Shown here one piece after another: positions 1 to 64,000 of a stretch of DNA of 64,000 bases (positions are counted from its first letter, which is position 1; each line of letters begins with the position of its first letter). The notes beneath the pieces were generated by a model that did not search any database, was not told where the DNA came from, and saw only the letters and a program-made list of their open reading frames with translations. Made by a program: the position numbers and the translations under genes. The stretch is taken from IMG/VR virus record IMGVR_UViG_3300035698_018317, positions 161,285 to 225,284 of that record, one strand, 5' to 3'.

Positions 1-171
1 AAGGACTAATTTGGGTCGATTCACAATTTCTTTTTTTAACTTGTAATGTTCGTGTGCTGTTGTTACAATTCTCTCAATGTTAGCAAGAGCTACATCTTCA
101 AGGCGTAATTGCTCTATTTGAGCAGCAATTTCTACTCGCTTATTTTGAATGTATTTTATATCATCAATCAT
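1..171 (-). CDS. hypothetical protein, partial (runs off window start)
   Basis: Open frame read manually on the minus strand: MIDDIKYIQNKRVEIAAQIEQLRLEDVALANIERIV... Confidence 0.5.
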   Translation of the reverse strand, partial: MIDDIKYIQNKRVEIAAQIEQLRLEDVALANIERIVTTAHEHYKLKKEIVNRPKLVL

Positions 172-206
172 AAAAGCATTATAAGATAAATCGGGGAAAA
201 AATCAA

Positions 207-695
207 CTACTTTCCTGTGCTACCAAAACCACCTAAACCACGGTCGGTATCTGATAGTTCTCCAACTTCTTCGATTTCGCCATAAATGGTCTGTTCGATT
301 TTGAGTTGTCCTATTCTATCGCCTTTTTTGTAAATCTTAAGAGCTGGTACGAAACCGCTAGCGGAGAATGTTGCCCCATGTGCTCTTTTAATATATGAAT
401 ATATACACTTAAATCTAAATCTTATTGAATTTCTGTAAGAATTATCTATAAGTCCTTCGCCATTACAAAGAACTAAATCATATTTGCTCACACTAGACCG
501 AGCAGATATTTTGAGATGATACCCAATTGGCAATTCAACGGCAATGCCAGTATCATATTCTATATATCTTTTATCTTTAGACCATACGCCATCATCTATG
601 GCTACAACATCATAACCTGAATCGGTTGGAGTCCCTTGAGTGGGTATCTGTGCATCATCATGCGTTCTTTTTACTTTCATACTAATTTTATTCAT
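207..695 (-). CDS. dut: dUTP diphosphatase (trimeric dUTPase)
   Basis: Motifs SGYDV, ARSSV, GLIDNSYR, GDRIGQL and C-terminal RGLGGFGSTG. Confidence 0.93.
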   Translation of the reverse strand: MNKISMKVKRTHDDAQIPTQGTPTDSGYDVVAIDDGVWSKDKRYIEYDTGIAVELPIGYHLKISARSSVSKYDLVLCNGEGLIDNSYRNSIRFRFKCIYSYIKRAHGATFSASGFVPALKIYKKGDRIGQLKIEQTIYGEIEEVGELSDTDRGLGGFGSTGK

Positions 696-919
696 ATTTC
701 TTTTCCTGCTGAAAATGTAGCAATAACTCTATATGTTTCCAAATTAACGACTCTCATCATGCCATAAAAAATAGAATCTTTTGATAATATTTTAGCTTCT
801 ATCCTAGCAGATTCTTCGTCGTCAAAATCTGTGTGCCTTACATCTTCCCATTGACTGTCTTGATATCTATTTTGTAATGTAAATCTATTCATTATTTTAT
901 GCTTCATATAGCATTTCAT
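692..919 (-). CDS. hypothetical protein
   Basis: ORF tightly packed in the minus-strand operon, overlapping neighbours. Confidence 0.55.
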   Translation of the reverse strand: MKCYMKHKIMNRFTLQNRYQDSQWEDVRHTDFDDEESARIEAKILSKDSIFYGMMRVVNLETYRVIATFSAGKEI

Positions 920-1517
920 ATGTGACTAATTCTTTAGGGGGAACATATAAATTAAATTTACCATACTTTTCATTCCAATTCTTTTTCCACCATATATCAC
1001 ATTTTCCATCGGAGTACACCTTTTGGTTTCGTTTGTTTTTTATCCACTTTTTAGTAGTGAGTTCATCAAACTTTTCTGGCTTATCCCATTTTTCTTTTGT
1101 CCTATTCCAATTTGCTATAAGTCTGGTGCAAATACGACAAAGTTCTTTGCTCTCACATCTAGAAACAGATTGTAATTTATGATTCTTCGTGACTCCGACA
1201 TAGTAATATTCAGACATATGATTAAATAATGCCTTTATATCTCTTCCTTTTTTTGTCTTTTCGTGATTCCACCCATAAAACGGCTGGGCTATCACCACTG
1301 GGTAGTCGGGCCAGTTATATCTAATTTTAAACTGGATGGGGACATTCTTTTTATCGGCAAAATCTGCCCACAAATCTATCCCTGTTTTATCTTCGTCTAA
1401 CGTAACAGGTCTTACATCTTTAAAGTGTTTAATGTTAGTTAGAATTTCAATACATTCGTTCGTGTTTTTATCAGAAACATTCTTTCTGTTTACAAATGAC
1501 GTTTCGTTTACTGGCAT
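897..1517 (-). CDS. hypothetical protein, possible PD-(D/E)XK nuclease fold
   Basis: Operon position; DEDKTGIDLW...IQFKIR resembles a D...(Q/E)xK nuclease motif (weak). Confidence 0.55.
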   Translation of the reverse strand: MPVNETSFVNRKNVSDKNTNECIEILTNIKHFKDVRPVTLDEDKTGIDLWADFADKKNVPIQFKIRYNWPDYPVVIAQPFYGWNHEKTKKGRDIKALFNHMSEYYYVGVTKNHKLQSVSRCESKELCRICTRLIANWNRTKEKWDKPEKFDELTTKKWIKNKRNQKVYSDGKCDIWWKKNWNEKYGKFNLYVPPKELVTYEMLYEA

Positions 1518-1529
1518 AATTTCCTTTCA

Positions 1530-4178
1530 TTAGCCGCATTTACTCCACCCACATGAGCAGCCTATGCAACCTTCATTTCTCATTAAATCATTTCCGCCAC
1601 ATTCTGGGCATTTTCCATTTACTTTTGTACCATTCTTGATATACTTCTTCAAAGCACGAGATATCGCCTTTGAAAGACAGCATAAATCACCTTCTGATTT
1701 TTCCAACTGTTCTACAACATAGAGGATGTCTGCTCCATGACGAAGGGATGTAGAGATAAGACGGGTAAAGATGTCTTCTTCTGGCGTTGCATCTTTTGTC
1801 ACATCATCAATTGTGAAACCATCTTCTTCAAATCGTAATGAATAAACACCGCTTTTTGTTTTTGTAATAGTTCCAACTACGTTTTTCTTGGGGACAAAAC
1901 CGTTTTCCATTACAAATATTTCATATGGGTCTCCACCCAACAGCCCAACCATAACCAGATAATCAAAAGTTCTTACTTTATCCAACTTCTTAGTTACTTT
2001 GATATGGTGAATATCACACTGAAGTACATTAGGTCTTATCGGTGCTTTCGTTTTAGAAATTTGCCCTATATCAGCGGCATGAGGGCTAATTCCAAAATAT
2101 TGCTCAAGCTCCCCATGCTCCTTCTTGGTAAAGTTTTGGTCATGAATATTCAAACCTTCCGATATCAACTTGGTTGCAAGAGATTTAAAAGGAACATAAG
2201 AAATAATTCCATACATCTTCTTGTCAGGGAAGGCAGCTATACTTTTAACTTCTTTTTTATGTGCAGCGAGAATAAAATTATAAATATCACGCCACTTAGC
2301 ACTTTCTGGGAGCATGTATGTAACAGAGATAGAAGAGTCTATATGTTTCATTACTTGCTCCATCAAGTCTAATTTATCCATTGGTTTTACAACAGTAGAG
2401 CGATGGAACTTGATTCCTAATTTTTTCAAATTATTATCTATGAATTCAGCTACAGGCTTCCCATGTTTACCGTCCCATGTGTCCTTAATAGTATCGCTTG
2501 CGATGGGGATTTCTAAACCATGTTCTTTAAAGGCTTGTCTAACAACAGCAGGCACACAGAAATAGTATTCATAATGACCAGCAATACGTGTTCTCTTCCA
2601 GAAATAAATACCAAAAGCAGGTTCAATTCCATAAGACAAAACTAAATCTCTAAACATAAGAGATAATGTACCTGTTGGTGCAATGCTGGAACAATTGCAA
2701 TTTCGCATGGTTTTGAAATCCAAACCAAGCTTCATCATTCTTTTTACAAATGGTGAAGCTTCAAATTTTTCTTTCTTGAACAAACCGAAGCTTCCTTTTT
2801 CCTTGCCTAATTCTATTGAATACTTATAAAGATGATAATTATATCTCTTTGTGAATTCTGCAATGGCTTTATTACCTTCAGGTGTACCGTATTCAAGACC
2901 TTGTTTGAATAACCATCCTGCGATGTTGGTATATCCAGCCCCAATACGTCTCAATTTTTCTATAGCCATTTTCTGGAATGGGGTAGCATAAGTTCCAATA
3001 CGGGCTTCCATGGTGTTTACGTTATCAAGGAACCTCACTAGGGATTCGCCTACCTTTTGAAGTTGTGCCTCGTATTCTTCTGGAATAACAGAAAACGTTC
3101 CTACATTAGCTGATGATAGAACACAAAGTGCATCTCTAGAAAGATATTGCTCTGAGCAAGCATTTGTAGAAATTATCCTGCTGTCGTATTCGTCCTTGGG
3201 GTCATAAACATAATCTGAATTAGAATATTTTCTAGCAATGTCTATATTTTGTATCCCCGGTTCGGCGAATTTAGACATATTTTTCGCTATAAGCTCAAGA
3301 AGTTGTCTAGCTTTAACTGTCTTGATAATTTTTTCTTCTTTTCGATTTTTCCTAGCAAGATAGTAGTGCTTTTTCTTTTTCTCATCATATAAAGAATCTT
3401 TGTCCGTACTATGGACATCTAAGAAAACTTTTTGTCCCTTTCTAATTTCTGGGATGGTAAAGGTGAGATTCCAATCTTTGTCCTTTTCTACCGCCTTATA
3501 AAATGCTTCTGTACAATGAACAGATATATTAGCATTTTGCATATGCGTAGTGTCTTCCTTCATCTTGATGAATTCTTCAACATCAGGATGGTCGCAAGAA
3601 AGAGAGAAAAGCATAGCAGGCACACGACCGAATTGACCAACATAATAACCAATTGAATCTATAAATTTCATCCAATGAGTAGCACCAGAAGATGTGCTTG
3701 CGGAATTTTTCACAGATGTCCCTACAGGGCGTAGTCGAGAAAAATCAACACCTATTCCTTGACGGAATGCGGCGGCTTTAGCAACTGTATAAGCTGTATT
3801 TTTGATAATGCTTTCTAAATTGTCCCATTCTTCATCATCTCTACCGTTTCCTAAAGAGATAGTGGTGCAATTACATAAAGAAACATTTTTACCTGATGCT
3901 GCACCTTGCATAATACTTCCTGCTGGGTGCCACCAATCTTTGTAAATTTCATCAAACCATCGCTTAGACCAATATTTTTTAAGTGCTGCTGTTTCTTCAG
4001 CAGAGGCAACAAAATCACATACTCTTTTTATTGCTTGGACATAAGTTTCGCCTTCAAATAGAATGTATTTTTTATTAAACGCATCTATGGCGAATTGGTT
4101 ACTTTTGAAATATTCGTCGGTGGTTTGGTCTTTGACAGACTCATAAGTTATAACGGTATCAACGCTCTTTTCCATCAT
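1530..4178 (-). CDS. nrdJ: ribonucleoside reductase class II (adenosylcobalamin-dependent) with C-terminal TSCPD-like/Zn-ribbon region
   Basis: PAGSIM, SLCNC, GIGVDFSRLRP, TNACSE finger loop, RRIGAG, SIAPTGTLS, IDSSISVT; C-terminal CPECG...EGCIGCSCGWSKC; no NrdB/NrdG nearby. Confidence 0.88.
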   Translation of the reverse strand: MMEKSVDTVITYESVKDQTTDEYFKSNQFAIDAFNKKYILFEGETYVQAIKRVCDFVASAEETAALKKYWSKRWFDEIYKDWWHPAGSIMQGAASGKNVSLCNCTTISLGNGRDDEEWDNLESIIKNTAYTVAKAAAFRQGIGVDFSRLRPVGTSVKNSASTSSGATHWMKFIDSIGYYVGQFGRVPAMLFSLSCDHPDVEEFIKMKEDTTHMQNANISVHCTEAFYKAVEKDKDWNLTFTIPEIRKGQKVFLDVHSTDKDSLYDEKKKKHYYLARKNRKEEKIIKTVKARQLLELIAKNMSKFAEPGIQNIDIARKYSNSDYVYDPKDEYDSRIISTNACSEQYLSRDALCVLSSANVGTFSVIPEEYEAQLQKVGESLVRFLDNVNTMEARIGTYATPFQKMAIEKLRRIGAGYTNIAGWLFKQGLEYGTPEGNKAIAEFTKRYNYHLYKYSIELGKEKGSFGLFKKEKFEASPFVKRMMKLGLDFKTMRNCNCSSIAPTGTLSLMFRDLVLSYGIEPAFGIYFWKRTRIAGHYEYYFCVPAVVRQAFKEHGLEIPIASDTIKDTWDGKHGKPVAEFIDNNLKKLGIKFHRSTVVKPMDKLDLMEQVMKHIDSSISVTYMLPESAKWRDIYNFILAAHKKEVKSIAAFPDKKMYGIISYVPFKSLATKLISEGLNIHDQNFTKKEHGELEQYFGISPHAADIGQISKTKAPIRPNVLQCDIHHIKVTKKLDKVRTFDYLVMVGLLGGDPYEIFVMENGFVPKKNVVGTITKTKSGVYSLRFEEDGFTIDDVTKDATPEEDIFTRLISTSLRHGADILYVVEQLEKSEGDLCCLSKAISRALKKYIKNGTKVNGKCPECGGNDLMRNEGCIGCSCGWSKCG

Positions 4179-4286
4179 TGTGTTTTCTTTCTTTTCTACG
4201 CTCAGGTCTTGAACTACTTTTCAAATCAAATTATCTAACAATATTATTCCTAAAAATAATATCTAATTTAATATTAAGTTTGTTCA

Positions 4287-6275
4287 TCAAACTAAAGTTG
4301 TAAATTCGTTTTTTCTTTCCAAGTTAATAGAATCACAATCGCCTAACGCCTCTAATAAATCACGGTCATGTGTAGTCACAAACACCTTTTTGTTCTTCGA
4401 TAACTGCATAATCATGTTGTATACGTTCTCTACACCTAGTGGGTCTATGTTCGTTGTAACTTCATCTAAAAACAAAATAGATGAAGCTGCTCCAGAATCT
4501 ATTGTCATTATGTGAGCAAATGCTTGAGACACAGCAAGGTTAAGTCGCCTTCGTTCGCCACCTGATAAATTATGGTAAACAAATGATTCGCTTTTACTCG
4601 GAACTCTGCTAATTATCTCATTAAATTCATTATCAAATTCTAATTTGATTTTTCCATCAATAAGGAATTGAAGCCAATAAGTAATACGAGAATTTAATGC
4701 TGGAATTATTCCATCAATAATAAATTTTCTTATTCCGTTATCTCCGAAAGCATTGACCCAAAAATTATAATAAGGCAAGTCTTGTTCGGTTTTTTCTAGT
4801 TCAGTTTTCTTATCTTTACATTCATTTTCCTTGTCCTCTTTTTCTTTAATAGATAATAATTTTATCTCTTTGTAAGGAGAAAGTCCATCAATTTCTTTTT
4901 TCTTTACTATTGCTTGTTTCTTAAGGCTTTCAATGTCGTTATTAAGAATCTTATCGTCTGCATCTGCATCTGGTTTATTAACTTTAGACAAACGAGACAT
5001 GTTAAAAGTGATACTGGTAATTATCTTAGAGTTATTTAAAGATTTCTTTGAGGCTAATTCAACAGCCTCATTTAATTTTTTTGTTTTTAAATTTATTGTT
5101 TCTAGAAGGGCTGATTTTTCTTTGGCAATTAATTTTTGAGCTTCTAGTTTTTCTTTCTCTTTGTCAATGATTTTTTCAGATTCTATTGTGAGATGTTCAT
5201 AATTTTCTTTTTTAACAATTCCAAGACACGTTGGGCATTTCTTACCTTTTTTATTTTCATAATCAGATATGGTCTTCTCATTTTTTCTAATTGTAGATGA
5301 GAAATCTGCCATGTTAGATTGTGCCTTATTTAAAGCAGAATCCAATTCATATTTCTTGGCAAGCTCTTCATCTAATTGCCCTTGAACCGTTTCTTTTATC
5401 TTGTTTATTTGCTCAATCTCAGATTGACGCAGAGACATCTTTTCTTCTAATTCTTTCAACTCTTCTTGTGCTTCGTTGTACTTAATAAGAGCAGCCCCAG
5501 AATTACTATTTCTGAGAGATATAGTTTTAGTTTTAATAAGATTGATTAATTCAGCAAGTTCTTCTTCTTTATTGTTTTTCCATTCTTCTTCTTGTTGTTT
5601 TATTTTCTCAATACGAGTTTCGCATGAATTTAATTGGGAAAGAAAACTGGAATATTGTTCAGAAATTAGTTTTATTTTTTCTTTGTATTTGCTCTTTATT
5701 TTCTTGGCTTTATCTGAATACTCCCGATAAGAACCTAAAGATAACAAGTTATCAATAATTTGTCTTTTCGTTGGGGTATCGCTCTCTAGGAAACACCCAC
5801 TGTTGTTATCCCTGAATATAACAGTATTTACAAACGTTTCATACGAGAGGCCGATAATGTCTTGAATCGCTTTCTGGGTATCGGTCATGCTCCCACGAGT
5901 CTTTTCATTATTTTCATCCCATATATGGTCTTTACTTTCCCACAACTTAAGCTTGTTGGGCTTTCTACTTCGAACTATTCGATAGTTATCCCATATAATT
6001 TCTACTTCTAAATCCTTACATATTGTAAGATTTATTATCTTATCATTTGTAAGTTTTTTAATAGTTTTTCCATACAAAGCATAAACAAGTATTTCAGGTA
6101 TGCTTGACTTTCCAACTCCATTTGAAGATGCGTGTCCTTCATCATCTAAAATATCTTTATTCTTACCACGAACAAGAATTATATTCCCGTATGATTTTAA
6201 ATCAATTTCGATTCCCTCTGGGCCGAAACATAAGAAATTCTTTGCCCGAATATATTGAAAGTCTAAATTCTTCAT
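4287..6275 (-). CDS. sbcC: SbcC/Rad50-like (T4 gp46-like) recombination ATPase
   Basis: Walker A NGVGKSS, long coiled coil with Zn hook CPTC, signature LSGGE, Walker B LFLDE, H-loop VTTHD. Confidence 0.93.
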   Translation of the reverse strand: MKNLDFQYIRAKNFLCFGPEGIEIDLKSYGNIILVRGKNKDILDDEGHASSNGVGKSSIPEILVYALYGKTIKKLTNDKIINLTICKDLEVEIIWDNYRIVRSRKPNKLKLWESKDHIWDENNEKTRGSMTDTQKAIQDIIGLSYETFVNTVIFRDNNSGCFLESDTPTKRQIIDNLLSLGSYREYSDKAKKIKSKYKEKIKLISEQYSSFLSQLNSCETRIEKIKQQEEEWKNNKEEELAELINLIKTKTISLRNSNSGAALIKYNEAQEELKELEEKMSLRQSEIEQINKIKETVQGQLDEELAKKYELDSALNKAQSNMADFSSTIRKNEKTISDYENKKGKKCPTCLGIVKKENYEHLTIESEKIIDKEKEKLEAQKLIAKEKSALLETINLKTKKLNEAVELASKKSLNNSKIITSITFNMSRLSKVNKPDADADDKILNNDIESLKKQAIVKKKEIDGLSPYKEIKLLSIKEKEDKENECKDKKTELEKTEQDLPYYNFWVNAFGDNGIRKFIIDGIIPALNSRITYWLQFLIDGKIKLEFDNEFNEIISRVPSKSESFVYHNLSGGERRRLNLAVSQAFAHIMTIDSGAASSILFLDEVTTNIDPLGVENVYNMIMQLSKNKKVFVTTHDRDLLEALGDCDSINLERKNEFTTLV

Positions 6276-6688
6276 TAAAAAGCCTTATCGTGTTTATAGG
6301 GTCTGGTTTTATTGTAATTATGTTTGGCTAATATCGCCTCTGGAAGATTTAATTTCTTTTGAATTGAAAAATCCATAATTCGAATAACAGCATCAGCTAG
6401 TTCTGCTTCTAAGTTGGTAAATTCTGGAATCTTATCATCTGGGGGATTGCCATGTCTTATGGCCTCTAATGCTTCGCTTAATTCTGAATGCATAAGAGCT
6501 ATTTTTGTCCCGTCATCTGGGTCATCTTCCCAAAATCCATGGTCTATTGCGGTTTCATTAGTCAACTTGGCAACGTGGGAAAAACCCTGCATGAAGAATT
6601 GCAGTTGGCTTTTTTCCCGAATATCTGCGAGTTTCATTTCATCTTCAGGAGTATTGTGATGACCACAGCTACATTTTTTATTTTTCAT
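6275..6688 (-). CDS. MazG-like nucleotide pyrophosphohydrolase
   Basis: IALMHSELSEALEA...EAELADAVIRIMD...KHNYNKTRPYKH; start placed at MKNKK. Confidence 0.8.
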   Translation of the reverse strand: MKNKKCSCGHHNTPEDEMKLADIREKSQLQFFMQGFSHVAKLTNETAIDHGFWEDDPDDGTKIALMHSELSEALEAIRHGNPPDDKIPEFTNLEAELADAVIRIMDFSIQKKLNLPEAILAKHNYNKTRPYKHDKAF

Positions 6689-7748
6689 TTTTATCCTCGC
6701 ATATATTATGCCCAATTTTTAACAATTTTTCTTTATCGAGGCCATCAAGAGAGTCTGCCTCGTTTTTAACTTCGATATATTTTTCTAACATTTCTGATTC
6801 TTTGTAGAGAATAGCTTTAGCATTTATTACGAGGTCTTCTTCCTCTTCTTTGTCGGCTTGTTTAAACTCTAAAGTCCCTACACTATTTTTATTTAATATT
6901 TCACTTCTCAATTCAACGATATCAGAAGATGTTAAATCATCCATAATGACTTGAACAAAATTGCCATTTAAATCATATTTGTCTATGTCTTTCTGAGGAA
7001 TGATAAAGTGTTGGGGGCTAAAATCGTTTCTTACGTATTCTCTTTCTTGTGTTTCCAAGTCATATACAAGTAGCTCTTTATGAGTAAAAGCTTCTCCAAA
7101 ACTTAACTGAAGTGGGGAGCCAATATATTCAATATTTGGCTTGATAGTTTGTTTGGCATGATAATGACCAAGAAATACTTGGTCCCAATTTTTGAATATA
7201 TCCGGGGTCATTTTGTCCATGTATCCATCATGTTCGACAGAAACATTAGAATGAACGCCAGCCCTAACATTAAGTAATGCTCCATCTATAGCACAATGGC
7301 CACATAATATCTTATGTTTAGAGTCATTTTTAATTTCAGTGATATCTTCACCGGGATTAGATGTATAGGGAAGGAAGCTAATTGGATATTCACCTACTTG
7401 TAAGGTACAGGGACGGTTTATAACGACCGCATTAGGAAGGCTTTTAAGGGGATAGACACTACTCACATCCCATTTATTTAAATGCCATATATCATGATTG
7501 CCCAATAAAAAATAGACATGCACAGACCCATCCATATATTTTTCAAATATTTCGAAAGACTTTTGATAGGTGTATACGTCTATTTTTTGTTTTTCGTGAA
7601 ATAAATCACCAAGAAGCAAAATGTGTTTAATTTTCTTTTCTTTTGCTGTTTCAAATATCCAAGTAAGTGCATCTAAACAATTTTGAAGACGACTATAACT
7701 CTTTTTGTGTGGATATAGATGTAAGTCAGCAGATAACAATACTTTCAT
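6678..7748 (-). CDS. sbcD: SbcD/Mre11-like (T4 gp47-like) nuclease
   Basis: Metallophosphoesterase motifs DLH, GDLFH, GNHD, GH, GHYH, YIGSP; adjacent to SbcC-like gene. Confidence 0.92.
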   Translation of the reverse strand: MKVLLSADLHLYPHKKSYSRLQNCLDALTWIFETAKEKKIKHILLLGDLFHEKQKIDVYTYQKSFEIFEKYMDGSVHVYFLLGNHDIWHLNKWDVSSVYPLKSLPNAVVINRPCTLQVGEYPISFLPYTSNPGEDITEIKNDSKHKILCGHCAIDGALLNVRAGVHSNVSVEHDGYMDKMTPDIFKNWDQVFLGHYHAKQTIKPNIEYIGSPLQLSFGEAFTHKELLVYDLETQEREYVRNDFSPQHFIIPQKDIDKYDLNGNFVQVIMDDLTSSDIVELRSEILNKNSVGTLEFKQADKEEEEDLVINAKAILYKESEMLEKYIEVKNEADSLDGLDKEKLLKIGHNICEDKNEK

Positions 7749-7789
7749 AACAACCTCTATTGAGCGGATAACTCAATAGAGCCATCCGA

Positions 7790-8254
7790 CTACATCATTG
7801 GTGGGGGAGGGGCCGCAGCGGGGGGCATTCCCGGCTGTTGAGGCGGCTGTTGTTGTGGTTGAATTGGTGGTGGAGGTTGTTGTGGTTGTGGGGGTTGTTG
7901 TTGCTGTTGCATAGAATCTACCATATTTGGGTCGGCTTCGCCAGCTTTTTCTTCTGGATTTACAGGTTTCCCTGAAAGTATTTTTTCTATTACTTCCCAA
8001 ACGTTAGTAGCTTTGAATTCTGCGGCTGGTTCTGGTTGTCCCGGTTGTGGTTGACCACCCATCGGGTCCATGCCGCCCATTGGAGGAGCACCGCCACCCA
8101 TCGGGGGAGCACCACCACCCATTGGAGGAGCACCACCCATTGGAGGGGCACCACCCATTGGGTCCATTCCACCGCCGCCCATTGGAGGAGCACCGCCGCC
8201 CATTGGAGGAGCTTGCGGGTCTTGTTCTATGATAAAATCTTCGAAAGTTTTCAT
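7790..8254 (-). CDS. Pro/Gly/Met/Gln-rich low-complexity protein with CTS-like N-terminus (MKTFEDFIIE)
   Basis: GGAPPM repeats; N-terminal motif shared with about ten other genes; CTATATATA motif upstream. Confidence 0.75.
   Translation of the reverse strand: MKTFEDFIIEQDPQAPPMGGGAPPMGGGGMDPMGGAPPMGGAPPMGGGAPPMGGGAPPMGGMDPMGGQPQPGQPEPAAEFKATNVWEVIEKILSGKPVNPEEKAGEADPNMVDSMQQQQQPPQPQQPPPPIQPQQQPPQQPGMPPAAAPPPPMM
8040..8220. repeat. coding tandem repeats (GGAPPM/GGMDPM units, ~18-21 bp)
   Basis: Repeated ggagcacc(a/g)cc(a/g)cccat units inside the low-complexity ORF. Confidence 0.85.
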
Positions 8255-8398
8255 TACAATATATATAGTGATTCTAGTTCACAAAGAAAAACAAGTTTTT
8301 TCTTGTTTTTTCATTAAAAATATTCTATATTACTTACAGTGGTAGATACGCTACCGAAGATTGCAGCAAAAGGCTGCGTAGAAGAAGGAAAACAAAAT

Positions 8399-9328
8399 AT
8401 GTACGAAGAAAAAATTGCTAGTGCTATTGCGCTCATAGCGGAACACAACGAAGCCATTGGAAAAGATGACGATGGCAATCCAAATCCGGGGTATATAGAC
8501 CCCACAGATTTCACAACATGCTTAAAGGCATCAGGTGGAACTTCCGAAGAAAGACTTAAAGGGTTCTCTTATGAGGATATTTTAACCTGTCTTCCAAAAG
8601 TCAAAACACCATCTGGTATAGAGGCATTTCCTCGTGTTGTGGCTAAAGAAATTGCAAAAATATTTCGAGGTGGCGAAAAAGTTGAAAATCGTCCTATTAG
8701 TCGCAGAAGAACAGAACGTATGACTTTAAGGGAATTAGTCGAGAGTTTCGACCCAGAAGAACACACATCTGCAATTGCCAAAAGACTTTATGAAATTTCC
8801 AACGGGCAAGCTTTTATTGTATTTGAAAATGGTCGTGTTGTAGATGTAGACACCACCATGAAGCTACTGTTGGAAATTAAACAAGGTCATAAAGGAAGGG
8901 CAAACATAAAGGTAAATGACAAAATAAAAAGAGTCCATAAAATAGGACAATTACCTGATAATTATGCTGTTGAAAACCCATTATACCCACGCCGTCCATT
9001 GCGACCCGACGGAACTTGTGACCAAACAGGACGCTCATGGGAAGGAGTTACTTTAGAAATAATGCAACTTGTTAGACTTGCAATAACAACAGGAGAATTA
9101 AAAGTAAACTTAGAAATGGCCCATAATACATTGGATATGGCTATGGGTGAAGGTGCCGAAGAAAAGCTTAGAGATAGATATAGAGATGCTTCTGTTCTGT
9201 TCGATGAAAAACCAGATGATAGACCTAAATTGAAAATTTCATTAAACGGAAACTCTAAAGGAAATCCTTTAAAAGAAGGTCGCCCCGTAAGATGGAAAAA
9301 AGAAGGCAATGCGTATCGTTCACTATAA
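8399..9328 (+). CDS. hypothetical protein
   Basis: Long ORF; start placed at MYEEK after an AGAAGGA SD-like site. Confidence 0.75.
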   Translation: MYEEKIASAIALIAEHNEAIGKDDDGNPNPGYIDPTDFTTCLKASGGTSEERLKGFSYEDILTCLPKVKTPSGIEAFPRVVAKEIAKIFRGGEKVENRPISRRRTERMTLRELVESFDPEEHTSAIAKRLYEISNGQAFIVFENGRVVDVDTTMKLLLEIKQGHKGRANIKVNDKIKRVHKIGQLPDNYAVENPLYPRRPLRPDGTCDQTGRSWEGVTLEIMQLVRLAITTGELKVNLEMAHNTLDMAMGEGAEEKLRDRYRDASVLFDEKPDDRPKLKISLNGNSKGNPLKEGRPVRWKKEGNAYRSL

Positions 9329-9346
9329 AACAATAAAGGATAAAAA

Positions 9347-10141
9347 ATGTCAAAAGAAAAAAAGAAATTATATGTAGCAATTGTGTTGGATAAGTCTGGT
9401 TCTATGTGGAAAACAAGAGAAGCTGCCATTATAGGATACAATGAACAAGTTCAACAGTTAAAAATAAATGAAGATGATTTAGAAACAGAAGTTTGTTTGG
9501 TAACGTTTAATGGACAAGTTTTTGAACATCTATGGTGCGTCCCTACTGATGACTTGACAGAAATAGGTGATGATGATTATAAACCATTGGGTGCCACGGC
9601 TCTGCGAGATGCCATGGGATATACAATCAAAAAACTCATGGACACTACAGACTACGAAGATGAAAATAATGCCTATCTCGTTATTGCCATTTCCGATGGT
9701 GATACCATGAGTGATAAACATTACAGTGTTGGTGCTTTAAAAGAATTAATCGAAGGCTGTCAAGCAACGAAACAATGGACGTTCACCCACATGGGATGTA
9801 ATGAGAATTATCTGAAAGAAATGGCAAAAGAAACCGGAATTCCAGTGGCTAATTATGCTGCATGGGATAATACATCTCTTGATTCTACGAGGGGTGGAAT
9901 GAAGAGAGCGACCGCAAGAACACAACTATATCGTAAAAGCATCGCTGGAGGGCAATGTTGTTCATCAAACTTTATGTCAGATGTGGACAACCAAGTTGCT
10001 GATTTCACGAAAGTAGATGATATAGATTTAATCGCAAAGAATGTTGATGTTGCATCAATCCCAAAACCCTCAACGACAACTAAAGCTAGAACAGTTTTCT
10101 GCGAAGCTAAAGCTGTTGAGTGGCCCCAAGAAGATAATTAA
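9347..10141 (+). CDS. von Willebrand factor type A (vWA) domain protein
   Basis: MIDAS motif VLDKSGSM, VTFN, G.TALRDA, VIAISDG. Confidence 0.88.
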   Translation: MSKEKKKLYVAIVLDKSGSMWKTREAAIIGYNEQVQQLKINEDDLETEVCLVTFNGQVFEHLWCVPTDDLTEIGDDDYKPLGATALRDAMGYTIKKLMDTTDYEDENNAYLVIAISDGDTMSDKHYSVGALKELIEGCQATKQWTFTHMGCNENYLKEMAKETGIPVANYAAWDNTSLDSTRGGMKRATARTQLYRKSIAGGQCCSSNFMSDVDNQVADFTKVDDIDLIAKNVDVASIPKPSTTTKARTVFCEAKAVEWPQEDN

Positions 10142-10157
10142 GATGTATAGATAAAGA

Positions 10158-10361
10158 GTGGGTTACAATAATTACAAACAGACTGACCGCAGTAAGTGCG
10201 AAGGTTGTATGGTTCCGTGGGAAACTTATACGGGATTTGGGATGTGCGGAAATAGAAATGGCCAATGCCCTTCGGGGCTAAGCTATCTATCGAAAGAAGA
10301 TGAGGAATTGCGGCAAAAAGCCCTGTTTGAAAGTTACGCATATAAAAAAAATCCACTGTAA
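10158..10361 (+). CDS. small Cys-rich hypothetical protein
   Basis: ORF with CxxC...C...C. Confidence 0.55.
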   Translation: MGYNNYKQTDRSKCEGCMVPWETYTGFGMCGNRNGQCPSGLSYLSKEDEELRQKALFESYAYKKNPL

Positions 10362-10374
10362 TCCGATTTTTATG

Positions 10375-10403
10375 TTTACAAACTAGAACGGATGCACTAT
10401 TAT
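10375..10403 (+). promoter_or_regulatory. sigma70-type promoter of tRNA operon leader
   Basis: TTTACA (10375-80), 17-nt spacer, TATTAT (10398-10403). Confidence 0.75.
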
Positions 10404-10426
10404 ACGTTAGAAGTAGGAAAAGAAAC

Positions 10427-10513
10427 ATGAACACGAATACGTTTTATTTTAGTCTAAGCTTATTATCCTCATCGCTGCTCTTGAGCAACGATAAAGGAAC
10501 TGCTGTGGACTAA
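10427..10513 (+). CDS. putative attenuator leader peptide MNTNTFYFSLSLLSSSLLLSNDKGTAVD
   Basis: AGGA SD upstream; 15 consecutive codons encode only F/Y/S/L, the isotypes of the downstream tRNA array. Confidence 0.8.
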   Translation: MNTNTFYFSLSLLSSSLLLSNDKGTAVD

Positions 10514-10561
10514 GGTACAAAACACCTAGAGACGGGCAAAAGCCCCGAACCACAACGGTTC
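10497..10561 (+). promoter_or_regulatory. putative antiterminator helix
   Basis: GAACTGCTGTGG (10497-10508) pairs with CCACAACGGTTC (10550-10561) at 11 of 12 positions, mutually exclusive with the terminator stem. Confidence 0.65.
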
Positions 10562-10573
10562 GGGGCTTTTTTT
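10538..10573 (+). terminator. intrinsic terminator (attenuator) upstream of tRNA array
   Basis: AAAAGCCCCGAACC-ACAAC-GGTTCGGGGCTTTT followed by TTT. Confidence 0.9.
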
Positions 10574-10584
10574 GTTGTATTTTT

Positions 10585-10673
10585 GGAAAATAGGCAGATA
10601 TTGGCTTGCTGCGCTGGTTTGCTAAACCAGTTGGCCTGAAAGGGTCATGAGGGTTCGAATCCCTTGTTTTCCG
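10585..10673 (+). tRNA. trnS: tRNA-Ser(GCT)
   Basis: Acceptor GGAAAAT/GTTTTCC, anticodon arm CTGGT-TTGCTAA-ACCAG, long variable arm, TTCGAAT T-loop; CCA not encoded. Confidence 0.92.
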
Positions 10674-10676
10674 TTT

Positions 10677-10764
10677 GGAAAGTAGCCGAATATTGGTTTG
10701 TCGGGCTAGTTTCGAAAACTAGTTGGCCTTCGGGTCATAAGGGTTCGATTCCTCTTACTTTCCG
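10677..10764 (+). tRNA. trnS: tRNA-Ser(CGA)
   Basis: GGAAAGT/ACTTTCC, CTAGT-TTCGAAA-ACTAG, long variable arm. Confidence 0.92.
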
Positions 10765-10833
10765 TGGTGACGATTGCCAATGCAACGCTAGGTTGCATTA
10801 GTTTAAATAAATTTAAAAGTGAATATTGCCATC

Positions 10834-10905
10834 GGGCGGTTAACACTGTGGTCAGTGTGCTGGATTGAAGTCCCAGAAAAGTTGGTTCGATACCATCACC
10901 GCCCA
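10834..10905 (+). tRNA. atypical tRNA-Phe(GAA)-like
   Basis: GGGCGGT/ACCGCCC acceptor, D stem ACAC/GTGT, loop TTGAAGT with A31-C39 mismatch and a T-stem mismatch. Confidence 0.65.
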
Positions 10906-10923
10906 TTTTATGTACACTCCAAC

Positions 10924-10997
10924 GGTGGTTAGAGTGTGACGGTAGCACGGGTGAGCCTGAAACTCATCAAGAATGGGTTCGATTCCCATAACCACCA
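10924..10997 (+). tRNA. atypical tRNA, anticodon loop CCTGAAA (TGA in register; possibly Phe-derived)
   Basis: GGTGGTT/AACCACC, GTGAG/CTCAT anticodon stem, ATGGG-TTCGATT-CCCAT; C33 instead of U33; short variable loop, unlike Ser tRNAs. Confidence 0.6.
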
Positions 10998-11003
10998 TTA
11001 GTC

Positions 11004-11078
11004 GGAGCTTTGGTACTGGTCTGGTGACAGTGTGCGCCTGAAGAGCGTAAAAGTTCGGTTCGATTCCGAAAGGCTCCA
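11004..11078 (+). tRNA. trnF: tRNA-Phe(GAA) variant with G37
   Basis: GGAGCTT/AGGCTCC, TGCGC-CTGAAGA-GCGTA, TTCGG-TTCGATT-CCGAA. Confidence 0.75.
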
Positions 11079-11093
11079 TTTAGTTGTAAAAAC

Positions 11094-11166
11094 GCTGCGG
11101 TAGCTCAGTTGGTAGAGCACTAGACTGAAAATCTAGGTGTCGCTGGTTCGATTCCAGTCCGTAGCA
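11094..11166 (+). tRNA. trnF: tRNA-Phe(GAA), canonical
   Basis: GCTGCGG/CCGTAGC, GCTCAGTTGGTAGAGC D arm, CTAGA-CTGAAAA-TCTAG. Confidence 0.95.
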
Positions 11167-11168
11167 TT

Positions 11169-11316
11169 GGATATTCACATGGCGGAATATATTGTTTCAT
11201 TGACCCTTGTTCTTTATAGAAATGCAAATGGAACTACAAGGCACACGCAGCTTTCTTCGGGAAGTGTGACCTCCCAGCCGAGGTCTTGTCCGTTCAATTC
11301 GGACTGTGAATATCCT
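11169..11316 (+). ncRNA. 148-nt tRNA-like structured RNA
   Basis: 11-bp terminal stem GGATATTCACA/TGTGAATATCC stacked on T arm GTCCG-TTCAATT-CGGAC; internal helices CCTTGT/ACAAGG, CACAC/GTGTG with UUCG hairpin, ACCTC/GAGGT. Confidence 0.65.
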
Positions 11317-11320
11317 AAAC

Positions 11321-11402
11321 GGCAGTATTGAGCAATTGGCTGCTCCCCAGATTGTAAATCTGGCGTCGAAAGGCATTGAAGGTTCGAGTCCTTCTGCTGC
11401 CA
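11321..11402 (+). tRNA. trnY: tRNA-Tyr(GTA) copy 1
   Basis: GGCAGTA/TGCTGCC, CCAGA-TTGTAAA-TCTGG, long variable arm. Confidence 0.92.
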
Positions 11403-11405
11403 GTT

Positions 11406-11636
11406 ATGAGTAAGAAAGATGAAAATAAGCGTAGAGAATACCAAATGCAGAATTATTCCGTGTATTATTTTCCTATAACAGGAGAAGTAATGTGTTGCCC
11501 AAAAAAAAGAAGTGTATTTGGCGAGTTGCACGACCACCACTATTACATAAATTATTGTACTGATTGTGGGCAGCGAGTAAAACTTTTTGTTGCTAAAAGA
11601 AAACGTGTAGTTTGTGAACGTTGTAAAAAAGATTAG
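11406..11636 (+). CDS. small Zn-finger-like hypothetical protein within tRNA array
   Basis: ATG right after tRNA-Tyr; CTDC...CERC. Confidence 0.6.
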   Translation: MSKKDENKRREYQMQNYSVYYFPITGEVMCCPKKRSVFGELHDHHYYINYCTDCGQRVKLFVAKRKRVVCERCKKD

Positions 11637-11644
11637 TCTATTTC

Positions 11645-11726
11645 GGCAGTATTGAGCAATTGGCCGCTCAGCGGACTGTAAATCCGCCGCCTTCGGGCAT
11701 TGAAGGTTCGAGTCCTTCTGCTGCCA
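11645..11726 (+). tRNA. trnY: tRNA-Tyr(GTA) copy 2
   Basis: Same acceptor and T arms as copy 1, with GCGGA-CTGTAAA-TCCGC anticodon arm. Confidence 0.93.
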
Positions 11727-11732
11727 TTATTA

Positions 11733-11838
11733 GCCCCCGTGACGGAATTGGCAGACGTGCGAGTTTTAAGGGTTTAAGAACCCACTAAAAGAAACTCGTG
11801 TCCATACGGGCGTACAGGTTCGAGTCCTGTCGGGGGCA
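11733..11838 (+). tRNA. Leu-body tRNA with 22-nt insertion in anticodon arm (TAA if insertion is at 37/38)
   Basis: GCCCCCG/CGGGGGC, Leu-type D arm TGACGGAATTGGCAGACG, stem CGAGT/ACTCG enclosing 29 nt with an inner GGGTT/AACCC hairpin. Confidence 0.75.
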
Positions 11839-12060
11839 TTAAGATTCAAATTCTTTTTGAATCATCTCCATTACTTTGTTAAAATCTTTTTCACTAGTTG
11901 TTTTGGTTTGAACGTATTCGGCAGCTTTATCTATAGTGAGACCGCCTGTGCGAATGCTATTTACCATCTTACTAGCTAATTTATTTAAATTTAATTCACC
12001 ATAACCCCCAACAAGTGGTGGCATTAATCTTGATTCTAACCATGTGTTAAAAGTTTTCAT
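11839..12060 (-). CDS. small protein with CTS-like N-terminus (MKTFNTWLES), antisense within tRNA array
   Basis: Fills the gap between two tRNA genes exactly; shared N-terminal motif; ATAGATA upstream. Confidence 0.65.
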   Translation of the reverse strand: MKTFNTWLESRLMPPLVGGYGELNLNKLASKMVNSIRTGGLTIDKAAEYVQTKTTSEKDFNKVMEMIQKEFES

Positions 12061-12073
12061 AATGTATCTATTC

Positions 12074-12158
12074 GCCCTAGTGACGGAATTGGCAGACGTG
12101 CTGGCCTTAAAAGCCGGTGTCAATATATGGCGTGCAGGTTCGAGTCCTGTCTAGGGTA
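12074..12158 (+). tRNA. trnL: tRNA-Leu(TAA)
   Basis: GCCCTAG/CTAGGGT, CTGGC-CTTAAAA-GCCGG, long variable arm. Confidence 0.92.
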
Positions 12159-12160
12159 TT

Positions 12161-12233
12161 TTCTGGGGACGTGGTGTGCAGAATGAAGTTAGGACTACAC
12201 AAGGCTTATAGGTTCGAGTCCTATCACGGAACA
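12161..12233 (+). pseudogene. degenerate tRNA-like element
   Basis: Intact T arm ATAGG-TTCGAGT-CCTAT and imperfect acceptor TTCTGGG/CACGGAA; no recognisable D or anticodon arm. Confidence 0.45.
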
Positions 12234-12238
12234 TCTCT

Positions 12239-12326
12239 GGAAAGCAGCCGAATATTGGTTTGTCGGGCTAGTTTTGAAAACTAGTTGGCCTCCGGGTCAT
12301 AAGGGTTCGATTCCTCTTGCTTTCCT
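12239..12326 (+). tRNA. trnS: tRNA-Ser(TGA)
   Basis: GGAAAGC/GCTTTCC, CTAGT-TTTGAAA-ACTAG. Confidence 0.9.
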
Positions 12327-12329
12327 TTT

Positions 12330-12418
12330 GGATGGGAGCCGAATATTGGTTTGTCGGGCTAGTTTGGAAAACTAGTTGGCCTGAAAGGGTCATTAGGGTC
12401 CAATTCCCTACTCATCCG
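12330..12418 (+). tRNA. trnS: tRNA-Ser(GGA)
   Basis: GGATGGG/CTCATCC, CTAGT-TTGGAAA-ACTAG; T-loop variant TCCAATT. Confidence 0.85.
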
Positions 12419-12476
12419 TTCGAATAAAAATATAAAAATTATTCGAACCTTTACTATTATATAGTGGAGGTAAAAA

Positions 12477-13037
12477 ATGAAAGAAAATATTCTTAGATTA
12501 AGAAAAGAAGGAAAATCATATGGAGAAATACAAAAAGAGCTAGGTTGTTCTAAAAGCACAATCTCATATCACTGTGGAGAAGGGCAGAGGGAAAAACAGG
12601 TTGAGAGGCAAAGGCAATTCAGAAAAAACAATGTAATTACTAGAAGAATTGGTTCGTTTACACAAAACAGACCTAAAAAAAAGAACAAACAACCTAAATT
12701 TGAAAGAAGCGTAACTCAAAAAACACAAGAAAAAAGTTATGATTTCCAACGCAAACAAAAATGTTCTAAATTTAATTTCAAAGATGTATTAGAGCATTAT
12801 GGAGAACAAACAACATGTTACTTATCTGGAAGACTTATTGATTTATCAGAACCTAGAACTTATCATTTTGACCATATAATTCCGGTTTCAAAAGGAGGAG
12901 ATTGTAGTTTTGAAAACTTAGGAATTGTTCGTAAAGAAGCAAATAGGGCTAAAAGTGACCTATTAGTAGAAGAATTTATTGAGCTTTGTAAAGACATTCT
13001 CGAATACAATGGTTATACAGTAATTAAAAACGATTAA
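12477..13037 (+). CDS. HNH homing endonuclease with N-terminal HTH
   Basis: LRKEGKSYGEIQKELGCSKSTISYH HTH; CYLSG...HFDHIIPVSKGG...ENLG...N..K. Confidence 0.85.
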   Translation: MKENILRLRKEGKSYGEIQKELGCSKSTISYHCGEGQREKQVERQRQFRKNNVITRRIGSFTQNRPKKKNKQPKFERSVTQKTQEKSYDFQRKQKCSKFNFKDVLEHYGEQTTCYLSGRLIDLSEPRTYHFDHIIPVSKGGDCSFENLGIVRKEANRAKSDLLVEEFIELCKDILEYNGYTVIKND

Positions 13038-13065
13038 TTATCAAACTAAAACAATATATAATGTT

Positions 13066-14052
13066 ATGGGTGCTCAAACTACAGAGGGAACAGGATTTGG
13101 TTCTGCTGAAGGTCCAATTAGAGGACTAGGCGATGTAACCAAGATTCTAAAAAAGAATGCTGATGGGTCAGCATTCTCAAGTGAAGATAGCGTCATTAGA
13201 GAAACTAGTGGCGGTGATGCTGTAGATATACCTATAGACCCAATAGATGGCTTAGATGCTGAAAATGTTCAAGAAGCTTTAGAAGAACTCCAAGAAGAAG
13301 TTGAGGCTGGTGGGATTCCACCATTAGCGGAAAACATCACTGTTATACCAGTTGGAGATTTAACATCAACAAATGTACAAGATGCGTTAGAAGAACATCA
13401 GGATGACATAGATAATATCGAATCAGATGTTGCTATAAATGCATTTGATATTTTTACTAATGCCACAAATATTGATGGAAAAATAGATAAGATTTCTGCT
13501 CCGGTTACTGGGAATTTCCCATTAATTACGGCGACTGGTGAGGTGTCTAATTCTACGGTGGGTCCAGATGATTATTATACTCAGGGAGAAATAGACGCTT
13601 TAGAATACAGTCACTCTAGCTTATTAGACCTTCAAGGTGGAAGTGCTTCAGAAAGATACCATTTAACAAATGCACAACATACCAATTTAACTGATGGCGA
13701 CCCCACATTTGATACGATTGTTTTAAATGATATTATCCTTAATGACAGCCAAGCCACAACAAAAGAATATGTAGATTCTATAGTAGCTGGTTCTGGTGCT
13801 TGGTTAGACCCTGTAATTGACTTCAGTACAGAAGCAGCAGCCACAGAAACTACTGGCTTTCGCTATATTGCCTCTGCGGATGGTTCGACTTGGACAAAAG
13901 ATAATATTTATGAATATAATGGTGCATCGTGGGATGAAACAGTAATAGCTTCAGGAAATACTACTTTTGTAGAAGATTTAGGATTAGTCTACTTATTCAC
14001 TGGAACTAGTTGGGTTGATACTGGTGGAGTGTTCCAAATCATAATGACTTAG
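13066..14052 (+). CDS. virion fibre/structural protein, N-terminal part (frameshifted into next ORF)
   Basis: Acidic, Gly/Thr-rich; TNVQDALEE and LQGG..ERYHLT motifs; reading continues in the -1 frame past 14040. Confidence 0.7.
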   Translation: MGAQTTEGTGFGSAEGPIRGLGDVTKILKKNADGSAFSSEDSVIRETSGGDAVDIPIDPIDGLDAENVQEALEELQEEVEAGGIPPLAENITVIPVGDLTSTNVQDALEEHQDDIDNIESDVAINAFDIFTNATNIDGKIDKISAPVTGNFPLITATGEVSNSTVGPDDYYTQGEIDALEYSHSSLLDLQGGSASERYHLTNAQHTNLTDGDPTFDTIVLNDIILNDSQATTKEYVDSIVAGSGAWLDPVIDFSTEAAATETTGFRYIASADGSTWTKDNIYEYNGASWDETVIASGNTTFVEDLGLVYLFTGTSWVDTGGVFQIIMT

Positions 14053-16511
14053 ATGGTCTTCAAGGAGGTTCTGGAGACGATACAGAACAGTATCACTTAA
14101 CACAAGCAGCACATGACATAGCAGAAACATTCAATGTAAGTACTCCATCTAATTTTGATAAATTAGTATACGATAGCGGGTCAAGCGAATGGGTGAATGA
14201 TAATCCAGACGAAATTTATCATAAATCTTCTGATGAAATATTGACAGAAACTCATGGTATTTTCTTTGTAAATGCCTCTGGAGGGGATGTCACACTGACT
14301 ATAGCTGACAGTGCTCTAAATAATAACAATTCTGGAATAATGAGATTTTATAAGTCATCGAATGATGAATTTGAAGTCATTATTGTAACTTCTGGTGGGC
14401 AAAACATTGGCACTGATACATCCCAAACCATTTGGAAAATTGATGAAGGATTTTCTTGCATTAGTGATTATAATGGAGGTGTAAATTCTGGATGGAGGAT
14501 TGTTCAAGATAGCAGAACATTCACAGGTCAAGTTTCTAAAATTTTCCAAGTAGCTACTCAAGGAGCCGAATACACATCTGTAGTCGATGCTATTGCTGAT
14601 ATTAACCTTATTGGGGATGCATCTGCTACTATTAAGTATGTTATTGATGTGGCACCCGGAATCTATACAGAAGACCCATTTGTTGTGCCTGATTATGTTT
14701 CTATAATGGGTAAAAACGATGAAGCTACATTTATAAAAACAAATGATAATACTGTAACGTTTATTGAATTAGGTCATAATTCTGTTCTTTACAACCTTAG
14801 AGTAGATGGTGACTCACCTGTTACAAATGCGGTAGTTAGCGTATATTGTACTGATGAATCTGAATTGGTTAGAGTTGTTTTTCAAAACTCAGGAACATGT
14901 GTAAAAACAGTAAGTGGATTTACAACTGTTGAGTCTTGTAAGTTTAAGGATAGTTGTAATATAGGAATTGAGGTCACTGGTGGTATTGTAGGGTCAACGA
15001 GCCTATTTTCAGAAGTTTCAGATATATTCCTCTATGCAAATGGCGGCCTTCTTGTTGCCAACAACATGTTTAGTTCCAATGCCACAACCCATTTATACGC
15101 AAATAATGGTGGAACTTTACAACCAAATTTAATTAATTGTGAATTTGGAACAAATGTGTTGAGAACTGGAACAACTGGTGTAAACACAATTACAGGCTCT
15201 AATATTCATGGCGAAAGCTCTCAAACATGGCATGTTTTGCAAGAAGCCGCATCTGGAGAGATGCATCTAACTGCAAATTTATTGTTAGCGACGAAAATTT
15301 CTATGGTAAGTCCTGAAAATATCACTATTGATTTCAATAGTGAGTTAGAAGGAGATGAAGGCCATGTGTTTTATGAAGAGCTTCAAGTAGGGGCACCAGA
15401 AAAAGGCAGAGAATCTGTATTTGGTGAGGGAGATAGTTACACTCGTGGAATGTTGGTATATACCGAAACGGCAGGCGGTGTATTTGTCGATGAATCTGAA
15501 GCCGCAGCGAGTGCTTCTGGCTCAACTTTTGAATTCACGGGTGTTGCTGCCGACAACGCAATCTATGTTTCTTCAGATTTGCAAGACGTAACAGACTACA
15601 AACAATTTTTAGGAATTAAAGCTAGTATTATTGTTGCAGCAACAGGAACGGGAGAAATAGTAACCGAATATTGGGATGGTTCAAGTTGGACGGAATTTAA
15701 TAATATGTCAGCGGAAGCTGATGTCCCTTACACTCAACATGCAAATAACATATTTGAGCGTACAGGTTCAGAGCAAATTAGATTTCAAGATATATCTTTA
15801 TCTTCGGCAACATGGACAAAAAATGACCCATTAACACTTGGCGACCCCAATCAGGGAACTAATAGATTTTGGGTTAGGTTCAGAATAGATTCACTGCTAA
15901 TTACAGCTCCAATATTTCAGCAATTCAAAGTCCATAGCAATAGAACCGAAATTAATGCTGATGGATTTGTTGAATATATGGGAGGGGCAAGAAAAAGAAT
16001 CAGCATTGAAGGAATTAATTTAGGAAACACATTTGAAATTGATGGGTTTGCTCCTAAAGACAATACTGTTGATTTCGGTCCCACAATCAATCTTAAAGTT
16101 AAGAAAAATAAATTTGAAGATACCAAACTAGACGGTTTTGGACAAGCGATTGCAGTGCCAGATGGTTTGGATACTTCTATGCCATTAAGATATGTAGTTC
16201 GATGGTCGCTAAATTCCGATGAACCGTCTGGTGATGTTGCATTGGATTTTGTATACGGACAAGCACAAGTAGGCACGATATTAGATGGCACTAATACAGA
16301 AGTTATAATCACCGACATTACCACTACTGTAGCAAATACAGCCGATGAAATTTATGAGACTGTATACTCATTCTCTATCACAAGCTCGCTGCCTGAAGAC
16401 GGATTATTTATAGTTCTTAAAAGAGATGCAGATGGAGGTGCTACTGGAGATACTTATGGTGGTGATGTATATATTGTAAATACTGAGTTGCTTGGGTATT
16501 TTTGGCATTAA
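14031..16511 (+). CDS. virion fibre/structural protein, C-terminal part (beta-helix-like)
   Basis: Frame open from 14019 to 16511; begins VPNHNDLDGLQGGSGDDTEQYHLT, a repeat of the upstream motif; ORF track starts it at 14193. Confidence 0.7.
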   Translation, partial: VPNHNDLDGLQGGSGDDTEQYHLTQAAHDIAETFNVSTPSNFDKLVYDSGSSEWVNDNPDEIYHKSSDEILTETHGIFFVNASGGDVTLTIADSALNNNNSGIMRFYKSSNDEFEVIIVTSGGQNIGTDTSQTIWKIDEGFSCISDYNGGVNSGWRIVQDSRTFTGQVSKIFQVATQGAEYTSVVDAIADINLIGDASATIKYVIDVAPGIYTEDPFVVPDYVSIMGKNDEATFIKTNDNTVTFIELGHNSVLYNLRVDGDSPVTNAVVSVYCTDESELVRVVFQNSGTCVKTVSGFTTVESCKFKDSCNIGIEVTGGIVGSTSLFSEVSDIFLYANGGLLVANNMFSSNATTHLYANNGGTLQPNLINCEFGTNVLRTGTTGVNTITGSNIHGESSQTWHVLQEAASGEMHLTANLLLATKISMVSPENITIDFNSELEGDEGHVFYEELQVGAPEKGRESVFGEGDSYTRGMLVYTETAGGVFVDESEAAASASGSTFEFTGVAADNAIYVSSDLQDVTDYKQFLGIKASIIVAATGTGEIVTEYWDGSSWTEFNNMSAEADVPYTQHANNIFERTGSEQIRFQDISLSSATWTKNDPLTLGDPNQGTNRFWVRFRIDSLLITAPIFQQFKVHSNRTEINADGFVEYMGGARKRISIEGINLGNTFEIDGFAPKDNTVDFGPTINLKVKKNKFEDTKLDGFGQAIAVPDGLDTSMPLRYVVRWSLNSDEPSGDVALDFVYGQAQVGTILDGTNTEVIITDITTTVANTADEIYETVYSFSITSSLPEDGLFIVLKRDADGGATGDTYGGDVYIVNTELLGYFWH

Positions 16512-16534
16512 AATTATTTTACTATATTAAATAC

Positions 16535-17080
16535 ATGAAATACAAGTGTTCAATATATAAAGAAGAGCCGGAACACTGCCGAGATTACCCATGGAACGAG
16601 GCAAATGACCTTTTTCCTAGTTGTATTTTCTACAATGCAGAAACAGACACAATAATTACAGAAGAAACAGTCTTGGAAACAAAAACAAAAGAAGAGCTTC
16701 AAGAATACTGCATTAGTTGTGGAAAATGTTGTTTTTATTGGGAAGATGGTAAACCAGTAATTCCTTGTTCGGCATTAGAAATCACAGAAGATGTAATAAG
16801 TGAGGAAGTGATAAGAGCCGAAATAAAGTCACAAAACTTGTCAGATGGGTCATTTATACAATGGAAATATGCAGATACAAAAATGTTAGTCGGTTATTTT
16901 GATGGCTTGCATTCTTTTCGTGCGACGTTTAACCCAGCCACTTTAGAGTGGGATGCGATGCGACGAATTACGGCTGACTTTGCAAAAATGAGTGGACATA
17001 AGATTCTTGCAGAAGCGATGGTTGCATGTGAGGTTGAAGCTTATCATAGGCAAAAAAGACGCTGTTTTATAATGAGCTAG
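16535..17080 (+). CDS. YkgJ-like cysteine-cluster protein (motif order permuted)
   Basis: KCSIYKEEPEHCRDYPW followed later by CISCGKCC...PCSAL. Confidence 0.6.
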   Translation: MKYKCSIYKEEPEHCRDYPWNEANDLFPSCIFYNAETDTIITEETVLETKTKEELQEYCISCGKCCFYWEDGKPVIPCSALEITEDVISEEVIRAEIKSQNLSDGSFIQWKYADTKMLVGYFDGLHSFRATFNPATLEWDAMRRITADFAKMSGHKILAEAMVACEVEAYHRQKRRCFIMS

Positions 17081-17624
17081 TTATCTCATCGACCATATGG
17101 CCTAGTTTTTCAACTGACATTTTAAGTGATTCATTTCGGAAAGCATTTGTCATGTTTGGGAAATCTTGGACACTTTCTTCCATGGCAAGTGTCAACATAA
17201 TTACAGCATCATAAGTGGCAATCGCAATGCTTCGAATTGGCTCTTCTTTTGTTTCTATGTTAGATTTTTTTTGTATTGCCGTGTCTCTTAGCTTCTTGGA
17301 TGTCTGCCTGATACTTTCAACAGATTTTTCTTTATAAGGATGGTTTTCCCAAACTCGTGTTGTGTATAGTTCTTTAGAGTATTCTCGGATTACCTTTCGA
17401 ATAATACCCATCTCTTCAGATATGTGCCCTAATTCGTATCGCAAACCATTATCACCTAATGCTTTTCCAAGAGACCCTAAAATACAATGAGCAGCTTCAG
17501 CAAAACTCTGAGCACCTATTTCGTATTCTGTATTTGACTCATAACCACCTGCGTCGGGTAAGCCGCCATATGCTTGCGTGGCGATAGGACATGCTTCTTG
17601 AATTAACCAATTTTTGAAGTTCAT
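17067..17624 (-). CDS. hypothetical protein with CTS-like N-terminus (MNFKNWLIQE)
   Basis: Shared N-terminal motif; TATATATA upstream. Confidence 0.7.
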   Translation of the reverse strand: MNFKNWLIQEACPIATQAYGGLPDAGGYESNTEYEIGAQSFAEAAHCILGSLGKALGDNGLRYELGHISEEMGIIRKVIREYSKELYTTRVWENHPYKEKSVESIRQTSKKLRDTAIQKKSNIETKEEPIRSIAIATYDAVIMLTLAMEESVQDFPNMTNAFRNESLKMSVEKLGHMVDEITSSL

Positions 17625-17657
17625 AAAATTATATATACAGTTTGTGCTCAAAAACAA

Positions 17658-17681
17658 GCGAGAGTGGTGGAATTGGCAGAC
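17658..17681 (+). pseudogene. 5' fragment of a tRNA-Leu gene
   Basis: GCGAGAGTGGTGGAATTGGCAGAC (acceptor 5' strand plus D arm) ends abruptly before the HNH gene; no 3' half found. Confidence 0.55.
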
Positions 17682-17725
17682 AATATTTTATAAAAAAAAT
17701 TACACCACGCTAACTATTATATTAT

Positions 17726-18235
17726 ATGCCAATATGTAAAAAATGTAATAAAGAATTTCCAAGTAGGATAGGTAATAAAACTTATCATAAAAGAAGTTAT
17801 TGTTTAAAATGTTCTCCTCCGGGTTCCGGTATGGGGTATGAAATAAGAAAGGCCACTAGAAAAAAAGAAAAAGTAAAAGGAAAAAAAGAATGCCCTATTT
17901 GCGGGAAATTTTCGACTTGGACTAAAAATAATGTTTGTTCAACATGTCGGATGATGTGGCAGAGATGGAAAACAAAAAAAAGAGCGGTAGATATGAAAGG
18001 CGGCAAATGCTGCAAGTGTGGAGAAACAGATATGCGGGTTTTAACCTTCCACCATCTTAATGTGGAGGACAAAGAATATAATATTTCCAATTTCTACTCA
18101 AGAATTTGTTGGGAGAAAATAGTTTTAGAAATAGAAAAATGTGATTTAATGTGTTTTAATTGTCATGTGAGATTACATTCCGAAATCAATAGAGCCAAGT
18201 ATTCTTGCATAGAACAATACTATGCTATGACCTAA
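17726..18235 (+). CDS. HNH homing endonuclease with Zn-finger domains
   Basis: CKKC, CLKC, CPIC, GGKCCKCG...TFHH...KCDLMCFNCHVRLH. Confidence 0.82.
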   Translation: MPICKKCNKEFPSRIGNKTYHKRSYCLKCSPPGSGMGYEIRKATRKKEKVKGKKECPICGKFSTWTKNNVCSTCRMMWQRWKTKKRAVDMKGGKCCKCGETDMRVLTFHHLNVEDKEYNISNFYSRICWEKIVLEIEKCDLMCFNCHVRLHSEINRAKYSCIEQYYAMT

Positions 18236-18301
18236 TCTATCTTCACTTTCTCTCAGAAAAAGACTTTCATTTTTGGGTTTATGCCCTATAATGACAGTTC
18301 A

Positions 18302-18407
18302 GGCTGAATGACGGAATTGGCAGACGTGCGAGCTTTTAGGGTTTGAAAACCCATTAAAAGGTGCTCGTGTCCTTCGGGGCGTGTGGGTTCGAATCCCTCT
18401 TTGGCCA
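18302..18407 (+). tRNA. second Leu-body tRNA with 22-nt anticodon-arm insertion (TTA if insertion is at 37/38)
   Basis: GGCTGAA/TTTGGCC, same D arm, stem CGAGC/GCTCG enclosing 29 nt with an inner GGGTT/AACCC hairpin; 106 nt like the first copy. Confidence 0.72.
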
Positions 18408-18421
18408 GTAAGGAAATTGTT

Positions 18422-18880
18422 ATGTGGCGTGAAGAATACGACGAATACGATGATGATGGCTATCCTTATTATTATCATGATGGCCTTGGTTGTCGTTGTT
18501 ATAAATATGACAGACCTCCTTATAATAAAAATTATAACGTGCCGTCTCATATTCATATAATGAACAAGAATGAGGCGAAAGTAATGCGTCGTCTCAAAAA
18601 TGAAACTGGTTTATCTGAAGAGGGTATTCGAAAGATTAAGAAATATCGAATTATGCTTTCTGAAGCTCAAAAAGAAGGGCAAAAAGCCAAACGGACAAGG
18701 GTGCAAAAAGCTAGAGATGAAGTAATGAAATGCGTTTGTCGTAAGCTTAAATTAGCCAAAGAACATCCTGTTACACAGAAAGCATATCGTGAAGAATGGG
18801 AACGGCGGCGAAAGGAATATGATAATCGTCCTTGTTGTAATAGTAGTATTTATCTAGAATCACCAAAGGATGATAGATAA
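18422..18880 (+). CDS. hypothetical protein
   Basis: ATG after a GTAAGGA SD, between tRNA genes. Confidence 0.65.
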   Translation: MWREEYDEYDDDGYPYYYHDGLGCRCYKYDRPPYNKNYNVPSHIHIMNKNEAKVMRRLKNETGLSEEGIRKIKKYRIMLSEAQKEGQKAKRTRVQKARDEVMKCVCRKLKLAKEHPVTQKAYREEWERRRKEYDNRPCCNSSIYLESPKDDR

Positions 18881-18885
18881 AATCC

Positions 18886-18969
18886 AGCCTCGTGACGGAA
18901 TTGGCAGACGTTCGGGACTTAAAATCCCGTGCCCTTCGGGGCGTGTGGGTTCGAGTCCCACCGAGGCTA
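18886..18969 (+). tRNA. trnL: tRNA-Leu(TAA)
   Basis: AGCCTCG/CGAGGCT, CGGGA-CTTAAAA-TCCCG. Confidence 0.93.
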
Positions 18970-18983
18970 TTTAGAAATAATCA

Positions 18984-19067
18984 GGCCGAGTGACGGAACT
19001 GGCAGACGTGCGGGGTTCAAATTCCCGTGTCCGAAAGGGCGTGTGGGTTCGAGTCCCACCTCGGCCA
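18984..19067 (+). tRNA. trnL: tRNA-Leu(CAA)
   Basis: GGCCGAG/CTCGGCC, CGGGG-TTCAAAT-TCCCG. Confidence 0.92.
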
Positions 19068-19084
19068 GTATAAAGGTGATTAAA

Positions 19085-19363
19085 ATGACCTTACGAAGTG
19101 GAATAAAAATTATACATCCTTCTATAAACGCTCCTGAGTTAGAAGAGACAACTTGTATCAAGTGTGGGGAAAATTTTCTTTCAGAAGACCGACGAAGAAT
19201 TAGATATTGTTCAAAATGCAGAAAGATTGTTAATTCTCCGTCACACAAATTAGGTATAGCATCAGAACATATAGATTATCGTAAAATTTTTAACCATCTG
19301 GAACCTCGCCAGATACGACAAATGAAAATAAAAAGTCGTACAATTAGGCAATATCACTCATAG
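19085..19363 (+). CDS. small Zn-ribbon hypothetical protein
   Basis: CIKC...CSKC; SD AAAGGTGA upstream. Confidence 0.6.
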   Translation: MTLRSGIKIIHPSINAPELEETTCIKCGENFLSEDRRRIRYCSKCRKIVNSPSHKLGIASEHIDYRKIFNHLEPRQIRQMKIKSRTIRQYHS

Positions 19364-19757
19364 ACTTATGTTTGAAAAGGAATCTATGCACATGTCTCAT
19401 GAACTCTGGAAGTGTTGCTACTTTATCTACACGCAATGCTTCTGGAGTGAATGGTTGTGGTTTTCCCGGCATATCAGAAGAACGTCTGATAAACCCTGTA
19501 ATCACAGAAGGAACTCCCTTATTGTTAGGTCTAATTACTACCACAACAATATTACCATTAGACCCATCTAAAGGGTCTGTTTGAGCATATTCTGGTAATT
19601 CTGCCACTTGGAGTGCCCATGAATTTTTATCATCATAAACATCTTTTGCGACATCTGCTAGTTGTTCAACTTGTTTGAGAATATCGGGCCAACGGGCTAA
19701 TCGACTTCTTAATTGTTCAAGTGCGTGTTGTTTGACGTAACCTTTAAAAGTCTCCAT
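19344..19757 (-). CDS. hypothetical protein (METFKGY N-terminus)
   Basis: Strong SD AAGGAGG and ATAAATA motif upstream. Confidence 0.7.
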   Translation of the reverse strand: METFKGYVKQHALEQLRSRLARWPDILKQVEQLADVAKDVYDDKNSWALQVAELPEYAQTDPLDGSNGNIVVVVIRPNNKGVPSVITGFIRRSSDMPGKPQPFTPEALRVDKVATLPEFMRHVHRFLFKHKSMSDIA

Positions 19758-19925
19758 GGTCCTCCTTTAATTTATTTATTCATTATAACTAATTATTTTA
19801 TAAAAGCAAGTATGGTTTTTGTTAGGCGAATATACAGTTCTTGGGATTAAACTAATGGAATTTTCTAGTAAACCCCTTGAATTGTTGGTGGAGTAAAGTA
19901 GAATAGGTGCAGAGAAACCAGTATT

Positions 19926-21935
19926 TTGAAAAGACACACCAAGGAAATTAGTATGATTACGTGGAGAGATTTGCTTAAATTTTCAGAGACTCTTGATGAG
20001 ACAGAGAAGAAAAAAGAGATTTTGATTTCAAATCCATCAAGAAAGCTGCATTATGTTTCGTACACTTGTGATGTCCAGACAGAGACAGGTGCGTTCTCAG
20101 TAGGCACTAAATACATTAGGGCTGGGGCGAAACCAGCAGCTAGAATAAACTCTTTGTATCCCACTTGGGAAAAAATGGACGTGTTTATAGGTGAGCTTAA
20201 AGAGGAAGATTTAGACGAGCCAGTTCTTATTTCTAGTCCTAAGTCGGAACTACATGAGGCCACCTTGTGTAAGAAATCCACCAAAGGAACTGTTTTCATA
20301 CAGGCAGGTAAGAAGATATACACATATTGGTCTTCACACTTCGAAGAACATAAAATATGTTTGTGTCGTGGTTTTAAGAATATATTTGAATACAAATTCT
20401 TAGAATTCAAGTCTCCAGTAGGGTTGATTACAAAAGACAAGAAATGGGTTCTTGAAAAGATTTGGCATGAATGGGAGAGTACCACCGCTGGCCCTTACAC
20501 AGAATTAATGAAACAGAAGATAAAAAATCATCTTCAAAAAGCTACAGAGAGCGAAATACAGAAGTTAATGGAAGCAGACGGGACTACTGAAGAGTTTGAG
20601 AAGAAGTTTGAAGAGCCAAAAGAAGATGAATATTCATATTGGTATGAATTACATAGAAAATCTAGCCCTGTATCTTTTAGTTCAAAAGTACATTTGTATC
20701 GAGGTATAAACTGTATAGAAGAAGAATGTCTTTTAGATATGTCAACAGGCATATGGACAATTGAGGCAAATTGGTTGCCAAAGAAAAAGGTGCTTCCTCT
20801 TCCTAAGACTATTTTCCAAATTTCTTCCGGTGACGTTGATGGCCTTTTCGCCTTGATAGGAACCAAAAACTTGTTTGATTGGGATATAACCCCTAAAACA
20901 AGTAAAAAATATTGGTACATACATATTTGTCATCCTAAAGCTGAAGAAATATATTTGTGCCGAGGTGAAAAAAGTCCAGAAGAATTTATCGTAATGAAAA
21001 AGTGGTCATTGAATGCGAGTATGTGGTATAAGCTAGAAGATTGGTCAAAATGGCCAACCGACTCAAAAAGACCGTTCTGGGGCAAAGTAGAAAAAAACCT
21101 CATAGAAGTTTCTCAAGAGCAGATGTGTGAGATTTTGTTTTGCGTAGGCAAAACTGTATTAGTGGGCACTGATAAAATCAAAATAGAAGACATGTTAAGC
21201 GATAAAAAATTAGTGCCGCCCGAATACAAATATTGGTATCTTCATATTAAGAATGAAGATAAAAAAACAGAGGCAATATATGTGTATCGTGGTTTAAAAA
21301 AGCTAGAAACATTTAAGAAGATTAGTTTACTAGGTGATACATGGAAACTACAAAACTTCAATTGGACTCATGTAATGCCATGGGGTTCAAAAAGGCCAAT
21401 GGACCCCTCAGACGTGACTAAAAATGTTATAGAAATTGACAAAATAGAAGCAGAAAAATTGTTGTCTATTGATAGCAAACCAAAAACGTTTGACTGCAAT
21501 ACACATGTTACTCGTTATCAGGTATGGAATAAAAAAAAAGATGACCTGAATGGTAAAGGATACAAGTATCAAAATGCGAAAGGCGACGATACAAAGGACG
21601 ATGATAAAAATTACAAGTATTGTTGTTGGGCAGAACAAACCACCAATGGGTTGATGATTGATAGGCGTATATGTTTGAAGCGTAGTTTTGGTGACGAAAG
21701 CTCTTACAAAATAATGACGATAAATCAGAGGGGTGTTTTATCAACATGGAAATGCAGTGGAGCTTGGAGAGATTGCATGGGGTTTAGTTTGGCTCACCTT
21801 GTTGGCAAAGATGTAATATCTAAGCAAATCTCTAAATATTACGCAAACCAAATTTTGAATTTGGTTGGCAAAACAAACTTGTATTGTGTTAGGAATGTAG
21901 TTAATTGGGAAAAAGATGCTGAAATAATATGCTGA
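19926..21935 (+). CDS. hypothetical repeat-module protein
   Basis: Recurring YWY.(L/I)H...(I/V)YLxRG motif. Confidence 0.75.
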   Translation: MKRHTKEISMITWRDLLKFSETLDETEKKKEILISNPSRKLHYVSYTCDVQTETGAFSVGTKYIRAGAKPAARINSLYPTWEKMDVFIGELKEEDLDEPVLISSPKSELHEATLCKKSTKGTVFIQAGKKIYTYWSSHFEEHKICLCRGFKNIFEYKFLEFKSPVGLITKDKKWVLEKIWHEWESTTAGPYTELMKQKIKNHLQKATESEIQKLMEADGTTEEFEKKFEEPKEDEYSYWYELHRKSSPVSFSSKVHLYRGINCIEEECLLDMSTGIWTIEANWLPKKKVLPLPKTIFQISSGDVDGLFALIGTKNLFDWDITPKTSKKYWYIHICHPKAEEIYLCRGEKSPEEFIVMKKWSLNASMWYKLEDWSKWPTDSKRPFWGKVEKNLIEVSQEQMCEILFCVGKTVLVGTDKIKIEDMLSDKKLVPPEYKYWYLHIKNEDKKTEAIYVYRGLKKLETFKKISLLGDTWKLQNFNWTHVMPWGSKRPMDPSDVTKNVIEIDKIEAEKLLSIDSKPKTFDCNTHVTRYQVWNKKKDDLNGKGYKYQNAKGDDTKDDDKNYKYCCWAEQTTNGLMIDRRICLKRSFGDESSYKIMTINQRGVLSTWKCSGAWRDCMGFSLAHLVGKDVISKQISKYYANQILNLVGKTNLYCVRNVVNWEKDAEIIC

Positions 21936-21989
21936 AATAATACTGGCAATATTCTCTCTTTTTAGTTAGTATGTACATGAGGAAGAGAT

Positions 21990-22643
21990 ATGTATTTTAT
22001 AGGTGACATTCACGGTGCTTTTAATTGGTACTTAGCTAAAGGAATCAAAGCTGCTAGTAGCTCTATTCAGCTTGGCGACTTTGGTTGGGGATTTCCTCCA
22101 GAAAAAAATAAGCGAGGGAAAGTTCTAGCCGAATCTTTAATGAGTAAAGATTTAGAGTCTATCCCCGCTATGCCGCAACATAAATTTTTATGTGGTAATC
22201 ACGATGATAGGAAGTTTGTCGCAAATCATCCCAACTACATAGGAGATTGTGGGTATGATAAAAATTCAGAAATATTCTATATTAGTGGTGCTTTTTCAAT
22301 TGATTTTGAGTGGAGAACGATTGGTATAGATATGTGGGAGTATGAAGAGCTTGATTATAAAGTCCTTCTTGAAATGATTGAAATGTTTGCAGACATCAAG
22401 CCCCGAATTGTGGTCTCTCATAGTTGTCCTGCTGCTGCTCAATTTGCTATGTTCCCACATACCACAAAAAGGCACTGGCATCCTCGAACTCAATTTGCCA
22501 TGGATGAAGCTTTTGATAAATGGCAACCAGAGCGATGGTATTTCGGACATTACCACTTCAGTAAACATGTCGATATTGGTAAAACGAGGTTTCAGTGTGT
22601 TGGAATCAATCAAAGAGTAGAGTTAAAAGGTGTAGATTGGTAA
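21990..22643 (+). CDS. calcineurin-like metallophosphoesterase
   Basis: GDIHG, LGDFG, GNHD, SHSCP, FGHYH. Confidence 0.88.
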   Translation: MYFIGDIHGAFNWYLAKGIKAASSSIQLGDFGWGFPPEKNKRGKVLAESLMSKDLESIPAMPQHKFLCGNHDDRKFVANHPNYIGDCGYDKNSEIFYISGAFSIDFEWRTIGIDMWEYEELDYKVLLEMIEMFADIKPRIVVSHSCPAAAQFAMFPHTTKRHWHPRTQFAMDEAFDKWQPERWYFGHYHFSKHVDIGKTRFQCVGINQRVELKGVDW

Positions 22644-22659
22644 TAAATTAATTGCTTAG

Positions 22660-22690
22660 AAAAAGGTGTCACAATTTGTGGCACCTTTTT
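22660..22690 (+). terminator. intrinsic terminator
   Basis: AAAAAGGTGTCAC-AATTT-GTGGCACCTTTTT. Confidence 0.75.
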
Positions 22691-22705
22691 CTATATTATA
22701 GTAAC

Positions 22706-24040
22706 ATGTTTATTCCAGATAAATTTCACTTCATATACCTTAATGAAGGAGCGGGAGCAAAACCGTTTAGTCTAGTTCATTATGTTTCTATTAAATCAGC
22801 AATAGAGGTCAACAATCCTGATTCTGTAACCTTATATTATTCTAAAGAGCCTGATTCTTTCTGGTGGGATAAAATCAAAGGTCAAGTAAATTTAGAAAAA
22901 GTAGTACCGCCTAATAGTGTTTTTGGTAGACCAATAACTCATGTGGCTCACAAAGCTGATGTATTAAGACTTGAAAAACTAATTAAGCATGGGGGGATTT
23001 ATTTAGATATAGATATAGTTTGTTTAAAACCATTTAAAGATTTATTGAATAACAAAGTAGTTCTTGGTAGAGAAAAAAAGCAACAGATTTGTAATGGCGT
23101 CATTATGGCCAAAAAAAACTCCGCATTTCTTAAGGAATGGTATCAACTTTACAGGAGTTTTGATGACACACAATGGTCAACACATTCAGGTTATCTTTCA
23201 ACTCGATTAGCTCAATTCAACCCCTCAGTACGGTTAGAACCACCAGAGTCATTCTTTATTCCAAGTTATCGTAGACTTCCTGCCTTATTCAAAAGAAATC
23301 AAAACTTTCCACAAGCATACTGTTATCATCTATGGGAAAAATTGTCTTGGAATTTCATAAAACAATTAACAGTCTCAAAGATTAGAAAAGAAGATACAAC
23401 ATTTAATGTGGTGGCAAGAAAATATTTATCTGATATAGTAATTCCACCATCGGAGGATAAGTCTAAGCATAAACATAAAGTAATATGGAGAAAATATCCT
23501 ATATTTATACATACGCCGAAAACAGCAGGCACTTCTATGGCGAAGATTTTGAAGAATAATAAGATTCGTCATTTCTGGCACAAGCCTGCTAAAGAATTAT
23601 TAAGAGGCAATCCTTTTTCTTTCGCATTCGTAAGAAATCCTTACGATAGATTTGTAAGTGCTTATCAATTTGTAAAAGATGGAATAGTTGACCCTGTACA
23701 GAATAAAAGTGTTTTTAAAATCATAAAGAAATGTGGTGATTTTGAAACGTTCTGTATGGATTTTAAAAATTATCCAGTTTGTACAAACCATGTAATTTTT
23801 GAACCACAATACAAATTCCTATGTGATAAAGAAAAAATTATAGTTGATTTTATAGGCCGATATGAGAATCTACATGAAGATTGGTTTAAGTTGCTTAAAA
23901 AGCTTAAAATAAAAGATACTCCACTTCCTATGTTAAGAAAGAGTAAAAGAACCTCAGATTATATGTCGTACTATACAGAAGATGCCAAACAAGCTATAGG
24001 TGAATATTATAAAAAGGATTTCGAAATATTTGGATATTAA
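22706..24040 (+). CDS. DXD glycosyltransferase (GT32-like) fused to sulfotransferase family 2 domain
   Basis: ADVLRL..L...GGIYLDID; C-terminal IFIHTPKTAGTS, FVRNPYDRFVSAY, DFIGRYENL. Confidence 0.85.
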   Translation: MFIPDKFHFIYLNEGAGAKPFSLVHYVSIKSAIEVNNPDSVTLYYSKEPDSFWWDKIKGQVNLEKVVPPNSVFGRPITHVAHKADVLRLEKLIKHGGIYLDIDIVCLKPFKDLLNNKVVLGREKKQQICNGVIMAKKNSAFLKEWYQLYRSFDDTQWSTHSGYLSTRLAQFNPSVRLEPPESFFIPSYRRLPALFKRNQNFPQAYCYHLWEKLSWNFIKQLTVSKIRKEDTTFNVVARKYLSDIVIPPSEDKSKHKHKVIWRKYPIFIHTPKTAGTSMAKILKNNKIRHFWHKPAKELLRGNPFSFAFVRNPYDRFVSAYQFVKDGIVDPVQNKSVFKIIKKCGDFETFCMDFKNYPVCTNHVIFEPQYKFLCDKEKIIVDFIGRYENLHEDWFKLLKKLKIKDTPLPMLRKSKRTSDYMSYYTEDAKQAIGEYYKKDFEIFGY

Positions 24041-24701
24041 AATAATACATCTTCTTTCGTATCCTAAAGAGGAAAGAGAAATTAATTCTATTTCCTCAAT
24101 AAGTAAATTGGATATTCCTTATACTCAACACGTAAACACTGTGTTCACAGGTAAACCTCCTGAGAGTAAATGGCCGTGTGAAAATTCCATAAGGGAGACA
24201 TCATACGGATGTTACGATTCTCATAAAAAAGCTCTTGGTGAATTTAATACAGATTATCTTTTAGTCTGTGAGTGTGATTGTATTATCTCAATTCCTCCTA
24301 GCCAATTTCTTGAAATATTACCATTTTATATCAAAGATATGGAAGAGAATAATATTGCTTGTTTAGGGATTGGCTCTTTTTGTAATACGATAAAAAAAGA
24401 AACTAAAGAATTGTATATTTGTGAGAAAATGGCCTGTACTCAATGTTTGCTATACTCGTCTGAATATAAAGAAATGATAAACCAAGATGAAGATTGGCAA
24501 CCATATGACAGTTGGTTGAGTCGAATTTTAGGAGAAAAAGGAAAATTAGCTGTTGTAAAACAACGTACAACGCATCAACATATTGGTCGTTCATTGATAG
24601 ATGGATTAGATAAAAGAATGGCGAAAAGAGTAGATTCTAATGGCACAGAAGATATATTTACCATATGGTCAGATGGCATGATATACAATGCTACTTTTTA
24701 A
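24000..24701 (+). CDS. glycosyltransferase (GT25-like)
   Basis: YGCYDSH..AL, LVCECDC, D.WL; alternative TTG start at 24030. Confidence 0.6.
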   Translation: MNIIKRISKYLDIKIIHLLSYPKEEREINSISSISKLDIPYTQHVNTVFTGKPPESKWPCENSIRETSYGCYDSHKKALGEFNTDYLLVCECDCIISIPPSQFLEILPFYIKDMEENNIACLGIGSFCNTIKKETKELYICEKMACTQCLLYSSEYKEMINQDEDWQPYDSWLSRILGEKGKLAVVKQRTTHQHIGRSLIDGLDKRMAKRVDSNGTEDIFTIWSDGMIYNATF

Positions 24702-24708
24702 GTTTCAT

Positions 24709-25854
24709 TTATTGTATTGTAATGGGCAGTTTTTTTGATTGGTAAAAAGGAATGGGAGGTGTTCTACGGTATTCAAACCTATTCTGTTGGCTTTTTCTTA
24801 CACACATATCAAATAACTCCAAGTCGATATCTTGTAAGACAGCACAATATTTTTTTGTTCCCTTTGGGCATTTATCTAAAGGAAGTGGAGAAACGATACC
24901 ACATGGCTTATGTTGACAAAATCCACTACCAAACATGAAGGTGGGAATTTTATATTTATGAGCGATATATTTAGGAGGAAGAGTGGACATAATACCTACA
25001 GAAGGAATTCTAAATGCTTCTCCAAGATGTACTCCAGCAGAATCAGGAGACACAATAAATTCTGCATTAAACGCTAAAGAGAATACGTCTATTGCTTCTG
25101 TTTTTCCAGAAAGATTTTTTACCCCTTCTATTTCTTCCAGTCTATCTAAACAATTATAACGTCCGTAAACATAAACCTTTACACCATATTGTTTTAATAT
25201 ATGTTTAATTAATTTTATGTTTGTTTTAGGAGGAAGATTTTTGCAATTCCCACTTGAATGCCACTGTAGTAGGACATATTTATCGTTTTTATCTATACCA
25301 AGTCTTTCGTAATAATCTTTATTTGGATATAATATTTCTTCATTTGTGAAAGCCCCAAAATCAGGAAGACCTTCATATTCCATACCCACAGTATTATACA
25401 GACGTTGTATAATACTTTGATTATCTACCCATGACCTATCCGCTCTGTCTTTTTCCGTCCAAAAAAACATAGCAGGTATTTTGTGTGTAAATGTGTCAAA
25501 TTCTTCTTTTGTGATATATGGTTCTCTAAGATTTATACTTGAAGGAAGAAAATTAGAATAGAATTTATTTATAGGAGGAGTAGAACACACATCTAATCTA
25601 CATCTCATTCTACTTTTAATCCTATATATATCTCTTAAATAAGTGATAAGCCAGATTGAATCACCCATGCCAAGAGTGGCATCGCCTTGCATCATATACA
25701 CAGCCGATTCTTCTGGGCTTATACGGTTTCCGCTGTATACTTCGATATCATAATCAGGAGCTACTTCACTAACTGCGTTTTGGGGTAATGAGCGAGGCTT
25801 ACCCCAAGTTACGTATTTTTTTTTGTCTTGTTTTCTTGTCCATGTCCAAAACAT
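24709..25854 (-). CDS. glycosyltransferase family 9 (heptosyltransferase-like)
   Basis: LGMGDSIW...; IVSPDSAGVHLGEAFRIPSVGIM. Confidence 0.82.
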   Translation of the reverse strand: MFWTWTRKQDKKKYVTWGKPRSLPQNAVSEVAPDYDIEVYSGNRISPEESAVYMMQGDATLGMGDSIWLITYLRDIYRIKSRMRCRLDVCSTPPINKFYSNFLPSSINLREPYITKEEFDTFTHKIPAMFFWTEKDRADRSWVDNQSIIQRLYNTVGMEYEGLPDFGAFTNEEILYPNKDYYERLGIDKNDKYVLLQWHSSGNCKNLPPKTNIKLIKHILKQYGVKVYVYGRYNCLDRLEEIEGVKNLSGKTEAIDVFSLAFNAEFIVSPDSAGVHLGEAFRIPSVGIMSTLPPKYIAHKYKIPTFMFGSGFCQHKPCGIVSPLPLDKCPKGTKKYCAVLQDIDLELFDMCVRKSQQNRFEYRRTPPIPFYQSKKLPITIQ

Positions 25855-25857
25855 AAA

Positions 25858-26862
25858 TTACTTTGCTTTCTTTTTAGAAGTTTTCTTTTTGGGAGTTTTC
25901 TTTTTATTTTCTAAGACATTATCGCTTATACACTTCTCTTTTGCAACAGATTCCTCTATACTATTAGAAAGTTCATCAATAATTTCGTTCTCAATTTCAT
26001 TTTCATCAGGTCGTGTTGGTGCATCCGCTGTGAAAGAACGTGCAGTAAATGAAATTTCTGGATAGTAAGCTTCGTAATACCATTTATTTCGATTCACAAT
26101 GGAGGTTATAATGCGTGGAGAAAGTTTTCTGAGTTCTGGCTTCTCCAATTTAGATTTGATTTTATGCATGTACTTCATACGATAGAATGAGTCGGCTTCT
26201 GGAATCGTTGTTTGTTCAATGTTATCAAAGTCTATCTTTTGAGTTTTAACTCCTATCCATGTGAACAACTCATCCATAGTTTTTTGCGGGTCGCTTAGGA
26301 AATCTTCATATCTCCAAAAATATATGTTTCGCATTATATCAGGAATATCACCAAGATTATAAATGGCCTTTAATGGACCACCTATAACTCCATTATCATC
26401 AAACATTGCCCCAGCCCTCTTATCTACTATATGCTGTTCACAATGGTCTGGGAAATCTAGAAGAAGTGTTTCTTTATGTCTTTTTTCTATACTAGAAAAT
26501 ACACCTCTTAAATCTCTGAGACATACTATCATTTTAAAATTAGGATAAAGGTGTTGTAATGTGGGAGCACTATGACACCATCCTCTATTTTTATCTATAG
26601 TAATAGGAGTATTTGTATCTGAAGACCATTCTCCCATAAACGCTTTAAGAGACCGCTTTAGACGTTTGTAGACAACTTCAAAATTAGAATCTAATTGGGT
26701 TAAAAGAAAAGGGTCATCACTCCAAATTCTTCTTAGTTGATTAATTAATCCACATAAAGGAGAAGATGGAGTAGATGAAATTTCCGAATGTTTATCCAGT
26801 AAATTGCAAAGTAGTGTTGAGCCGCTTCGTGGAAGGCCCGATAAATATATTATTTCTTTCAT
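25858..26862 (-). CDS. sulfotransferase (family 3-like)
   Basis: 5'-PSB motif GLPRSGSTLL; 3'-PB CLRDLRGVFSS; WRYEDF. Confidence 0.85.
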   Translation of the reverse strand: MKEIIYLSGLPRSGSTLLCNLLDKHSEISSTPSSPLCGLINQLRRIWSDDPFLLTQLDSNFEVVYKRLKRSLKAFMGEWSSDTNTPITIDKNRGWCHSAPTLQHLYPNFKMIVCLRDLRGVFSSIEKRHKETLLLDFPDHCEQHIVDKRAGAMFDDNGVIGGPLKAIYNLGDIPDIMRNIYFWRYEDFLSDPQKTMDELFTWIGVKTQKIDFDNIEQTTIPEADSFYRMKYMHKIKSKLEKPELRKLSPRIITSIVNRNKWYYEAYYPEISFTARSFTADAPTRPDENEIENEIIDELSNSIEESVAKEKCISDNVLENKKKTPKKKTSKKKAK

Positions 26863-26905
26863 AAAAAAAACCTCATTGTAATTTAGTTACTAATGAGGTT
26901 TTTTT
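26863..26905. terminator. bidirectional terminator-like hairpin
   Basis: A8-CCTCATT...AATGAGG-T7. Confidence 0.7.
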
Positions 26906-26920
26906 ATTATCTTTTTATTT

Positions 26921-27922
26921 TTAAGAGACACTCATTACGATTCCATTGACTACTGTGATGGAGGTAACCGCTCCGTTGAAATAACCATACCCACTTGTGC
27001 CAGACGCCGCAAAGAAGGTCGCAGCTACAGTTCCATTGTTAGTAGCATCGACGGTTCCTCCATAGGATTGCATAATCATATTTCCTTGTGCCGCTATACT
27101 TCCAGCAGACGTACCATAAGCCATGAAAACGGTGCCCGCCCCGACATCGCAATTACCGTATTGTGAATAAAAACCGCCAGCAGTAAAATCACTGTTACAT
27201 GAACCATAGGACATAGTCATACTACCATTAGCAGTAAAATCACCGGATGATGAACCTTGGCCCATATAAACCGAGCTTGCATATGCATAACCCGCATACA
27301 TCGAGCCGCAAGTGAACACGTTATTGCATGAACCATCGCTCATATACACAGTGCCAGAGTTACAATATATATTGTTGGTAGCATAGATGTCGGCCCCAGT
27401 TATCGCACCGTAAGCCGAAAAACTGGTCCCCGCTGCGTTAGCGTAAATTGTGCCTTCAGTATACATAATTCCATCAGCACGAACATCTTGGCATTGTAAC
27501 GTACCTAACCCAGCACCAACCCCGTATTCGCCAAGTTGTAAGGAATTAGACGAGTTGTTTACACCTTGACCAATTTGCCAACAGTTAGCTTGAGCAGCAG
27601 TCGCACCATCACCAAAAGCAAAAGAATTAGCCCCCACTGCTGTTGTGTTACCTCCTAGAGCAAAAGAAGCGTTCCCTAATGCTGTAGCTGAGCTTCCTTG
27701 AGCAAAAGACGGTCCCCCTGATGCTGTAGTTGAGCTTCCTTGAGCAAAAGAACTTGGCCCTGATGCTGTAACGCTGCTTCCTTGAGCAAAAGAGCCAATG
27801 ACTCCCGAAGCAGTAACAGCACTTCCTTGAGCGAAGGACTGAGTATCGGCACTGTTTTCACTTGCAATTTTGTCTAACGTAACAAAATCAATATTATTTT
27901 CTACATACGCATTATCAGGCAT
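26921..27922 (-). CDS. adhesin/fibre-like protein with YadA-head-like repeats
   Basis: Repeated SFAQGSS.TASG units followed by a Gly/Ser/Tyr-rich beta repeat; TAAATA upstream. Confidence 0.75.
   Translation of the reverse strand: MPDNAYVENNIDFVTLDKIASENSADTQSFAQGSAVTASGVIGSFAQGSSVTASGPSSFAQGSSTTASGGPSFAQGSSATALGNASFALGGNTTAVGANSFAFGDGATAAQANCWQIGQGVNNSSNSLQLGEYGVGAGLGTLQCQDVRADGIMYTEGTIYANAAGTSFSAYGAITGADIYATNNIYCNSGTVYMSDGSCNNVFTCGSMYAGYAYASSVYMGQGSSSGDFTANGSMTMSYGSCNSDFTAGGFYSQYGNCDVGAGTVFMAYGTSAGSIAAQGNMIMQSYGGTVDATNNGTVAATFFAASGTSGYGYFNGAVTSITVVNGIVMSVS
27650..27850. repeat. ~42-bp coding tandem repeats (SFAQGS units)
   Basis: cttccttgagc(a/g)aa repeated four times. Confidence 0.75.
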
Positions 27923-28064
27923 ATTTCCCTCACTTATTTATTTAACTAACTACTGAGAGTATGTATGCCGCCAAGAGGAAAATCTTTATAAGAGTATATT
28001 AGAAAACCTCATGATAATTGCTTATCATGAGGTTTTCTAGTTGTTGTTGTTGTTTTTTTTTTAT

Positions 28065-28352
28065 TTATTCAACTTCTTCCATAGGCAGCACAACTGCTTC
28101 TGTAGCTGTTGCTTCTATGAAAGCAACGGCTCTAAGATATAAAGCCTGCATTTCTGCTGCTGCTGGTGTTCCCAAAGCTGCTATTAGCTCAGGTTTGCCA
28201 TAGGTAGAAACAGTAGTTCTTACCTGTTGCAGATAATTTTGCATATTTCGTACCATCCTATTTGACGCTTTAATGAGACGATTTGCTCCTACAACACCAG
28301 CTTCTTCGGTGCCTATTTCAAAATCTAATAAAACATTTCCTTGGTCTGCCAT
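28065..28352 (-). CDS. hypothetical protein
   Basis: SD AGGAGA upstream. Confidence 0.7.
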   Translation of the reverse strand: MADQGNVLLDFEIGTEEAGVVGANRLIKASNRMVRNMQNYLQQVRTTVSTYGKPELIAALGTPAAAEMQALYLRAVAFIEATATEAVVLPMEEVE

Positions 28353-28632
28353 AATTTTCTCTCCTATATTATTCGCTTAAAATAATAACTACTTTATATA
28401 TGGATTATCATTATTTTTTTTTAAATCTTCTTTTATTATATGTAAATTGAGTTGTATTTAAGAAGATATTGGTGTATATAAAGATAACAGTCAAGATGCT
28501 CAGCCGTGTAATAAATAAAGCGTTTTCTTTTAGAAGACCAAAAGAGGCCCAACACGAACGGGCATGGGTGACTGAAAATTAAAACGGGCCTCTTATGCAG
28601 CAGATGAGTTAAATCCTTATCTGCTGCACTTT

Positions 28633-29631
28633 TTAAGCTACTTGGGTTTTTTCTGGGTTTCCAAAAAACCCAATATCCCAATAAATAGCATGAAGAATAT
28701 CTAGAAGGGTGAAATCTTTAAAGCAATCAATAAATACTTTAGAGTTTTTAGCGAATTTAATAGAGAATTGATGATTTACAATAATGGGGATATGAACTAA
28801 TTCATTCATAGGTGTCATTGTAACACTGTGTTGTTCTGTGTTGGGTATTTCCGTCGAGGAGACCTCTCCTACACCGAAAAATTTACTTAAGATATAGAAT
28901 TTTTTATTATCAAGTTCTCCCTGTGAACTTACTTGTAGATATTCGATATCAGTAGAAAGTTTTTTAGGTCTTATTTTGGCTGCTTTATGAAAAGCTGAAA
29001 TATCGCAAGATGAATATTTACTCATGAAATCTTTTAGTATTTCATTACTGTTGACAAATCTGAAGATATCTCCCAGAGTGGTGCCTCCAATAATTTTACA
29101 TTTGGACATCAGGCACTTAATCACATCGTCAGATGGAACCATATGGTATTTTTCATCTATAAAACCATTTCTTGTAAGATAGCCACAAGAAAAATCAGAT
29201 TTAGCGTCGGCAAACAAAATATCAATAATTTCAAGGAGGGTCCATCTCATAGAAGCAGGAAGTGGAGTTTTATCTTTGTTTTTTATTTTTATTTCATTTT
29301 TTAATATAAGTGGTTTATCTGTTAGGTCTTTTGAAGTGGAGGAAGCGGGGCTTATATTAAGATTGTCATGTTTTAAAGTTATATTTCTTGAAATAAGAAT
29401 AGGTGGTAAAATAAACAGATGGTGTGGGTAGCAGGCTTCTACAAAACACTTAAGAGAATCATTTTTTGAAATGATTCTCAATAAGTCTTCCCATGTTACC
29501 CCACTGTCAATCGTACAAGATGCACGAAGATAGGGCCACACATCTTCTATTTTTGTTCGTAAAAAGCTATTAGTTCCTTGAATCGGTTTCTTACAACGAA
29601 TATCTGTCTTTGTTATTTCAATGTGATTCAT
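28633..29631 (-). CDS. hypothetical protein with internal domain duplication
   Basis: VTWEDLLRIISKNDSLKCF vs TTLGDIFRFVNSNEILKDF; WTLLEII vs FTLLDIL. Confidence 0.7.
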   Translation of the reverse strand: MNHIEITKTDIRCKKPIQGTNSFLRTKIEDVWPYLRASCTIDSGVTWEDLLRIISKNDSLKCFVEACYPHHLFILPPILISRNITLKHDNLNISPASSTSKDLTDKPLILKNEIKIKNKDKTPLPASMRWTLLEIIDILFADAKSDFSCGYLTRNGFIDEKYHMVPSDDVIKCLMSKCKIIGGTTLGDIFRFVNSNEILKDFMSKYSSCDISAFHKAAKIRPKKLSTDIEYLQVSSQGELDNKKFYILSKFFGVGEVSSTEIPNTEQHSVTMTPMNELVHIPIIVNHQFSIKFAKNSKVFIDCFKDFTLLDILHAIYWDIGFFGNPEKTQVA

Positions 29632-29858
29632 AGTATTCCAGTAAGCGGGATTCTGTTTTATGACTGCATTTATCTCACCTTACGGTGGCGGCTCATGCCG
29701 CTGCCACTACCCGACCATTATAGTGCTGCTCACCCACTAGGTCTGTACGTGTTGCATTCTCGGTGGTGCAAATGGACATAAGCCCTCCCACCTTAAGCAG
29801 AAATGTCCTGACTTTCCTCTGTTTTAAAAATCAAAACAGCGCAGTCTCAGAACACTAT
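29630..29858 (-). ncRNA. rnpB: RNase P RNA (compact, reduced specificity domain)
   Basis: Minus strand: P1 ATAGTGTTCT/GGAATACTAT, P2 GACTGC/GCAGTC, P3 CTGTTTT/AAAACAG, CR-I GAGGAAAGTC, GGGTAG, P18 CACC-GTAA-GGTG, CR-IV AGATAAAT, CR-V AACAGAATCCCGCTTA. Confidence 0.88.
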
Positions 29859-29861
29859 AAA

Positions 29862-30299
29862 TCACATTCTAATTTCTTTAACAATATCAGTAACTATTTT
29901 GCCATCAGCTTTTTTGCCAGTACTTTTTAGAGCCTTCATAGCAAGTCCTGTTGCTTGACCATCTGAGCGGCAATCTTTTATATCTGTCATATGTGGATAA
30001 AGAAAGTGTATTATTTCTTCTTTTTCCATCATAGCTGGAAGGAAGGTAGTGAGAATTTCATTTTCTCTTTTTATAGCGTCTAGTTTCTCTTGAGCATGAG
30101 TATGTTCGATATTAGCTTCATTTAAAACGATTATTTTCCGAATAATTCTTTGTTCGTCTTCTTCGGAAATCCCATTTTTAGCCCTACTCTGAGCCGCCTG
30201 TATTTCACTGGCTGCATATTTCAGGACATCCCTAGCAAACGTATCTCCCGACTTCATTGCTTGGGTAATTTGTTCTCGTATTGTATTAGATAAACTCAT
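29862..30299 (-). CDS. GatB/YqeY domain protein
   Basis: AMKSGD..ARDVL...I..A...E..IL..FLP.MM...G.AMK...GKADGK.V..IVK. Confidence 0.82.
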   Translation of the reverse strand: MSLSNTIREQITQAMKSGDTFARDVLKYAASEIQAAQSRAKNGISEEDEQRIIRKIIVLNEANIEHTHAQEKLDAIKRENEILTTFLPAMMEKEEIIHFLYPHMTDIKDCRSDGQATGLAMKALKSTGKKADGKIVTDIVKEIRM

Positions 30300-31015
30300 G
30301 CCTTCTTCCTCGGTCTTTTTGGTTTTTTATGTTTTTTCTTAATGACCTTCTTCAAGGTTTTTCGTCTTGCGGGGTTACTTGGGATTGGTGGCCCTTTTTC
30401 GGGGTCAAAAGAATATCCCATCGAACTCGGTTTCTTTTTCTTAATCTTAACTATAGGTTTGTCCTCACGAACAGTACCCGCTGGATACCACGGCGGTGAT
30501 TCATCAAGCGACATTTCAGTGGAGACATATAAATTTTTTGAGTTTTTTGAGTGTTGTTTTGCGTATGCACTAATGCCAACATTGACACCACTTCCTGCCG
30601 TATCAATACTGCCAACCGAAACGCCGCCATGTGTTTTCAACTCTGATACTTCAGGTTCTTTCTTCTTTTTCTTAGATTCGCTATTTTTGTTGACCCATCC
30701 ATCTTCTGTGAAGTCTAACGTGCCGTTTTTGAAACCTTCAAGCTCTTTTTTGTTTAAATTTCTTCCACAGCAACATGTAGTCAGTTCTTCTTTTGGTAAT
30801 CCACATTGAGTACAAACCGTTTCTATTTCTTTAGAACAAACTCGACAATGTTCTTTACCACAAGAGCATTTAAGAAAATTATGCTCACGATTATTCCTTC
30901 CTAATGGTGATTTATACTTCCATCTACCGGGGGCAGAGTTATAGCTATATTGCGGTTCAACACCTTCACTTACTGCTGGTGCGGCACTTATTCTTCCTGT
31001 TTGTATCTTAGCCAT
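30296..31015 (-). CDS. hypothetical basic protein with Cys cluster
   Basis: CSC..HC..C...C..C...CCC; Lys-rich tail. Confidence 0.65.
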   Translation of the reverse strand: MAKIQTGRISAAPAVSEGVEPQYSYNSAPGRWKYKSPLGRNNREHNFLKCSCGKEHCRVCSKEIETVCTQCGLPKEELTTCCCGRNLNKKELEGFKNGTLDFTEDGWVNKNSESKKKKKEPEVSELKTHGGVSVGSIDTAGSGVNVGISAYAKQHSKNSKNLYVSTEMSLDESPPWYPAGTVREDKPIVKIKKKKPSSMGYSFDPEKGPPIPSNPARRKTLKKVIKKKHKKPKRPRKKA

Positions 31016-31070
31016 GTGTGATAGTATACCTGTTTCTAGGGGAAATTTCTTGGGAAAACCTACAGTTTTC

Positions 31071-31541
31071 TCAATTTTTTTTCGAGAGAACTGATTTCAT
31101 TCCAGTTCGATTTTTGAATTCGGATATTTTTTCCCAGAGTTTAGGAATCCCTAAAACTTGAATATAGGTAAATTCCGGCATTCCGCTTCTCTGAGCGATA
31201 AATCCTATTGTGGGGTCCATAACATAAACCTTACCTTTAAGATTCAACTCTACCCACGCATGAAATCTTTTAGATTTGTTATGGGTTATACCAAAAACAA
31301 CATTCGCATTATACCCATTTTGACGTAATAAATAAAGCAAAAGTAGAGAAATGTCTTCACAATCTCCTTTTTTTATTCTCAATGTCTTTTCTGGGGCTTG
31401 CCATTCGTCTTTTTTAAAGTCTTCTTTTTCATATTTAATCTCCGTACATTCTTGGAATATATTCAAGACAGACCTAGGCGGCGTATATAAAAATGTTAAG
31501 AAAAGAGTCGCTAAAAGACTAATTATTATGAATCTCCCCAT
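31071..31541 (-). CDS. transglutaminase-like cysteine protease with N-terminal signal/TM segment
   Basis: GDCED, FHAWV, VMDPT catalytic triad pattern. Confidence 0.8.
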   Translation of the reverse strand: MGRFIIISLLATLFLTFLYTPPRSVLNIFQECTEIKYEKEDFKKDEWQAPEKTLRIKKGDCEDISLLLLYLLRQNGYNANVVFGITHNKSKRFHAWVELNLKGKVYVMDPTIGFIAQRSGMPEFTYIQVLGIPKLWEKISEFKNRTGMKSVLSKKN

Positions 31542-31589
31542 ACAAATATATACTTGCTATTTTACAGTAAATAATTTATAATATACGAC

Positions 31590-31865
31590 ATGGTAGTACA
31601 TTGCAAAAAAAGTAAATATGATGTGTATATTGGTCGGCCTTCAAAGTGGGGCAATCCATTTAATATTGGTGAAGACGGCACAAGAGATGAAGTTTGTGAT
31701 AAGTTTGAGGAATGGTTTCTCAAACAACCAGAATTAGTTGAAGAATGTAAAAAAGAATTACGTGGAAAAACTCTCGGTTGTTGGTGTGCCCCATTGCGAT
31801 GCCATGGAGATTTTCTTTCTAAAATAGCTAATGATGATTCAGAAAATAAACAATTTAGTATATAA
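31590..31865 (+). CDS. DUF4326-like protein
   Basis: YIGRPSKWGNPF...LRGKTLGCWCAP..CHGD. Confidence 0.88.
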   Translation: MVVHCKKSKYDVYIGRPSKWGNPFNIGEDGTRDEVCDKFEEWFLKQPELVEECKKELRGKTLGCWCAPLRCHGDFLSKIANDDSENKQFSI

Positions 31866-31871
31866 TAACTT

Positions 31872-33308
31872 GTGAAAAAAGCTTTTATAAAAACTCAAAA
31901 CACCTATTCATGGTTAACCACTAATAGTGATGAAGTAAGTACTGTCCTTTGGAAAGCATTACGATTCAGAGCTAAGAACTATTTCCATAGTAGATTGTAC
32001 AAACAAAGAATCTGGGATGGCTACACTGAATTCTATAAGAAAATTAGTGGTAGATTTCTTACAGGTTTACTTCCAGAAGTAAAAGCAGCGTTAAGATATT
32101 TGAATGTTTCATATCAAATTTCAGATGAGCGAAACACCATATCTCTATTACACAATGAAATAGATAAAAACTTTTTAAGTAATTTTGAGAAGGGTGGACG
32201 CCCCATTGAGCTTGAAGATTACCAAGTAGATTATACCAATCAAATTCTTAAACATAAACGTGGAATCATATTAGCACCAACTGCTAGTGGAAAGACTCTG
32301 GTGATGATGTGTATTCTTAAGTGCCTTAATGAAAAAACTCCTGCTTTGGTTTTGACCAATAGAAAAGGTCTCGCTCAACAAAACTATGAAGAAATGCAAG
32401 AGCTTGGAATCAAACGGGCTGGTGTATTACATTCAGACTGTAAAGAGCCAAATATTATTACGTGTGCCACATGGCAATCATTACACAGATTAGAGAAGTT
32501 ACTTCCTCATATACGAGTTGTTATTGTAGATGAAATCCATGAGATGATGTCAGATGGTCCTAAAAAGTTTTACAATAAGCTCAAAGGAACATGTGTGAGA
32601 GTAGCTGTTAGTGCAACTCCGTTTAAATTCGGTGGAAAAGATAAACCACAAAAATATTCCGTAAAGGGCTATTTTGGTCCCATTATGAAAACTAAATCAG
32701 CCTCGGCTGAAAAGGGCGTCTTAACTACAAAGAAATTGCAAGAACACGGAAGGCTATCAAAAACAAAATGCACCTTCTTCCCAGTTACAGAACCTCAATT
32801 GCCATATGCGATTTATTTGGATGCGGTTGAAAAGGGCATTTCCCAGAATTTATCTTTCAATAATATGGTCGCTAAACTTGCAAAAAGTTTAAAAGGAAGA
32901 ACTCTTGTAATAGTTGAGCGATTGGCCCATGGCGATTTGTTACATAATCTTCTACCTAATTCCTTATGGGTTCAAGGAAAAGATGATTTAAAAACCAGAA
33001 AGATAGTTGTTGATAGATTGCAAGAATTTCAAAATGATGTTGTTGCAATTGCTACTCAAGGAATCTTTAACACTGGTCTTAATGTTAAAGCTCACAATCT
33101 TATTAATGCCGCAGGTGGTCAGGCTGAACACGTTATTATCCAACGCTTTGGTAGAGGGTTGAGAACTGCTGACGATAAGGACTATTTAGACTATTATGAT
33201 TTTGTTTTTAAAATTAATGATTACTTAGAAGAACACAGTAAAAACAGGATTAAAATTCTCAAGAAGGAAGGTCACGAAATAAACATAAAAGATTCGTTTA
33301 TGCTCTAA
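31872..33308 (+). CDS. uvsW: superfamily 2 DNA helicase (T4 UvsW-like)
   Basis: APTASGKT, IVDEIH, SATP, QRFGRGLR, DYYD. Confidence 0.85.
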   Translation: MKKAFIKTQNTYSWLTTNSDEVSTVLWKALRFRAKNYFHSRLYKQRIWDGYTEFYKKISGRFLTGLLPEVKAALRYLNVSYQISDERNTISLLHNEIDKNFLSNFEKGGRPIELEDYQVDYTNQILKHKRGIILAPTASGKTLVMMCILKCLNEKTPALVLTNRKGLAQQNYEEMQELGIKRAGVLHSDCKEPNIITCATWQSLHRLEKLLPHIRVVIVDEIHEMMSDGPKKFYNKLKGTCVRVAVSATPFKFGGKDKPQKYSVKGYFGPIMKTKSASAEKGVLTTKKLQEHGRLSKTKCTFFPVTEPQLPYAIYLDAVEKGISQNLSFNNMVAKLAKSLKGRTLVIVERLAHGDLLHNLLPNSLWVQGKDDLKTRKIVVDRLQEFQNDVVAIATQGIFNTGLNVKAHNLINAAGGQAEHVIIQRFGRGLRTADDKDYLDYYDFVFKINDYLEEHSKNRIKILKKEGHEINIKDSFML

Positions 33309-33344
33309 GGCACCATTTCTAAGTTTCCATGCCTAAATACTGTA

Positions 33345-34538
33345 ATGGCGGTTGAATTCAAAATATGGTTAGAGAATAGTGACGTTGTTTCTTTTCTAGA
33401 AGGAATCAAGCGTTCTGTGTTAAGTTCTCTTAAAGCAGAAGATGGTAAAGTATCATTTAGTTTTCCTTCTTTTGAGTCACAACCATTAACTCTCGCTGCC
33501 CATCGTAAATTAAAAGGAAACATTCTTTCTGAAGGATACGGGCAACAAGGCAAATATGGCAAAGGAACTTTAGCTTTTAAAGCTGTTCAAAATCAAGTAT
33601 TTCCAGATTTAAATCAACAACAAGCTGATGTGTTCCAAAAAAGAATGCAACGTGGTCCCAAGGAAGTTGGAAAAGAAATGGGCCTTATGTTTGAGTTAGA
33701 AGTTTATTTATACTTACTCGAAGTAGCTAACCTCCAACCTAGAGGGGAAAGAGGTCCGGGTTGGGTAAGAACACAAAATATAGTTCAATACGAAACAATA
33801 AAAAAGAAAACAAGTAAAACTCTTGCTGACCAACTTGTGATGCTAGTAAGGTATCACGCTAAAGAATTAGCCACAAGTATGCTTAAACGCACACAACAGA
33901 TGCTTAAGGATTGTAAGGTAAGTTATATTGTGTTTAGTGGCGGTGAGTTCTTTAAAACACATGGAACGCATAGACAAACTGCTGATATGGTTTTAGGATG
34001 CAGTGAAAAAAGTGTGGGTCACTCTCTCAAATTCACAAGTGAAACAATGCCAACAATCGCTAATCTGTGGAATAAACAATCTTTCATTATGTTTGGTGGA
34101 AAAAAGATAGCCACGTTTTCAGACGAATTAGGGAAATATGAAGAAGGCAGTAAAGAAGAATCAAAATTTGTATTAGATAATCTGGAAGAATTAATTAAGG
34201 ATTTAGTTAATAAACCAGTTAAGTTAAATTATGTAATTAACAAACTTCTTCTTGGTGCCGAGGAAACAGGAGAAATTTCCAATACTGTTCCTGCATTTAG
34301 AAATTATATTAAAGGAAGAGGTGAAGCTGGTTTCGCCCCTGCAATTAGAAAAAACTTTAGAGTTTCTTATCAAGATGGTAACAAAATTCTCATTAAGCCA
34401 AATTCTGAAATTGGAGTAAGAAGAACAAAAAGTTATATAAACATATACATAACAGCACCCGACTCAAACACTCCTACCATAATCAAAGTTGAAGCAAAAA
34501 GAGGGCAAATTATAGTAAAAATGAGCGGGTTGATTTAA
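33345..34538 (+). CDS. putative restriction-endonuclease-like protein with CTS-like N-terminus (MAVEFKIWLE)
   Basis: G.MFELEV...TADMVL...HSLK resembles the PD-(D/E)XK core; CTAAATA upstream. Confidence 0.55.
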   Translation: MAVEFKIWLENSDVVSFLEGIKRSVLSSLKAEDGKVSFSFPSFESQPLTLAAHRKLKGNILSEGYGQQGKYGKGTLAFKAVQNQVFPDLNQQQADVFQKRMQRGPKEVGKEMGLMFELEVYLYLLEVANLQPRGERGPGWVRTQNIVQYETIKKKTSKTLADQLVMLVRYHAKELATSMLKRTQQMLKDCKVSYIVFSGGEFFKTHGTHRQTADMVLGCSEKSVGHSLKFTSETMPTIANLWNKQSFIMFGGKKIATFSDELGKYEEGSKEESKFVLDNLEELIKDLVNKPVKLNYVINKLLLGAEETGEISNTVPAFRNYIKGRGEAGFAPAIRKNFRVSYQDGNKILIKPNSEIGVRRTKSYINIYITAPDSNTPTIIKVEAKRGQIIVKMSGLI

Positions 34539-34552
34539 ACCCGCTCATTTTT
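34517..34552. terminator. bidirectional terminator between convergent genes
   Basis: AAAAATGAGCGGGTT-GATTT-AAACCCGCTCATTTTT. Confidence 0.85.
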
Positions 34553-35231
34553 ACTTTTTCCTTTCCAAAATCTCTTCTGGAGTAAGATTAGGTTGCCATT
34601 GTCTGATTTTTTTTCTGAGAACTGACAGAGGGACACCATGTTCGTTGCCACTAACTCCATACTTATCAGCCATACCTTGATGATGCCCAGCTAAGAACCT
34701 TGCAAAATCTTCTAATTGTGTTCCATATTGTCCTTTATCAGACAACATATGAGCATGGTCTTGCCACCAAGGAGAAGTTGGTTCTTGTATGTAAGTCACA
34801 TATCCAGCTTTTTGAGCAGCAATAACGTAATTTTCCATTTCCCATGCTTGGACATTAGTGTTGTCAATAATGATAGGATGGACATTTTCAGATAGAGCCT
34901 TTTTAAATCTCCTGAAGTTCCAATCATGAGCGGCCCGTAATTTATCTCCACTCCAATTTTCTCTATAAGTTTCTGGCTCTAATTCTGCATAGTATGCTTC
35001 GTCAATTTCTTCACCACGTTCAAGTTTATCTTGTTTTTCTTTGATAATCTCTAATATGAAAAAATCATCCGAGCCAAAGATATGACTTGCAGGGTCTAAA
35101 TTTTCTCCGTATTGTTTTAAAACTTCTTTAGCGGTATAACTTTTACCACTTCCTGAAATACCTCTCATGATAACACAGGTTTTTTGTTCTTTACGGTCTA
35201 CGTAATTTACGAATCTCATTCCATCACTCAT
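34551..35231 (-). CDS. P-loop kinase (AAA_33 / N4BP2-type polynucleotide kinase-like)
   Basis: MRGISGSGKS, IIIDNTN, WE..NY, QEP..PW. Confidence 0.78.
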   Translation of the reverse strand: MSDGMRFVNYVDRKEQKTCVIMRGISGSGKSYTAKEVLKQYGENLDPASHIFGSDDFFILEIIKEKQDKLERGEEIDEAYYAELEPETYRENWSGDKLRAAHDWNFRRFKKALSENVHPIIIDNTNVQAWEMENYVIAAQKAGYVTYIQEPTSPWWQDHAHMLSDKGQYGTQLEDFARFLAGHHQGMADKYGVSGNEHGVPLSVLRKKIRQWQPNLTPEEILERKK

Positions 35232-35899
35232 TTGTATACCACCTTTGAAAACCATATAGGTTCTTCATCCACAATCCAAGTCATTCCGCAATTTTTCATG
35301 CCGCTAATGAATGCACTGCTATGTTTTGCTACTTCTTCTGAAAAATCTTCATTGTTAGATTCTAATATTTTACTAGCTTTTTCACATTCTTTCTTTATTT
35401 CCTCACGGGTATTTCCGATTGCAAGTTTAGAAAACATTACAGACGGAGCACCGTGTGTGACTAATACGTATTTATCATGTCCAGATTTTTTTAGGTCCAG
35501 AAGTAGTTCAAGAGAACGGTCTATCCAAACATCAATAGACTCTGGATTAAATTTTCTACTGTCATCGTCTAACCAATCATTAGGCCAACCAATATTCTGA
35601 AAAAGTAAAGACCTATTTGGAATATCAATTATTTCAGGGTTATGAAATCTATACTCACCCAATCTGTCATCTACATGAAATTCAGTCTCCAATATTTCAG
35701 ACAAAACAGATGCGGTCTGTAGAGTTCTATTATAGGGGCTAACAAGCCCTTTGTAATCCTCAAATTTAAAATTTTCGTACAACCAAGTAGCTGTTCTACA
35801 AACTTGAGTCATCCCTGCATCTGTCAAGGTGCTATCTAAGTTATAAGTAACCCCCATATTACGACGACTTTCTGCATGTCTAATTATCAATAATTCCAT
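35228..35899 (-). CDS. histidine phosphatase family protein
   Basis: IIRHAES, SPYNRTLQTA, LGE, LVTHG. Confidence 0.88.
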   Translation of the reverse strand: MELLIIRHAESRRNMGVTYNLDSTLTDAGMTQVCRTATWLYENFKFEDYKGLVSPYNRTLQTASVLSEILETEFHVDDRLGEYRFHNPEIIDIPNRSLLFQNIGWPNDWLDDDSRKFNPESIDVWIDRSLELLLDLKKSGHDKYVLVTHGAPSVMFSKLAIGNTREEIKKECEKASKILESNNEDFSEEVAKHSSAFISGMKNCGMTWIVDEEPIWFSKVVYK

Positions 35900-35939
35900 A
35901 CTGTTATTTTACAATAAAAGGCAATAAATTTCCAATGAT

Positions 35940-36752
35940 TTATACGAAACGTAAAGGTAATGGTAGTTTTTTCCCATATGGCATAAAAATGGCATCTATT
36001 ACATGGGTGGGTGATAATGTTTTAATTAAACTATTAAAATCTATTTCGGTCCAAACACATCCGCCTTTAAATGTACGAGCATAATAAATGACTTCATAAC
36101 CAAATGACATGATTTGATATAAAGTTCTTTTGATGTTTTCACCCGTATTGGTGCGACATGCATTACAATTTAATTCGATAAATAGAATTGGGCATTCATC
36201 AAAAATTTTCATACCACCTCTTAAGACGAATTTTTCCACACCTTCTACATCCATTTTTACAACATCTATATGAGGAAGTTTTAGGTTGTCTAGCTTTTTT
36301 ACTTCGATATCGGTTTTTATAGCATCAGATTCATGATGATTAACAGTAGTAAAATGGCTTTGTCCGGGGTGTGAGGGAAGATGACAAAATACTCTAGTTT
36401 CATCTTGGTCCCACAAACCTATGTTGTGACAAGTGATGTTATCACATTTATTTAATTCAATAGTTTTCAATAAATGTTTAAAGTTTTCTTTACTGGGTTC
36501 GATTGCAATAACTTCTTTGGCTAATTTAGATGCGAATACACTGTGTATTCCAACATTAGCTCCGATATCTAAAAACACATCATCTGAACTAAGAATTTTT
36601 TCTAAAGCACCTTGGACATGAGGTTCCCACTGCTGGTGCATGTCTAATGCTTGTTCTATATAACCGTCATTTTCGTCAAATCCTGAGATAGAAAGACAAT
36701 CCACACCCATTCTTTCTCTTAATTTTTTTGGGATTTGTAGTTTCCTAATCAT
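35940..36752 (-). CDS. FkbM family methyltransferase
   Basis: FLDIGANVGIHS, IEP, KMDVEGVE..VLRG. Confidence 0.9.
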   Translation of the reverse strand: MIRKLQIPKKLRERMGVDCLSISGFDENDGYIEQALDMHQQWEPHVQGALEKILSSDDVFLDIGANVGIHSVFASKLAKEVIAIEPSKENFKHLLKTIELNKCDNITCHNIGLWDQDETRVFCHLPSHPGQSHFTTVNHHESDAIKTDIEVKKLDNLKLPHIDVVKMDVEGVEKFVLRGGMKIFDECPILFIELNCNACRTNTGENIKRTLYQIMSFGYEVIYYARTFKGGCVWTEIDFNSLIKTLSPTHVIDAIFMPYGKKLPLPLRFV

Positions 36753-36820
36753 GTAAATAAAAGAGTAAATTTAAGAAAAAACAACTATTTTTTAACCCAT
36801 TTTATGATATAATACATGTT

Positions 36821-37243
36821 ATGAAAGTATTATCATTAATATTAACTATTTTAAGTCTTTGTTCAGTATTAAATGCTGATGTGGTTTCAAACACCCATTT
36901 TCGACCTAGAAAAGAATATGTTGTTCCATGGCAAGCAGACGGAAATACAGAGATAAATTATAATTTAGATTCACCACTCCATGTGCAAATTTCACCCACA
37001 CACACATACAAGAGATTCGATTTGATATCTATTTTGCCAGATGAATATTATGGCATATCAGAATTATATACTTTGAGTTTTTATGAAGATATGGATTTAG
37101 GGATAGAAAATGGGTTAAGTGCCAATTGGTATAGAATAAGATTTAAAGCGTATTATACTGAAAGCCCGGAATATGAGAATATTCCAGAACCATCTACTTT
37201 GATTCTGCTTTCCGTTTTAGGTTTTATTTTTATTAAAATATAA
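36821..37243 (+). CDS. secreted PEP-CTERM sorting domain protein
   Basis: N-terminal signal peptide; C-terminal IPEPSTLILLSVLGFIFIKI. Confidence 0.8.
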   Translation: MKVLSLILTILSLCSVLNADVVSNTHFRPRKEYVVPWQADGNTEINYNLDSPLHVQISPTHTYKRFDLISILPDEYYGISELYTLSFYEDMDLGIENGLSANWYRIRFKAYYTESPEYENIPEPSTLILLSVLGFIFIKI

Positions 37244-37266
37244 GGGAAGACAATAAATATGTTGAC

Positions 37267-37662
37267 ATGAAAACATTTACAAAATTTATATTAGAACAAG
37301 ACGAGCAAATTGCTATTGATGAATTCCCGTTTGAACTGGAAGATATTATATCTTGTGAAACACAGCATTTAGGCCCATGTACTACTCCAGAAGCAATTGC
37401 CCATATAAAACTGGCACAAAAGACAGCTAAAATTTTAGGAGTTGTCAAAGCTTTTGGATACGGTAGTGATTTTAAAAAATCTACTCCTGATGATTTCATT
37501 TATGAGGTGACAGTGGAATATATGGAAAAGGCTCTTGACGAAATTCCAAATTCAAGATTAATACAAAGACCATATTTTGCCAATCCGGGTGAGCGTACTT
37601 ATAAAAACAGAATGTTAATTGGTGTTAATCAAGAAGGTAAATCCTCAGTGTTTATGAATTAA
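37267..37662 (+). CDS. hypothetical protein with CTS-like N-terminus (MKTFTKFILE)
   Basis: Shared motif; ATAAATA at 37253-59. Confidence 0.72.
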   Translation: MKTFTKFILEQDEQIAIDEFPFELEDIISCETQHLGPCTTPEAIAHIKLAQKTAKILGVVKAFGYGSDFKKSTPDDFIYEVTVEYMEKALDEIPNSRLIQRPYFANPGERTYKNRMLIGVNQEGKSSVFMN

Positions 37663-38012
37663 ACTTTGCTTCTGCCAATTATTTCTACTTGAGAGGGATT
37701 AAAGACAAAACCATCGAAGTGGTCCCCTCTAGGAAGAATCGCTCCATCATAACCTTGTTGTTCAAGTTGGTCGAGTACAAGTTGATTATATTCTTTCCAA
37801 CCAGCAGGATTTTGTAAATTAACTTTTAGTTCAAGAATATATCCTGACCCTTGTGCCCCTGCTTCTCCAGATTCAATAGATGTTTTATCAGATGTAAACC
37901 AAATTAAACCTTGAGTTGCTTTTTTTAAATTAAATGTCTTAAACCTTTTATCTGTACCGTGATATACGGTCTGTGTGATGACAGATGATTCAAGGTATTG
38001 TTTGAACTCCAT
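37659..38012 (-). CDS. ADP-ribosyltransferase-like protein with CTS-like N-terminus (MEFKQYLE)
   Basis: VYHGT..F..F...G.IWFTSD...V.L.NP...L...GYDG...VF.P.Q ART-type pattern. Confidence 0.7.
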   Translation of the reverse strand: MEFKQYLESSVITQTVYHGTDKRFKTFNLKKATQGLIWFTSDKTSIESGEAGAQGSGYILELKVNLQNPAGWKEYNQLVLDQLEQQGYDGAILPRGDHFDGFVFNPSQVEIIGRSKV

Positions 38013-38014
38013 GT

Positions 38015-38290
38015 TTAAATACCATTAATTCCACTTAAAGCATCGGCTAATTCTTTAATCTCAATGCCGTTCTTAATTCTATCGTGTATCTCTGGGTCAG
38101 CAGCAGAATTCACTGGTCCCCATTGAAGTAAATCCCCTATTAATTCAGGCGTAAATTCATTTGTATTCATAGATAGAAGTTGCTCATCATCGTCAATTCC
38201 CGTCTTTGATTTCAAAAATTCTAGCAGCCCAGTCTGTATTGCAGCCTGCTCTGAATTACCCTGTTCTAACCATGTCTTAAATTTCATCAT
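38015..38290 (-). CDS. small protein with CTS-like N-terminus (MMKFKTWLE)
   Basis: Shared motif; CTAAATA upstream. Confidence 0.7.
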   Translation of the reverse strand: MMKFKTWLEQGNSEQAAIQTGLLEFLKSKTGIDDDEQLLSMNTNEFTPELIGDLLQWGPVNSAADPEIHDRIKNGIEIKELADALSGINGI

Positions 38291-38298
38291 AACAATTC

Positions 38299-38317
38299 TA
38301 TTTAGTGAGCCTAAATA
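38299..38317. promoter_or_regulatory. back-to-back putative late promoters
   Basis: TATTTAG-TGAGC-CTAAATA inverted pair, each a few nt upstream of a divergent ATG. Confidence 0.6.
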
Positions 38318-38322
38318 AGATA

Positions 38323-39105
38323 ATGAATAAAAGTTTTAAATCTTGGATATTCAATGAGAAAGCTGATATATTTGGTTTTGATAAGAAAATAGAACCAATC
38401 AAATGGAAAAAGCTTCAAGACCCCTCTGACAACTTACGAGTAGACGAGGTTCTCAAAGAAATCACAAAAAGTGATTTAGGAATAAAGTGTGGTCGTCAAC
38501 TATGGTCTAACATTGTTGAATGGGGTTATTTTACAGGTGCTATCAAAGTAGAATCTCATCCTGCTTCCTTTTCTTTAGAAGTAAAAAGAAAAGTTGAAGA
38601 TTTAGAAGGTAAAACTGTATGGGTCACTAAGCGAGTTGTGTCTATTCTTGAAACTAAAAAAGGACAAGAAGCAGAAATAGCAAGCGGGATGATAGATGAA
38701 TGCCGAAAAATTGATGAAGAAATGGTTGATATGCCATCAAGAGATTTCACCAAAATTGAAAATCTAGTATCAAAGATATCCTATCATATGAGGCTTAAAG
38801 CCCAAGAAAAGTTCATCTTCAAAGGTGTAAAGAAGATGAAAGAAAATAGTTATATAACAAATTGGCAAATGGCTGGAATGGGTGTAGAAGCACCATCCCA
38901 AAGAAGAGTAGAACAATTCACATTAAATACGACATATTATCCTGAAAGGGGTGTGATTCGATGTTGGGCCTCTGATATAGGTTCAGAATCAGGTGGTGAC
39001 TTTGCGTGGAAAATACGACCAAGTGAATGGGATTTATATTTTGTTCCAACACAGTCTATTGATGAAATTGTTAAAGCAAATGTAGTAATGTTCGAGATGT
39101 ATTAA
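38323..39105 (+). CDS. hypothetical protein with CTS-like N-terminus (MNKSFKSWIFNE)
   Basis: Long ORF; shared motif. Confidence 0.72.
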   Translation: MNKSFKSWIFNEKADIFGFDKKIEPIKWKKLQDPSDNLRVDEVLKEITKSDLGIKCGRQLWSNIVEWGYFTGAIKVESHPASFSLEVKRKVEDLEGKTVWVTKRVVSILETKKGQEAEIASGMIDECRKIDEEMVDMPSRDFTKIENLVSKISYHMRLKAQEKFIFKGVKKMKENSYITNWQMAGMGVEAPSQRRVEQFTLNTTYYPERGVIRCWASDIGSESGGDFAWKIRPSEWDLYFVPTQSIDEIVKANVVMFEMY

Positions 39106-39116
39106 GAGAGGAAACT

Positions 39117-39326
39117 ATGGCAACAGCTAAAAAAGCAGCACATGATATGGTAAAAGCATTAACTACTGTTTTTAAAAAGTATCCTCTTGCAACTAGAAAA
39201 AGAGCTTGGCATGGGTTAATGACAGATAAAGGTCATAAGACAATGGAAGATTTACTACTTCATCCTAATAAACCATTAAATAGAATAAAATCATTCTCAT
39301 TCAAAGAATGGGTAGAAAATAATTAG
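39117..39326 (+). CDS. small hypothetical protein (FKEWVE motif at C-terminus)
   Basis: SD GAGGA upstream. Confidence 0.65.
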   Translation: MATAKKAAHDMVKALTTVFKKYPLATRKRAWHGLMTDKGHKTMEDLLLHPNKPLNRIKSFSFKEWVENN

Positions 39327-39829
39327 CCACCCCAACCACGGGTTGAACCCCTCCGAATTTTGTGGCCAAAGCCTGCAAATTCTTTATCAAGTTCGTGTAA
39401 TCTTTTTAAATATGCTTTTTCTTCTTTTAATGCCAATGTCATTTCTACAATGCAATCCGCAATATTACGCCGAGATTGCATGAGATTTTTTAAAGTCATA
39501 AATACAGCCATGTCTGTCCGTGGTGATATTACTAGTTTTGCAGAGGAACGATGCATAACCACCCTAATTTTACTCCCATTAGGTATTTTTGTTTTCAAAT
39601 TCTTCAAACGTGGACGTAATGATGCAATGGCTGATGACAACCATTTTTTGATTTTGCACAAGTCAGATAATTTGAAAGTTAAATCAGGTGCCTCAAACCT
39701 AACTATAGCCCGACACTTCCCACGACCAAGGCTGGCGGTTAGGCGTTGATTCTTCAAATCAGTAATATCTAAATAATAATTTGCATCAATATTAGAATGC
39801 CGGTCATTATAAGTAGGGTAATTCTTCAT
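39323..39829 (-). CDS. hypothetical protein
   Basis: ORF in operon. Confidence 0.6.
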   Translation of the reverse strand: MKNYPTYNDRHSNIDANYYLDITDLKNQRLTASLGRGKCRAIVRFEAPDLTFKLSDLCKIKKWLSSAIASLRPRLKNLKTKIPNGSKIRVVMHRSSAKLVISPRTDMAVFMTLKNLMQSRRNIADCIVEMTLALKEEKAYLKRLHELDKEFAGFGHKIRRGSTRGWGG

Positions 39830-39831
39830 TC

Positions 39832-41070
39832 TTAAACCTGCTTCAACATTTTTTCAATTTCTTCTTTATGGTCACCATATCTTTTTCGCCTATTGGAAAA
39901 TTCATTAACCCAACCCGAAAATTGTTTGGGGTATCGACGCAATCGACCTGTCCAACTATCTCTCTGAGGGGATGTTTTACCATTCCATTTAGTTTTGCCT
40001 TGTAAAAATAATTTGACTGCAAGTGAGGTTGGTTTGAAATATTTAGATTCAGTTAATGCTTTTGTGTATGAGCCAGATTTATTTGGGTTATACATCAAAG
40101 AAGCACGTAGCATAGCGGTAAAAAACGATTTCCGCATCTGTGTGCTATGCCAGAATCGAGATACTTTAATCCACATCACACCCTTGCGATTAGTTGGACC
40201 GCATTCAGAGAATTTTGTGAATTCCAATCTTCTTTCTATACGTCTAATAAATGCTGCGACATGTTTTCCTTGAGATTTTTTGTGACAAAATACAATGGAT
40301 GTCCATTTACGCCCATCCATTTTTTCCCTACAATAGGACCAATATTCCGTTTTATATTTGTGTTTCGAGGACTTCTTTTTGATAGGAATAAGCGGAGCAT
40401 AATTACCTGTTTCTGCATTGTTAAAAGAACGAAAAGATATATCCAATTTTTCCCCAAAAATAGGTATTCTTATTCTTTTTTCAGCGGACTCTGGTAATAA
40501 TCTTTTATTTATTTTAACTTTGCCAGCTTGAGAAAATACATTTACCCAACCCCCACTACTCCCTCGATAGTATGTATTACCTTCCAAAAATCGGCTTAAC
40601 GCCGTAGCGGTTTCCCTAAAATAACTTTGCGACTTTATCGCTGCATTAAAACTACCTTTATATGATTTCCCGGCTCGGAGGAAAATAGTAAAAATAGAAC
40701 GTCTCATTGCTGACCGAAGCCACCATTTAGATGGAGCTATTATCAAACCATTTGAATTCCCAGAAATACTATGAAAAACAGTTCTTTCTTTTAGTCCTAA
40801 TTTATCTTCTAATTTTTTGATGAAGGCAGCTATTTTGAAGCGAGTCTCTGAATCTGCATCATAGCTAATTAACCCAGAGCCAGTCCTTGCTTGTCGGCCC
40901 CATGCTGTTGCGAAGGTCTCTCTACAATTATGGGTATTTGACACTATGTATCGGTTTGTATTTTTTTCCGGTTTTTTAGAAACAACACCAAATTCTCCAC
41001 CTCGGTTCCATTCGCAAAATCTAACTTTCATCGGCTTGCCATCAAGTCGTTTACTTATACTCATAATCAA
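39832..41070 (-). CDS. hypothetical protein with tandem domain duplication
   Basis: Two copies of CRE...AAFI..(L/I)E..L...S..W...MR.S.FT..LRA...YF..T..A...FL.G.T...GWVN.FS. Confidence 0.75.
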   Translation of the reverse strand: MIMSISKRLDGKPMKVRFCEWNRGGEFGVVSKKPEKNTNRYIVSNTHNCRETFATAWGRQARTGSGLISYDADSETRFKIAAFIKKLEDKLGLKERTVFHSISGNSNGLIIAPSKWWLRSAMRRSIFTIFLRAGKSYKGSFNAAIKSQSYFRETATALSRFLEGNTYYRGSSGGWVNVFSQAGKVKINKRLLPESAEKRIRIPIFGEKLDISFRSFNNAETGNYAPLIPIKKKSSKHKYKTEYWSYCREKMDGRKWTSIVFCHKKSQGKHVAAFIRRIERRLEFTKFSECGPTNRKGVMWIKVSRFWHSTQMRKSFFTAMLRASLMYNPNKSGSYTKALTESKYFKPTSLAVKLFLQGKTKWNGKTSPQRDSWTGRLRRYPKQFSGWVNEFSNRRKRYGDHKEEIEKMLKQV

Positions 41071-41749
41071 ATTCTTTCAAAAACAAATTATTCACTTCAT
41101 CCGTTATAGAAGACTTGTAAATATCAAGGTCGAACATAAAATACTCTTCGAAGCCCTTTTTGTCAATAGCGCTAGCTATAAAGGGAGATAACAAAACATA
41201 GTAAGGTGTTATCTTACCTAAAGTTAGCCATTTAACTACCAAATATTCTTGCACTGCCGCTTGAATTTGTTCGAAACTAGGATGTCCCTCAAATTTATCG
41301 AACAAAAACTTCTTTGTACGCTTAAGTGCAGATTGAATTTGGATAAATGACGACTTTCCTCCGTCAGATTCAATTTTTTGCTGTTTCTTAACTTTATCGT
41401 ACTTCCGTTGCCATAACTTCCATCTACGCCACGCCTTATCTCCGGTCAAACATGCTGGAGTTATTAGGGCATGTACATCTCCATCGCTAATATTCGTTAA
41501 AACATGTATTTGTGCGGTCACATACAGCCTATAATCCTTGTAGTCTATCAACCCACGAGTTTCTTTAATGAGCTTGTAACAATAGCGGAATAAGAGAGAT
41601 TTACGAGGGTCGCCAGTTTGTTTGGATTTCGTGTATTGATATTTAGGAATTTCCTTTTCACACACTGAATCCCACATAATACAGAGTTTGTACGCAGAAA
41701 TCTCGTCTTGGTTCATTTTGTATTTGACTATTTGTTCCGCTGGCGACAT
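41051..41749 (-). CDS. hypothetical protein
   Basis: ORF in operon. Confidence 0.7.
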   Translation of the reverse strand: MSPAEQIVKYKMNQDEISAYKLCIMWDSVCEKEIPKYQYTKSKQTGDPRKSLLFRYCYKLIKETRGLIDYKDYRLYVTAQIHVLTNISDGDVHALITPACLTGDKAWRRWKLWQRKYDKVKKQQKIESDGGKSSFIQIQSALKRTKKFLFDKFEGHPSFEQIQAAVQEYLVVKWLTLGKITPYYVLLSPFIASAIDKKGFEEYFMFDLDIYKSSITDEVNNLFLKEFDYEYK

Positions 41750-41770
41750 TTGAACATGATACCATAAAGT

Positions 41771-42292
41771 CTAGTGTAAACCTAGCTTTTTCATTGTTAA
41801 CTCGGCGACAAGCTCTTTAGCTTCTACCATTGTTCGGATTATTCGTGTTGGAAGTCTATGTTGGATAGGGACTTCACCTTCTCGTAGAATATTGATAATC
41901 ATCAATGGTACGTTACTATCGAATATTACAAGGTCAAGAGTATCAAAACCAGAATAAATTTCACCTCTAATATCAGAAATCGGTTTTAAAGAAGAGTGGA
42001 GGAATGATTGGATTTCGAATTTAGAATCTTGTTCAGGGTATTTTATAGAAAACTCACCGGACAGCTTTGGTGGTTGATATAAGACATCATCAGAAACTAC
42101 AGGTATTGAGTTCCTTTCGGCTAGCGCTAGAAGTTTGGAATCTATCGTAGTGCCAACTAATTTCTTTTTCCATTTTTTGTATGGAGGCCAACCAACGCCT
42201 ATGAGCATTAATGTGTTTCTACTGTATCCACCAGATGGTGTTCTTAGACTCTCAAGAATTGCTTGAGTGAGAGTTATTTGTGGCATTTTCAA
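41771..42292 (-). CDS. hypothetical protein
   Basis: ORF with SD AGAGG upstream. Confidence 0.65.
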   Translation of the reverse strand: MKMPQITLTQAILESLRTPSGGYSRNTLMLIGVGWPPYKKWKKKLVGTTIDSKLLALAERNSIPVVSDDVLYQPPKLSGEFSIKYPEQDSKFEIQSFLHSSLKPISDIRGEIYSGFDTLDLVIFDSNVPLMIINILREGEVPIQHRLPTRIIRTMVEAKELVAELTMKKLGLH

Positions 42293-42657
42293 TTCCTCTA
42301 GTATTTACTTATATCTACTTAGTACTTATTAATTTGAGTATGATTAAATCCCCGGAGACTCCCCTTGTATCCTCGCTTTAAACGAAGAAATAACAAGAGG
42401 GGAATCTTCGGAATAAGTTTCTCTTTATCCCTTTTTACTCGATGTTTATTTTTTTTAGACGAATAAACTATACAAGTGGCCTTGTATCTCCCACGTCTAT
42501 ACCACAAAATGTTATGCAATGTGTCGGGGAGTCAATCTTATCCCATTGCTTTGTGATTTAGTTGTTAGTAATGATTAGTGGGAGTTAGTAGGTATGTTCT
42601 GGAGTCTTTCATCTTTTGCATACCCAGTTAGTTAATTAGTTAATTAGTGTTAGAGAA

Positions 42658-42745
42658 GTTATATCAAAAACAGTAGAGTATTTCAAGCGCTTTTTTTTGC
42701 GCTTTCTTAATTTACTTGAAAATTAATTTCTTAGCGTTATTATAA
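42658..42745. promoter_or_regulatory. divergent sigma70-type promoters with central inverted repeat
   Basis: Leftward TTGAAA (42681-86)-17-TATAAC (42658-63); rightward TTGAAA near 42716 with TATAAG-like -10; AAGCGC-T8-GCGCTT between them. Confidence 0.55.
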
Positions 42746-42749
42746 GTTC

Positions 42750-43388
42750 ATGGAAATTGAAAGAAAAGGCAGAATCATCTATGTTTCCTGTGATTCAAGG
42801 TATGAAGTTACTTCTACATTTATGAGATTACAAGAGTTTCATGAGTCTCCTTCTAAAAAGATACGAGGTAAATATTTTACTTTAGAACAATTCATGGATG
42901 AGTATGCGAACATGATGGGCAATTTTACTTATTGTTCTGATTGGTCTGGTTTTAATGTACCCGGAAAAGTATATTATAAATTTATAAATATGTTTTCTTC
43001 GGATTTGCTTAAAAAAGAAGAAAAGATGATGGACCTTATAGAAAAGGCCACATTTGGCCTTGATGACACAGAAGATGATTTTTATATAATAGGTACATGG
43101 GATGATGAAGATATCATTCATGAAGAAGCACATGCGTTTTTTGCTCTTTCTCCGGTATACCGTAAAACAATGGAGAAATTGGTGAATGATTATAAAAGAA
43201 AAAATGAAGTAGGAAAGTGGATACGGGATATGGGATATGACAAAAGTGTTGTTGTAGACGAAACACAGGCATACTTAGCGACATCAGATGATGAATACCT
43301 TTTAGAATCTGGTTTTAAGAAGAGTTGGTGTGTACCCAAAGCATTTTCTAATTATTTTAATGAATTTAAGGAACAATATGAAACCTAG
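42750..43388 (+). CDS. hypothetical protein with HExxH motif
   Basis: IIHEEAHAFF. Confidence 0.65.
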   Translation: MEIERKGRIIYVSCDSRYEVTSTFMRLQEFHESPSKKIRGKYFTLEQFMDEYANMMGNFTYCSDWSGFNVPGKVYYKFINMFSSDLLKKEEKMMDLIEKATFGLDDTEDDFYIIGTWDDEDIIHEEAHAFFALSPVYRKTMEKLVNDYKRKNEVGKWIRDMGYDKSVVVDETQAYLATSDDEYLLESGFKKSWCVPKAFSNYFNEFKEQYET

Positions 43389-43869
43389 AGTTAAAATTTA
43401 TACAGATGGCTCATGTCCCATTCCAAATGGTCCCGGTGGATGGGCTTATATCATGCGAATCACTGGGTCCGAAGGGTTTGAGAAAAAGAAGGCTGGAGGG
43501 GAACGCAGCACTACAAATAACAGAATGGAATTAATGGGGCCAATAAAAGCCTTAGAAGACTTGTCTTTTGTGGGGAAATCGCTTAATATCATTCTAACAT
43601 CTGACAGCCAGTATGTGACTAAGGGTATATCTGAGTGGTTGCCTAAATGGGTGCGTGCTGGTTGGAAGAAGAGAAACTTCAAAACTAAAGAAGTAGAAGA
43701 CGTTGCTAATAAGGATTTATGGAAAAGATTGTATGCTCTGATATCGAAACATGATATTGAAACATGTTGGGTTAGAGGTCACAATGGTCATACAGAGAAC
43801 GAAGAATGTGACGTTATGGCTGGAAATGAGACAAAGAGAGTTATAGCTGAAATCAGAAGCGAAAAATAG
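43378..43869 (+). CDS. rnhA: ribonuclease HI
   Basis: YTDGSC, GGWA, TNNRMEL, SDSQYV, N.DLW, WVRGHNGH.ENE.CD. Confidence 0.95.
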   Translation: MKPRVKIYTDGSCPIPNGPGGWAYIMRITGSEGFEKKKAGGERSTTNNRMELMGPIKALEDLSFVGKSLNIILTSDSQYVTKGISEWLPKWVRAGWKKRNFKTKEVEDVANKDLWKRLYALISKHDIETCWVRGHNGHTENEECDVMAGNETKRVIAEIRSEK

Positions 43870-43879
43870 GTTTTTCAAG

Positions 43880-44524
43880 ATGGGCAAAAACAAGCACAAA
43901 AAGAAAAAGAAAAATAAACCAGTTATCATAGTCACTTATCCAAATACAGTGGCACAGTGCATTGATGACAAGTTGAAATTTCGCAAAGATACTATTAATG
44001 CTATTAATGAGTTTAGAACCTTTCGTCCTTGGAAGGGGACTTTGTGGCAGAGAAAGAATAAGATTGTATATTTACATCTTCATTTGTGTGAAATATATGG
44101 CAACGAGGTTGGTATAACATTTAATCCTTCATTAAAGTCGAGCGTGTACATTCCCGATGAAAACATAATTGTACTAAGGGATTGTTCTGTGGTTACATTT
44201 TTACACGAGTTTGCTCATTCTTTAGGGAAGGATGAAAACGATGCTTGTCGTTGGAGTTTAAATCTGTTCAAAAGATGTTTCCCTAAAGCTTTTGCAAACA
44301 ATAAACAAATGGGGCATATGTTGGTTAGAAAGAAAAATAAACCAAAAAAGGCTCGGAAGGGCACGGTTGTTGACACCACTATCCAAACTACCCCCAAAAC
44401 TACTCAGATTTTTGAAAACATTAAAAAAACCCAAGTTTTTGAAGACATTAAAAACTCTGAACTTTTTGGAGATGTGGTAGAGGCCGCTAAAGCTCTCGTT
44501 AGAAAAGCTAAAGCTCTTAAATAG
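43880..44524 (+). CDS. hypothetical protein with HExxH motif
   Basis: TFLHEFAHSL. Confidence 0.6.
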   Translation: MGKNKHKKKKKNKPVIIVTYPNTVAQCIDDKLKFRKDTINAINEFRTFRPWKGTLWQRKNKIVYLHLHLCEIYGNEVGITFNPSLKSSVYIPDENIIVLRDCSVVTFLHEFAHSLGKDENDACRWSLNLFKRCFPKAFANNKQMGHMLVRKKNKPKKARKGTVVDTTIQTTPKTTQIFENIKKTQVFEDIKNSELFGDVVEAAKALVRKAKALK

Positions 44525-44584
44525 ATTTATTTTCAATTTTTACAAGGGGTTGTTTCTTCATCTTGATTTTGTTATAATTTTTGT

Positions 44585-45892
44585 ATGTTCGAATTTGAAT
44601 CCGCTTTAAATAAAATTTGGGGCCAAACGCTCTTTGCTGAGTTCCAACCAGATGTCGGAGATTTCACAGGTGATAAACCTACATATCTCAATATACATTC
44701 GGATACTCTTAATTTGCGGATTCCATTTCCATCTGACCCTAAAAGGCTTAAGAAGCGTCGAGCACAAATCTTAACTTATATTTCTGGCAAAGATAAGCCA
44801 AATGTAATTATTGGGTGGAATCTTAAAGAATTATTCAGTTACATACTGGGAAAAACAACAGTCCCGCTTCAACTCAATTCTAAAATATATGATTTAAAGA
44901 TTCTGGAATGGTATTTGGGAATTGAAAAGAGTGTTCCAACATCCTTAAAAGAAGCACAAAATAGACTTGCTAAAGTAGTACAACATTCTTCTTGGGAAAA
45001 GCTTCAAAAAGTGTACGAAGGTATATATATACCTTTGATAACACGAGTCGTCCCGGCTATGGAGACTATCGGTGTTAACCACCGGGGACTCAAAAAACGG
45101 CTTCATAGTCATTATGAAATAAACGGCCAAGTCAATGGCCGAATGAAATGTTCAAAAATTCTTCAAGATGGTTTCAATCCACATTCAATAGGTCTTGAAG
45201 ATAGACGAGCGTTACGAGCGGTAGGTTTTGACCGAACGTTTATGTATTTGGATTATAAGCACATGGAGGTTTCAGTTCTCCAATGGTTGAGTGGCGATGA
45301 TGTTTTGGGAAATATATTAGATTCGGGGAAAGATATTTATGAGGCAGTATGGACTATTCTTACAACATTAGAAAGCACACCTAAGTTTCGTGAAAAATGT
45401 AAAGGATTGTTTCTTCCCGTAGTTTATGGACAAGGTGTTGCTTCTGTGGCTAAAGCTAGTCAAATACCAGAAGAAACAGCAAGAAGATTGGTGAGCAGAA
45501 TCTATAATCGTTTACCAATGGCAATGAATTGGGTTCAAGGACAACAAAATTTATTAATAGACGGAATAGGAACTGATGTACACGGAAGATGTAGAGAATT
45601 TGACCAAGCGTATAAGGTGCGGAATTTTATTGTCCAATCCCCCGCAGCATTGTTATGTTTGCACAAGCTGGTCGAACTGTATGACGCAATGAAAGGATTG
45701 GCACAGGTTGCCTTTCATATTCATGATGGTTATGTTTTATATGTGCCGAAAGAAGATAGCATGAAAGTAGCAAAACGAGCTAAAGAAGTTTTGGAATCAG
45801 AGGACAGCTTTTTCCAAGGTCTGAGGTTAAAGGTTTCATGCAAAATAGGTGATAATTTAGACGAATTAAAAGAAATGAGGATAGATGAATGA
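44585..45892 (+). CDS. compact family A DNA polymerase
   Basis: GRM, motif A LDYKHMEV, motif B R..CK...LPVVYGQG, NFIVQSPAA, motif C IHDG. Confidence 0.85.
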   Translation: MFEFESALNKIWGQTLFAEFQPDVGDFTGDKPTYLNIHSDTLNLRIPFPSDPKRLKKRRAQILTYISGKDKPNVIIGWNLKELFSYILGKTTVPLQLNSKIYDLKILEWYLGIEKSVPTSLKEAQNRLAKVVQHSSWEKLQKVYEGIYIPLITRVVPAMETIGVNHRGLKKRLHSHYEINGQVNGRMKCSKILQDGFNPHSIGLEDRRALRAVGFDRTFMYLDYKHMEVSVLQWLSGDDVLGNILDSGKDIYEAVWTILTTLESTPKFREKCKGLFLPVVYGQGVASVAKASQIPEETARRLVSRIYNRLPMAMNWVQGQQNLLIDGIGTDVHGRCREFDQAYKVRNFIVQSPAALLCLHKLVELYDAMKGLAQVAFHIHDGYVLYVPKEDSMKVAKRAKEVLESEDSFFQGLRLKVSCKIGDNLDELKEMRIDE

Positions 45893-46448
45893 AATATGTA
45901 AATCCTTCCCAATAGGAGAAGAAGAGTATGCGTCGTTGCACAAAAAGTTCGGTGATTTGAATCATTATATTGCTTGGCAACTCTATAAAAAGAATAGCAG
46001 GAATAATCACACGGATGAACAGGAGGACATCGCTCAGGAATTAACAATAGCGTTAATCAGAGCGGGTTCATATTACAAAAGACAAATTTATATTGAGACA
46101 TCCCTTGATTTATGTGCCAAATTTGTAAAAGATAAATTTTTGAATTTAATTGTTTTAGAATTAAAAAATCTTTGGGACAATAAGACACGTCATGGTGCCA
46201 GTCGTCAGAAATTTGGCCCATATCAAGAAAAGATTCTGAATAAAATTCTCAGGAAGGTGGTCCCACAGAATAAAAGACCATCTAAAAAAGCTCCCTTGGA
46301 GATTGATGGGAAATTTACCACATATTGTAAAGCAATTACGTGGAATGCTCAAAAATCTATGGGGAAAAAGATAACAAGGGAAAAAGGGATTAGAGCCTCC
46401 ATGGTTTCTCTCTCAGAGTTTGATTATTTAGGTTCTTCAAAATTGTAA
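45885..46448 (+). CDS. sigma-factor region 2-like protein
   Basis: DEQEDIAQELTIALIRA...GKFTTYCKAITWN; no region 4 HTH. Confidence 0.5.
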   Translation: MNEICKSFPIGEEEYASLHKKFGDLNHYIAWQLYKKNSRNNHTDEQEDIAQELTIALIRAGSYYKRQIYIETSLDLCAKFVKDKFLNLIVLELKNLWDNKTRHGASRQKFGPYQEKILNKILRKVVPQNKRPSKKAPLEIDGKFTTYCKAITWNAQKSMGKKITREKGIRASMVSLSEFDYLGSSKL

Positions 46449-46483
46449 TTGATTATTTAATTATAATAAGGTAAAATAATAGC

Positions 46484-48079
46484 ATGACAAACGAATTCCC
46501 GATAGATTTAACAAAAGAAGAGGCTGAAGAATTAGCCAAGCTGGTCCCCGTAGGTGCAGCAGATGAAGCTAATTCTTATAAATGGGATGAAGATTTCCAG
46601 AGAGAATTATTAGGTCTTCTTTTACATGACCGATATTTCTTATTGGAAAGTTTAGCAATTATAAAACCTAATTATTTTGTGAATGAAACTCATCGTCATA
46701 TTTGCGACATTCTTTTTAAGCATTTCGACAAGTATAAAACGCTTCCTAGTAGAGTTCAAATGACGAATGAGCTTAGTGTGTTACTTGAAGGAAAGGCTGA
46801 TGAGGTTAAAGTCCTTCATATTGGGGAATATAATGAAATTATTTTAGATTATCTTCCCGGCATGGAGTCGAGAGATTACTATCGAGATAAGATTGTTAAT
46901 TTCGCAAAAACTCAATCTTTAAAACAGGCGTTCCATCAATGTTTACAAGCTATCAAAGAAGACCCTGAATCGGAAAAGACATGGGAGATTGTTCATGAAG
47001 TTCTTAGAGATGCGTTAACAGTTGAACATAATTTTGACCTTGGTTTAGATTATTTCCAAACGATAGAAGCACGTTACGAAAGAATGAATAATGAAATAGA
47101 AATAGGCGACCGATTTACGTCTGGTTTCCATGCTATAGATACAGCTTTAGCTGGCGAAGGTTTGAAGCGTGGAGAAATTGGTTCTTGGGTAGGATTAAGT
47201 GGAACTGGCAAATCTTTGGCTTTAAAAGTGGCTTCGATTGCCAACATCACTAATGGTAAAAAGGTATTATATATTTCGCTCGAAATAGACCAAGACGGAG
47301 TAGCAGAAAGGTTTGATGCCGAATTCGCCAGTATGATGGAAAATCCCGATGTGTTGGAAGCAGATAAGATTACGATAAAAAATCTGCTTGAGAAAAAACA
47401 GCTTGTTTTTGATTTTATTAAAGAATACAAAGATGAAAATGTTTGTAAAGACGACCAATTATTGGTTATTAAGCAGTTCCCCGGTGGCCAGATGGATATG
47501 GCTGCGTTTCGTGCATATCACTCACAATTAGCATTGCGTGGTTTCCATCCTGATTTAGTCGTGATTGATTACATTGGGGAAATGAAAGATTATGCTGGAA
47601 TACCCACTCATGAATCTCGATATAGAATGACAAGAGATTTAAGAGGATTTGCTGTAGAACAAAATGTTTTAGTTTTAACAGCAATGCAGCCGAATCGTTC
47701 TGCCAAGGAAGTTATCAGAAGTGGAGAATTAATTGATGATGAAAATCTTGGTGATTCTTATGCACAAATAAAACCACTTGATGCTATGTGGACTATAAAC
47801 CAATTGCAGGAAGAAAAAGATTGTGGTCTTGCTCGAATATATGTGGCCAAACATAGGTCGGGAAAGAGTAGGTTCTCTTTCCATGTTACGTTTAATTATG
47901 AAACATTAGCAATTAGACAAATTAGTTATGAGCAGTATTCTGAGACGTTGAAGGAATATCGTAATACCAAAGAAAAAACTACAACAGATACGATGAAAGA
48001 TGTAATTAAAGACCGTGAAGTAAGAGGCATTATAGATGGAAATCAGAGGGAAGCTAACTTTAGAATGGAAAGAGGATAA
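46484..48079 (+). CDS. replicative DnaB-like helicase (T4 gp41-like)
   Basis: GLSGTGKS, YISLE, VVIDY, TAMQ.NR, LGDS, AKHR.G. Confidence 0.9.
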   Translation: MTNEFPIDLTKEEAEELAKLVPVGAADEANSYKWDEDFQRELLGLLLHDRYFLLESLAIIKPNYFVNETHRHICDILFKHFDKYKTLPSRVQMTNELSVLLEGKADEVKVLHIGEYNEIILDYLPGMESRDYYRDKIVNFAKTQSLKQAFHQCLQAIKEDPESEKTWEIVHEVLRDALTVEHNFDLGLDYFQTIEARYERMNNEIEIGDRFTSGFHAIDTALAGEGLKRGEIGSWVGLSGTGKSLALKVASIANITNGKKVLYISLEIDQDGVAERFDAEFASMMENPDVLEADKITIKNLLEKKQLVFDFIKEYKDENVCKDDQLLVIKQFPGGQMDMAAFRAYHSQLALRGFHPDLVVIDYIGEMKDYAGIPTHESRYRMTRDLRGFAVEQNVLVLTAMQPNRSAKEVIRSGELIDDENLGDSYAQIKPLDAMWTINQLQEEKDCGLARIYVAKHRSGKSRFSFHVTFNYETLAIRQISYEQYSETLKEYRNTKEKTTTDTMKDVIKDREVRGIIDGNQREANFRMERG

Positions 48080-48081
48080 AC

Positions 48082-48597
48082 ATGGCAACATTAGATGAAA
48101 TTTTAGACGGAGTAAGAACAATAAAAGTAGCTGGTCAGGATATAGTTATAGACCCTAAGAAGCTTACGTTTTCAGAAGTAACTCTTACCAAATATACAGA
48201 AGAAGAAGGTGTGTGGTATAACTATTTCGGCCAACGGCTTGCAGACGCAGATGCAGAATGGCAGCTTTTTTCCTCTAAGCATGACAATCTGAGTGCGGAA
48301 AAATTTGTTCAATTTAAATCAGAAGGTGGTTCAGATAAATATAATGAAGCACGAGTAAAAAGTGATTGTGACGTACAAGCTGCCAAGGAAAGCGAAATCG
48401 CTGCTCGACATAAAGTAAAGGTGTTACAAGGTCATTTGCGTGCATGGGATAAATGCCATGAAAACGCACAGAGTAGAGGGCATATGCTTCGAAAAGAAAT
48501 TGACAAGTTGAATCGTGATACCTTTGCGAAGCATCAGATGGATGGTGGTATGGAAGAAGAAGTAGATAAGATTATAGCTTCTTCAAAAGATGATTAA
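48082..48597 (+). CDS. putative UvsY-like recombination mediator
   Basis: Helical protein of matching size downstream of the helicase; weak similarity recalled, not tested. Confidence 0.4.
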   Translation: MATLDEILDGVRTIKVAGQDIVIDPKKLTFSEVTLTKYTEEEGVWYNYFGQRLADADAEWQLFSSKHDNLSAEKFVQFKSEGGSDKYNEARVKSDCDVQAAKESEIAARHKVKVLQGHLRAWDKCHENAQSRGHMLRKEIDKLNRDTFAKHQMDGGMEEEVDKIIASSKDD

Positions 48598-48625
48598 AAA
48601 TTATAATATGAAGGGTATATAATAT

Positions 48626-48797
48626 GCCTTAGTTAGTTTCGTCTTCAGCTTTGACAAGGAGGGCGAATGTACTTGTTCGTGTGGATAGTACATCGTTTTG
48701 TCGGGGCAGTGAGGAGCCAACACGAGAACTGATGCCTCTGCGTAGAGTCACAGTTCAGCAGAATCACAAAGAGATAAACAAAATCTCAGGCTAAGGT
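48626..48797 (+). ncRNA. candidate structured ncRNA
   Basis: TATAAT just upstream; closing stem GCCTTAG/CTAAGGT; inner helices ATGTACT/AGTACAT, GAACTG/CAGTTC, CTCT/AGAG, GAGAT/ATCTC; terminator follows. Confidence 0.55.
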
Positions 48798-48839
48798 AGG
48801 GGGTTCAAAAGATTGTTTCTTTTGGGTTCCCTTTTTTTT
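48798..48839 (+). terminator. intrinsic terminator
   Basis: AGGGGGTTCAAAAGA/TCTTTTGGGTTCCCT hairpin followed by a T run. Confidence 0.7.
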
Positions 48840-49421
48840 ATGGATATACAATCTCTACAACTCGATTTAAAAATAAGTGCTAGAGCGTTGCTTGCTAGTT
48901 TTCGTTTTCTTACAGAAGAGTCTAGACTGACCGGAGCTTATCAAGACCCTTTATATTTCCCTTTTTATTATTATTTAGGACAAAAGGTAGATGCCAAGAA
49001 CTTAATTGAATGGAATTTCAATTTGGGGCTTTATGGCGGTTGTTTTTTAAAAGGAAATGATACAGTTGAGAATATGTTTTCTTTTCATGAGAAGACAGAA
49101 GAATTTTATTCTTCACGGATAGGGATTTCCAATATAAAGAATCATTATCATAAGAATTTTGAAATTTGTGAAGGAACTATTGATGAAGCTCAAGAACGGT
49201 TGGCTCAAGATTCTTGGGATGTTGCTATTGTAAATGGTGAGGTTTCTCGTAAAGAGCAAATATCGAGATTAGAGATTTTGTGGGAACACATAAAGTTAGA
49301 TGGACTAATAGTAGTTGATTATATAAGTTCTAATTGTGGGTTCGAAGATTTTTGTCATATAAAGAATCGTGTACCTGTAATTTTCGATACAAGATATGGA
49401 ATTGGAATAATTCAAAAATAA
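48840..49421 (+). CDS. class I SAM methyltransferase-like (Methyltransf_24-like, degenerate)
   Basis: WDVAIVNG...LWEHIKLDGLIVVD..RYGIGIIQK pattern. Confidence 0.5.
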   Translation: MDIQSLQLDLKISARALLASFRFLTEESRLTGAYQDPLYFPFYYYLGQKVDAKNLIEWNFNLGLYGGCFLKGNDTVENMFSFHEKTEEFYSSRIGISNIKNHYHKNFEICEGTIDEAQERLAQDSWDVAIVNGEVSRKEQISRLEILWEHIKLDGLIVVDYISSNCGFEDFCHIKNRVPVIFDTRYGIGIIQK

Positions 49422-49460
49422 AAACTTGTTTTTATACTAAGTTATTTTGAGGTAAATAAA

Positions 49461-50222
49461 ATGGGATATGAAGTAAAATACCAATATCACACCAAAGATG
49501 AAAATGGTGAATACGATACAGACAATACTGAAGAAGGAAGTATCAAAGTAGGTTCTCCTTATGAGGATTTACCTTTAGATAATTTGGCCGGGAAGGTTAT
49601 GTCTCTTCTCGCTCGAAGAAACATCTTAGTGACAGAAATAGAGACTTTCGAATATACAAAGAAAAAAATAAGTTTTTCGGAAGAGGAAAGCGGAATTAAG
49701 ATTAAGAATAAAAAGTTTAAGTTTGATGATGGACCGCCTGTTCAATGTTTTGATGAGAGTAGTGCGAAAGACCAGATTCAAGCCCTTATTTCTGCACATC
49801 CAGAGTTACTAGAAGGGGCTGCACAAGCCCCTACAGCAGCCACCACAACCCCTCCAGCAGTCCCGGCTGAGAAAGCGGTCACAGTACCTCATAAATCTCC
49901 TGAACAGATTATGCGACGTGAATATTTCTGGCCAGATGATGAGAGATGGGTAGACTTTGCCAGAAAATCTACTCCAAATATGTCATTTACTTTAAAAAAG
50001 GCATATCCGATATATGCTGAAAAAAATGAGTCTGGAACTCGAAATATTTTATATAAAATTAGGGATGACAATGGTAGTTTGATGTGGTGTGTTGATAAAT
50101 TGTTTTCTATGTCAGTACCGCAAGGAGATTTAACAGGAAAGACAGACACCGGAGGATTATCTGATGCAGGATTAATTTGGTCTGGAACTCAACAGGATAA
50201 TATCCCAGCTTTAAGAAAGTAA
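49461..50222 (+). CDS. hypothetical protein
   Basis: Long ORF with SD GAGG. Confidence 0.7.
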   Translation: MGYEVKYQYHTKDENGEYDTDNTEEGSIKVGSPYEDLPLDNLAGKVMSLLARRNILVTEIETFEYTKKKISFSEEESGIKIKNKKFKFDDGPPVQCFDESSAKDQIQALISAHPELLEGAAQAPTAATTTPPAVPAEKAVTVPHKSPEQIMRREYFWPDDERWVDFARKSTPNMSFTLKKAYPIYAEKNESGTRNILYKIRDDNGSLMWCVDKLFSMSVPQGDLTGKTDTGGLSDAGLIWSGTQQDNIPALRK

Positions 50223-50226
50223 TAAA

Positions 50227-50643
50227 ATGAATAAACAAAGAAAAAAAGATAAAAAGAAGAAAGAAAGAACAAAGAAGGATAAGGCTTCATTTCTTCGAAA
50301 GAGGACTAAAGACCGTGCCGAAAAAAGAAAGGAACGGGATATAGAGAAGAGGGTAAGAGATGCCTCGCCTAAAAGGGAACCATTCCGTAATCCTTTAACA
50401 CCGGAAAAACAAGCAGAGCATGATGAAAAAGTCAAAGCTAAGTTACAACACAATCTTGAAGTCCTTCAAGCTCTTGAAGATGAGTATGATATAGAACAAG
50501 CTAAAAGAGAAGTACTAAACAAAGAACTTGAAGATGAAGGAAATATGACCGTACAAGAGAAGATGAAAGCAATAAATGATAAAAGTATTGCTGAAGGTCA
50601 AAAAGCTGAAGCAGAAGTTATTGCTGAAGAAGTTGAAGCATAG
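50227..50643 (+). CDS. hypothetical charged coiled-coil protein
   Basis: ORF followed by terminator hairpin at 50660-50694. Confidence 0.65.
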   Translation: MNKQRKKDKKKKERTKKDKASFLRKRTKDRAEKRKERDIEKRVRDASPKREPFRNPLTPEKQAEHDEKVKAKLQHNLEVLQALEDEYDIEQAKREVLNKELEDEGNMTVQEKMKAINDKSIAEGQKAEAEVIAEEVEA

Positions 50644-50750
50644 AATAATTTTATTTTTCAAAAAGAGCTATTTAAAAAATATAGCTCTTTTTTTAATTAA
50701 TTTTTATTTTTCGCTAAACTAACTTGCATGTTGGAACGATTATAGATATA

Positions 50751-50826
50751 GTAAACAAACGTAAAACGTAAACAACGTAAAACGTAAAACCATTAACCAT
50801 TAACTTATTAACAGGAGAAAACAAAA
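50751..50826 (+). promoter_or_regulatory. repetitive A-rich leader of SSB gene
   Basis: AACGTAA x4 and (C/T)ATTAAC x3 before SD AGGAGA; promoter TTGCAT-17-TATAGT upstream. Confidence 0.55.
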
Positions 50827-51807
50827 ATGGGACTAAATTTAGCAGAAATGCAGAGTGAAAAAGAGAGATTGGCACAAGGAAACAAGAGCGAATTTCTAGA
50901 GAATTTCGTAAGAATGCCGGATGGCAATGGGCATTTGACACTTCGCCTACTTCCCCCGGCTGAAGACGGGATGTTTGAGAAAGAAGTTAATCCTTTCGTT
51001 GTAAGAACAAGAATCCACCGTGTAAACAATAAGAGTATGCACTGTCCAAAAGAACTGGATAAGGATAACGGTAGACGTTGGGTTGGCGAATGCCCAATTT
51101 GCAACTATTACCATTGGCTTTGGAATGAGTCAAAGAAGAAAGACCCAACCGAGGCAGAGGCAATGCAGGCAAAAGCTCGGGAAATTAAACCTATCGAGCG
51201 TTATTACTACAACGTATTAGTACGTTCGCAGTTTAATGAAGATAAACAGGCAGTAGAGAAAAATGTTGGCCCTAAGATTTTCAGTTGTGGTAAGACTCTT
51301 TACGGAATGATTGTGCGTGCAATTTGCGGCGACAAAGAGCTTGAAGAGAAGCCTCTGGGCGACGTTACGGATGTAAAGGGTGGTCGTGACTTTAAGTTGA
51401 TGAAGACGATGCGACAATCAGGACAGAATAGTTATCCAAATTATAGTGACTCTAAATTCCTTGATGAATCTCCATTAGGAGAGGGCGAGGATGTCACAAA
51501 ATGGTTGACTGGACTTCATGATTTATCAACTCTTCGTGTTATTAAGTCGGAAGAAGAATTGAAGCATGAACTTAAGGTTCATTTGGGTGTTGCAAAGGAT
51601 GTTAACGATGGTGGTTTTGACCCTTCTGAGTTCCAGAAAGGCGGCACAGACGCCGTTGCAGAAGAAACCCCCTCAGTATCGGAAGCAAAGGCAGAAGAGG
51701 CTCCAGCAGCCACTCCTGACGCTCCTGAAGCACCTGCTACCCCTGTAGTTGAAGAAGATGATGCATTAGACGGAGATGATTTCATTAACAAATTGAAATC
51801 AATGTAA
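50827..51807 (+). CDS. single-stranded DNA-binding protein (T4 gp32-like)
   Basis: LRLLPP, HCP...CPIC Zn site, RYYYNV, G.DFKL, YPNY.DS.F, acidic C-terminal tail. Confidence 0.85.
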   Translation: MGLNLAEMQSEKERLAQGNKSEFLENFVRMPDGNGHLTLRLLPPAEDGMFEKEVNPFVVRTRIHRVNNKSMHCPKELDKDNGRRWVGECPICNYYHWLWNESKKKDPTEAEAMQAKAREIKPIERYYYNVLVRSQFNEDKQAVEKNVGPKIFSCGKTLYGMIVRAICGDKELEEKPLGDVTDVKGGRDFKLMKTMRQSGQNSYPNYSDSKFLDESPLGEGEDVTKWLTGLHDLSTLRVIKSEEELKHELKVHLGVAKDVNDGGFDPSEFQKGGTDAVAEETPSVSEAKAEEAPAATPDAPEAPATPVVEEDDALDGDDFINKLKSM

Positions 51808-51821
51808 AAGGTCCGGTTGGT

Positions 51822-51859
51822 AAAGGGGCCATGGGTATTTCCCCATGGCCCCTTTTTTT
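51822..51859 (+). terminator. intrinsic terminator
   Basis: AAAGGGGCCATGGG...CCCATGGCCCCTTT followed by a T run. Confidence 0.85.
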
Positions 51860-51877
51860 AAGAAATAAGGATAAATT

Positions 51878-53077
51878 ATGGCGAAGAAGAAAAAAGAAGA
51901 AGTAAAGTCAGATTTTTTTGCTGATTTAGCAGAACATACAGGCGGTCGTATTTTGAAAGGCTTGGGCGATAGTCGATATTTTGTGGATAGTGGTAACTTA
52001 GCTTTGAATTATATAAATTCAGGGAAATTTATGGGTGGTGGTTGGCCAACCGGGATTATAGAAATTTTTGGGCCTCCCGCATCTGCAAAGAGTTTATTTG
52101 CCTATTCAGCGTTAGGAGCTTGTCAAAGAATGGGAGGAATAGCTATTCTCTTGGACTGTGAACGTGCAGCGAATGAAAAGTTTGCTGTTAGTGCTGGTCA
52201 TGTAAATGAAAATGAATTGATTATTCAGACACCAATTTCTATTGAAGAAGTAGAAAGAAAGATTATCAGCATGACGAAGCTCATTAGGGAAAAAAAGGGT
52301 GAAGACATTCCGATATTTTTTGCATGGGATTCAATTGGAGTAGCTTCTTGTGAACGAGAAGTGAAAGAGACACATCTTCCTGAAGAATATACACAAAAGC
52401 AGTTCAAGGATATTGTTGGTGGAAAAGAACAACCCGGAGAACGTGCGAAAGCGGCTGGTCGTATGTTAAGAAAAGTTAATCCGTTCCTTGATGAGCATAA
52501 TGCTACTTTGTTTGTTATCAATCAAACTAGGATGGCAATAGGTGCATATGGTGACCCTGAAGTTACGGCTGGTGGTGGTAAATCACTTCCTTTCTATGCC
52601 AACTGTCGTGTTCGAACTTGGCCCAGAAAACAGATTGAAGATGCAAAAAGAAAAATACCAATTGGAGTTAATATAAACTTAAGAAATAAAAAGAGTCGTT
52701 CATTTGTTCCATTCTTGGGAACAACTAATGTCCAACTATATTTTGCAAGCGGAATTAATCCTGTTGGTGGTCTTCTAGAGGTTTTAGTCGGTGCAGGCCG
52801 AGTAGAAGGAAAAGGAACCTATATAGTAAATGAGCCTTGGGCTGGAGGAGAGGAAATTAAATTTAAAGCATCAAAAGAAAGAAATGATGTGCCAATAGAA
52901 TTAATTTTAGAATGCCCAGCTTTGATAGACGCTACATCTAAAAAAGAAGTAGAAGATTATTTAAGAGTTTATTCAGAGGCATACAATTTATCTATATCAG
53001 ACCTAGTTGAAACAGATATAGAAGGTTCTGATGATTATGAAGATGATACTGATGATACTGATGTATTAGAGATATAA
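51878..53077 (+). CDS. recA: RecA/UvsX recombinase
   Basis: EIFGPPASAKS, LDCE, WDS, VINQ.R, T.GG..L.FYA. Confidence 0.88.
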   Translation: MAKKKKEEVKSDFFADLAEHTGGRILKGLGDSRYFVDSGNLALNYINSGKFMGGGWPTGIIEIFGPPASAKSLFAYSALGACQRMGGIAILLDCERAANEKFAVSAGHVNENELIIQTPISIEEVERKIISMTKLIREKKGEDIPIFFAWDSIGVASCEREVKETHLPEEYTQKQFKDIVGGKEQPGERAKAAGRMLRKVNPFLDEHNATLFVINQTRMAIGAYGDPEVTAGGGKSLPFYANCRVRTWPRKQIEDAKRKIPIGVNINLRNKKSRSFVPFLGTTNVQLYFASGINPVGGLLEVLVGAGRVEGKGTYIVNEPWAGGEEIKFKASKERNDVPIELILECPALIDATSKKEVEDYLRVYSEAYNLSISDLVETDIEGSDDYEDDTDDTDVLEI

Positions 53078-53088
53078 TCTCCACTACG

Positions 53089-53130
53089 AAAAATAACCCA
53101 ACTAGTTTTAGCTAGTTGGGTTATTTTTTT
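53089..53130. terminator. bidirectional terminator
   Basis: AAAAATAACCCAACTAG...CTAGTTGGGTTATTTTT between convergent genes. Confidence 0.85.
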
Positions 53131-53142
53131 TATTGTTTTTAT

Positions 53143-53781
53143 TTAGTAGGGATTGTCGCTGAACGGCGTGCGGCGGCTTCGATATTCATCAGGACGTTGC
53201 TTGTCCTTGTGACTATTGAGTTTACGACCGAGCTTCTTTTTTTCTCTTAAAGATTCCATCACGGATAATGGTCTCTTTTTTGGTTTATTAACTATCGACC
53301 AGCATCCCGGCGTAGTTTTAACTACGTTATAACCTTTGGTTGTGAGTTCTTTTCTTACCGCTAGTATATGGCTTTTATAGGTTGCGAGACCAAAGCCATA
53401 TGTTTTAAAATTGTAAGCGACATCATTTGCAGAAACCTGTTTTTGGCCAAGGAACTGTTCTCTAACGTAGTTCCTAATGGTTGCTGCTTTCCGTGCTTTA
53501 CTATTTACGGCGGTTTCGGGTTTAGCCTTACGGTTACTCTTTTTAATTTTTGTTTCGATTACCGTATAAGCAACATCAGCCTTATAATCTTGGTTCGTTA
53601 AAGCCTTCGCCAGATTAACAAGGTCAAGCAGTGGTGGCAAGTTCGCTTCGTCTATTGTTACCACATAGATACCAGCGTTAAGCTTGTTTGCGTATTCTAT
53701 AAGCTGTCGGTAATGTTTCATCAGCGTAAAATACTTGTGTCCATCGGCGTCTTCAATCATCATGCATTTTTTCGTTTTCAA
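53143..53781 (-). CDS. hypothetical basic protein
   Basis: ORF, TTG start after AAGGAG. Confidence 0.65.
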   Translation of the reverse strand: MKTKKCMMIEDADGHKYFTLMKHYRQLIEYANKLNAGIYVVTIDEANLPPLLDLVNLAKALTNQDYKADVAYTVIETKIKKSNRKAKPETAVNSKARKAATIRNYVREQFLGQKQVSANDVAYNFKTYGFGLATYKSHILAVRKELTTKGYNVVKTTPGCWSIVNKPKKRPLSVMESLREKKKLGRKLNSHKDKQRPDEYRSRRTPFSDNPY

Positions 53782-53856
53782 GTTAAGCTCCTTATTCTGT
53801 ATTGCATTCTACAGATTTTCGGGTAGAATAAAAGCTCAAAGTTAGGAAATACAAAA

Positions 53857-54891
53857 ATGGATTCACAAGAAGTATTAACGTTTGATTCGTGTCGCAGGTT
53901 TGGTGCGGAGATTGAAATCTGTTCCTTTGACCATCGTGACTTCAAAAACAACCCCTTAGAGGGTAACGAAATGCCTCAAGGCATTGAAGAAGTGGCCCAT
54001 ACCTTGATGGAGGGCTTAAATGCCCAAGTCATTGTCAATAAATGGCACCATACGCATAATAATGAATCGTGGGTGGTTAAACCTGATTCATCTGCGGGTA
54101 TTGAGGTTTGCTCTCCAGTCATTAAAGGGTGGCGAGGCATCAGGGATGTATGTACTGCTGTCGAGTTGATGAAAACAAATCCTGAAGTGGCTGTAGATGG
54201 AAAATGTGGTTTTCATATTCATGTTGAAGTGGAAGATTTTGACACCAGACTTTTAGGCAAAGCTCTTGCTTGGTGGGTAAAATGTGAATCTGTGTTTATG
54301 GATTCTGTTCCATCTTGCAGGAAAAGAAATAAATATTGCGAACAAGTGGGATTGAGTCCAGTATTCCAACATGACACAAGAATTGATGGAGAGTGGCTTG
54401 TTAATTTACTGGGTGAGATGAAGTATTATACAATTAATACTTATCACCTATGTAAAGGTAAAAGAAAGACTATTGAGTTCCGAATCATCGAAGGCAAAGG
54501 TTGTCTTGATTCATATCTTATAAAAAATTGGATGAGGTTACTCATTCATTTTGTAGAGATGGCTAAAAAAGCACCGTGGCCTAAGAGATATAAAGAAGAC
54601 AATCCTTGGACTGGATATTTGTGGTTAGATTTTCGTGATGTGATGAAATTTCTAGGATTTGACGGGCCGTTGTCTAAAGGGTTGGAAGAAACAAGAAACT
54701 GGTTTATAGCTAGAATACAGAAAAATATACGTGAGAATTTATCTGGTTGTTTGTCTGAATCTGCCCGAGGCATTTGTGCCCAACAGGTTGAAGAATTCAT
54801 AGCTCAACACGGACTTGGTGATGACCTTTCAAATTGGTTGGTGCCGGAGAATTTGGAAGAGGCGTTATATTCAAAAGAAACAGCTTTATAA
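53857..54891 (+). CDS. putative amidoligase (COOH-NH2 ligase type 2)
   Basis: FGAEIE, W.VKPDSS, EVCSPV, CGFHIHV, TIEFR. Confidence 0.82.
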   Translation: MDSQEVLTFDSCRRFGAEIEICSFDHRDFKNNPLEGNEMPQGIEEVAHTLMEGLNAQVIVNKWHHTHNNESWVVKPDSSAGIEVCSPVIKGWRGIRDVCTAVELMKTNPEVAVDGKCGFHIHVEVEDFDTRLLGKALAWWVKCESVFMDSVPSCRKRNKYCEQVGLSPVFQHDTRIDGEWLVNLLGEMKYYTINTYHLCKGKRKTIEFRIIEGKGCLDSYLIKNWMRLLIHFVEMAKKAPWPKRYKEDNPWTGYLWLDFRDVMKFLGFDGPLSKGLEETRNWFIARIQKNIRENLSGCLSESARGICAQQVEEFIAQHGLGDDLSNWLVPENLEEALYSKETAL

Positions 54892-54919
54892 AGGGCGTTC
54901 GTAATCGTATATAATTATT

Positions 54920-55375
54920 GTGACAGAGTATAAAGAATTAAGTACTGCAATAGCACACATAAGGAATGTAGGGGAACAATTAGTCCCGTATAATTTTCCT
55001 CAAGCAGACCCTCAACTTGAAGATGAGATGGGTGTGTTAAAAACACGGGAATTATGTGTAGATGGATATCATGTCATCATACACTTCAGTAAAGCTTTTC
55101 ATAATGAATATTATTTGGAAACGTTACAAATATTAGGGAAGAAGGTTCCTTTTCTTCCTTTCAACTTAGTTGTTAAATTAGCTAAAAAGTTTCTGGGGTC
55201 TCACCATTTGTCTTTATCCGAGTTATTAAGGGATAATAGGAAAATTTATTGCTGGACCATATGCGTAGATGCGGAAGGTCACCCACTTCCTTCGGTTCAT
55301 GAAGAGGCAAAACTCCTTGAATTTGAGGGATTTGAATACGCCTACGTAGACGCTCAATTTATAAATTTTTATTAA
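54920..55375 (+). CDS. hypothetical protein
   Basis: ORF in operon. Confidence 0.6.
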   Translation: MTEYKELSTAIAHIRNVGEQLVPYNFPQADPQLEDEMGVLKTRELCVDGYHVIIHFSKAFHNEYYLETLQILGKKVPFLPFNLVVKLAKKFLGSHHLSLSELLRDNRKIYCWTICVDAEGHPLPSVHEEAKLLEFEGFEYAYVDAQFINFY

Positions 55376-55446
55376 TATTTTTTATCTGTTTTAACTGATT
55401 ATTTGACGTAGATATCTTTAGTTCAACCTATCATTAGGAGGAAATT

Positions 55447-55746
55447 ATGGATAAGGCTACGAAGATACAACAGCTTTTAATCGCCCATCTGCTGAAAGAA
55501 GGACAAATATCTCTATTACTGCCGGGAGGAATGTCTGTAGAAGTGGGGATGCTTCAAGAGGGAAAACATGGACCGCAAATTGCCGACGATTATTGCTGGG
55601 TTACAGCTAATCAAAACGATAATTCAGTAAATATAGACTCATATAATAATTTATATTTGCAATATCCTGAAGTAAGTGGTAAAATGCTTATTGAAGATAA
55701 GTTTGAAAAAGAAGGTAAATCAATAACGGTCCTACAAGCTTGTTAA
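55447..55746 (+). CDS. hypothetical protein
   Basis: Strong SD AGGAGG. Confidence 0.7.
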   Translation: MDKATKIQQLLIAHLLKEGQISLLLPGGMSVEVGMLQEGKHGPQIADDYCWVTANQNDNSVNIDSYNNLYLQYPEVSGKMLIEDKFEKEGKSITVLQAC

Positions 55747-56015
55747 ATTTCTTTAGTTTGTAGGTGAATAATTTCTGAATTAGATAGCATAAATTCGCTA
55801 GTTATGTTACTATTATCTATAGAATATTCAGCCCATATTATAAACCCTTTGGATATGAGTTCAAACCTTGTCATCTTAAGATTATGTATTGTTCCTTGTA
55901 TATCAAGGTGTTTATGAGAATACTCAGCACAAAGAGAAAGTAATTCACGATAGTTCGTGAACTGAGTCCAAGAAGTTAATAATAAGTTTTCAATTTTATC
56001 TAGGTTAAGTATCAA
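55743..56015 (-). CDS. hypothetical protein
   Basis: ORF convergent with previous gene. Confidence 0.5.
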   Translation of the reverse strand: MILNLDKIENLLLTSWTQFTNYRELLSLCAEYSHKHLDIQGTIHNLKMTRFELISKGFIIWAEYSIDNSNITSEFMLSNSEIIHLQTKEI

Positions 56016-56027
56016 GAGGATTTACCT

Positions 56028-56273
56028 ATGAATGATTCGAATTTAAGAGAGTATACAAAAACTTTATCTGATACGGATGTTTCTTTTTTATACATTCGTT
56101 TTCAACAGCGTTTAGGCGGTGACACAGAAGAAATTTGTCAAGTTTTAGCTAGAAGTAGAGAAGTAGATAGATGGTTAACTTCAGCAAAAAATCATGATGA
56201 ATGGGATGTGATGTTTGAACAGGTGGCACGAATAATTTCAGAATCACACAAAAGCAGGAAATTAGACCGTTAG
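56028..56273 (+). CDS. hypothetical protein
   Basis: SD GAGGA. Confidence 0.65.
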   Translation: MNDSNLREYTKTLSDTDVSFLYIRFQQRLGGDTEEICQVLARSREVDRWLTSAKNHDEWDVMFEQVARIISESHKSRKLDR

Positions 56274-57379
56274 ACGAAGATGTTATTTGGTGAGCTTATT
56301 AAGTTCACATCTTCAAGTTTTTCTTCATTGGCTAGATTTTCAAGCGTGAAGTCGGACGCCTTATAAATTCCATCTTTTACAACGAGAGCAAATCCACTGG
56401 GTTTGCTCTCGTTTGTTTTTCTAGTATTTAATACGTATTCGTAAGTGAGAACCGGACATGGTATTGGCTCTAGGTTGATAAGTAATAAAGCAATCCATTT
56501 GTCTTTGTATTGAAAAATATGTTTGTCTTTTTTGAATACTATAGGATTTTTAGTGCTTGTAAATATAAAATGGTCTATATCGTTACTTTCCCAGTTTATT
56601 AAGTTTTCATTTCTTTGGATGGTGTCTTTTGGGTCGATGACACTTACATCTGCTTTGGCTTTAAATACATCATTCCCTATTTTAATAGGAATATAATGAT
56701 TTTCTATTGGTAAAGAAAGAGCAAGCATATGTTCTTCTGGTTCTGGAGGTGGCCCATTTTCACAGCATTGGCCTGTCAAAGAAACAGCATCTAAAAAACA
56801 TCCTTGGTCCGAGGGATTCGTAGGTTTAATTGTTACCATAACTGTAGATGCATTTGGCGTAAATACTATTTCTTTAGTCTTCCATGAGCCAGTTATAGAG
56901 TCGGTTATATAAGTTGTCAATGTTCCAGTAGTTGTATTGGTAATTTCGACTTCAAAATCTTCATAATCTGTTGGGCTTTGATGTTCGTTTCTAGCTTGAT
57001 AAGCGAAGCTTAAAGTATGTTGTGTGCCACCATCGGAGATGGTAACAGTCTGGGTGACACCCCAACCTTCGGATGCTTGGGCTTGTAGTTCTACGAAGTA
57101 AGTGCCTTCATAAGCAGGAGTGCTCATGCCTGCTCCATTCCAAAACTCTATGTTCCAATTACCAGTTGGAGTGGTTGACTCTATCGCACAATCCCAACCA
57201 TCAACACTTCCTTGGTCTACCCATTCAAAATTCCCAGTTATTGACCCTTGTTCAAAACCCCCGTTTATTAACAATTCCCCACAGTCGCAGCATTCACATA
57301 GCATGGTCCAGCATGGGTCTTGAAGTAAACATGCTTTGATATCGTCTGCAATTCCTTGTCCATCGGTAATAAGTGGCAT
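56270..57379 (-). CDS. virion protein with galactose-binding-like (DUF642-like) jelly-roll domain
   Basis: LLINGGFE...W...VELQ...QTVT...LSFAY.AR; ATAAATA upstream. Confidence 0.65.
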   Translation of the reverse strand: MPLITDGQGIADDIKACLLQDPCWTMLCECCDCGELLINGGFEQGSITGNFEWVDQGSVDGWDCAIESTTPTGNWNIEFWNGAGMSTPAYEGTYFVELQAQASEGWGVTQTVTISDGGTQHTLSFAYQARNEHQSPTDYEDFEVEITNTTTGTLTTYITDSITGSWKTKEIVFTPNASTVMVTIKPTNPSDQGCFLDAVSLTGQCCENGPPPEPEEHMLALSLPIENHYIPIKIGNDVFKAKADVSVIDPKDTIQRNENLINWESNDIDHFIFTSTKNPIVFKKDKHIFQYKDKWIALLLINLEPIPCPVLTYEYVLNTRKTNESKPSGFALVVKDGIYKASDFTLENLANEEKLEDVNLISSPNNIFV

Positions 57380-57386
57380 ACCTTAT

Positions 57387-57737
57387 TTATGCCTGATTAC
57401 TCTCATCTCCAAAAAAACCATCTGGGTATTCTATTTTAACGCTTCCGTCCCCTTTTGTTTTTTTACCTTTTTCATCTTCTACCCACCATTTTACTTGCTG
57501 AACTTCAGGTTTAAATGATTCATTTTTTCCTTCTTCATTCATGGCGGTAAATTGGTCTTCAAAGAAACAGGTATCGTTTTTGTCTACGGGGATATGAATT
57601 TTTTCTCCATCGTGTAGAACAATAACCCCACATAGATTTTCTTTTGGATTAAATAATCTGCACTTCCCACATAGAGGTTTTACTTTTTCTTTATCTTTAC
57701 TGAAGATTTCTTTTATTTTTATTATTTTCTTTTGCAT
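57387..57737 (-). CDS. hypothetical protein
   Basis: CGKC...C...C cluster. Confidence 0.6.
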   Translation of the reverse strand: MQKKIIKIKEIFSKDKEKVKPLCGKCRLFNPKENLCGVIVLHDGEKIHIPVDKNDTCFFEDQFTAMNEEGKNESFKPEVQQVKWWVEDEKGKKTKGDGSVKIEYPDGFFGDESNQA

Positions 57738-57807
57738 TTTTTTATAGAAACATGATTTAATTTATGTTAAACTAATTGAGTAATATATAAAAGATTTTAG
57801 GAGAAAT

Positions 57808-58251
57808 ATGAAACTTAAACAATCAGGTGGTGAAGAACAATTTAAAACAGGTGCGGTCAGAGATGTGGCCGATGACAAACCAAGACCTGATTTGATATCC
57901 CCGTTTGCCGAAGAACGGTTGGGGGTGTGGATGAGATTAGGTGCTGTCCGATACGCTGAGAGGAATTGGGAACAAGGGATGCCTATGTCTCGTACTCTTG
58001 CCTCTTTAAATAGGCATTTAATGTGGTACAAACAAGGAAAGAAGGATGAAGACCATCTTTCGGCAATTATGTTTAATGCCATGGCTTTGATTCACCATGA
58101 AGAGATGATAAAAAGAGGGGTGTTGCCCAAAGAGTTAGGAGATTTGCAAACATATTCTATTGAAAGTCAAAATGATAATGAAGCAAAAAAGATTTCGCCC
58201 TCTAAAAAGAAAGCCAACAAGAAAACGCACAATAAGACGAAGAAAGGATAA
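57808..58251 (+). CDS. dATP/dGTP diphosphohydrolase-like (DUF5664)
   Basis: TGAVRD..DKPR.DLI...GA.RY..RNWE.GM...SL.RHL...EDHL.A..FN. Confidence 0.82.
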   Translation: MKLKQSGGEEQFKTGAVRDVADDKPRPDLISPFAEERLGVWMRLGAVRYAERNWEQGMPMSRTLASLNRHLMWYKQGKKDEDHLSAIMFNAMALIHHEEMIKRGVLPKELGDLQTYSIESQNDNEAKKISPSKKKANKKTHNKTKKG

Positions 58252-58252
58252 T

Positions 58253-58741
58253 ATGAGAAGTAGCTGGAAAGAATTATTGAAGGTAGCATATGAGGAAGCT
58301 GTTAACAGTCCAGACCCATCAACTCAAAATGCGGCTTTGTTGGTGAATGATGGGGCTGTTGTTTTAAAGGCGGTTAACGAGTTCCCAATTGGCGTGGAGT
58401 ACACAGAGGAAAGATGGGAAAGACCTTTAAAATATAAAATTATTGAACACGCAGAAAGAAATGTAATTTATAAGGCCGCAAGACAAGGAATCGCTACTGA
58501 TGGGTTAACAATGGTTTCTCCATGGTCGTGTTGTTCCGATTGTGCCCGTGCGATTATCCAAGCTGGAATAAAATGTTTAGTTAGACATAAAGATGCGGGT
58601 GATAGGTCGCCGGAATTTTGGGCAGAGGAAATAGCTATTGCGGACCAAATGCTCAAGGAAGCTGGTTTGGAAGTATTAGATTATCATGGTAAAATAGGTG
58701 CGCCGGAAGTACGTCATTCTGGTCAGATTTGGAGTCCATAA
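58253..58741 (+). CDS. dCMP deaminase
   Basis: S.DPSTQ..A, HAERN, PW.CC.DCARAIIQAGI. Confidence 0.88.
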   Translation: MRSSWKELLKVAYEEAVNSPDPSTQNAALLVNDGAVVLKAVNEFPIGVEYTEERWERPLKYKIIEHAERNVIYKAARQGIATDGLTMVSPWSCCSDCARAIIQAGIKCLVRHKDAGDRSPEFWAEEIAIADQMLKEAGLEVLDYHGKIGAPEVRHSGQIWSP

Positions 58742-58742
58742 T

Positions 58743-58925
58743 ATGCCAACATATTCATATCGTTGCAAAGCCTGTAAGAAAGATTTTGATATTTTTCATT
58801 CGATGAAAGATAAACCAAAAAAGAAATGTCCTAAATGCGGCAAGATGAAATTGGCTCGTGTTATCACAGCGCCGCCAGCCGTTATCTTTAAAGGACAAGG
58901 ATGGACACCTAAATATCATGATTAA
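58743..58925 (+). CDS. FmdB-family zinc-ribbon protein
   Basis: MPTYSYRCKAC...F...H.M...CPKCG...IFKGQGW. Confidence 0.88.
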   Translation: MPTYSYRCKACKKDFDIFHSMKDKPKKKCPKCGKMKLARVITAPPAVIFKGQGWTPKYHD

Positions 58926-59334
58926 AGGATGGAACACAGCTATCGTTCGTAAAAAGCCTAGTTTGCCTATGCAATGGCTTGATAATAATGGTTATTTAAA
59001 AGGTAGACAATTAGATTATGGATGTGGCCGTGGGTTTGATGCGGAGTACTATGAGATAGACCGATATGACCCACACTGGTTCCCAGACAGTCCTGTTGGG
59101 CTTTACGACACTATTACATGTAATTATGTTTTAAATGTGGTCACGAAAAAAAAAGAAAGAGCCATTATAGAACATATAAAAACCTTACTTACTGGGACAG
59201 CATTTTTTACTGTTCGTCGTGATATAAAGAAGAGTCAAAAAGGAAGAGGGGTAATTCAGAGGTTAGTGAAATTAGATTTACCTTTGGTATATGAAAAAAA
59301 AGGAGCGTTTGCTATCTATTCTTTTGATTCCTGA
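58918..59334 (+). CDS. class I SAM-dependent methyltransferase
   Basis: LDYGCGRGFD, YDP, YDTITCNYVLNV. Confidence 0.82.
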   Translation: MIKGWNTAIVRKKPSLPMQWLDNNGYLKGRQLDYGCGRGFDAEYYEIDRYDPHWFPDSPVGLYDTITCNYVLNVVTKKKERAIIEHIKTLLTGTAFFTVRRDIKKSQKGRGVIQRLVKLDLPLVYEKKGAFAIYSFDS

Positions 59335-59980
59335 CTTTTTTCTTAAGTAGGTCGATTCCTTTTTCGGTTATGACAACAAATTTCCACCCTCTATGCTTAC
59401 AAGCTTTGTTAGCTGCACGCCATTTATTTTGGTTCACTTCTAAGAAAGTTTGGTTGGCTGGTTTGATTTCCCAAACTTCAGTCTTGCCATCTATAAATTT
59501 CACAATTAAATCTGGAATATATTTGTGTTCTTTTCCTTTGTGTAAATAGGCAATTTTGAAAGGTTCGACACTAAAAGCATTGACTTCAACATCTACATCT
59601 AAACATTCATAAATTGTTTGTTCATATCCTGAACGATAATGAAGAGGTTTTTTCATTTTTTGGGATTGAAAATATCCTTCTCTAAATTTTGGTTTACGAG
59701 TTTTTTTCTTTTTCTTTGGTGCTATATCACGCCACACAATAGATTTCATCATCCCTGTTTTAGGAATGTTTTCGCTAGGGTGTTTAACTTTGAAATGTGC
59801 CCTCATATCTCTTACAGGGGCACCACAACGGCTTAACGGACATATAAGGTAGTCTCTACCCTCTTCATGTTCTTCAAAGATATGTTCTTTGAATTCTTTA
59901 AATGTTTCAAATTTCACACCACACACGAAGCATTGGTATTTGCGTTTATCTTTATTTGGAATGTCGAATGGGAGGGCCAT
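59312..59980 (-). CDS. TnsA-like / T4 gp4-like head completion nuclease with C2H2 fingers
   Basis: YRSGYE, EPF.I.Y, YIPDL, WEIKP, KW.AA...C...GWKF..ITE. Confidence 0.8.
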   Translation of the reverse strand: MALPFDIPNKDKRKYQCFVCGVKFETFKEFKEHIFEEHEEGRDYLICPLSRCGAPVRDMRAHFKVKHPSENIPKTGMMKSIVWRDIAPKKKKKTRKPKFREGYFQSQKMKKPLHYRSGYEQTIYECLDVDVEVNAFSVEPFKIAYLHKGKEHKYIPDLIVKFIDGKTEVWEIKPANQTFLEVNQNKWRAANKACKHRGWKFVVITEKGIDLLKKKVRNQKNR

Positions 59981-60327
59981 TACATATCTTTAAATGCATC
60001 TTCTCTAGAAATAGGTTTTATTTTTTCTAAATTAGATTGAGAAAATATCTTTTGTTCTTTATGGTTTTTTGATAATTTTTTAATATTAACGCCAACGAAT
60101 GTGGATTGTTTAGCCCATGCAATATCTTCATCTTCAGGTGATTTCATTCGTGCAAAAGCTAATCTGGTATCTTCTGTGCCACCGTATGGCTCTCCATCGA
60201 AGGTAAAGAAGAAAGAAATATTCTCTTCATCGGCCAACTTTTCTAATTCGTCTTTTTCAACGTTCTCGTCCCATATATCCAATAGTTCACGGAAGGATGA
60301 GAAATATGGTGATGTTTTCTTACTCAT
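59980..60327 (-). CDS. hypothetical protein
   Basis: ORF; GTATATA upstream. Confidence 0.6.
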   Translation of the reverse strand: MSKKTSPYFSSFRELLDIWDENVEKDELEKLADEENISFFFTFDGEPYGGTEDTRLAFARMKSPEDEDIAWAKQSTFVGVNIKKLSKNHKEQKIFSQSNLEKIKPISREDAFKDM

Positions 60328-60356
60328 ACAGGTATATACTATGGAAAAGGGATTAT

Positions 60357-60782
60357 ATGCAATTATCGTTTAAAAAATTTATAGAATTAGAGAAAGTTGA
60401 ACCAGATTTTCTGGGTAAAACCGCAGATGAATTGGCTATAGACCCTAAGAGTTTTAAAGCGGCACCACAATGGCTCGGAGCAGCACAGTTTGGTAGTTAT
60501 TACTATAATGGGATGACATATACCATTAAAAACTTCCTTCCTGAAGACCCACAATCTGAGGATGAAATAACTGGCGCTGTGTTAACAGCGATGCCAGCGG
60601 TAGATACTCAACGTGCGTATTATGCAGATAAAAAAGGTCGTACTATTCGTTCTCCGAATAATGACCCAGAAGAAGGTAGAGAAGTCACTGTAGATAGAAA
60701 AACCTTAAACGACATGATGACACAAGGGATGAACCAGCCACAACAACAGCAAGCGGGTGGTATGCCCGGAGGAATGATGTAA
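60357..60782 (+). CDS. hypothetical protein with CTS-like N-terminus (MQLSFKKFIELE) and Q/G/M tail
   Basis: Shared motif; ends QPQQQQAGGMPGGMM. Confidence 0.68.
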   Translation: MQLSFKKFIELEKVEPDFLGKTADELAIDPKSFKAAPQWLGAAQFGSYYYNGMTYTIKNFLPEDPQSEDEITGAVLTAMPAVDTQRAYYADKKGRTIRSPNNDPEEGREVTVDRKTLNDMMTQGMNQPQQQQAGGMPGGMM

Positions 60783-60973
60783 TGGAAACACCTAAAGAAA
60801 ATACATTTACAAGTTTTAAGCAATTTATAAAATTGCAGGAAGTAGGAACTAGTACAGGCGATGTAGCAGCTTTTAAGAGGATGACCATACCGGGACAGAT
60901 TAAGAGACAATTTCCTCCTTGGGGAGATGAAGACCCATTCTTCAAGAAGAAAAAAAAGAAATTGCTTGGATAG
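60782..60973 (+). CDS. small protein with FKQFIKLQE motif
   Basis: Translationally coupled to previous gene; shared motif. Confidence 0.6.
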   Translation: METPKENTFTSFKQFIKLQEVGTSTGDVAAFKRMTIPGQIKRQFPPWGDEDPFFKKKKKKLLG

Positions 60974-61175
60974 TTGAATAAAATAAACTATTATAAGAGC
61001 AGTGTTCGGACAACAGCACCAACACTAAACTTGGCATACCCGTGCCAGCGGTTAGGAAGCCGACCTTTTGTTGCAATAGTGTTTTACAAGTGAAATAGAG
61101 AATTAGATATAATAATGGAAATTTGAAGTTGATGCTGAATAAGTTGTTGCAGCAAAGATGAAATTCCAAAAAAAT

Positions 61176-61210
61176 AAAAAACCCACTTAAATAATTTTAA
61201 GTGGGTTTTT
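61176..61210. terminator. terminator-like hairpin
   Basis: AAAAACCCACTTAA...TTAAGTGGGTTTTT. Confidence 0.7.
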
Positions 61211-61248
61211 GTTTTGTAATTGAATTTGATTTAAGATATAATCTTTTT

Positions 61249-62145
61249 ATGAAATCAATACACATTGTAGAAGATACATTACCTGTTGCATGGGAAAAGG
61301 CTGTTTTAGCTTGTTGGGAAGAGGGTGAGAATTTTCCTACTGAATATGATAAAGAAAGTGACCCAAATAGCCGGGACGTTACCGCACTTATCCATGTCAA
61401 AAACCCAATGGCAGAACCTAGAATTCATCGTGCGTTTCCCGGTGGTCTACATGATTTAGAAAAATATCGTTCAGAAGTTATGTACGGAGTCCACAACCAT
61501 TGGATAGACCCTAAAGCTGGTAAATGGGAATACACATATCATGAAAGATTGTTTGAATACGATGTGGCAGAAGTTGTAACAACAACTCCGAAGAGTGGTA
61601 TTACCTATCCGTTTACACATATATGTACGCAGTATGACCAAATACAAAAATGTATTGAAATGATTAAGGCTTGTCCCTTCACCAGACGTGCTCAGGCCGT
61701 GACATGGAAAGTGTGGGAAGATTTAGGCATTTCCGACCCAACTTGTTTACAGAGAATTTGGGTTCGCTGTCAAGATGGTAAAATGCATATGAATGTTCAT
61801 ATGAGAAGCAACGATGCATTCAAAGCGGCTTTCATGAATATGCACGCCTTCACAGAATTACAGGCATATATGGCAGCAGAAGCCGGATATGAAATGGGGG
61901 AGTATATTCACATAGCAGATTCGTTCCACATCTACGGAAGTTATTTCGAAGATTTCAAAGGGTTCTTAAATATTGTTGACAAGCGAGAGCCTGAAGATAG
62001 AGTTTTCACAACCGAAGAAGCTAACTTTTTCTTTATTGATGGGTGTAATGAACTTTTAGCAGAAGAAGATATGCCAGAAAAGAAAAAAGAAATAGTTAGA
62101 GAAAGAAAAGCATATTTGGAAATGGGACTGGATGATGACAAATAA
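61249..62145 (+). CDS. thyA: thymidylate synthase (ThyA family, archaeal-like form)
   Basis: YTY.ERL, TRRAQ, PTCLQ, MRSND..KA..MN, H.ADSFHIY. Confidence 0.82.
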   Translation: MKSIHIVEDTLPVAWEKAVLACWEEGENFPTEYDKESDPNSRDVTALIHVKNPMAEPRIHRAFPGGLHDLEKYRSEVMYGVHNHWIDPKAGKWEYTYHERLFEYDVAEVVTTTPKSGITYPFTHICTQYDQIQKCIEMIKACPFTRRAQAVTWKVWEDLGISDPTCLQRIWVRCQDGKMHMNVHMRSNDAFKAAFMNMHAFTELQAYMAAEAGYEMGEYIHIADSFHIYGSYFEDFKGFLNIVDKREPEDRVFTTEEANFFFIDGCNELLAEEDMPEKKKEIVRERKAYLEMGLDDDK

Positions 62146-62398
62146 AAAAGAAATAGAAGTTTCAGAACAAAATCTACGTGATGTTTTAAAAATAAAAGAA
62201 ATGAGCAAAATACCAACACAGACACTTTGTGAAATTTTAGGAACGGTAGAGCGGTCAAAAAAAAGTTTAATAGAACGTATAATAGCAGGCTCATGGTTTA
62301 AAAAACGGGCTAAAAAACGGACTGAAAAATTGGTTAATGATTTAGATATTCTTATTCTTCGAAAAAATGGAGTTAATTTCCGAGTTCATTTAGGATAA
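62132..62398 (+). CDS. hypothetical protein
   Basis: ORF in operon. Confidence 0.55.
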   Translation: MMTNKKEIEVSEQNLRDVLKIKEMSKIPTQTLCEILGTVERSKKSLIERIIAGSWFKKRAKKRTEKLVNDLDILILRKNGVNFRVHLG

Positions 62399-62408
62399 AG
62401 GCACAAAT

Positions 62409-63245
62409 ATGAAAGCATTAGAAAACGTCTGGGATTTGGTTGGTAAATTTACTAAGAACCCAAAATATGTAGAAATTAGTAATTTGGCAATTGAATCTTG
62501 GATTGACAAGTTAAAGGAAGTAAAATTAGAAGATGAGGTTCGTCCTCCAAAAGTGACTAACGATGCTGAGTTATTGGAATACGAACTTATAGCTGGTGCA
62601 GTTAATTATTGCTATTGGTACGGGTCTCCAAAAGTAAGGCCGTGTGGAGCTAACGCATGGGCTATGTATAGTGTTTTAAATGAAGTGTATGACCCAAGAA
62701 GTTGTGATGTTATACCAGACTTTATTTCAGCTTTATCTTTAAATCGGTTCCCTCTTATGAATGAACGCTCATCTCATTTGATGGAGTTAGTTAATACTGA
62801 TTACAAAGCGATGGCAATGGAACTATACCGATGCAGAGATAATTTGGAGAGTTGTTTAGAAAAAATTCTTGTCTATCCGGGTTATGCAAATGATATGTTT
62901 TTGAAACGAGCATCTTTGTTTTTTATGCAAGTTGCAAGACAATCTGATATGTTTGAATCACAAATAAATATGTTGCCAGTTCCCGCTGATTATCAAGTTC
63001 CTAAGATGTTAGAACACATGGGAATATTGCAATATAGTGCCGAATTGAAAAAGACTATAGATGAAGGGATACTAATTCCTTCTGGTTCTCTTATGGAGTG
63101 TGAGATTCGAGCGTCTATGATTGCTGCGTGTCATACACTTTGTGTGAAATCTAAACAGAATTCAAGCGTTGTAGACTATTGGCTGTGGCTGAACAGGAAA
63201 TCATGTGATAATAATTTCCATTTGACGATTACTACTGATTACTAG
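62409..63245 (+). CDS. queuosine salvage protein (DUF2419/QNG1-like)
   Basis: AVNYCYW, KRA.L, ADYQVP..L...GILQYS..L...I..G..I..GS..E.EIRA, D..LW. Confidence 0.8.
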   Translation: MKALENVWDLVGKFTKNPKYVEISNLAIESWIDKLKEVKLEDEVRPPKVTNDAELLEYELIAGAVNYCYWYGSPKVRPCGANAWAMYSVLNEVYDPRSCDVIPDFISALSLNRFPLMNERSSHLMELVNTDYKAMAMELYRCRDNLESCLEKILVYPGYANDMFLKRASLFFMQVARQSDMFESQINMLPVPADYQVPKMLEHMGILQYSAELKKTIDEGILIPSGSLMECEIRASMIAACHTLCVKSKQNSSVVDYWLWLNRKSCDNNFHLTITTDY

Positions 63246-63291
63246 GAATATATTAGTATAGATATTGAGACTTAGTTAGCATACATAGTAT

Positions 63292-64000
63292 ATGAAATTA
63301 AAACTATCAGAAAAACAACATGAAGAGATAATTAAAAAATATTTAGATGGCGTGGCATCAAAGGCATTAGCCGTAGAGTATAACGTCAGTCAATCAACAA
63401 TAAATAGAGTTATTTTAAAAAGATTAGGGAGACAAGTTTATAGGCTTTCTAATAGCGATAAAAATGACATTATTGAAAAATTTAAACTTATATGTATCGG
63501 TGAATTAGCTAAAGAATATAATGTTCATGAGAACACTATACGTCGTATATTGTTTAATGCTGGTGTTAGAGAAAAGAAATATGAATTTACTACTAATGGT
63601 GGGTTTTCAGAGAAACAAAAAAAAGAAATGATTCGATTATATACAAAAGAAAATAGAGGGAAAGATTATATAGCCGGATTATTTAATTGTTCTGACTATA
63701 CAATAAAATATTGGTTTGAGAAATGGGGAGTTAAAACTATCTCAAGGTCATCTATTTCGAAGAAAATACGTGAAATTTATGGTTCCACAAATGGTTTTAC
63801 AGGAAAGAAACATACAAACATAAGTAAGTCAAAAATACGTGAATCATTAAAAAAATCTTGGAAAACTGGAAATAGAAAACCAACAATAGGAAAATCTAGG
63901 ACATATACGACTATTGTTGGAAAAGTATTAGGAAAGTATGAAGTTGCTTTTTTGCAAAAATTTTATGAAAATGGAGAGTCTCTTCCGCAACCTTGTCGAA
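63292..64000 (+). CDS. putative homing endonuclease with HTH repeats and NUMOD3 motif, partial
   Basis: Three HTH-like repeats (LA.EYNV...TI.R); F.GKKHT..SK.KI NUMOD3; runs off the window end. Confidence 0.7.
   Translation, partial: MKLKLSEKQHEEIIKKYLDGVASKALAVEYNVSQSTINRVILKRLGRQVYRLSNSDKNDIIEKFKLICIGELAKEYNVHENTIRRILFNAGVREKKYEFTTNGGFSEKQKKEMIRLYTKENRGKDYIAGLFNCSDYTIKYWFEKWGVKTISRSSISKKIREIYGSTNGFTGKKHTNISKSKIRESLKKSWKTGNRKPTIGKSRTYTTIVGKVLGKYEVAFLQKFYENGESLPQPCR

What the first reader, a model, noticed from the sequence alone, without database searches (positions are those of the whole stretch)
7790..60973. Dispersed family of about ten genes with a T4 capsid-targeting-like N-terminus, most with an adjacent TAAATA/TATATA late-promoter motif
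Seen: N-termini MKTFEDFIIE (8254-), MKTFNTWLES (12060-), MNFKNWLIQE (17624-), MAVEFKIWLE (33345+), MKTFTKFILE (37267+), MEFKQYLE (38012-), MMKFKTWLE (38290-), MNKSFKSWIFNE (38323+), MQLSFKKFIELE (60357+) and ...SFKQFIKLQE (60782+). Most have CTAAATA, ATAAATA or TATATA 5-10 nt before the ATG and lack a clear SD. The same motif precedes the fibre-like genes at 13066, 27922 and 57379. Established: T4 internal proteins carry a ~10-aa capsid-targeting sequence (IPIII MKTYQEFIAE) removed by gp21 cleavage after L/I-x-E, and T4 late promoters are TATAAATA. Inference: these otherwise unrelated proteins are late-expressed internal head cargo injected with the DNA, i.e. a catalogue of early anti-host or anti-defence effectors identifiable from one signal.
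Basis: partly seen in the sequence, partly recalled or inferred. Interest (0 to 1): 0.78.

Follow-up and report, generated by a model that had tools for sequence, protein, structure and literature searches.

The report
T4-like capsid-targeting tags in a megaphage
Dozens of otherwise unrelated genes in this fragment of a roughly 500-kb uncultivated phage begin with the same ten-residue tag that phage T4 uses to load proteins into its head, so the proteins this giant phage probably packages and injects can be listed from sequence alone.

Summary
With starts chosen blind (first ATG), 16 of 304 genes in the 225-kb contig match M-x(0-4)-[FY]-x-x-[FWY]-[LI]-x(0-2)-E, against 0.49 in shuffled N-termini and 1 of 1369 internal Met. 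The tagged proteins share nothing else.

The conserved positions are the ones mapped in the T4 tag (MKTYQEFIAE): 4 and 7 for targeting, 8 and 10 for cleavage. The contig encodes a gp21-family prohead protease with both catalytic residues, a gp23-type capsid protein, and a scaffold candidate with the densest [LI]-x-E content in the proteome.

Two related megaphages (595 kb, 572 kb) show the same enrichment. All five conserved tagged proteins keep the tag at 28-54% identity. phiKZ has none.

TAAATA/TATATA/TAGATA lies 4-5 nt before the ATG, usually without a Shine-Dalgarno site. It also precedes baseplate, neck and sheath-stabiliser genes, which suggests late, near-leaderless transcripts.

Packaging, cleavage and injection were not tested. 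Identified domains include an ADP-ribosyltransferase here, plus tRNA/RNA-repair enzymes and, in a relative, a cysteine protease. I read this as a T4-type capsid-targeting system, greatly expanded (confidence 0.6).

The parts
7790..8254 (-). Tagged gene, 154 aa, MKTFEDFIIE. The rest is low-complexity P/G/M/Q repeats.
   Evidence: No PHROG or Pfam hit.
8260..8267 (-). TATATATA promoter-like element, 5-7 nt before the ATG at 8254, no SD
11839..12060 (-). Tagged gene, 73 aa, MKTFNTWLES. The ORF extends upstream to a TTG at 12123, but the ATG at 12060 carries the tag and the upstream element.
12065..12070 (-). TAGATA element, 4 nt before the ATG
17067..17624 (-). Tagged gene, 185 aa, MNFKNWLIQE
17630..17637 (-). 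TATATATA element, 5-7 nt before the ATG
33345..34538 (+). Tagged gene, 397 aa, MAVEFKIWLE. Weak protein-language-model likeness to restriction-endonuclease-like viral clusters.
   Evidence: The tag is kept in homologues down to 37% identity. The AlphaFold2 model was unusable.
33334..33339 (+). (C)TAAATA element, 5 nt before the ATG
37267..37662 (+). Tagged gene, 131 aa, MKTFTKFILE. Closest of all to T4 IPII/IPIII MKTYQEFIAE.
37254..37259 (+). (A)TAAATA element, 7 nt before the ATG
37659..38012 (-). Tagged gene, 117 aa, MEFKQYLE. ADP-ribosyltransferase of the ART-PolyVal family. No element of its own, and probably co-transcribed with 38015-38290.
   Evidence: Pfam PF18760, E 1.3e-9. 20 homologues aligned.
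38015..38290 (-). Tagged gene, 91 aa, MMKFKTWLE
38291..38322 (.). 32-bp divergent control region with two back-to-back CTAAATA elements (38299-38304 on the minus strand, 38312-38317 on the plus strand). There is no room for -35 boxes.
38323..39105 (+). Tagged gene, 260 aa, MNKSFKSWIFNE. Its homologue in LR756511.1 (28% identity) starts MKSFASWFNE.
60357..60782 (+). Tagged gene, 141 aa, MQLSFKKFIELE. The element lies 18 nt upstream with a weak SD. An alternative ATG exists at 60297.
60782..60973 (+). Atypical member, 63 aa. The motif SFKQFIKLQE sits at residues 11-20 and the gene is SD-led. Membership is doubtful.
13055..13060 (+). TATATA element 5 nt before an untagged 328-aa gene (13066-14052, MGAQTTEG...) that has a paralogue elsewhere in the genome. 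Function unverified.
57384..57389 (-). TAAATA element 4 nt before an untagged 369-aa gene (56270-57379). Function unverified.

Best explanation
The shared N-terminus, M-x(1-3)-F-x-x-[W/F/Y]-[L/I]-x(0-3)-E, is a T4-type capsid-targeting sequence. I picture it as a short amphipathic helix with F4, W7 and L8 on one face. That helix docks the newly made protein onto the scaffolding core of the assembling prohead. The phage's gp21-family serine protease then cuts after the Glu and frees the mature protein inside the head. The protein stays with the packaged DNA and enters the next host cell with it.

The phage is a fragment of a roughly 500-kb megaphage with a T4-like head module. It uses this tag on about 7-8% of its genes, and its two sequenced relatives on about 4% (about ten times the number of tagged genes in T4).

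Most tagged genes are transcribed from a minimal, -10-only late promoter ([C/T]TA[A/T/G]ATA). A phage gp55-like sigma factor probably reads it. The promoter sits so close to the ATG that the mRNA has no leader, or one of only 1-3 nt.

Shown here:
- the signal, its statistics and its conservation across related phages;
- the presence of the protease, capsid protein, portal and sigma-factor genes;
- the link between the upstream element and virion structural genes.

Inferred:
- binding to the scaffold, cleavage, encapsidation and injection;
- late timing and leaderless transcription.
For: 1. Signal strength. 16 of 304 blind first-ATG N-termini match, against 0.49 in shuffles and 1 of 1369 internal Met. 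About 22-26 match with motif-aware starts.

2. It acts at protein level.
- Codons vary synonymously: TTT/TTC, TTA/CTA/CTT, ATA/ATT/ATC.
- Trp fills position 7 in 13 of 23 members.
- Glu follows within 3 residues in 19 of 23.

3. No other similarity links the members (blastp, no pair at E below 0.01).

4. The conserved positions equal the mapped T4 determinants. Residues 4 and 7 target; 8 and 10 direct processing (PMC9026906). T4 IPII/IPIII read MKTYQEFIAE and IPI reads MKTFKEF.

5. The machinery is present.
- Peptidase_S77 protease at genome 87508-88230, with T4 H85 and S140 conserved and an N-terminal LLE like T4's LIE.
- Gp23-type capsid protein, about 290 bits, with roughly 55 residues ahead of the Pfam domain that contain L-x-E sites.
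- Portal.
- The 308-aa gene between protease and capsid protein ranks 1 of 304 for [LI]-x-E density, 5.2 against a median of 1.2 per 100 aa. That is what a gp22-like core protein degraded by such a protease should look like.

6. Replication and controls.
- LR756511.1 (595 kb, capsid protein 82% identical): 15 strict hits against 1.3 expected, about 40 with motif-aware starts.
- G003 (572 kb, complete): 23 against 1.3, about 38 with motif-aware starts.
- T4 positive control: 4 hits. Xoo-sp13: 2 with blind first-ATG starts, 4 with motif-aware starts.
- phiKZ negative control at the same G+C: 0 hits.

7. All five tagged proteins that have a homologue in LR756511.1 keep the tag at 28-54% identity.

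8. Clade-wide spread.
- An IMG/VR scan for ATG-MKTFxxW[L/F]E found 88 stretches.
- 33 of 49 source records have a CheckV-implied size of at least 430 kb, and 18 of 49 carry the protease although most are fragments.
- The flanks hold 46 further tagged ORFs against 1.9 expected.

9. The promoter reading.
- The element peaks sharply 4-5 nt from the ATG: 13 at d=5 in G000 against 0.5 background, 23+29 in LR756511.1, 22+33 in G003, and none at d=4-7 in phiKZ.
- A trough at 9-14 nt is followed by a second cluster at 15-19 nt, mostly with an SD.
- Untagged genes with the same element include a baseplate wedge protein, a virion structural protein, a head-tail adaptor and a tail sheath stabiliser.
- A 173-aa sigma factor matches the PHROG 'late sigma transcription factor'.

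10. Character of the tagged proteins.
- They are shorter, more hydrophilic and richer in disorder-promoting residues than the rest of the proteome.
- Domains found include ART-PolyVal, which parallels the packaged T4 Alt enzyme.
Against: - There is no direct evidence of packaging, cleavage or timing. No proteome exists and no RNA run was listed.
- gp22, gp67 and gp68 homologues are not detectable by sequence, so the docking partner is only a positional candidate.
- Many members have W-L-E, which puts Trp and not L/I at P3 of the presumed cleavage site. That departs from the canonical T4 L/I-x-E.
- In LR756511.1 only 17 of 40 members have Glu within 3 residues.
- Some tagged proteins are enzymes not usually thought of as head cargo: a HAD phosphatase, a CCA-adding enzyme, a cyclic phosphodiesterase and a small HTH protein.
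- T4 gp61.1, a gene in an early region with no known head role, also starts MKTFKEFIKE. A match alone therefore does not prove packaging.
- The FKxW[FL] segment is intrinsic to ART-PolyVal domains and lies internally in some homologues.
- A spacing of 4-5 nt between the element and the ATG is slightly shorter than the usual distance from a -10 element to the transcription start. The element could instead lie inside a 5' UTR.
Confidence: 0.6

Rival explanations
1. The tag is a genuine N-terminal protein signal, but for some other process. Candidates are delivery to another phage-made structure or compartment, recognition by a phage chaperone, or timed degradation by a protease or adaptor. The likeness to the T4 tag would then be convergent or only partial.
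For: - Several tagged proteins are soluble enzymes of tRNA/RNA repair and a DNA-binding HTH protein, which need not be in the virion.
- T4 gp61.1 carries the same start with no known head role.
- About 4-8% of all genes is a large share for head cargo.
- The scaffold partner is not identifiable by homology.
Against: - The positions match exactly those that drive targeting and cleavage in T4.
- The trait co-occurs with gp21-family proteases: 18 of 49 records, most of them fragments, against none in phiKZ.
- A Glu follows the hydrophobic pair in 19 of 23 members.
- The genes share their upstream element with virion structural genes.
- Giant phage heads are known to hold about 50 different proteins (PMC5694885).
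Confidence: 0.2
2. The conserved start is an mRNA-level feature. It would be a 5'-terminal sequence that helps ribosomes start on leaderless transcripts, so the peptide motif is a by-product of nucleotide constraints.
For: - Most tagged genes lack an SD and have the element 4-8 nt before the ATG.
- The codons used are mostly A/T-rich.
Against: - Synonymous codons vary freely, and the rare TGG (Trp) dominates position 7.
- 5-7 of the tagged genes are SD-led.
- Presumed leaderless structural genes (MPTLNT..., MANNTL..., MAKNRL..., MGATTT...) lack the motif.
- The same peptide recurs in relatives whose source stretches range from about 30% to 55% G+C.
Confidence: 0.05
3. The promoter plus tag works mainly as a portable recombination cassette. 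Shared sequence at gene starts would let new genes be swapped in, as proposed for the hypervariable internal-protein loci of T-even phages. This adds to the capsid-targeting reading and does not replace it.
For: - Tagged genes lie in small clusters (window 37267-39105; genome 105141-107851, 133522-134313, 155680-156035).
- They turn over slightly faster than other genes. 5 of 21 have a homologue in LR756511.1, against 109 of 282 for the rest.
Against: - The shared stretch is conserved as protein, not as DNA.
- It is too short and too degenerate at nucleotide level for homologous recombination.
Confidence: 0.1
4. Chance, compositional bias, or a paralogous gene family.
For: - The genome is A/T-rich (about 36% G+C), which favours F, K, I, N and Y.
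Against: - 16 observed against 0.49 in shuffles.
- phiKZ at the same G+C has none.
- No similarity between members beyond the first ~12 residues.
Confidence: 0.01

Closest known systems
Capsid-targeting sequence of the phage T4 internal proteins IPI, IPII and IPIII (and Alt), removed by the gp21 prohead protease
   Same: - A tag of about ten residues at the extreme N-terminus with aromatic residues at 4 and 7, L/I at 8 and Glu near 10.
- It sits on proteins that are otherwise unrelated.
- A gp21-family protease, a gp23-type capsid protein and a portal are encoded.
- One tagged protein is an ADP-ribosyltransferase, as Alt is in T4.

   Different: - Between 20 and 40 tagged genes per genome, against 3-4 in T4.
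- Trp dominates position 7, and Glu often follows Leu directly (W-L-E).
- The number of residues between Met and the first aromatic varies from 1 to 4.
- The host phage is a roughly 500-kb megaphage whose capsid protein is only about 28% identical to gp23.
- The genes lack the SD that T4 ip genes have.
- Packaging and cleavage were not tested.
T4 late promoters (TATAAATA, read by gp55 with gp33 and the gp45 clamp)
   Same: - An A/T-rich element of 6-8 bp with no room for a -35 box (the divergent pair at 38291-38322).
- It is found before virion structural genes.
- A small gp55-like sigma factor is encoded.

   Different: - The consensus is [C/T]TA[A/T/G]ATA, not TATAAATA.
- It sits 4-5 nt from the ATG, implying leaderless or nearly leaderless mRNA.
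- A T4 gp55 query (protein search of the genomes) found no match in G000 or LR756511.1.
- Transcription starts and timing were not measured.
Propeptide-guided head proteins and ejection proteins of giant phages phiKZ, 201phi2-1 and SPN3US
   Same: - Many different proteins (about 50) lie inside a large head.
- A diverged gp21-like protease cuts them after Glu (PMC5694885 and PMC9026906).
   Different: - Those propeptides are mostly over 100 residues long and are cut at S/A-x-E.
- They share no short common tag.
- phiKZ has no instance of the present motif and no element-to-ATG peak.
Polyvalent proteins and the ART-PolyVal family (PF18760)
   Same: - The 117-aa protein at 37659-38012 and a 239-aa protein in G003 carry this ADP-ribosyltransferase domain.
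- From my own recollection of the literature, such domains are thought to travel with phage or conjugative DNA into the recipient cell.
   Different: - Here the domain is a small stand-alone protein with an N-terminal tag, not one module of a giant multi-domain protein.

Membership tests
T4-type capsid-targeting sequence / internal head proteins | Tag of about ten residues at the extreme N-terminus, with aromatic residues at 4 and 7 (targeting), L/I at 8 and Glu at about 10 (processing) | tested here: met
   Position counts in 23 members: F/Y 23 of 23; W/F/Y 23 of 23; L/I 23 of 23 (these three are fixed by the search pattern); Glu within 3 residues 19 of 23. T4 reference sequences were read. 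Determinants are taken from PMC9026906.
T4-type capsid-targeting sequence / internal head proteins | The same genome encodes a gp21-family (Peptidase_S77) prohead protease with catalytic His and Ser | tested here: met
   PF03420, E 1.6e-26. H85 and S140 equivalents are conserved.
T4-type capsid-targeting sequence / internal head proteins | The mature parts of the tagged proteins are unrelated to one another | tested here: met
   All-against-all blastp of 35 candidates with the first 14 residues removed gave no pair at E below 0.01.
T4-type capsid-targeting sequence / internal head proteins | A scaffolding core (gp22-like) that the tag binds | tested here: inconclusive
   No gp22, gp67 or gp68 homologue by blastp. 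The 308-aa gene between protease and capsid protein has the highest [LI]-x-E density of 304 proteins, but binding is untested.
T4-type capsid-targeting sequence / internal head proteins | The tag is cleaved after Glu during head maturation | not testable with these tools
   Needs N-terminal proteomics or a protease assay.
T4-type capsid-targeting sequence / internal head proteins | The proteins are present in the virion and are injected with the DNA | not testable with these tools
   The phage is uncultivated and known only from salt-lake metagenomes. No proteome is available.
T4-type late promoter | A/T-rich -10-only element upstream of late (virion) genes | tested here: met
   The element precedes baseplate wedge, virion structural, head-tail adaptor and sheath stabiliser genes. 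It shows a sharp positional peak that is absent in phiKZ.
T4-type late promoter | Consensus TATAAATA | tested here: not met
   The observed forms are CTAAATA, ATAAATA, TATATA and TAGATA. This is a related but different consensus.
T4-type late promoter | A gp55-type late sigma factor | tested here: inconclusive
   A T4 gp55 query (protein search of the genomes) found no match in G000 or LR756511.1. A 173-aa ORF matches Sigma70_r2 and phrog_234 'late sigma transcription factor' at E 4e-6.
T4-type late promoter | Transcripts start just downstream of the element, late in infection | not testable with these tools
   No RNA run was listed.
ART-PolyVal ADP-ribosyltransferase (PF18760), for 37659-38012 | Match above the Pfam gathering score and a conserved Y-H-G-T core | tested here: met
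   39.4 bits against a cut-off of 31.2. Y17, H18, G19 and T20 are invariant in 21 sequences.

The most novel reading that the evidence does not exclude
A whole clade of roughly 500-600-kb megaphages, probably the Mahaphage group, loads dozens of unrelated proteins into the head through one T4-like N-terminal tag. These amount to about 4-8% of the proteome and include ADP-ribosyltransferases, tRNA/RNA-repair enzymes and proteases. The genes are expressed from a dedicated class of leaderless late mRNAs. If so, the injected 'first-strike' proteome of uncultivated giant phages can be read directly from metagenomic sequence.
Probability: 0.45. Interest if true: 0.8.

Novelty: new variant of a known kind. 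Interest (0 to 1): 0.68.

Why it matters
Huge phages carry hundreds of genes of unknown function, and none of this clade is in culture. A ten-residue tag that marks head cargo would sort those genes into 'delivered with the DNA' and 'made after entry' without any experiment. It would point straight at candidate counter-defence and host-takeover proteins.

It would also show that the T4 capsid-targeting mechanism is ancient and conserved. The capsid proteins of the two lineages are under 30% identical, and here the mechanism can carry about ten times as many cargo genes.

The tag might serve as a packaging handle in engineered phages beyond T4.

The element-to-ATG geometry suggests a class of leaderless late genes in a tailed phage. 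That bears on how these phages take over translation.

Tried and rejected
- Nucleotide searches of the phage collection with the window found nothing. The only close relative was found by protein search with the capsid protein.
- PHROGs gave no family for the ten window proteins apart from one marginal hit. Pfam was informative for only one of them.
- The 397-aa tagged protein has no homologue in LR756511.1.
- Its AlphaFold2 model from 7 sequences had pLDDT 49, so I did not use it for fold search. The Atlas likeness to restriction-endonuclease-like clusters stays a weak lead.
- The Atlas gave nothing for the 260-aa protein.
- T4 gp55 as a query found no match in G000 or LR756511.1. A profile route found a candidate.
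- No RNA sequencing run was listed, so read laying was not used and transcription starts were not mapped.
- No paper in the library mentions LR756511. None of the papers I found by searching for capsid targeting, prohead protease and huge phages reports this tag in huge phages.
- My relaxed pattern (V/F/M allowed at position 8, up to 5 leading residues) pulled in false positives, which I excluded from the core count:
  - a primase whose N-terminus is conserved for other reasons (G000 65928, LR756511.1 543819, G003 495397);
  - an AAA ATPase;
  - a P-loop kinase at window 34551-35231;
  - MKRCILYYIYIME at genome 32176, whose LR756511.1 homologue lacks it.
- Among the IMG/VR hits, a 12-codon ORF (MKTFNNWFEILS) repeated in several records, two of them classed as proviruses, is noise.
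- I considered and rejected the idea that the tag is only a by-product of leaderless translation. See the second rival explanation.

Full report
**What the window is**

The window is the last 64 kb of a 225,284-bp IMG/VR virus contig that CheckV rates 44% complete, so the expected genome is about 500 kb. G+C is about 36%. DNA reads holding it come from salt-lake metagenomes, and no RNA run was listed.

Nucleotide searches of the phage collection found nothing. A protein search with the capsid protein found one close relative, the uncultured 595-kb phage LR756511.1, at 82% identity. The next hit, Xanthomonas phage Xoo-sp13, is at 32%.

LR756511.1 is not named in any paper in the library. Its 595-kb size is in the range of the largest huge-phage genomes, all of which were placed in the Mahaphage clade; five of those over 634 kb were predicted to infect Bacteroidetes (PMC7162821). 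I take that placement as likely, not shown.

The contig has a T4-like head module:
- a portal (phrog_213);
- a Peptidase_S77 prohead protease;
- a 308-aa gene in the scaffold position;
- a Gp23-family capsid protein of about 290 bits.

The window itself carries ribonucleotide reductase, gp46/47-like SbcCD, a DNA polymerase fragment, a DnaB-type helicase, an SSB and a UvsX-like recombinase. The tagged genes are scattered among them.

**Check of the observation**

All ten N-termini are present as described. Nine are at the extreme N-terminus. The tenth (60782+) has the motif at residues 11-20 behind a GGAGG site and is doubtful.

I called genes across the whole contig with a simple codon-usage caller. 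To avoid bias I took the first ATG of each ORF as the start.
- The strict pattern M-x(0-4)-[FY]-x-x-[FWY]-[LI]-x(0-2)-E matches 16 of 304 N-termini.
- Shuffled N-termini give 0.49, with a maximum of 3 in 1000 shuffles.
- Only 1 of 1369 internal Met residues matches.
- With motif-aware starts there are about 22-26 good members across the contig, nine to ten of them in the window.

Members share no similarity beyond the first dozen residues. The signal is at protein level:
- Phe, Leu, Ile and Lys codons vary synonymously.
- Trp, the rarest residue, fills the second aromatic position in 13 of 23 members.
- Glu follows the L/I within three residues in 19 of 23.

**Comparison with T4**

I read the T4 genes from the record. 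IPII and IPIII start MKTYQEFIAE, and IPI starts MKTFKEF.

The review of Black's work states three things (PMC9026906):
- The first ten residues of IPIII suffice for encapsidation.
- Targeting depends mainly on residues 4 and 7, and processing on residues 8 and 10.
- gp21 cuts after Glu in L/I-x-E.

The positions conserved here are those same four. The tag MKTFTKFILE at 37267 differs from the T4 tag only at non-critical positions.

The protease of this phage aligns with T4 gp21 with His85 and Ser140 conserved. It starts MELLLE, against T4's MNEPQLLIE.

The capsid protein has about 55 residues ahead of the Pfam domain that contain L-x-E sites, as expected for a propeptide.

The scaffold-position protein ranks first of 304 proteins for [LI]-x-E density. 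That fits a core protein chopped up by a protease of T4-like specificity. Part of the effect comes from its 16% Glu content.

gp22, gp67 and gp68 themselves are not detectable by sequence.

**Replication and controls**

I ran the same pipeline on whole genomes.

| Genome | Size | Strict first-ATG hits | Expected from shuffles | Motif-aware count |
|---|---|---|---|---|
| G000 (this contig) | 225 kb fragment | 16 | 0.49 | about 22-26 |
| LR756511.1 | 595 kb | 15 | 1.3 | about 40 |
| G003 (complete, terminal repeats, Gp23 283 bits) | 572 kb | 23 | 1.3 | about 38 |
| T4 | 169 kb | 4 | 0.35 | IPII, IPIII, gp61.1 and one probable chance hit |
| Xoo-sp13 | 309 kb | 2 | 0.23 | 4 |
| phiKZ (36.8% G+C) | 280 kb | 0 | 0.32 | 1 (relaxed pattern; probably chance) |

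Five genuine tagged proteins of this contig have a homologue in LR756511.1 at 28-54% identity, and all five homologues keep the tag. In one pair (DUF5661) an extra zinc-ribbon region lies between the tag and the shared domain, so the tag behaves as a separate module.

The 397-aa protein at 33345 keeps EFKIWLE in its close homologues. A 37%-identical homologue starts MDFREWITD.

An exact-pattern scan of IMG/VR for ATG-MKTFxxW[L/F]E returned 88 stretches.
- Most matches are at ORF starts.
- Of 49 source records, 33 have a CheckV-implied size of at least 430 kb.
- 18 of the 49 carry a Peptidase_S77 protease, although most are small fragments.
- The 704 kb of flanking DNA holds 46 further tagged ORFs, against 1.9 expected.

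The tag is therefore a hallmark of a megaphage clade with a T4-like head, across roughly 30-55% G+C.

**The upstream element**

TAAATA, TATATA or TAGATA ends 4-8 nt before the ATG in seven of the ten window genes. In blind tests it is enriched among tagged genes:
- 9 of 16 against 35 of 288 in this contig (p = 7e-5);
- 10 of 15 against 80 of 1005 in LR756511.1 (p = 4e-8).

The distance distribution is sharply peaked.

| Genome | Counts at the peak | Comparison |
|---|---|---|
| G000 | 13 at d=5 | 0.5 per position expected |
| LR756511.1 | 23 at d=4, 29 at d=5 | 0.9 per position expected |
| G003 | 22 at d=4, 33 at d=5 | not computed |
| phiKZ | 0 at d=4-7 | negative control |

Genes at the peak almost never have a Shine-Dalgarno site. 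A trough at 9-14 nt is followed by a weaker cluster at 15-19 nt, where most genes do have one. That is what a transcription-start element predicts: no leader at all, or a leader just long enough to hold an SD.

Genes with the element are less often tightly coupled to the upstream gene (15% against 44-47%). They are more often at divergent junctions.

The pair at 38290(-)/38323(+) has two back-to-back CTAAATA elements in a 32-bp spacer. There is no room for -35 boxes, as with -10-only T4 late promoters.

Untagged genes with the same element include a baseplate wedge subunit, a virion structural protein, a head-tail adaptor and a tail sheath stabiliser. A 173-aa sigma factor matches the PHROG family 'late sigma transcription factor', although T4 gp55 itself finds nothing.

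My conclusions on the element:
- A late-promoter role is the best reading, at about 0.6.
- Leaderless or nearly leaderless mRNA is plausible, at about 0.45.
- Neither was measured.
- A separate set of ten genes, including the DNA polymerase fragment at 44585, has TATAAT at the same distance. Short or absent leaders may therefore not be limited to late genes.

**What the tagged proteins are**

As a group they are shorter, more hydrophilic and richer in disorder-promoting residues than the other proteins.

Several have poly-Lys tails or Pro/Gly/Gln repeats. Such features would suit proteins that lie among packed DNA and leave through the tail, but that is inference.

Domains found:

| Domain | Where |
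|---|---|
| ART-PolyVal ADP-ribosyltransferase | window 37659-38012; a 239-aa G003 protein where the tag lies about 50 residues ahead of the domain |
| HTH DNA-binding fold | this contig |
| DUF5661 | this contig |
| HAD_SAK_1 RNA-repair phosphatase | LR756511.1; by eye the G000 protein at genome 29524 also looks like a HAD enzyme, but it was not scanned and its tag has Val at position 8 |
| tRNA-ligase-type cyclic phosphodiesterase | LR756511.1 |
| Peptidase C39-like cysteine protease | LR756511.1 |
| CCA-adding / poly(A) polymerase-family enzyme | G003; the G000 518-aa protein at genome 31096 looks similar by eye, but it was not scanned and its tag has Val at position 8 |

An ADP-ribosyltransferase carried in the head parallels T4 Alt. 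Pre-loaded tRNA-repair enzymes would make sense against host tRNA-cutting defences. Both are hypotheses.

One caution applies. In the ART-PolyVal family an FKxW[FL] segment is part of the domain's own N-terminal region and is internal in some homologues. The window ART is therefore an ambiguous example on its own, and the G003 case is cleaner.

**Rival explanations**

- Another N-terminal function (localisation, chaperone recognition or timed degradation) cannot be excluded. It is favoured only by the enzyme-like nature of some tagged proteins and by T4 gp61.1, which carries the tag with no known head role.
- An mRNA-level explanation is contradicted in four ways. Codons vary synonymously, SD-led members exist, presumed leaderless structural genes lack the tag, and the peptide persists across a wide G+C range.
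- Chance and paralogy are excluded by the shuffles, the phiKZ control and the all-against-all comparison.

**Verdict**

The promoter reading is supported in modified form: a different consensus, placed next to the ATG with no SD between them. The 'fibre-like' labels and the 'anti-defence' function are not established.

In relation to what is known, this is the T4 capsid-targeting system in a distant lineage, with a shifted consensus and about ten times as many tagged genes. Its gene-start architecture also differs from T4. In the searches I ran, I found no paper describing it in huge phages.

Noticed in passing
L070:967-1131 (T4 NC_000866 18966-19130, gene 61.1): T4 gp61.1, a 54-aa hypothetical protein in the early primase region, starts MKTFKEFIKE. 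That is a near-perfect capsid-targeting tag. It is either an unrecognised T4 head cargo or a warning that the tag alone does not prove packaging.
   Followed up: partly
window 44570-44590 (before the ATG at 44585) and nine other genes in the contig: A TATAAT element sits 3-9 nt before the ATG of the DNA polymerase fragment and nine other genes, with no SD. This suggests leaderless transcripts from sigma-70-type promoters as well, not only from the late-type element.
   Followed up: partly
window 44585-45892: The 435-aa DNA polymerase ORF matches only the C-terminal part (positions 916-1233 of 1445) of the PHROG polymerase profile. The polymerase may be split or the gene interrupted.
   Followed up: no
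genome 88230-89156 (L065:8230-9156): The 308-aa acidic protein between protease and capsid protein has 16 [LI]-x-E sites, the highest density of 304 proteins. It is a likely gp22-like scaffold with no detectable sequence homology to gp22.
   Followed up: partly
genome 84335-85144 (L065:4335-5144): A 269-aa predicted lipoprotein with a trypsin-like peptidase domain lies inside the head module, just downstream of the portal gene. It has a TAGATA element 5 nt before its ATG. A second protease in a head module is unusual.
   Followed up: no
genome 85153-85455 (L065:5153-5455, minus strand): A 100-aa very acidic protein starting MKRFTDYFIEQEE lies in the head module, two genes upstream of the protease. 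This is roughly where T4 has the prohead core proteins gp67 and gp68.
   Followed up: no
window 7790-8254; genome 92076-92213, 139990-140139, 107851-108039: Several tagged proteins are almost entirely low-complexity (PPMGG repeats, poly-Gln) or end in poly-Lys tracts. These look like DNA-associated filler proteins, not enzymes.
   Followed up: no
window 38291-38322: The 32-bp divergent spacer holds the palindrome-like pair CTATTTAG / CTAAATA, serving two tagged genes on opposite strands.
   Followed up: yes
P0023 (homologue of window 33345-34538): An 88%-identical homologue lies on a 163,640-bp contig that NCBI labels as a Candidatus Scalindua metagenome-assembled genome. It is probably a mis-binned megaphage fragment.
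   Followed up: no
LR756511.1 242621-242989 (minus strand): LR756511.1 has a second, weaker Peptidase_S77 match (304-aa frame, 34.8 bits) besides the head-module protease. A diverged protease paralogue was also reported in SPN3US-like giant phages (PMC5694885).
   Followed up: no
L076, L077, L090, L116, L118, L129, L133: A 12-codon ORF, MKTFNNWFEILS, with identical upstream DNA recurs in several IMG/VR records; L076's is classed as a provirus. It is a conserved non-coding or mobile sequence that mimics the tag, and a false positive of the pattern scan.
   Followed up: partly
window 22652-24040 and 53857-54891: A protein with a galactose-3-O-sulfotransferase-like C-terminal domain and an amidoligase-like protein. 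These are auxiliary functions unrelated to the finding.
   Followed up: no

What the first reader, a model, noticed from the sequence alone, without database searches (positions are those of the whole stretch)
10375..63245. Integrated phage tRNA supply chain: sensing, supply, 5' maturation, repair and modification salvage
Seen in one window: an attenuator-led array with all four Ser anticodons, Phe, Tyr x2 and Leu x3 (none encoding CCA), an RNase P RNA, an adjacent P-loop kinase and His-phosphatase pair, and a QNG1-like queuosine salvage enzyme. Established: tRNA-Tyr(GUA) is a Q34 tRNA. Inference: together these may form a counter-defence module against tRNA-depleting host immunity. Co-occurrence alone does not show a shared pathway.
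Basis: inference. Interest (0 to 1): 0.72.

Follow-up and report, generated by a model that had tools for sequence, protein, structure and literature searches.

The report
Self-regulated phage tRNA supply kit
A huge salt-lake phage carries a tRNA gene array that appears to switch itself on when ribosomes run short of exactly those tRNAs, plus a stripped-down RNase P RNA of a kind that recurs inside many phage tRNA arrays. Its kinase/phosphatase pair and queuosine-salvage-like enzyme are real but are not shown to belong to the same pathway.

Summary
The window is the last 64 kb of a 225-kb fragment of a huge phage.

1. A promoter, a 28-codon leader ORF and a strong terminator sit just before the first tRNA, like a classical leader-peptide attenuator. 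The ORF holds 15 consecutive Phe/Tyr/Ser/Leu codons. The leader is conserved in three close lineages. A distant relative has a diverged leader with the same fold. Its 14-codon run samples all ten anticodon species of its own Ser/Tyr/Leu array.
2. The RNase P RNA is 233 nt and keeps the catalytic domain but lacks the specificity domain. The same reduced form occurs in 30 other viral contigs, 24 of them within 1 kb of tRNA genes.

Elsewhere the genome encodes a CCA-adding enzyme and an Rnl5-like RNA ligase. No RtcB, TGT or RnpA was found.

The kinase/His-phosphatase pair is conserved but lies in the replication module. The QNG1-like gene lies among nucleotide-metabolism genes and is confined to this lineage.

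The parts are scattered over 53 kb on both strands. A single counter-defence module is not supported. A demand-regulated tRNA supply and maturation system is.

The parts
10375..10403 (+). Sigma-70-like promoter (TTTACA-N17-TATTAT) of the leader and tRNA array
   Evidence: It is the best promoter-like site in 9300-13200. Both hexamers are conserved in three lineages, while the DNA upstream cannot be aligned.
10427..10513 (+). Leader ORF of 28 codons. Codons 6-20 are TTT TAT TTT AGT CTA AGC TTA TTA TCC TCA TCG CTG CTC TTG AGC.
   Evidence: The peptide is conserved in lineages B and C, with 4 of 5 substitutions synonymous. There is an analogous leader in G006.
10538..10575 (+). Intrinsic terminator (14-bp stem, T7) ending about 9 nt before the first tRNA. 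10497-10508 can pair with its loop and 3' arm as an antiterminator.
   Evidence: RNAalifold on four leaders keeps the 1:2 helix, the inner hairpin and the terminator.
10584..12419 (+). tRNA array 1: Ser GCU, Ser CGA, Phe-like GAA (10834), an odd class-I tRNA (10925), Phe-like GAA (11004), Phe GAA, Tyr GUA x2, Leu-like with a 22-nt insert (11733-11838), Leu UAA, Ser UGA, Ser GGA. None encodes CCA.
18302..19067 (+). tRNA array 2: Leu-like with a 22-nt insert (18302-18407), Leu UAA, Leu CAA
29626..29858 (-). RNase P RNA of 233 nt, bacterial type A catalytic domain only. P1-P5, P15 with the GGU motif, a P18-like hairpin and the P4 pseudoknot are present. The specificity domain P7-P14 is absent.
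   Evidence: P4, P5 and P15 covary among 9 phage copies.
29862..30299 (-). YqeY/GatB-tail-like protein immediately 5' of the RNase P RNA in the same transcription unit. The adjacency is not conserved.
34551..35255 (-). P-loop kinase (AAA_33) of the PNK-like clade, with N4BP2, CNPase and KTI12 as neighbours. Walker A is GISGSGKS; an IIDNTN motif is present.
35228..35899 (-). Histidine phosphatase (branch 1). An RH motif lies at residues 7-8 and a second His in THG.
   Evidence: The adjacency to the kinase is conserved in L029 and L033.
62409..63245 (+). QNG1/DUF2419-like protein (Q_salvage) next to a ThyA-like gene (61201-62145)

Best explanation
The phage carries a demand-regulated supply and maturation system for a defined subset of tRNAs (Ser, Leu, Tyr and Phe). 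It is dispersed in the genome rather than organised as one module.

(1) Sensing and supply. This step is inferred from anatomy and comparison. Transcription from the promoter at 10375 runs into a strong terminator about 9 nt before the first tRNA gene. A ribosome translating the 28-codon leader decides the outcome.
- If it stalls on the F/Y/F/S/L/S... codons, region 1 is covered. The segment GAACTGCTGTGG is then free to pair with the terminator's loop and 3' arm, and the polymerase reads through into the tRNA array.
- If decoding is fast, the ribosome reaches the stop codon and covers that segment.
- If there is no translation, region 1 pairs with it.
In both of the last two cases the terminator forms. 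Because the run samples the codons read by the array's own tRNAs, the circuit is a negative feedback that makes these tRNAs on demand.

(2) Maturation. The gene content is shown; the function is inferred. The pre-tRNAs lack CCA and are completed by the phage's CCA-adding enzyme. Their 5' leaders are cut by RNase P. The phage adds its own RNA subunit, which has the catalytic domain only and has no phage RnpA. It would therefore have to use the host protein or act with relaxed recognition of the tRNA elbow.

(3) Healing and sealing. This step is weak. A PNK-like kinase, a His-phosphatase and an Rnl5-like ligase provide the chemistry for RNA end healing and sealing, but nothing ties them to tRNA.

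(4) The QNG1-like enzyme keeps the catalytic Asp-Tyr. Its link to tRNA-Tyr is unsupported.
For: Attenuator in this window. Promoter, Shine-Dalgarno sequence, ORF and terminator are in the canonical order. In the minimum-free-energy fold the first regulatory codons pair with the end of the ORF and the stop codon. Ribosome masks at codons 7-14 give the antiterminator in nascent transcripts; masks at the stop codon, or no mask, give the terminator.

Conservation in close lineages. The stretch from the -35 hexamer to the terminator is about 95% identical in three lineages, while the flanks and tRNA-Ser(GCU) diverge. There are changes that keep or improve pairing: a C-G to U-A swap in the inner hairpin, U.G to C-G in the antiterminator, and A.C to A-U in the 1:2 helix.

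Distant relative G006. It has a diverged leader, VHTFSVNLLSSYYSLSLSLSS..., with the same fold and a terminator before a 16-tRNA array bearing only Ser, Tyr and Leu anticodons. All 14 run codons are cognate to that array, and all 10 anticodon species are represented. It has no Phe tRNA and no Phe codon in the run, unlike the window. RNAalifold gives 43 pairs, 8 of them with double compensatory changes.

RNase P RNA. E is about 1e-17 to 1e-19, with P4 and the other catalytic-domain elements aligned. 30 viral contigs of 35-68% GC carry the reduced form, and 24 have tRNAs within 1 kb, mostly on the same strand inside arrays. P4, P5 and P15 covary. No RnpA was found in 12 records.

Other enzymes. 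The CCA-adding enzyme has PolyA_pol plus its RNA-binding domain; 0 of 11 tRNAs encode CCA. The ligase combines a PHA02142 OB fold with an RNA_ligase domain, and its nearest solved relative is the Naegleria Rnl5.
Against: No expression data exist; no RNA run was listed.

Attenuator. The full-length leader always folds into the terminator thermodynamically, so antitermination would have to be kinetic. In the window the antiterminator takes the loop and 3' arm rather than the 5' arm. Lineage B keeps the full leader but has only Ser and a Phe-like tRNA downstream. Lineage C lost the TCG codon yet keeps Ser(CGA). The leader codons CTA, CTG and CTC have no plain cognate tRNA in the window, unless the two insert-bearing Leu-like genes mature to Leu(UAG). 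Only four distinct leader sequences are known.

RNase P RNA. It scores below Rfam's gathering score. It lies 10.5 kb from the nearest tRNA, on the other strand, inside a protein operon. It is missing from the syntenic site of a close relative.

Other enzymes. The kinase/phosphatase pair lies in the replication module. In the QNG1-like protein the phosphate-binding Lys233 is Gln, and no TGT was found.
Confidence: 0.55

Rival explanations
1. All five parts form one integrated counter-defence module that senses and repairs damage from host anticodon nucleases or other tRNA-depleting immunity.
For: A stall-sensing leader would respond to tRNA loss. The genome holds supply, CCA addition, 5' processing, a PNK-like kinase, a phosphatase and an RNA ligase. 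From established knowledge, T4 Pnkp and Rnl1 reverse PrrC damage, and phage T5 tRNAs offset tRNA-targeting defences.
Against: There is no physical or operon linkage. The kinase/phosphatase pair is syntenic with replication genes. Q_salvage is found only in this lineage. The RNase P RNA is absent from a close relative's syntenic site. No nuclease target is known that matches Ser, Leu, Tyr and Phe. No expression or infection data exist.
Confidence: 0.15
2. This is the ordinary reading. The tRNAs are plain codon-usage helpers. The small ORF and terminator are a short gene or the end of an upstream transcript. The other genes are unrelated auxiliary genes that happen to lie in one window.
For: F/Y/S/L runs are not rare in the six-frame translation of this AT-rich genome. 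The terminator is always the thermodynamic winner. The record is only 44% complete, so other tRNAs may lie elsewhere. Large phages often carry CCA-adding enzymes and RNA ligases.
Against: The promoter lies between the upstream gene and the terminator, and there is no room for another promoter before the first tRNA. Leader composition follows array composition in two diverged lineages, down to one codon per anticodon species in G006. The fold is kept by compensatory changes. F, Y, S and L are not the phage's most used residues: K, L, E and I lead.
Confidence: 0.2
3. The reduced RNase P RNA is not a processing enzyme for phage tRNAs. It is a decoy that titrates host RnpA or pre-tRNA to shut down host tRNA maturation, or it is a decaying relic of a captured host gene.
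For: No RnpA is found in any of 12 records. The RNA lacks the domain that binds the tRNA elbow. In this window it is not in the array and lies inside an mRNA operon.
Against: The catalytic-core nucleotides, P4 and the L15 GGU motif are conserved, and helices covary across phages of 35-68% GC, which indicates selection on the fold. Its position inside tRNA arrays on the same strand in most contigs fits co-expression with its substrates.
Confidence: 0.1

Closest known systems
Leader-peptide transcription attenuators of enterobacterial amino-acid operons (trpL, pheL, hisL, thrL, leuL) and pheM of pheST
   Same: Promoter-proximal short ORF with a run of regulatory codons. An intrinsic terminator lies before the first regulated gene. 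The pairings 1:2, 2:3 and 3:4 are mutually exclusive and are set by ribosome position. There is a weak sub-threshold Rfam hit to Thr_leader (26.5 bits, E 0.88).
   Different: The regulated genes are tRNA genes, not biosynthetic or synthetase genes. The run mixes three or four amino acids and samples each isoacceptor of the array. The antiterminator in the window uses the terminator's loop and 3' arm. No such control of a tRNA array was found in the searchable literature.
Long tRNA arrays induced under translational stress (Anabaena trn operon)
   Same: An accessory tRNA array that is switched on when translation is impaired (PMC8421152 and PMC10272220, listed).
   Different: According to the title and abstract of PMC10272220, that operon is controlled by a protein repressor, TrcR. 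It is cellular, not viral.
Type T RNase P RNA of Pyrobaculum and engineered catalytic-domain-only bacterial RNase P RNAs (recalled from memory, not tested here)
   Same: The catalytic domain is retained and the specificity domain is largely lost.
   Different: Here the core is bacterial type A, is encoded by phages (30 viral contigs), and mostly sits inside tRNA arrays. No cognate protein subunit is encoded.
T4 Pnkp plus Rnl1/Rnl2 tRNA repair against PrrC (established knowledge)
   Same: A PNK-like P-loop kinase, a phosphatase and an RNA ligase are all present in one phage genome.
   Different: The phosphatase belongs to the histidine-phosphatase superfamily and is a separate protein, not a fused HAD domain. 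The ligase is Rnl5-like and lies 67 kb away. The pair sits in the replication module.
QNG1 / DUF2419 queuosine-5'-monophosphate glycosylase (PMC9881137)
   Same: The PF10343 match is above the cut-off. Asp231-Tyr232 align to D194-Y195, Phe75 to Tyr69 and Arg80 to Lys75. By eye, a C-terminal D-x-x-x-W resembles Asp298/Trp302.
   Different: The protein is about 50 residues shorter. Lys233 is Gln. It is encoded by a phage next to a ThyA-like gene. It belongs to a family of more than 700 proteins of about 280 residues from metagenomes; three sampled contexts were on phage-like contigs. No TGT partner was found.

Membership tests
Leader-peptide (ribosome-mediated) transcription attenuator | Short ORF with a ribosome-binding site directly downstream of a promoter | tested here: met
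   TTTACA-N17-TATTAT, AGGA 8 nt before the ATG, and a 28-codon ORF. All are conserved in three lineages.
Leader-peptide (ribosome-mediated) transcription attenuator | Run of codons for the molecule whose supply is regulated | tested here: met
   There are 15 consecutive F/Y/S/L codons, and 12 have a plain cognate tRNA in the array. In G006, 14 of 14 codons are cognate and 10 of 10 anticodon species are sampled.
Leader-peptide (ribosome-mediated) transcription attenuator | Intrinsic terminator between the leader and the first regulated gene | tested here: met
   A 14-bp stem plus T7 ends about 9 nt before tRNA-Ser. G006 has a 13-bp stem plus T9.
Leader-peptide (ribosome-mediated) transcription attenuator | Mutually exclusive pairings that depend on ribosome position | tested here: inconclusive
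   Masked folds give the antiterminator only for stalls at codons 7-14 and only in nascent transcripts. The terminator wins in the full-length RNA. Covariation comes from only four sequences.
Leader-peptide (ribosome-mediated) transcription attenuator | Read-through rises when the cognate charged tRNA is scarce | not testable with these tools
   No RNA run was listed.
Bacterial RNase P RNA, type A (RF00010) | Score at or above Rfam's gathering score | tested here: not met
   62.9 bits against 100; E is about 1e-17 to 1e-19.
Bacterial RNase P RNA, type A (RF00010) | Catalytic domain: P1-P5, P15 with GGU, P18, and the P4 pseudoknot with its conserved nucleotides | tested here: met
   GAGGAAAGUC and ACAGAAUCCCGCUUAC are aligned. 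P4, P5 and P15 covary in 9 phage copies.
Bacterial RNase P RNA, type A (RF00010) | Specificity domain (P7-P14) | tested here: not met
   About 110 model positions are replaced by 12 nt. The RNA is 233 nt against a 367-position model.
Bacterial RNase P RNA, type A (RF00010) | Cognate protein subunit RnpA in the same genome | tested here: not met
   PF00825 is absent from the own record and from 11 other records. The records are incomplete.
T4 Pnkp-type RNA end-healing and sealing | Polynucleotide 5'-kinase of the P-loop PNK clade | tested here: inconclusive
   AAA_33 at 43 bits. The match to the polynucleotide-kinase PHROG covers the P-loop only (25 bits). Structural neighbours are N4BP2-like and CNPase P-loop domains at TM 0.60-0.68. 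No solved relative is found by sequence.
T4 Pnkp-type RNA end-healing and sealing | HAD-type 3'-phosphatase fused to the kinase | tested here: not met
   The phosphatase is a separate His_Phos_1 protein.
T4 Pnkp-type RNA end-healing and sealing | RNA ligase partner | tested here: met
   An Rnl5-like ligase lies at about G000:C1:127.7-129.0 kb. It is not adjacent. No RtcB or T4 Rnl1 family match was found, although the Rnl1 search was uninformative: that model matched none of the 14 control genomes either.
QNG1 / DUF2419 (PF10343) | Pfam match above the curated cut-off | tested here: met
   68.3 bits against 25, but only profile positions 169-271 are matched.
QNG1 / DUF2419 (PF10343) | Catalytic Asp231 and Tyr232 (StQng1 numbering) | tested here: met
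   D194 and Y195 align to them. Residue roles are from PMC9881137.
QNG1 / DUF2419 (PF10343) | Lys233, which contacts the 5'-phosphate | tested here: not met
   It is Gln196.
QNG1 / DUF2419 (PF10343) | A transglycosylase able to insert the salvaged base into tRNA | tested here: not met
   No TGT (PF01702) was found on the 225-kb record. The record is 44% complete, and a host enzyme is not excluded.
CCA-adding enzyme (class II nucleotidyltransferase) | PolyA_pol head domain plus RNA-binding domain | tested here: met
   PF01743 at 94 bits and PF12627 at 29 bits in a 518-aa ORF.

The most novel reading that the evidence does not exclude
Phages of this group run an autonomous, feedback-controlled tRNA biogenesis pathway with three parts.
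- A leader peptide that samples one codon for each isoacceptor of the downstream array switches tRNA transcription on when any of them runs short.
- A widespread phage family of RNase P RNAs without a specificity domain processes the array transcripts, including non-canonical tRNAs.
- The 22-nt inserts in four anticodon loops are true mini-introns. They are removed by an unknown nuclease and rejoined by the phage's kinase, phosphatase and Rnl5-like ligase.
Probability: 0.2. Interest if true: 0.92.

Novelty: new variant of a known kind. Interest (0 to 1): 0.8.

Why it matters
Leader-peptide attenuation is a textbook mechanism, but it is known for amino-acid and synthetase operons. A version that measures decoding capacity for each isoacceptor and answers by making those same tRNAs would be a new regulatory logic. 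It would also give a direct, testable handle on why phages carry tRNAs: on-demand supply rather than constitutive codon-usage help. That includes supply when host immunity or the phage itself depletes tRNAs.

A natural bacterial-type RNase P RNA without a specificity domain, recurring in at least 30 viral contigs and in tRNA arrays of bacterial assemblies, bears on how RNase P recognises substrates. These arrays include one in a cultured Achromobacter isolate. The form escapes Rfam's threshold, so current annotation pipelines would miss it.

The report also prunes the original claim. The kinase/phosphatase pair and the QNG1-like gene should not be counted as parts of a tRNA module on present evidence.

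Tried and rejected
- YqeY as a protein partner that replaces the missing specificity domain. Rejected: no YqeY above the cut-off in 5 other records with the reduced RNase P RNA. A close relative with YqeY at 77% identity has no RNase P RNA downstream or anywhere in its 63-kb record.
- The 332-aa ORF downstream of the RNA. No family, no relatives, and a low-confidence model.
- The RNase P RNA in relatives G006, G007, G008, G009 and G010. Not found, but most of these are fragments.
None found by a simple scan for a terminator plus a small ORF.
- 18302-18407 as an ochre suppressor (ARAGORN's 'tRNA-Stop tta'). Rejected as unlikely: TAA ends 132 of 187 long ORFs and the standard code reads the genome well. 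No other genetic code is proposed.
- The 22-nt inserts as archaeal bulge-helix-bulge introns. The bulges are 4 nt and 1 nt, which is not canonical. Other features point to a bacterial host: tRNA-Tyr with a long variable arm, a sigma-70-type promoter, an intrinsic terminator and a type A RNase P core.
- BLAST of the RNase P region against GenBank phages. No informative match.
- Literature searches for phage-encoded RNase P RNA and for leader-controlled tRNA arrays. Nothing found in the held library. This does not prove that no report exists.
- RNA sequencing runs. None was listed.
- My first CCA count was wrong, because ARAGORN includes an encoded CCA in its coordinates. It was redone.

Full report
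WHERE THE WINDOW LIES. The window is bases 161285-225284 of a 225,284-bp IMG/VR virus record that CheckV rates 44% complete. It is therefore the end of a fragment of a very large phage. Near-identical DNA is held by many salt-lake metagenome runs. GC content is about 36%. The standard code reads the genome well: there are 187 ORFs of 150 aa or more, and TAA is the main stop. All tRNA genes of the record lie in the window.

THE OBSERVATION.
- ARAGORN finds Ser GCU, CGA, UGA and GGA, Phe GAA, two Tyr GUA, and Leu UAA x2 and CAA.
- Rfam adds four more tRNA genes. Two are class-I tRNAs with a GAA anticodon (10834, 11004). Two are 106-nt Leu-like genes (11733, 18302).
- None of the ARAGORN calls encodes CCA.
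- The RNase P RNA is at 29626-29858 on the minus strand.
- The AAA_33 kinase and the His_Phos_1 phosphatase are overlapping neighbours at 34551-35899.
- The Q_salvage protein is at 62409-63245.

THE LEADER IN THIS WINDOW. The best promoter-like site of the region is TTTACA-N17-TATTAT at 10375. It is followed by an AGGA ribosome-binding site and a 28-codon ORF, MNTNTFYFSLSLLSSSLLLSNDKGTAVD. A 14-bp G+C-rich hairpin with a T run follows, ending about 9 nt before tRNA-Ser(GCU). No room is left for another promoter, so the array's first genes can only be transcribed by reading through this terminator.

In the minimum-free-energy fold the first regulatory codons (TTT TAT TTT AGT CTA AGC) pair with the end of the ORF and its stop codon. 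When a 30-nt ribosome footprint is placed on codons 7-14, the freed segment GAACTGCTGTGG pairs in the nascent transcript with CCACAACGGTTC, which is the terminator's loop and 3' arm. With no ribosome, or with a ribosome at the stop codon, the terminator forms. This is the logic of the trp, his and thr attenuators. The terminator is the thermodynamic winner in the full-length RNA, so the switch would have to be kinetic.

THE LEADER IN RELATIVES. A search with the neighbouring VWA protein and a 24-mer scan of metagenomes gave three close lineages: A (window, L027), B (L014, L024, L026) and C (L023, L025, L028).
- From the -35 hexamer to the terminator they are about 95% identical, although the DNA upstream cannot be aligned and tRNA-Ser(GCU) downstream has diverged more.
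- Four of five substitutions in the ORF are synonymous.
- The inner hairpin changes C-G to U-A on both sides.
- ACT to ACC turns a U.G pair of the antiterminator into C-G.
- A C-to-T change closes an A.C mismatch of the 1:2 helix.

The decisive comparison is a distant relative, G006 (340 kb; VWA protein 43% identical).
- Its 16-tRNA array carries only Ser, Tyr and Leu anticodons: Ser GCU, GGA, CGA, UGA; Tyr GUA; Leu CAA, UAA, UAG, GAG, CAG.
- It is preceded by TTGACA-N17-TAAGAT, a 27-codon ORF VHTFSVNLLSSYYSLSLSLSSAGRWTE and a strong terminator.
- The run CTA CTG TCC AGT TAT TAT TCA TTA TCG CTC TCG TTG TCG AGC contains only codons read by that array, and at least one codon for each of its ten anticodon species.
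- There is no Phe tRNA and no Phe codon in the run. The window has Phe tRNAs and begins its run with TTT TAT TTT.
- The fold is the same, and masked folds again give an antiterminator only for mid-run stalls.
- RNAalifold on the four leaders keeps 43 pairs, 8 of them through double compensatory changes.

I conclude, at about 0.6, that this is a ribosome-mediated attenuator that makes the array's tRNAs on demand. The weak points are as follows.
- Lineage B keeps the leader but has a two-gene array.
- Lineage C lost the TCG codon but not Ser(CGA).
- Only four distinct sequences are known.
- There are no RNA data.

No paper in the held library describes such control of a tRNA array. The nearest case, the Anabaena trn operon, is under a protein repressor according to the title and abstract of its paper.

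THE RNase P RNA. The 233-nt RNA aligns end to end with the type A model. It has P1-P3, GAGGAAAGUC, P5, P15 with GGGUA, a P18-like hairpin and ACAGAAUCCCGCUUAC. About 110 positions of the specificity domain are replaced by 12 nt, which is why it scores 62.9 bits, under the gathering score of 100.

Three pattern scans of IMG/VR used the two P4 strands at spacings of 105-195 nt; a full-size type A RNA has roughly 280 nt between them (my estimate from E. coli M1 RNA, not measured here). They found 30 contigs of 35-68% GC. In 24 the RNA lies within 1 kb of a tRNA gene, mostly under 100 nt away, on the same strand, and inside arrays of up to 37 tRNAs. P4, P5 and P15 covary among nine copies.

The same pattern occurs in 27 prokaryote assemblies, 9 of them next to tRNAs. 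One is a 32-tRNA cluster in the isolate Achromobacter anxifer LMG 26857. None of 12 virus records encodes RnpA. So the reduced RNA is a recurrent companion of phage tRNA arrays, and I found no report of it.

In this window it is atypical. It lies 10.5 kb from the nearest tRNA, on the other strand, and inside an operon (transglutaminase-like gene, an unknown ORF, YqeY, the RNA, an unknown ORF) with no promoter or terminator of its own. The attractive idea that YqeY, a tRNA-binding tail domain, replaces the lost domain fails. YqeY does not co-occur with the RNA elsewhere, and a close relative has YqeY without the RNA.

OTHER tRNA ENZYMES. The record encodes a 518-aa CCA-adding enzyme, which fits tRNA genes without CCA. 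It also encodes an Rnl5-like RNA ligase whose nearest solved relative is the Naegleria enzyme. It has no RtcB or TGT; the T4 Rnl1 search also found nothing, but that model matched none of the 14 control genomes either, so it is uninformative.

Among the eight other records with the reduced RNA:
- the CCA-adding enzyme is present in three or four, including both that are about 89% complete;
- an RNA ligase is present in five;
- an AAA_33 kinase is present in two;
- Q_salvage is present in none.
There is no background rate for large phages, so this is descriptive only.

THE KINASE/PHOSPHATASE PAIR. The kinase has the Walker A motif GISGSGKS and an IIDNTN motif. Its nearest named clusters are N4BP2-like and CNPase P-loop domains, and one homologue is fused to a 2H phosphoesterase. 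So it belongs to the polynucleotide-kinase-like clade. The phosphatase keeps the catalytic His residues but matches no specific subfamily.

The gene pair is conserved in relatives at 59% and 48% identity and is lost at 33%. It always lies between the DnaB-NUDIX-PolA-RNase H block and the DEAD-box helicase, as it does in the window. RNA end healing is possible, and a ligase exists, but a role in DNA or nucleotide metabolism is at least as likely.

THE QNG1-LIKE PROTEIN. It is above Pfam's cut-off. It aligns to Sphaerobacter Qng1 with the nucleophile Asp231 and Tyr232 kept, Phe75 as Tyr and Arg80 as Lys, but Lys233 as Gln. By eye, a C-terminal D-x-x-x-W resembles Asp298/Trp302.

It belongs to a family of more than 700 proteins of about 280 residues from metagenomes. 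Three contexts were sampled, all on phage-like contigs: beside ribonucleotide reductase, beside Macro and AAA_28 genes, or near dCMP deaminase. Here it sits by a ThyA-like gene, with a dCMP deaminase 3.7 kb upstream. tRNA-Tyr(GUA) is a queuosine tRNA by established knowledge, but nothing here connects the two.

VERDICT. Sensing, supply, CCA addition and 5' processing form a coherent system backed by comparison. Repair and queuosine salvage are unproven additions. There is no single module, and counter-defence is one possible purpose among others.

What remains unexplained is why the arrays hold just Ser, Leu and Tyr (plus Phe). In bacteria Ser, Leu and Tyr are the class II tRNAs, and most of the codons read by the arrays begin with U.

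Noticed in passing
window 11733-11838 and 18302-18407; L025:1055-1150; L031:15235-15338: Four tRNA genes in three related phages have exactly 29 nt (7 + 22) between the strands of the anticodon stem. The central hairpin covaries: GGGTT/AACCC, AGGTT/AACCT, AGAGT/ACTCT. Removing 22 nt after U34 of 11733 gives an anticodon arm that matches the uninterrupted Leu(UAG) of G006 apart from one compensatory pair. This would also supply the CTA/CTG/CTC codons of the leader. The inserts are not canonical bulge-helix-bulge introns and are too short for group I introns. The mechanism of removal, if any, is unknown.
   Followed up: partly
window 10834-10905, 10925-10996, 11004-11078, 11094-11166: Four consecutive class-I tRNA genes have UGAA in the anticodon loop. 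Three read as Phe(GAA) with very different bodies; one of them has an A.C pair at 31-39. The fourth has the loop CCUGAAA, with C33, and ARAGORN calls it Ser(UGA). It is unclear why the phage keeps several divergent Phe-like genes.
   Followed up: partly
window 10677-10764 and 12239-12326 (also L025:417-504 and 2496-2583): ARAGORN draws Ser(CGA) and Ser(UGA) with an 8-bp acceptor stem and a 5-bp T stem containing a mismatch. They score better against Rfam's tRNA-Sec model (35-39 bits, under its cut-off of 47) than against the general tRNA model. Ser(GGA) at 12329 has a T loop UCCAAUU without the usual U55.
   Followed up: no
L087 (G006:C1:99500-111500, minus strand): The 340-kb relative has an array of 16 tRNAs with only Ser, Tyr and Leu anticodons. 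Four of them are 76-nt, class-I-sized tRNAs with Leu anticodons.
   Followed up: partly
window 11406-11636 (+) and 12477-13037 (+): A 76-codon ORF with CxxC...CxxC pairs, like a zinc ribbon, lies between the two tRNA-Tyr genes. An HTH-HNH homing-type endonuclease gene follows the array, which suggests that mobile elements reshape it.
   Followed up: no
window 58160-58741, 61201-62145, 62409-63245: A dCMP deaminase, a divergent thymidylate-synthase-like protein (best match is the archaeal type, below its cut-off) and the Q_salvage-like protein lie close together. They may form a nucleotide or DNA-base modification cluster.
   Followed up: no
window 22652-26862: A cluster of a glycosyltransferase-sulfotransferase fusion, a GT9-like gene and a sulfotransferase lies between the tRNA arrays and the RNase P RNA.
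   Followed up: no
window 37659-38012 (-), 53857-54891 (+), 31071-31541 (-): An ART-PolyVal ADP-ribosyltransferase domain protein, an Amidoligase_2 protein and a transglutaminase-like protein are present. The last is the first gene of the operon that holds the RNase P RNA.
   Followed up: no
L083 (Achromobacter anxifer LMG 26857, NZ_CAHLAR010000005.1): A cultured bacterium carries the reduced RNase P RNA pattern 31 nt from a tRNA gene, inside a cluster of 32 tRNA genes within 8 kb. This is a ready experimental system.
   Followed up: partly

What the first reader, a model, noticed from the sequence alone, without database searches (positions are those of the whole stretch)
18302..18407. Second extended-arm tRNA with identical insertion architecture; possible ochre (UUA) anticodon after splicing
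Seen: same 106-nt length and same 29-nt inner architecture as copy A (TTTTA-GGGTT-TGAA-AACCC-AT-TAAAA-GGT), but different acceptor stem and compensatory change T-A to C-G at 31-39. This points to selection on structure rather than decay. Here 32-35 (TTTT) pair with AAAA next to a 3-nt bulge (GGT), a bulge-helix-loop-like junction. Excision at 37/38 would give loop TT-TTA-GT, an anticodon reading the UAA stop. Other registers would give TAG (Leu), or TGA from the apical loop. Many genes in the window end in TAA, so constitutive suppression seems unlikely. Conditional read-through or a non-decoding role is inference.
Basis: partly seen in the sequence, partly recalled or inferred. Interest (0 to 1): 0.78.

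Follow-up and report, generated by a model that had tools for sequence, protein, structure and literature searches.

The report
Phage leucine tRNA with 22-base insert
A giant-phage gene for an ordinary leucine tRNA (anticodon UAG, not a stop-codon reader) is interrupted inside its anticodon by a 22-base hairpin, one of a recurring family of such inserts, which hints at an undescribed way of cutting and rejoining tRNAs in phage-infected bacteria.

Summary
Window 18302-18407 is a 106-nt class-II tRNA-Leu-like gene (Rfam tRNA, 37.2 bits) with a 29-nt "anticodon loop", and 11733-11838 is a sister copy.

The ochre reading is wrong. Orthologous insert-less alleles in related phages (TARA contig L241:563-645, and a salt-lake contig) have the same promoter, acceptor stem and downstream gene, and the loop UUUAGGA or UUUAGAA. 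This fixes the insert to 18337-18358, between U34 and A35 of tRNA-Leu(UAG).

The same architecture recurs with unrelated sequences: 2 nt, a 5-bp/4-nt-loop hairpin, a 6-nt A-rich tail, 22 nt in all. It occurs in Leu(UAA), Leu(CAA), Leu(GAG) and Phe(GAA) genes of relatives, at 32/33, 34/35 or 35/36. It is present or absent at orthologous loci. The helix shows full pairing and compensatory changes. Deleting the 22 nt in silico restores canonical tRNAs in 9 of 9 cases.

There is no bulge-helix-bulge (BHB) motif, no group I core, and no EndA or RtcB gene. The lineage does encode Rnl2/Rnl5-type RNA ligases. Homing-endonuclease genes sit next to most insert-bearing alleles.

Best reading: a protein-spliced mini-intron that travels with homing endonucleases. 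Splicing itself is inferred, not shown.

The parts
18302..18407 (+). tRNA-Leu(UAG) gene interrupted by a 22-nt insert (copy B)
   Evidence: Rfam tRNA 37.2 bits. With 18337-18358 removed, ARAGORN calls an 84-nt tRNA-Leu(tag). Insert-less ortholog is L241:563-645.
18329..18333 (+). anticodon stem, 5' strand (CGAGC)
   Evidence: Pairs with 18363-18367 in the predicted fold. The C-G at 31-39 replaces the U-A of copy A.
18334..18336 (+). loop nucleotides U32 U33 U34 (5' exon end; U34 is the first anticodon base)
   Evidence: The last base shared with the insert-less salt-lake allele is 18336. MAFFT opens the gap after GCTTT.
18337..18358 (+). 22-nt insert or mini-intron: 2 nt, then hairpin 18339-18343 / 18348-18352 with loop 18344-18347, then 6-nt tail 18353-18358
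   Evidence: Boundaries are unique from the orthologs. Hairpin. Helix covariation.
18359..18362 (+). A35 G36 G37 U38 (3' exon start; the rest of the anticodon)
   Evidence: Aligns with the AGGA of the insert-less ortholog.
18363..18367 (+). anticodon stem, 3' strand (GCUCG)
11733..11838 (+). sister copy A: tRNA-Leu with a homologous 22-nt insert at 11768-11789 (or one base to the right); restored loop UUUAGAA, so also Leu(UAG)
17726..18235 (+). free-standing HNH homing-endonuclease gene, 66 nt upstream of copy B
   Evidence: phrog_2255, E = 1e-24. Homologs lie next to insert-bearing tRNAs in L241 and L247.
17658..17685 (+). orphan 5' part of a tRNA-Leu gene (acceptor strand and D arm), broken just before the anticodon stem
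   Evidence: Read directly. A relative in run X3 carries a complete tRNA-Leu(UAA) at this place.
18422..18880 (+). conserved ORF of unknown function used as the synteny anchor
   Evidence: Homologs P0001-P0020 and their contigs.
18886..18969 (+). insert-less tRNA-Leu(UAA); its ortholog in L127 carries a different 22-nt insert between A35 and A36
18984..19067 (+). insert-less tRNA-Leu(CAA); its orthologs in L127, L242 and L241 carry a third 22-nt insert
34551..35899 (-). P-loop kinase (AAA_33) and adjacent histidine phosphatase genes: possible RNA end-healing pair (weak link)

Best explanation
Window 18302-18407 is a huge-phage tRNA-Leu gene whose anticodon is UAG (it reads CUN leucine codons). 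A 22-bp unit at 18337-18358 splits the anticodon between U34 and A35. The unit has its own fixed architecture: 2 nt, a 5-bp hairpin with a 4-nt loop, and a 6-nt A-rich tail. It belongs to a family of equally long but otherwise unrelated inserts found at different anticodon-loop positions of Leu and Phe tRNA genes in related marine and salt-lake phages.

Shown here: the gene's identity, the insert boundaries, the family, its presence/absence polymorphism, and selection on the hairpin.

Inferred: the transcript cannot decode until the unit is removed. A protein endonuclease that recognises the hairpin unit, rather than a fixed tRNA position, would cut on both sides. The two halves, held together by the cloverleaf, would then be sealed by a phage ATP-dependent RNA ligase of the Rnl2/Rnl5 type, possibly after end healing by the phage kinase and phosphatase.

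Also inferred: at the DNA level the insert persists and spreads together with neighbouring free-standing homing-endonuclease genes. It would do so by gene conversion, and perhaps by destroying their target site. This would explain the block-wise differences between insert-bearing and insert-less alleles.
For: Identity and boundaries:
- The ortholog L241:563-645 has the same promoter-like TTGACG-17-TATAAT, the same acceptor stem as the L127 allele, and the same downstream gene (89% identical). It lacks the 22 nt and has the loop UUUAGGA.
- A second insert-less allele, in salt-lake run X3, joins 18336 directly to AGAA.
- The register table gives a unique best fit at 34/35.

Family:
- Five unrelated 22-nt inserts occur in Leu-UAG, -UAA, -CAA, -GAG and Phe-GAA genes, each with an insert-less counterpart.
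- In every one a hairpin of at least 5 bp starts at insert nt 3 (nt 2 in one). Random 22-mers show such a stem in 7% of cases.
- In the boundary-anchored alignment, 35 of 35 helix cells pair and 4 of 5 pairs change on both sides. None of 500 shuffles reach this, and slid controls pair in 37-60% of cells.
- A 595-kb relative has a 21-nt insert with the same GGGUU/AACCC stem in a tRNA-Met gene.

Function retained:
- Deleting the insert restores canonical tRNAs in 9 of 9 cases.
- Residual loops keep U33 and a purine at 37.
- The phage otherwise lacks a CUN reader, although CUN codons are 43% of its Leu codons.

Enzymes and context:
- An Rnl5-like ligase is encoded in the genome, and 2-4 such ligases in the complete relative. 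Kinase and phosphatase genes are present.
- HNH or LAGLIDADG-type endonuclease genes lie next to 6 of 8 insert-bearing alleles and 0 of 5 insert-less ones.
Against: - No RNA data: no RNA run was listed, so neither cutting nor joining is shown.
- No candidate endonuclease. EndA, RtcB, RNase III and Rnl1 families are absent from the 225-kb fragment. EndA and RtcB are also absent from the complete 595-kb relative.
- RNA ligases and kinases are common in large phages as tRNA-repair tools, so they do not point to splicing in particular.
- Protein-spliced tRNA introns are not known in bacteria.
- The window's copy B has a U50-U64 mismatch in the T stem and two G-U pairs in the acceptor stem, which the L127 ortholog lacks. 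This could be early decay.
- Relatives also carry a 12-nt hairpin-less insert, which a hairpin-specific enzyme would not explain.
- The endonuclease association rests on few, non-independent alleles.
Confidence: 0.55

Rival explanations
1. The insert is never removed. The 106-nt RNA is a non-decoding tRNA-like molecule. LeuRS would still charge it, because bacterial LeuRS does not read the anticodon (established knowledge). It would then serve as a decoy, a regulator, or an amino-acid donor outside translation.
For: No splicing enzyme was found. Most inserts sit in tRNA-Leu genes. The hairpin is conserved as if it were a functional part.
Against: Insert-less orthologs at the same loci are ordinary decoding tRNAs. 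The residual loop nucleotides stay canonical, and anticodons of four different Leu isoacceptors and Phe are preserved exactly around the inserts. That preservation would serve no purpose in a non-decoding RNA. PheRS does read the anticodon (established knowledge), yet a Phe gene carries the insert.
Confidence: 0.2
2. The insert is a DNA-level event only: a selfish palindromic insertion, or a scar that makes the gene immune to the neighbouring homing endonuclease. It has inactivated the tRNA, so copies A and B are young pseudogenes.
For: Homing-endonuclease genes lie next to insert-bearing alleles. An orphan tRNA-Leu 5' fragment at 17658-17685 shows that this region is being rearranged. There is a T-stem mismatch in the window's copy B.
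Against: The same insert is kept unchanged in phages from a salt lake, the open ocean and other sites, while the acceptor and T stems change in compensatory ways. Five unrelated inserts share one length and one architecture. In relative L127 all three Leu genes in the fetched 13-kb stretch carry inserts. The hairpin is not a dispersed repeat in the genome.
Confidence: 0.17
3. One reading: a BHB-like intron excised at 37/38 gives a tRNA-Leu body with a UUA anticodon, that is, an ochre suppressor.
For: Removing 22 nt after loop nt 5 or 6 does give UUUUAGU. A 4-bp helix next to a 3-nt bulge is in the predicted fold. Suppressor tRNAs occur in some recoded phages (PMC10879173 abstract).
Against: Orthologs fix the insert at 34/35. 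The 37/38 register gives UAU, CAC and GAA anticodons for the sister inserts. There is only one bulge. No EndA gene was found. TAA is the stop of 128 of 183 long ORFs, and code 11 already gives 86% coding coverage.
Confidence: 0.03
4. The insert is a self-splicing or self-cleaving RNA, either a degenerate group I intron or a small ribozyme.
For: Group I introns sit between U34 and A35 of bacterial tRNA-Leu(UAA) genes (established knowledge), the same position as here.
Against: At 22 nt it is far below any known ribozyme core. Rfam finds nothing but tRNA, even at E = 1. The last insert base is A, not the G that ends group I introns. The position varies between 32/33 and 35/36.
Confidence: 0.03

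Closest known systems
'Enigmatic' tRNA introns of Lak megaphages (Devoto et al. 2019, PMC6784885)
   Same: Both are huge phages of bacteria. Both have tRNA genes with non-group-I inserts in the anticodon region. The inserts are identical across cohorts and present or absent between related genomes. The excision point was re-set by comparing alleles with and without the insert. The mechanism is unknown.
   Different: The one Lak intron sequence seen here is much longer (93 nt, in tRNA-Tyr), and one was reported to hold a tRNA-like sequence. No fixed length, common hairpin architecture or endonuclease neighbourhood appeared in the passages read. Here the inserts are exactly 22 nt and share one layout.
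Archaeal and eukaryal protein-spliced tRNA introns (bulge-helix-bulge, EndA/Sen endonuclease, RtcB or Trl1 ligase), including non-canonical positions (PMC4090602)
   Same: Short introns in or near the anticodon loop that are recognised by their own structure and removed by proteins. In archaea the position can vary.
   Different: There is no BHB motif. None sits at the canonical 37/38 position. No EndA or RtcB gene was found. The host is bacterial, judged from the class-II tRNA-Tyr with G1-C72, sigma-70-like promoters and a T4-like portal.
Group I introns in bacterial tRNA-Leu(UAA) anticodon loops (established knowledge)
   Same: They interrupt a tRNA-Leu between U34 and A35, are polymorphic among relatives, and are often linked to homing endonucleases.
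   Different: Those introns are over 200 nt and self-splicing. This insert is 22 nt, with no catalytic core and no Rfam match.
Free-standing homing endonucleases: T4 SegB in the tRNA gene cluster, and 'collaborative homing' of an endonuclease-less intron with a neighbouring endonuclease gene in cyanophage psbA (recalled from memory, not checked here)
   Same: Endonuclease genes lie between tRNA genes. The interrupted allele lies beside the endonuclease gene. Neighbouring sequence differs in blocks, like co-conversion tracts.
   Different: Cleavage specificity is untested. The interrupting element is a 22-nt hairpin rather than a ribozyme.
T4 Pnkp/Rnl1 repair of anticodon-loop breaks (established knowledge)
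   Same: A phage ligase seals a break next to the wobble base of a tRNA whose halves stay together. This is the sealing step proposed here.
   Different: That is repair of host-inflicted damage, not removal of an encoded insert. The ligase here is the OB-plus-nucleotidyltransferase type nearest to Naegleria Rnl and T4 Rnl2.

Membership tests
tRNA (Rfam RF00005) | Cloverleaf matching the covariance model above the gathering score | tested here: met
   37.2 bits against 29, all 71 model positions matched. One non-standard T-stem pair.
Bacterial class-II tRNA-Leu | Long variable arm, Leu-type D arm, A73, and a Leu anticodon once the insert is set aside | tested here: met
   Aligns with three ordinary tRNA-Leu genes of the window. 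ARAGORN calls tRNA-Leu(tag) after in-silico removal of 18337-18358. The ortholog has the loop UUUAGGA.
Ochre suppressor tRNA | Anticodon UUA in the mature RNA | tested here: not met
   Ortholog-defined boundaries give UAG. UUA needs a register that fits the orthologs worse (4 of 7 against 6 of 7) and gives mis-sense anticodons in the sister genes.
Ochre suppressor tRNA | Genome tolerant of, or dependent on, UAA read-through (recoding) | tested here: not met
   TAA is 70% of stops. The standard code gives 86% coverage by ORFs of at least 100 aa.
BHB-type (archaeal/eukaryal) tRNA intron | Two 3-nt bulges separated by a 4-bp helix, with the cuts in the bulges | tested here: not met
   Predicted folds show one 3-nt unpaired stretch beside a 4-5-bp helix in copy B. 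The five insert types share no such motif.
BHB-type (archaeal/eukaryal) tRNA intron | EndA/Sen-family endonuclease available | tested here: not met
   PF01974 is absent from the 225-kb fragment and from the complete 595-kb relative. The control search rang in 4 archaea. The host genome is unknown.
Group I intron | Conserved catalytic core (P3-P9), terminal G, size over about 200 nt | tested here: not met
   22 nt, ends in A, and no Rfam family other than tRNA at E up to 1.
Phage tRNA introns of unknown mechanism (Lak type) | Phage tRNA gene with a non-ribozyme insert in the anticodon region, conserved among related phages and missing from some alleles | tested here: met
Phage tRNA introns of unknown mechanism (Lak type) | Removal from the RNA | not testable with these tools
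   No RNA run was listed. The paper passages read for Lak gave no splicing data either.
Homing-endonuclease-associated mobile insert | Endonuclease gene adjacent to the interrupted allele and absent beside the uninterrupted one | tested here: inconclusive
   6 of 8 against 0 of 5 alleles by my count. The alleles are not independent.
Homing-endonuclease-associated mobile insert | Endonuclease cuts the insert-less allele at or near the insertion site | not testable with these tools
   Needs an enzyme assay.

The most novel reading that the evidence does not exclude
A tRNA-splicing pathway in bacterial viruses that has not been described. Autonomous 22-nt hairpin mini-introns may split the anticodon itself. 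An unknown hairpin-measuring endonuclease would excise them, and phage Rnl-family ligases would rejoin the halves. The introns would spread between phage genomes in partnership with free-standing homing endonucleases.
Probability: 0.4. Interest if true: 0.85.

Novelty: new variant of a known kind. Interest (0 to 1): 0.7.

Why it matters
Bacteria and their viruses are thought to have only self-splicing (group I/II) introns in tRNA genes. Protein-dependent tRNA splicing is treated as a hallmark of archaea and eukaryotes.

This is a family of ribozyme-less, strictly 22-nt inserts that split anticodons, are kept under structural selection, and leave perfect tRNAs when removed. Either it reveals a new phage or bacterial cut-and-join activity, or it reveals a new class of deliberately disabled tRNA-like RNAs.

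It also bears on annotation. Default tRNA finders miss these genes, and intron-aware ones place the intron at 37/38 and so report the wrong anticodon (UAA for copy A, or a false "suppressor" for copy B). The case comes with natural controls, namely insert-less orthologs, which makes it directly testable.

Tried and rejected
1. Exact search for the insert in IMG/VR gave only one chance match inside a coding region (L001). The 24-mer spanning the D arm and anticodon stem gave none.
2. A relative search with the 772-aa neighbour protein found nothing.
3. A pattern for Leu-type tRNAs with enlarged loops found many odd phage tRNA-like genes in IMG/VR. A few are clear analogues: L020 (23-nt insert) and L051 (20-nt insert), both in Leu-UAA. 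None is a close relative.
4. The same pattern in cellular genomes was swamped by a Pedobacter tRNA-like gene and by chance juxtapositions.
5. No RNA sequencing run was listed. DNA contigs were laid instead.
6. RNase III-like geometry was considered. The cuts in copy B would leave a 2-nt 3' overhang on one possible helix, but the same logic gives 1 nt for insert b and 3 nt for c and d. No RNase III gene was found either. Dropped as a general rule.
7. A single fixed cut position relative to the tRNA body was considered. Position 34/35 would turn insert b into UUA, 35/36 would turn copy B into UUG, and neither fits the Phe gene. Rejected in favour of recognition of the insert itself.
8. A dispersed REP-like repeat was considered. 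The hairpin occurs only in the two tRNA genes of the genome.
9. The literature searches found only the Lak report.

Full report
CONTEXT. The window is the last 64 kb of a 225-kb IMG/VR virus record (36.8% G+C, CheckV completeness 44%). The record encodes a T4-like portal and a tail sheath. Its nearest public relative is an uncultured 595-kb huge phage, LR756511.1, with 58% portal identity over the full length. Near-identical DNA occurs in salt-lake metagenomes. Relatives occur in TARA ocean and other aquatic assemblies. The host is taken to be bacterial. The tRNA-Tyr genes are class II with G1-C72 (the rule is established knowledge). The relatives' tRNA genes carry TTGACG-17-TATAAT promoters. 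The standard code gives 86% coverage by ORFs of at least 100 aa.

THE OBSERVATION. Window 18302-18407 matches the Rfam tRNA model end to end (37.2 bits). So does copy A at 11733-11838 (41.8 bits). Both align with the window's three ordinary tRNA-Leu genes everywhere except for 22 extra bases inside the anticodon loop. Default ARAGORN misses both genes. With introns allowed, it calls copy A as Leu(taa) with an intron at 37/38 and still misses copy B.

WHERE THE INSERT REALLY SITS. Laying DNA contigs of four salt-lake runs on the region showed a low-depth contig. It follows the upstream spacer and the 5' half of copy B up to 18336, then reads AGAAGCTA and continues as a Leu variable arm. This is an allele without the 22 nt, with the loop UUUAGAA.

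Homologs of the downstream ORF led to syntenic contigs. In L241 (TARA), the gene directly upstream of the 89%-identical ORF is an 83-nt tRNA. It has the same promoter, the acceptor stem of the L127 allele of copy B, and the loop UUUAGGA, that is, Leu(UAG). MAFFT opens one 22-column gap, after GCTTT and before AGG. Of the eight possible registers, only removal after loop nt 3 reproduces the ortholog (6 of 7 positions; the anticodon UAG and U33 are kept). The 37/38 register scores 4 of 7.

So the insert is 18337-18358, between U34 and A35. The restored loop UUUAGGU has the G36-G37 typical of CUN-reading Leu tRNAs (established knowledge on TrmD substrates). The phage fragment has Leu-UAA (two genes) and Leu-CAA but no other CUN reader, and CUN codons make up 43% of its Leu codons. 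TAA ends 128 of 183 long ORFs. The ochre-suppressor reading is therefore rejected.

A FAMILY OF INSERTS. Related contigs show the same phenomenon at other loci.
- The ortholog of the window's insert-less Leu(UAA) gene (18886) carries a different 22-nt insert in L127, placed uniquely between A35 and A36.
- The ortholog of the window's insert-less Leu(CAA) gene (18984) carries a third 22-nt insert in L127, L242 and L241.
- A Leu(GAG) gene is insert-less in L241 and carries a fourth 22-nt insert in L247.
- A class-I tRNA-Phe(GAA) gene in L242 carries a fifth 22-nt insert at 31/32 or 32/33.
- A variant of the copy-B insert sits on a copy-A-like body in L247.

All five are exactly 22 nt. With the boundaries set by the orthologs, all share one layout: 2 nt, a stem of at least 5 bp starting at nt 3 (nt 2 in one case), a 4-nt loop (6 nt in one case), and a 4-6-nt A-rich tail. 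Random 22-mers of the same composition have such a stem anywhere in 7% of cases.

In the ungapped, boundary-anchored alignment of seven inserts from four of the families, the helix pairs in 35 of 35 cells. Four of its five pairs change on both sides. None of 500 shuffles reach this, and slid controls pair in only 37-60% of cells. The four families are not alignable outside the helix, so this is largely structural convergence rather than covariation within one lineage.

Removing the 22 nt in silico makes ARAGORN call all nine genes as canonical tRNAs (Leu-tag, -taa, -caa, -gag; Phe-gaa). None is called with the insert in place. The 595-kb relative has a tRNA-Met(CAU) gene with a 21-nt insert between C32 and U33 that uses the same GGGUU/AACCC stem. 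It also has further enlarged tRNA genes. In the window's own genome the hairpin occurs only in the two tRNA genes.

WHAT IT IS NOT. Rfam finds nothing but tRNA, even at E = 1. There is no BHB motif. The predicted folds keep the anticodon stem and add an inner hairpin, with one unpaired triplet in copy B only. EndA, RtcB, RNase III and Rnl1 families are absent from the 225-kb fragment. EndA and RtcB are also absent from the complete 595-kb relative.

WHAT COULD PROCESS IT. The genome encodes a 447-aa ligase with an OB domain and an RNA-ligase domain. Its nearest solved relatives are the Naegleria Rnl and T4 Rnl2. It also encodes two P-loop kinases, one of them next to a histidine phosphatase. 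The 595-kb relative has two to four such ligases.

These enzymes seal 3'-OH/5'-phosphate breaks (established knowledge). A tRNA whose halves are held by the cloverleaf and broken at the anticodon is the classical substrate of phage RNA repair. The insert's position in the loop varies while its internal layout is constant. The cutting activity, if it exists, must therefore recognise the insert itself. None of this is shown: no RNA run was listed.

DNA-LEVEL CONTEXT. Window 17726-18235, 66 nt upstream of copy B, is an HNH endonuclease gene (phrog_2255, E = 1e-24). Homologs lie directly upstream of the insert-bearing Leu(CAA) gene in L241 and directly downstream of the insert-bearing gene in L247. 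A LAGLIDADG-type endonuclease gene lies between the two insert-bearing genes of L127 and L242. Where the Leu(CAA) gene is insert-less (the window and L247), no gene lies between it and the preceding tRNA. By my count, 6 of 8 insert-bearing alleles and 0 of 5 insert-less alleles have an adjacent endonuclease gene. The one-sided Fisher value is about 0.016, but the alleles are not independent.

Insert-bearing and insert-less orthologs differ as a block across the D arm and anticodon stem, while the acceptor, variable and T arms agree. An orphan 5' part of a tRNA-Leu gene, broken just before the anticodon stem, lies upstream of the HNH gene (17658-17685). This resembles free-standing homing endonucleases with co-conversion, and an insert that protects the resident allele. 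That comparison rests on my memory of T4 SegB and cyanophage psbA.

VERDICT. The identity of the gene (Leu-UAG), the insert boundaries, and the existence of a structurally selected 22-nt family are well supported. That the unit is spliced from the RNA is the most economical reading, at about 0.55. The rivals are a non-decoding tRNA-like RNA (0.2) and a young pseudogene or immunity scar (0.17). The only published parallel found is the "enigmatic" and much longer introns of Lak megaphages.

Noticed in passing
window 17658-17685: Orphan 5' part of a tRNA-Leu gene (acceptor strand plus D arm), ending just before the anticodon stem and followed by A/T-rich DNA and the HNH gene. A relative in run X3 has a complete tRNA-Leu(UAA) at this place.
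   Followed up: partly
window 10584-12419 and 18302-19067: The phage's tRNA set in this fragment is almost entirely class II: five Ser, five Leu (counting copies A and B) and two Tyr. It also has one canonical Phe gene and three divergent Phe(GAA)-like genes (10834-10905, 10925-10996, 11004-11078) that Rfam scores at 32-50 bits. ARAGORN misses two of the three and calls the third tRNA-Ser(tga). The bias might reflect a defence or counter-defence aimed at long-arm tRNAs. Not tested.
   Followed up: no
L241:1119-1213 and L247:1529-1623: tRNA-Leu(UAA) genes with a 12-nt A-rich insert that has no hairpin, placed 5' of an intact CUUAAAA loop. The insert differs at 3 of 12 positions between the two contigs and the tRNA body at 4 of 83. 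This is a second kind of insert.
   Followed up: partly
L255:4031-4195, L255:5575-5669, L258:5245-5343; LR756511.1 (L403-L406): More distant relatives and the 595-kb phage carry tRNA genes of 93-165 nt with inserts of about 21 to 93 nt. L255:5575 also parses with a 29-nt loop, but I could not resolve its anticodon.
   Followed up: partly
L255:126-563, L255:4655-4996, L257:1474-1905: Relatives encode SmpB and a tRNA-binding-domain protein near their tRNA genes, so this phage lineage carries a wider translation toolkit.
   Followed up: no
window 12477-13037; L242:4638-5552: Further free-standing endonuclease genes sit inside the tRNA arrays: an HNH_4 plus HTH protein (phrog_6050) and a LAGLIDADG-type protein (phrog_4645). 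Small zinc-ribbon-like ORFs also lie between tRNA genes (for example 19085-19363).
   Followed up: partly
L276, L280, L282 and about 40 other Pedobacter loci: Pedobacter species share a conserved tRNA-like gene with a Leu-type D arm and a variable arm of about 36 nt. It is unrelated to the finding and turned up in the cellular-genome scan.
   Followed up: no
L020:1922-2001, L051:858-934 (minus strand), L066, L011/L116: Unrelated IMG/VR phages have tRNA-Leu genes with 20-23-nt hairpin inserts at or next to the wobble position (CU|hairpin|UAAAA). Short hairpin inserts in phage tRNA-Leu genes are therefore not confined to this lineage.
   Followed up: partly
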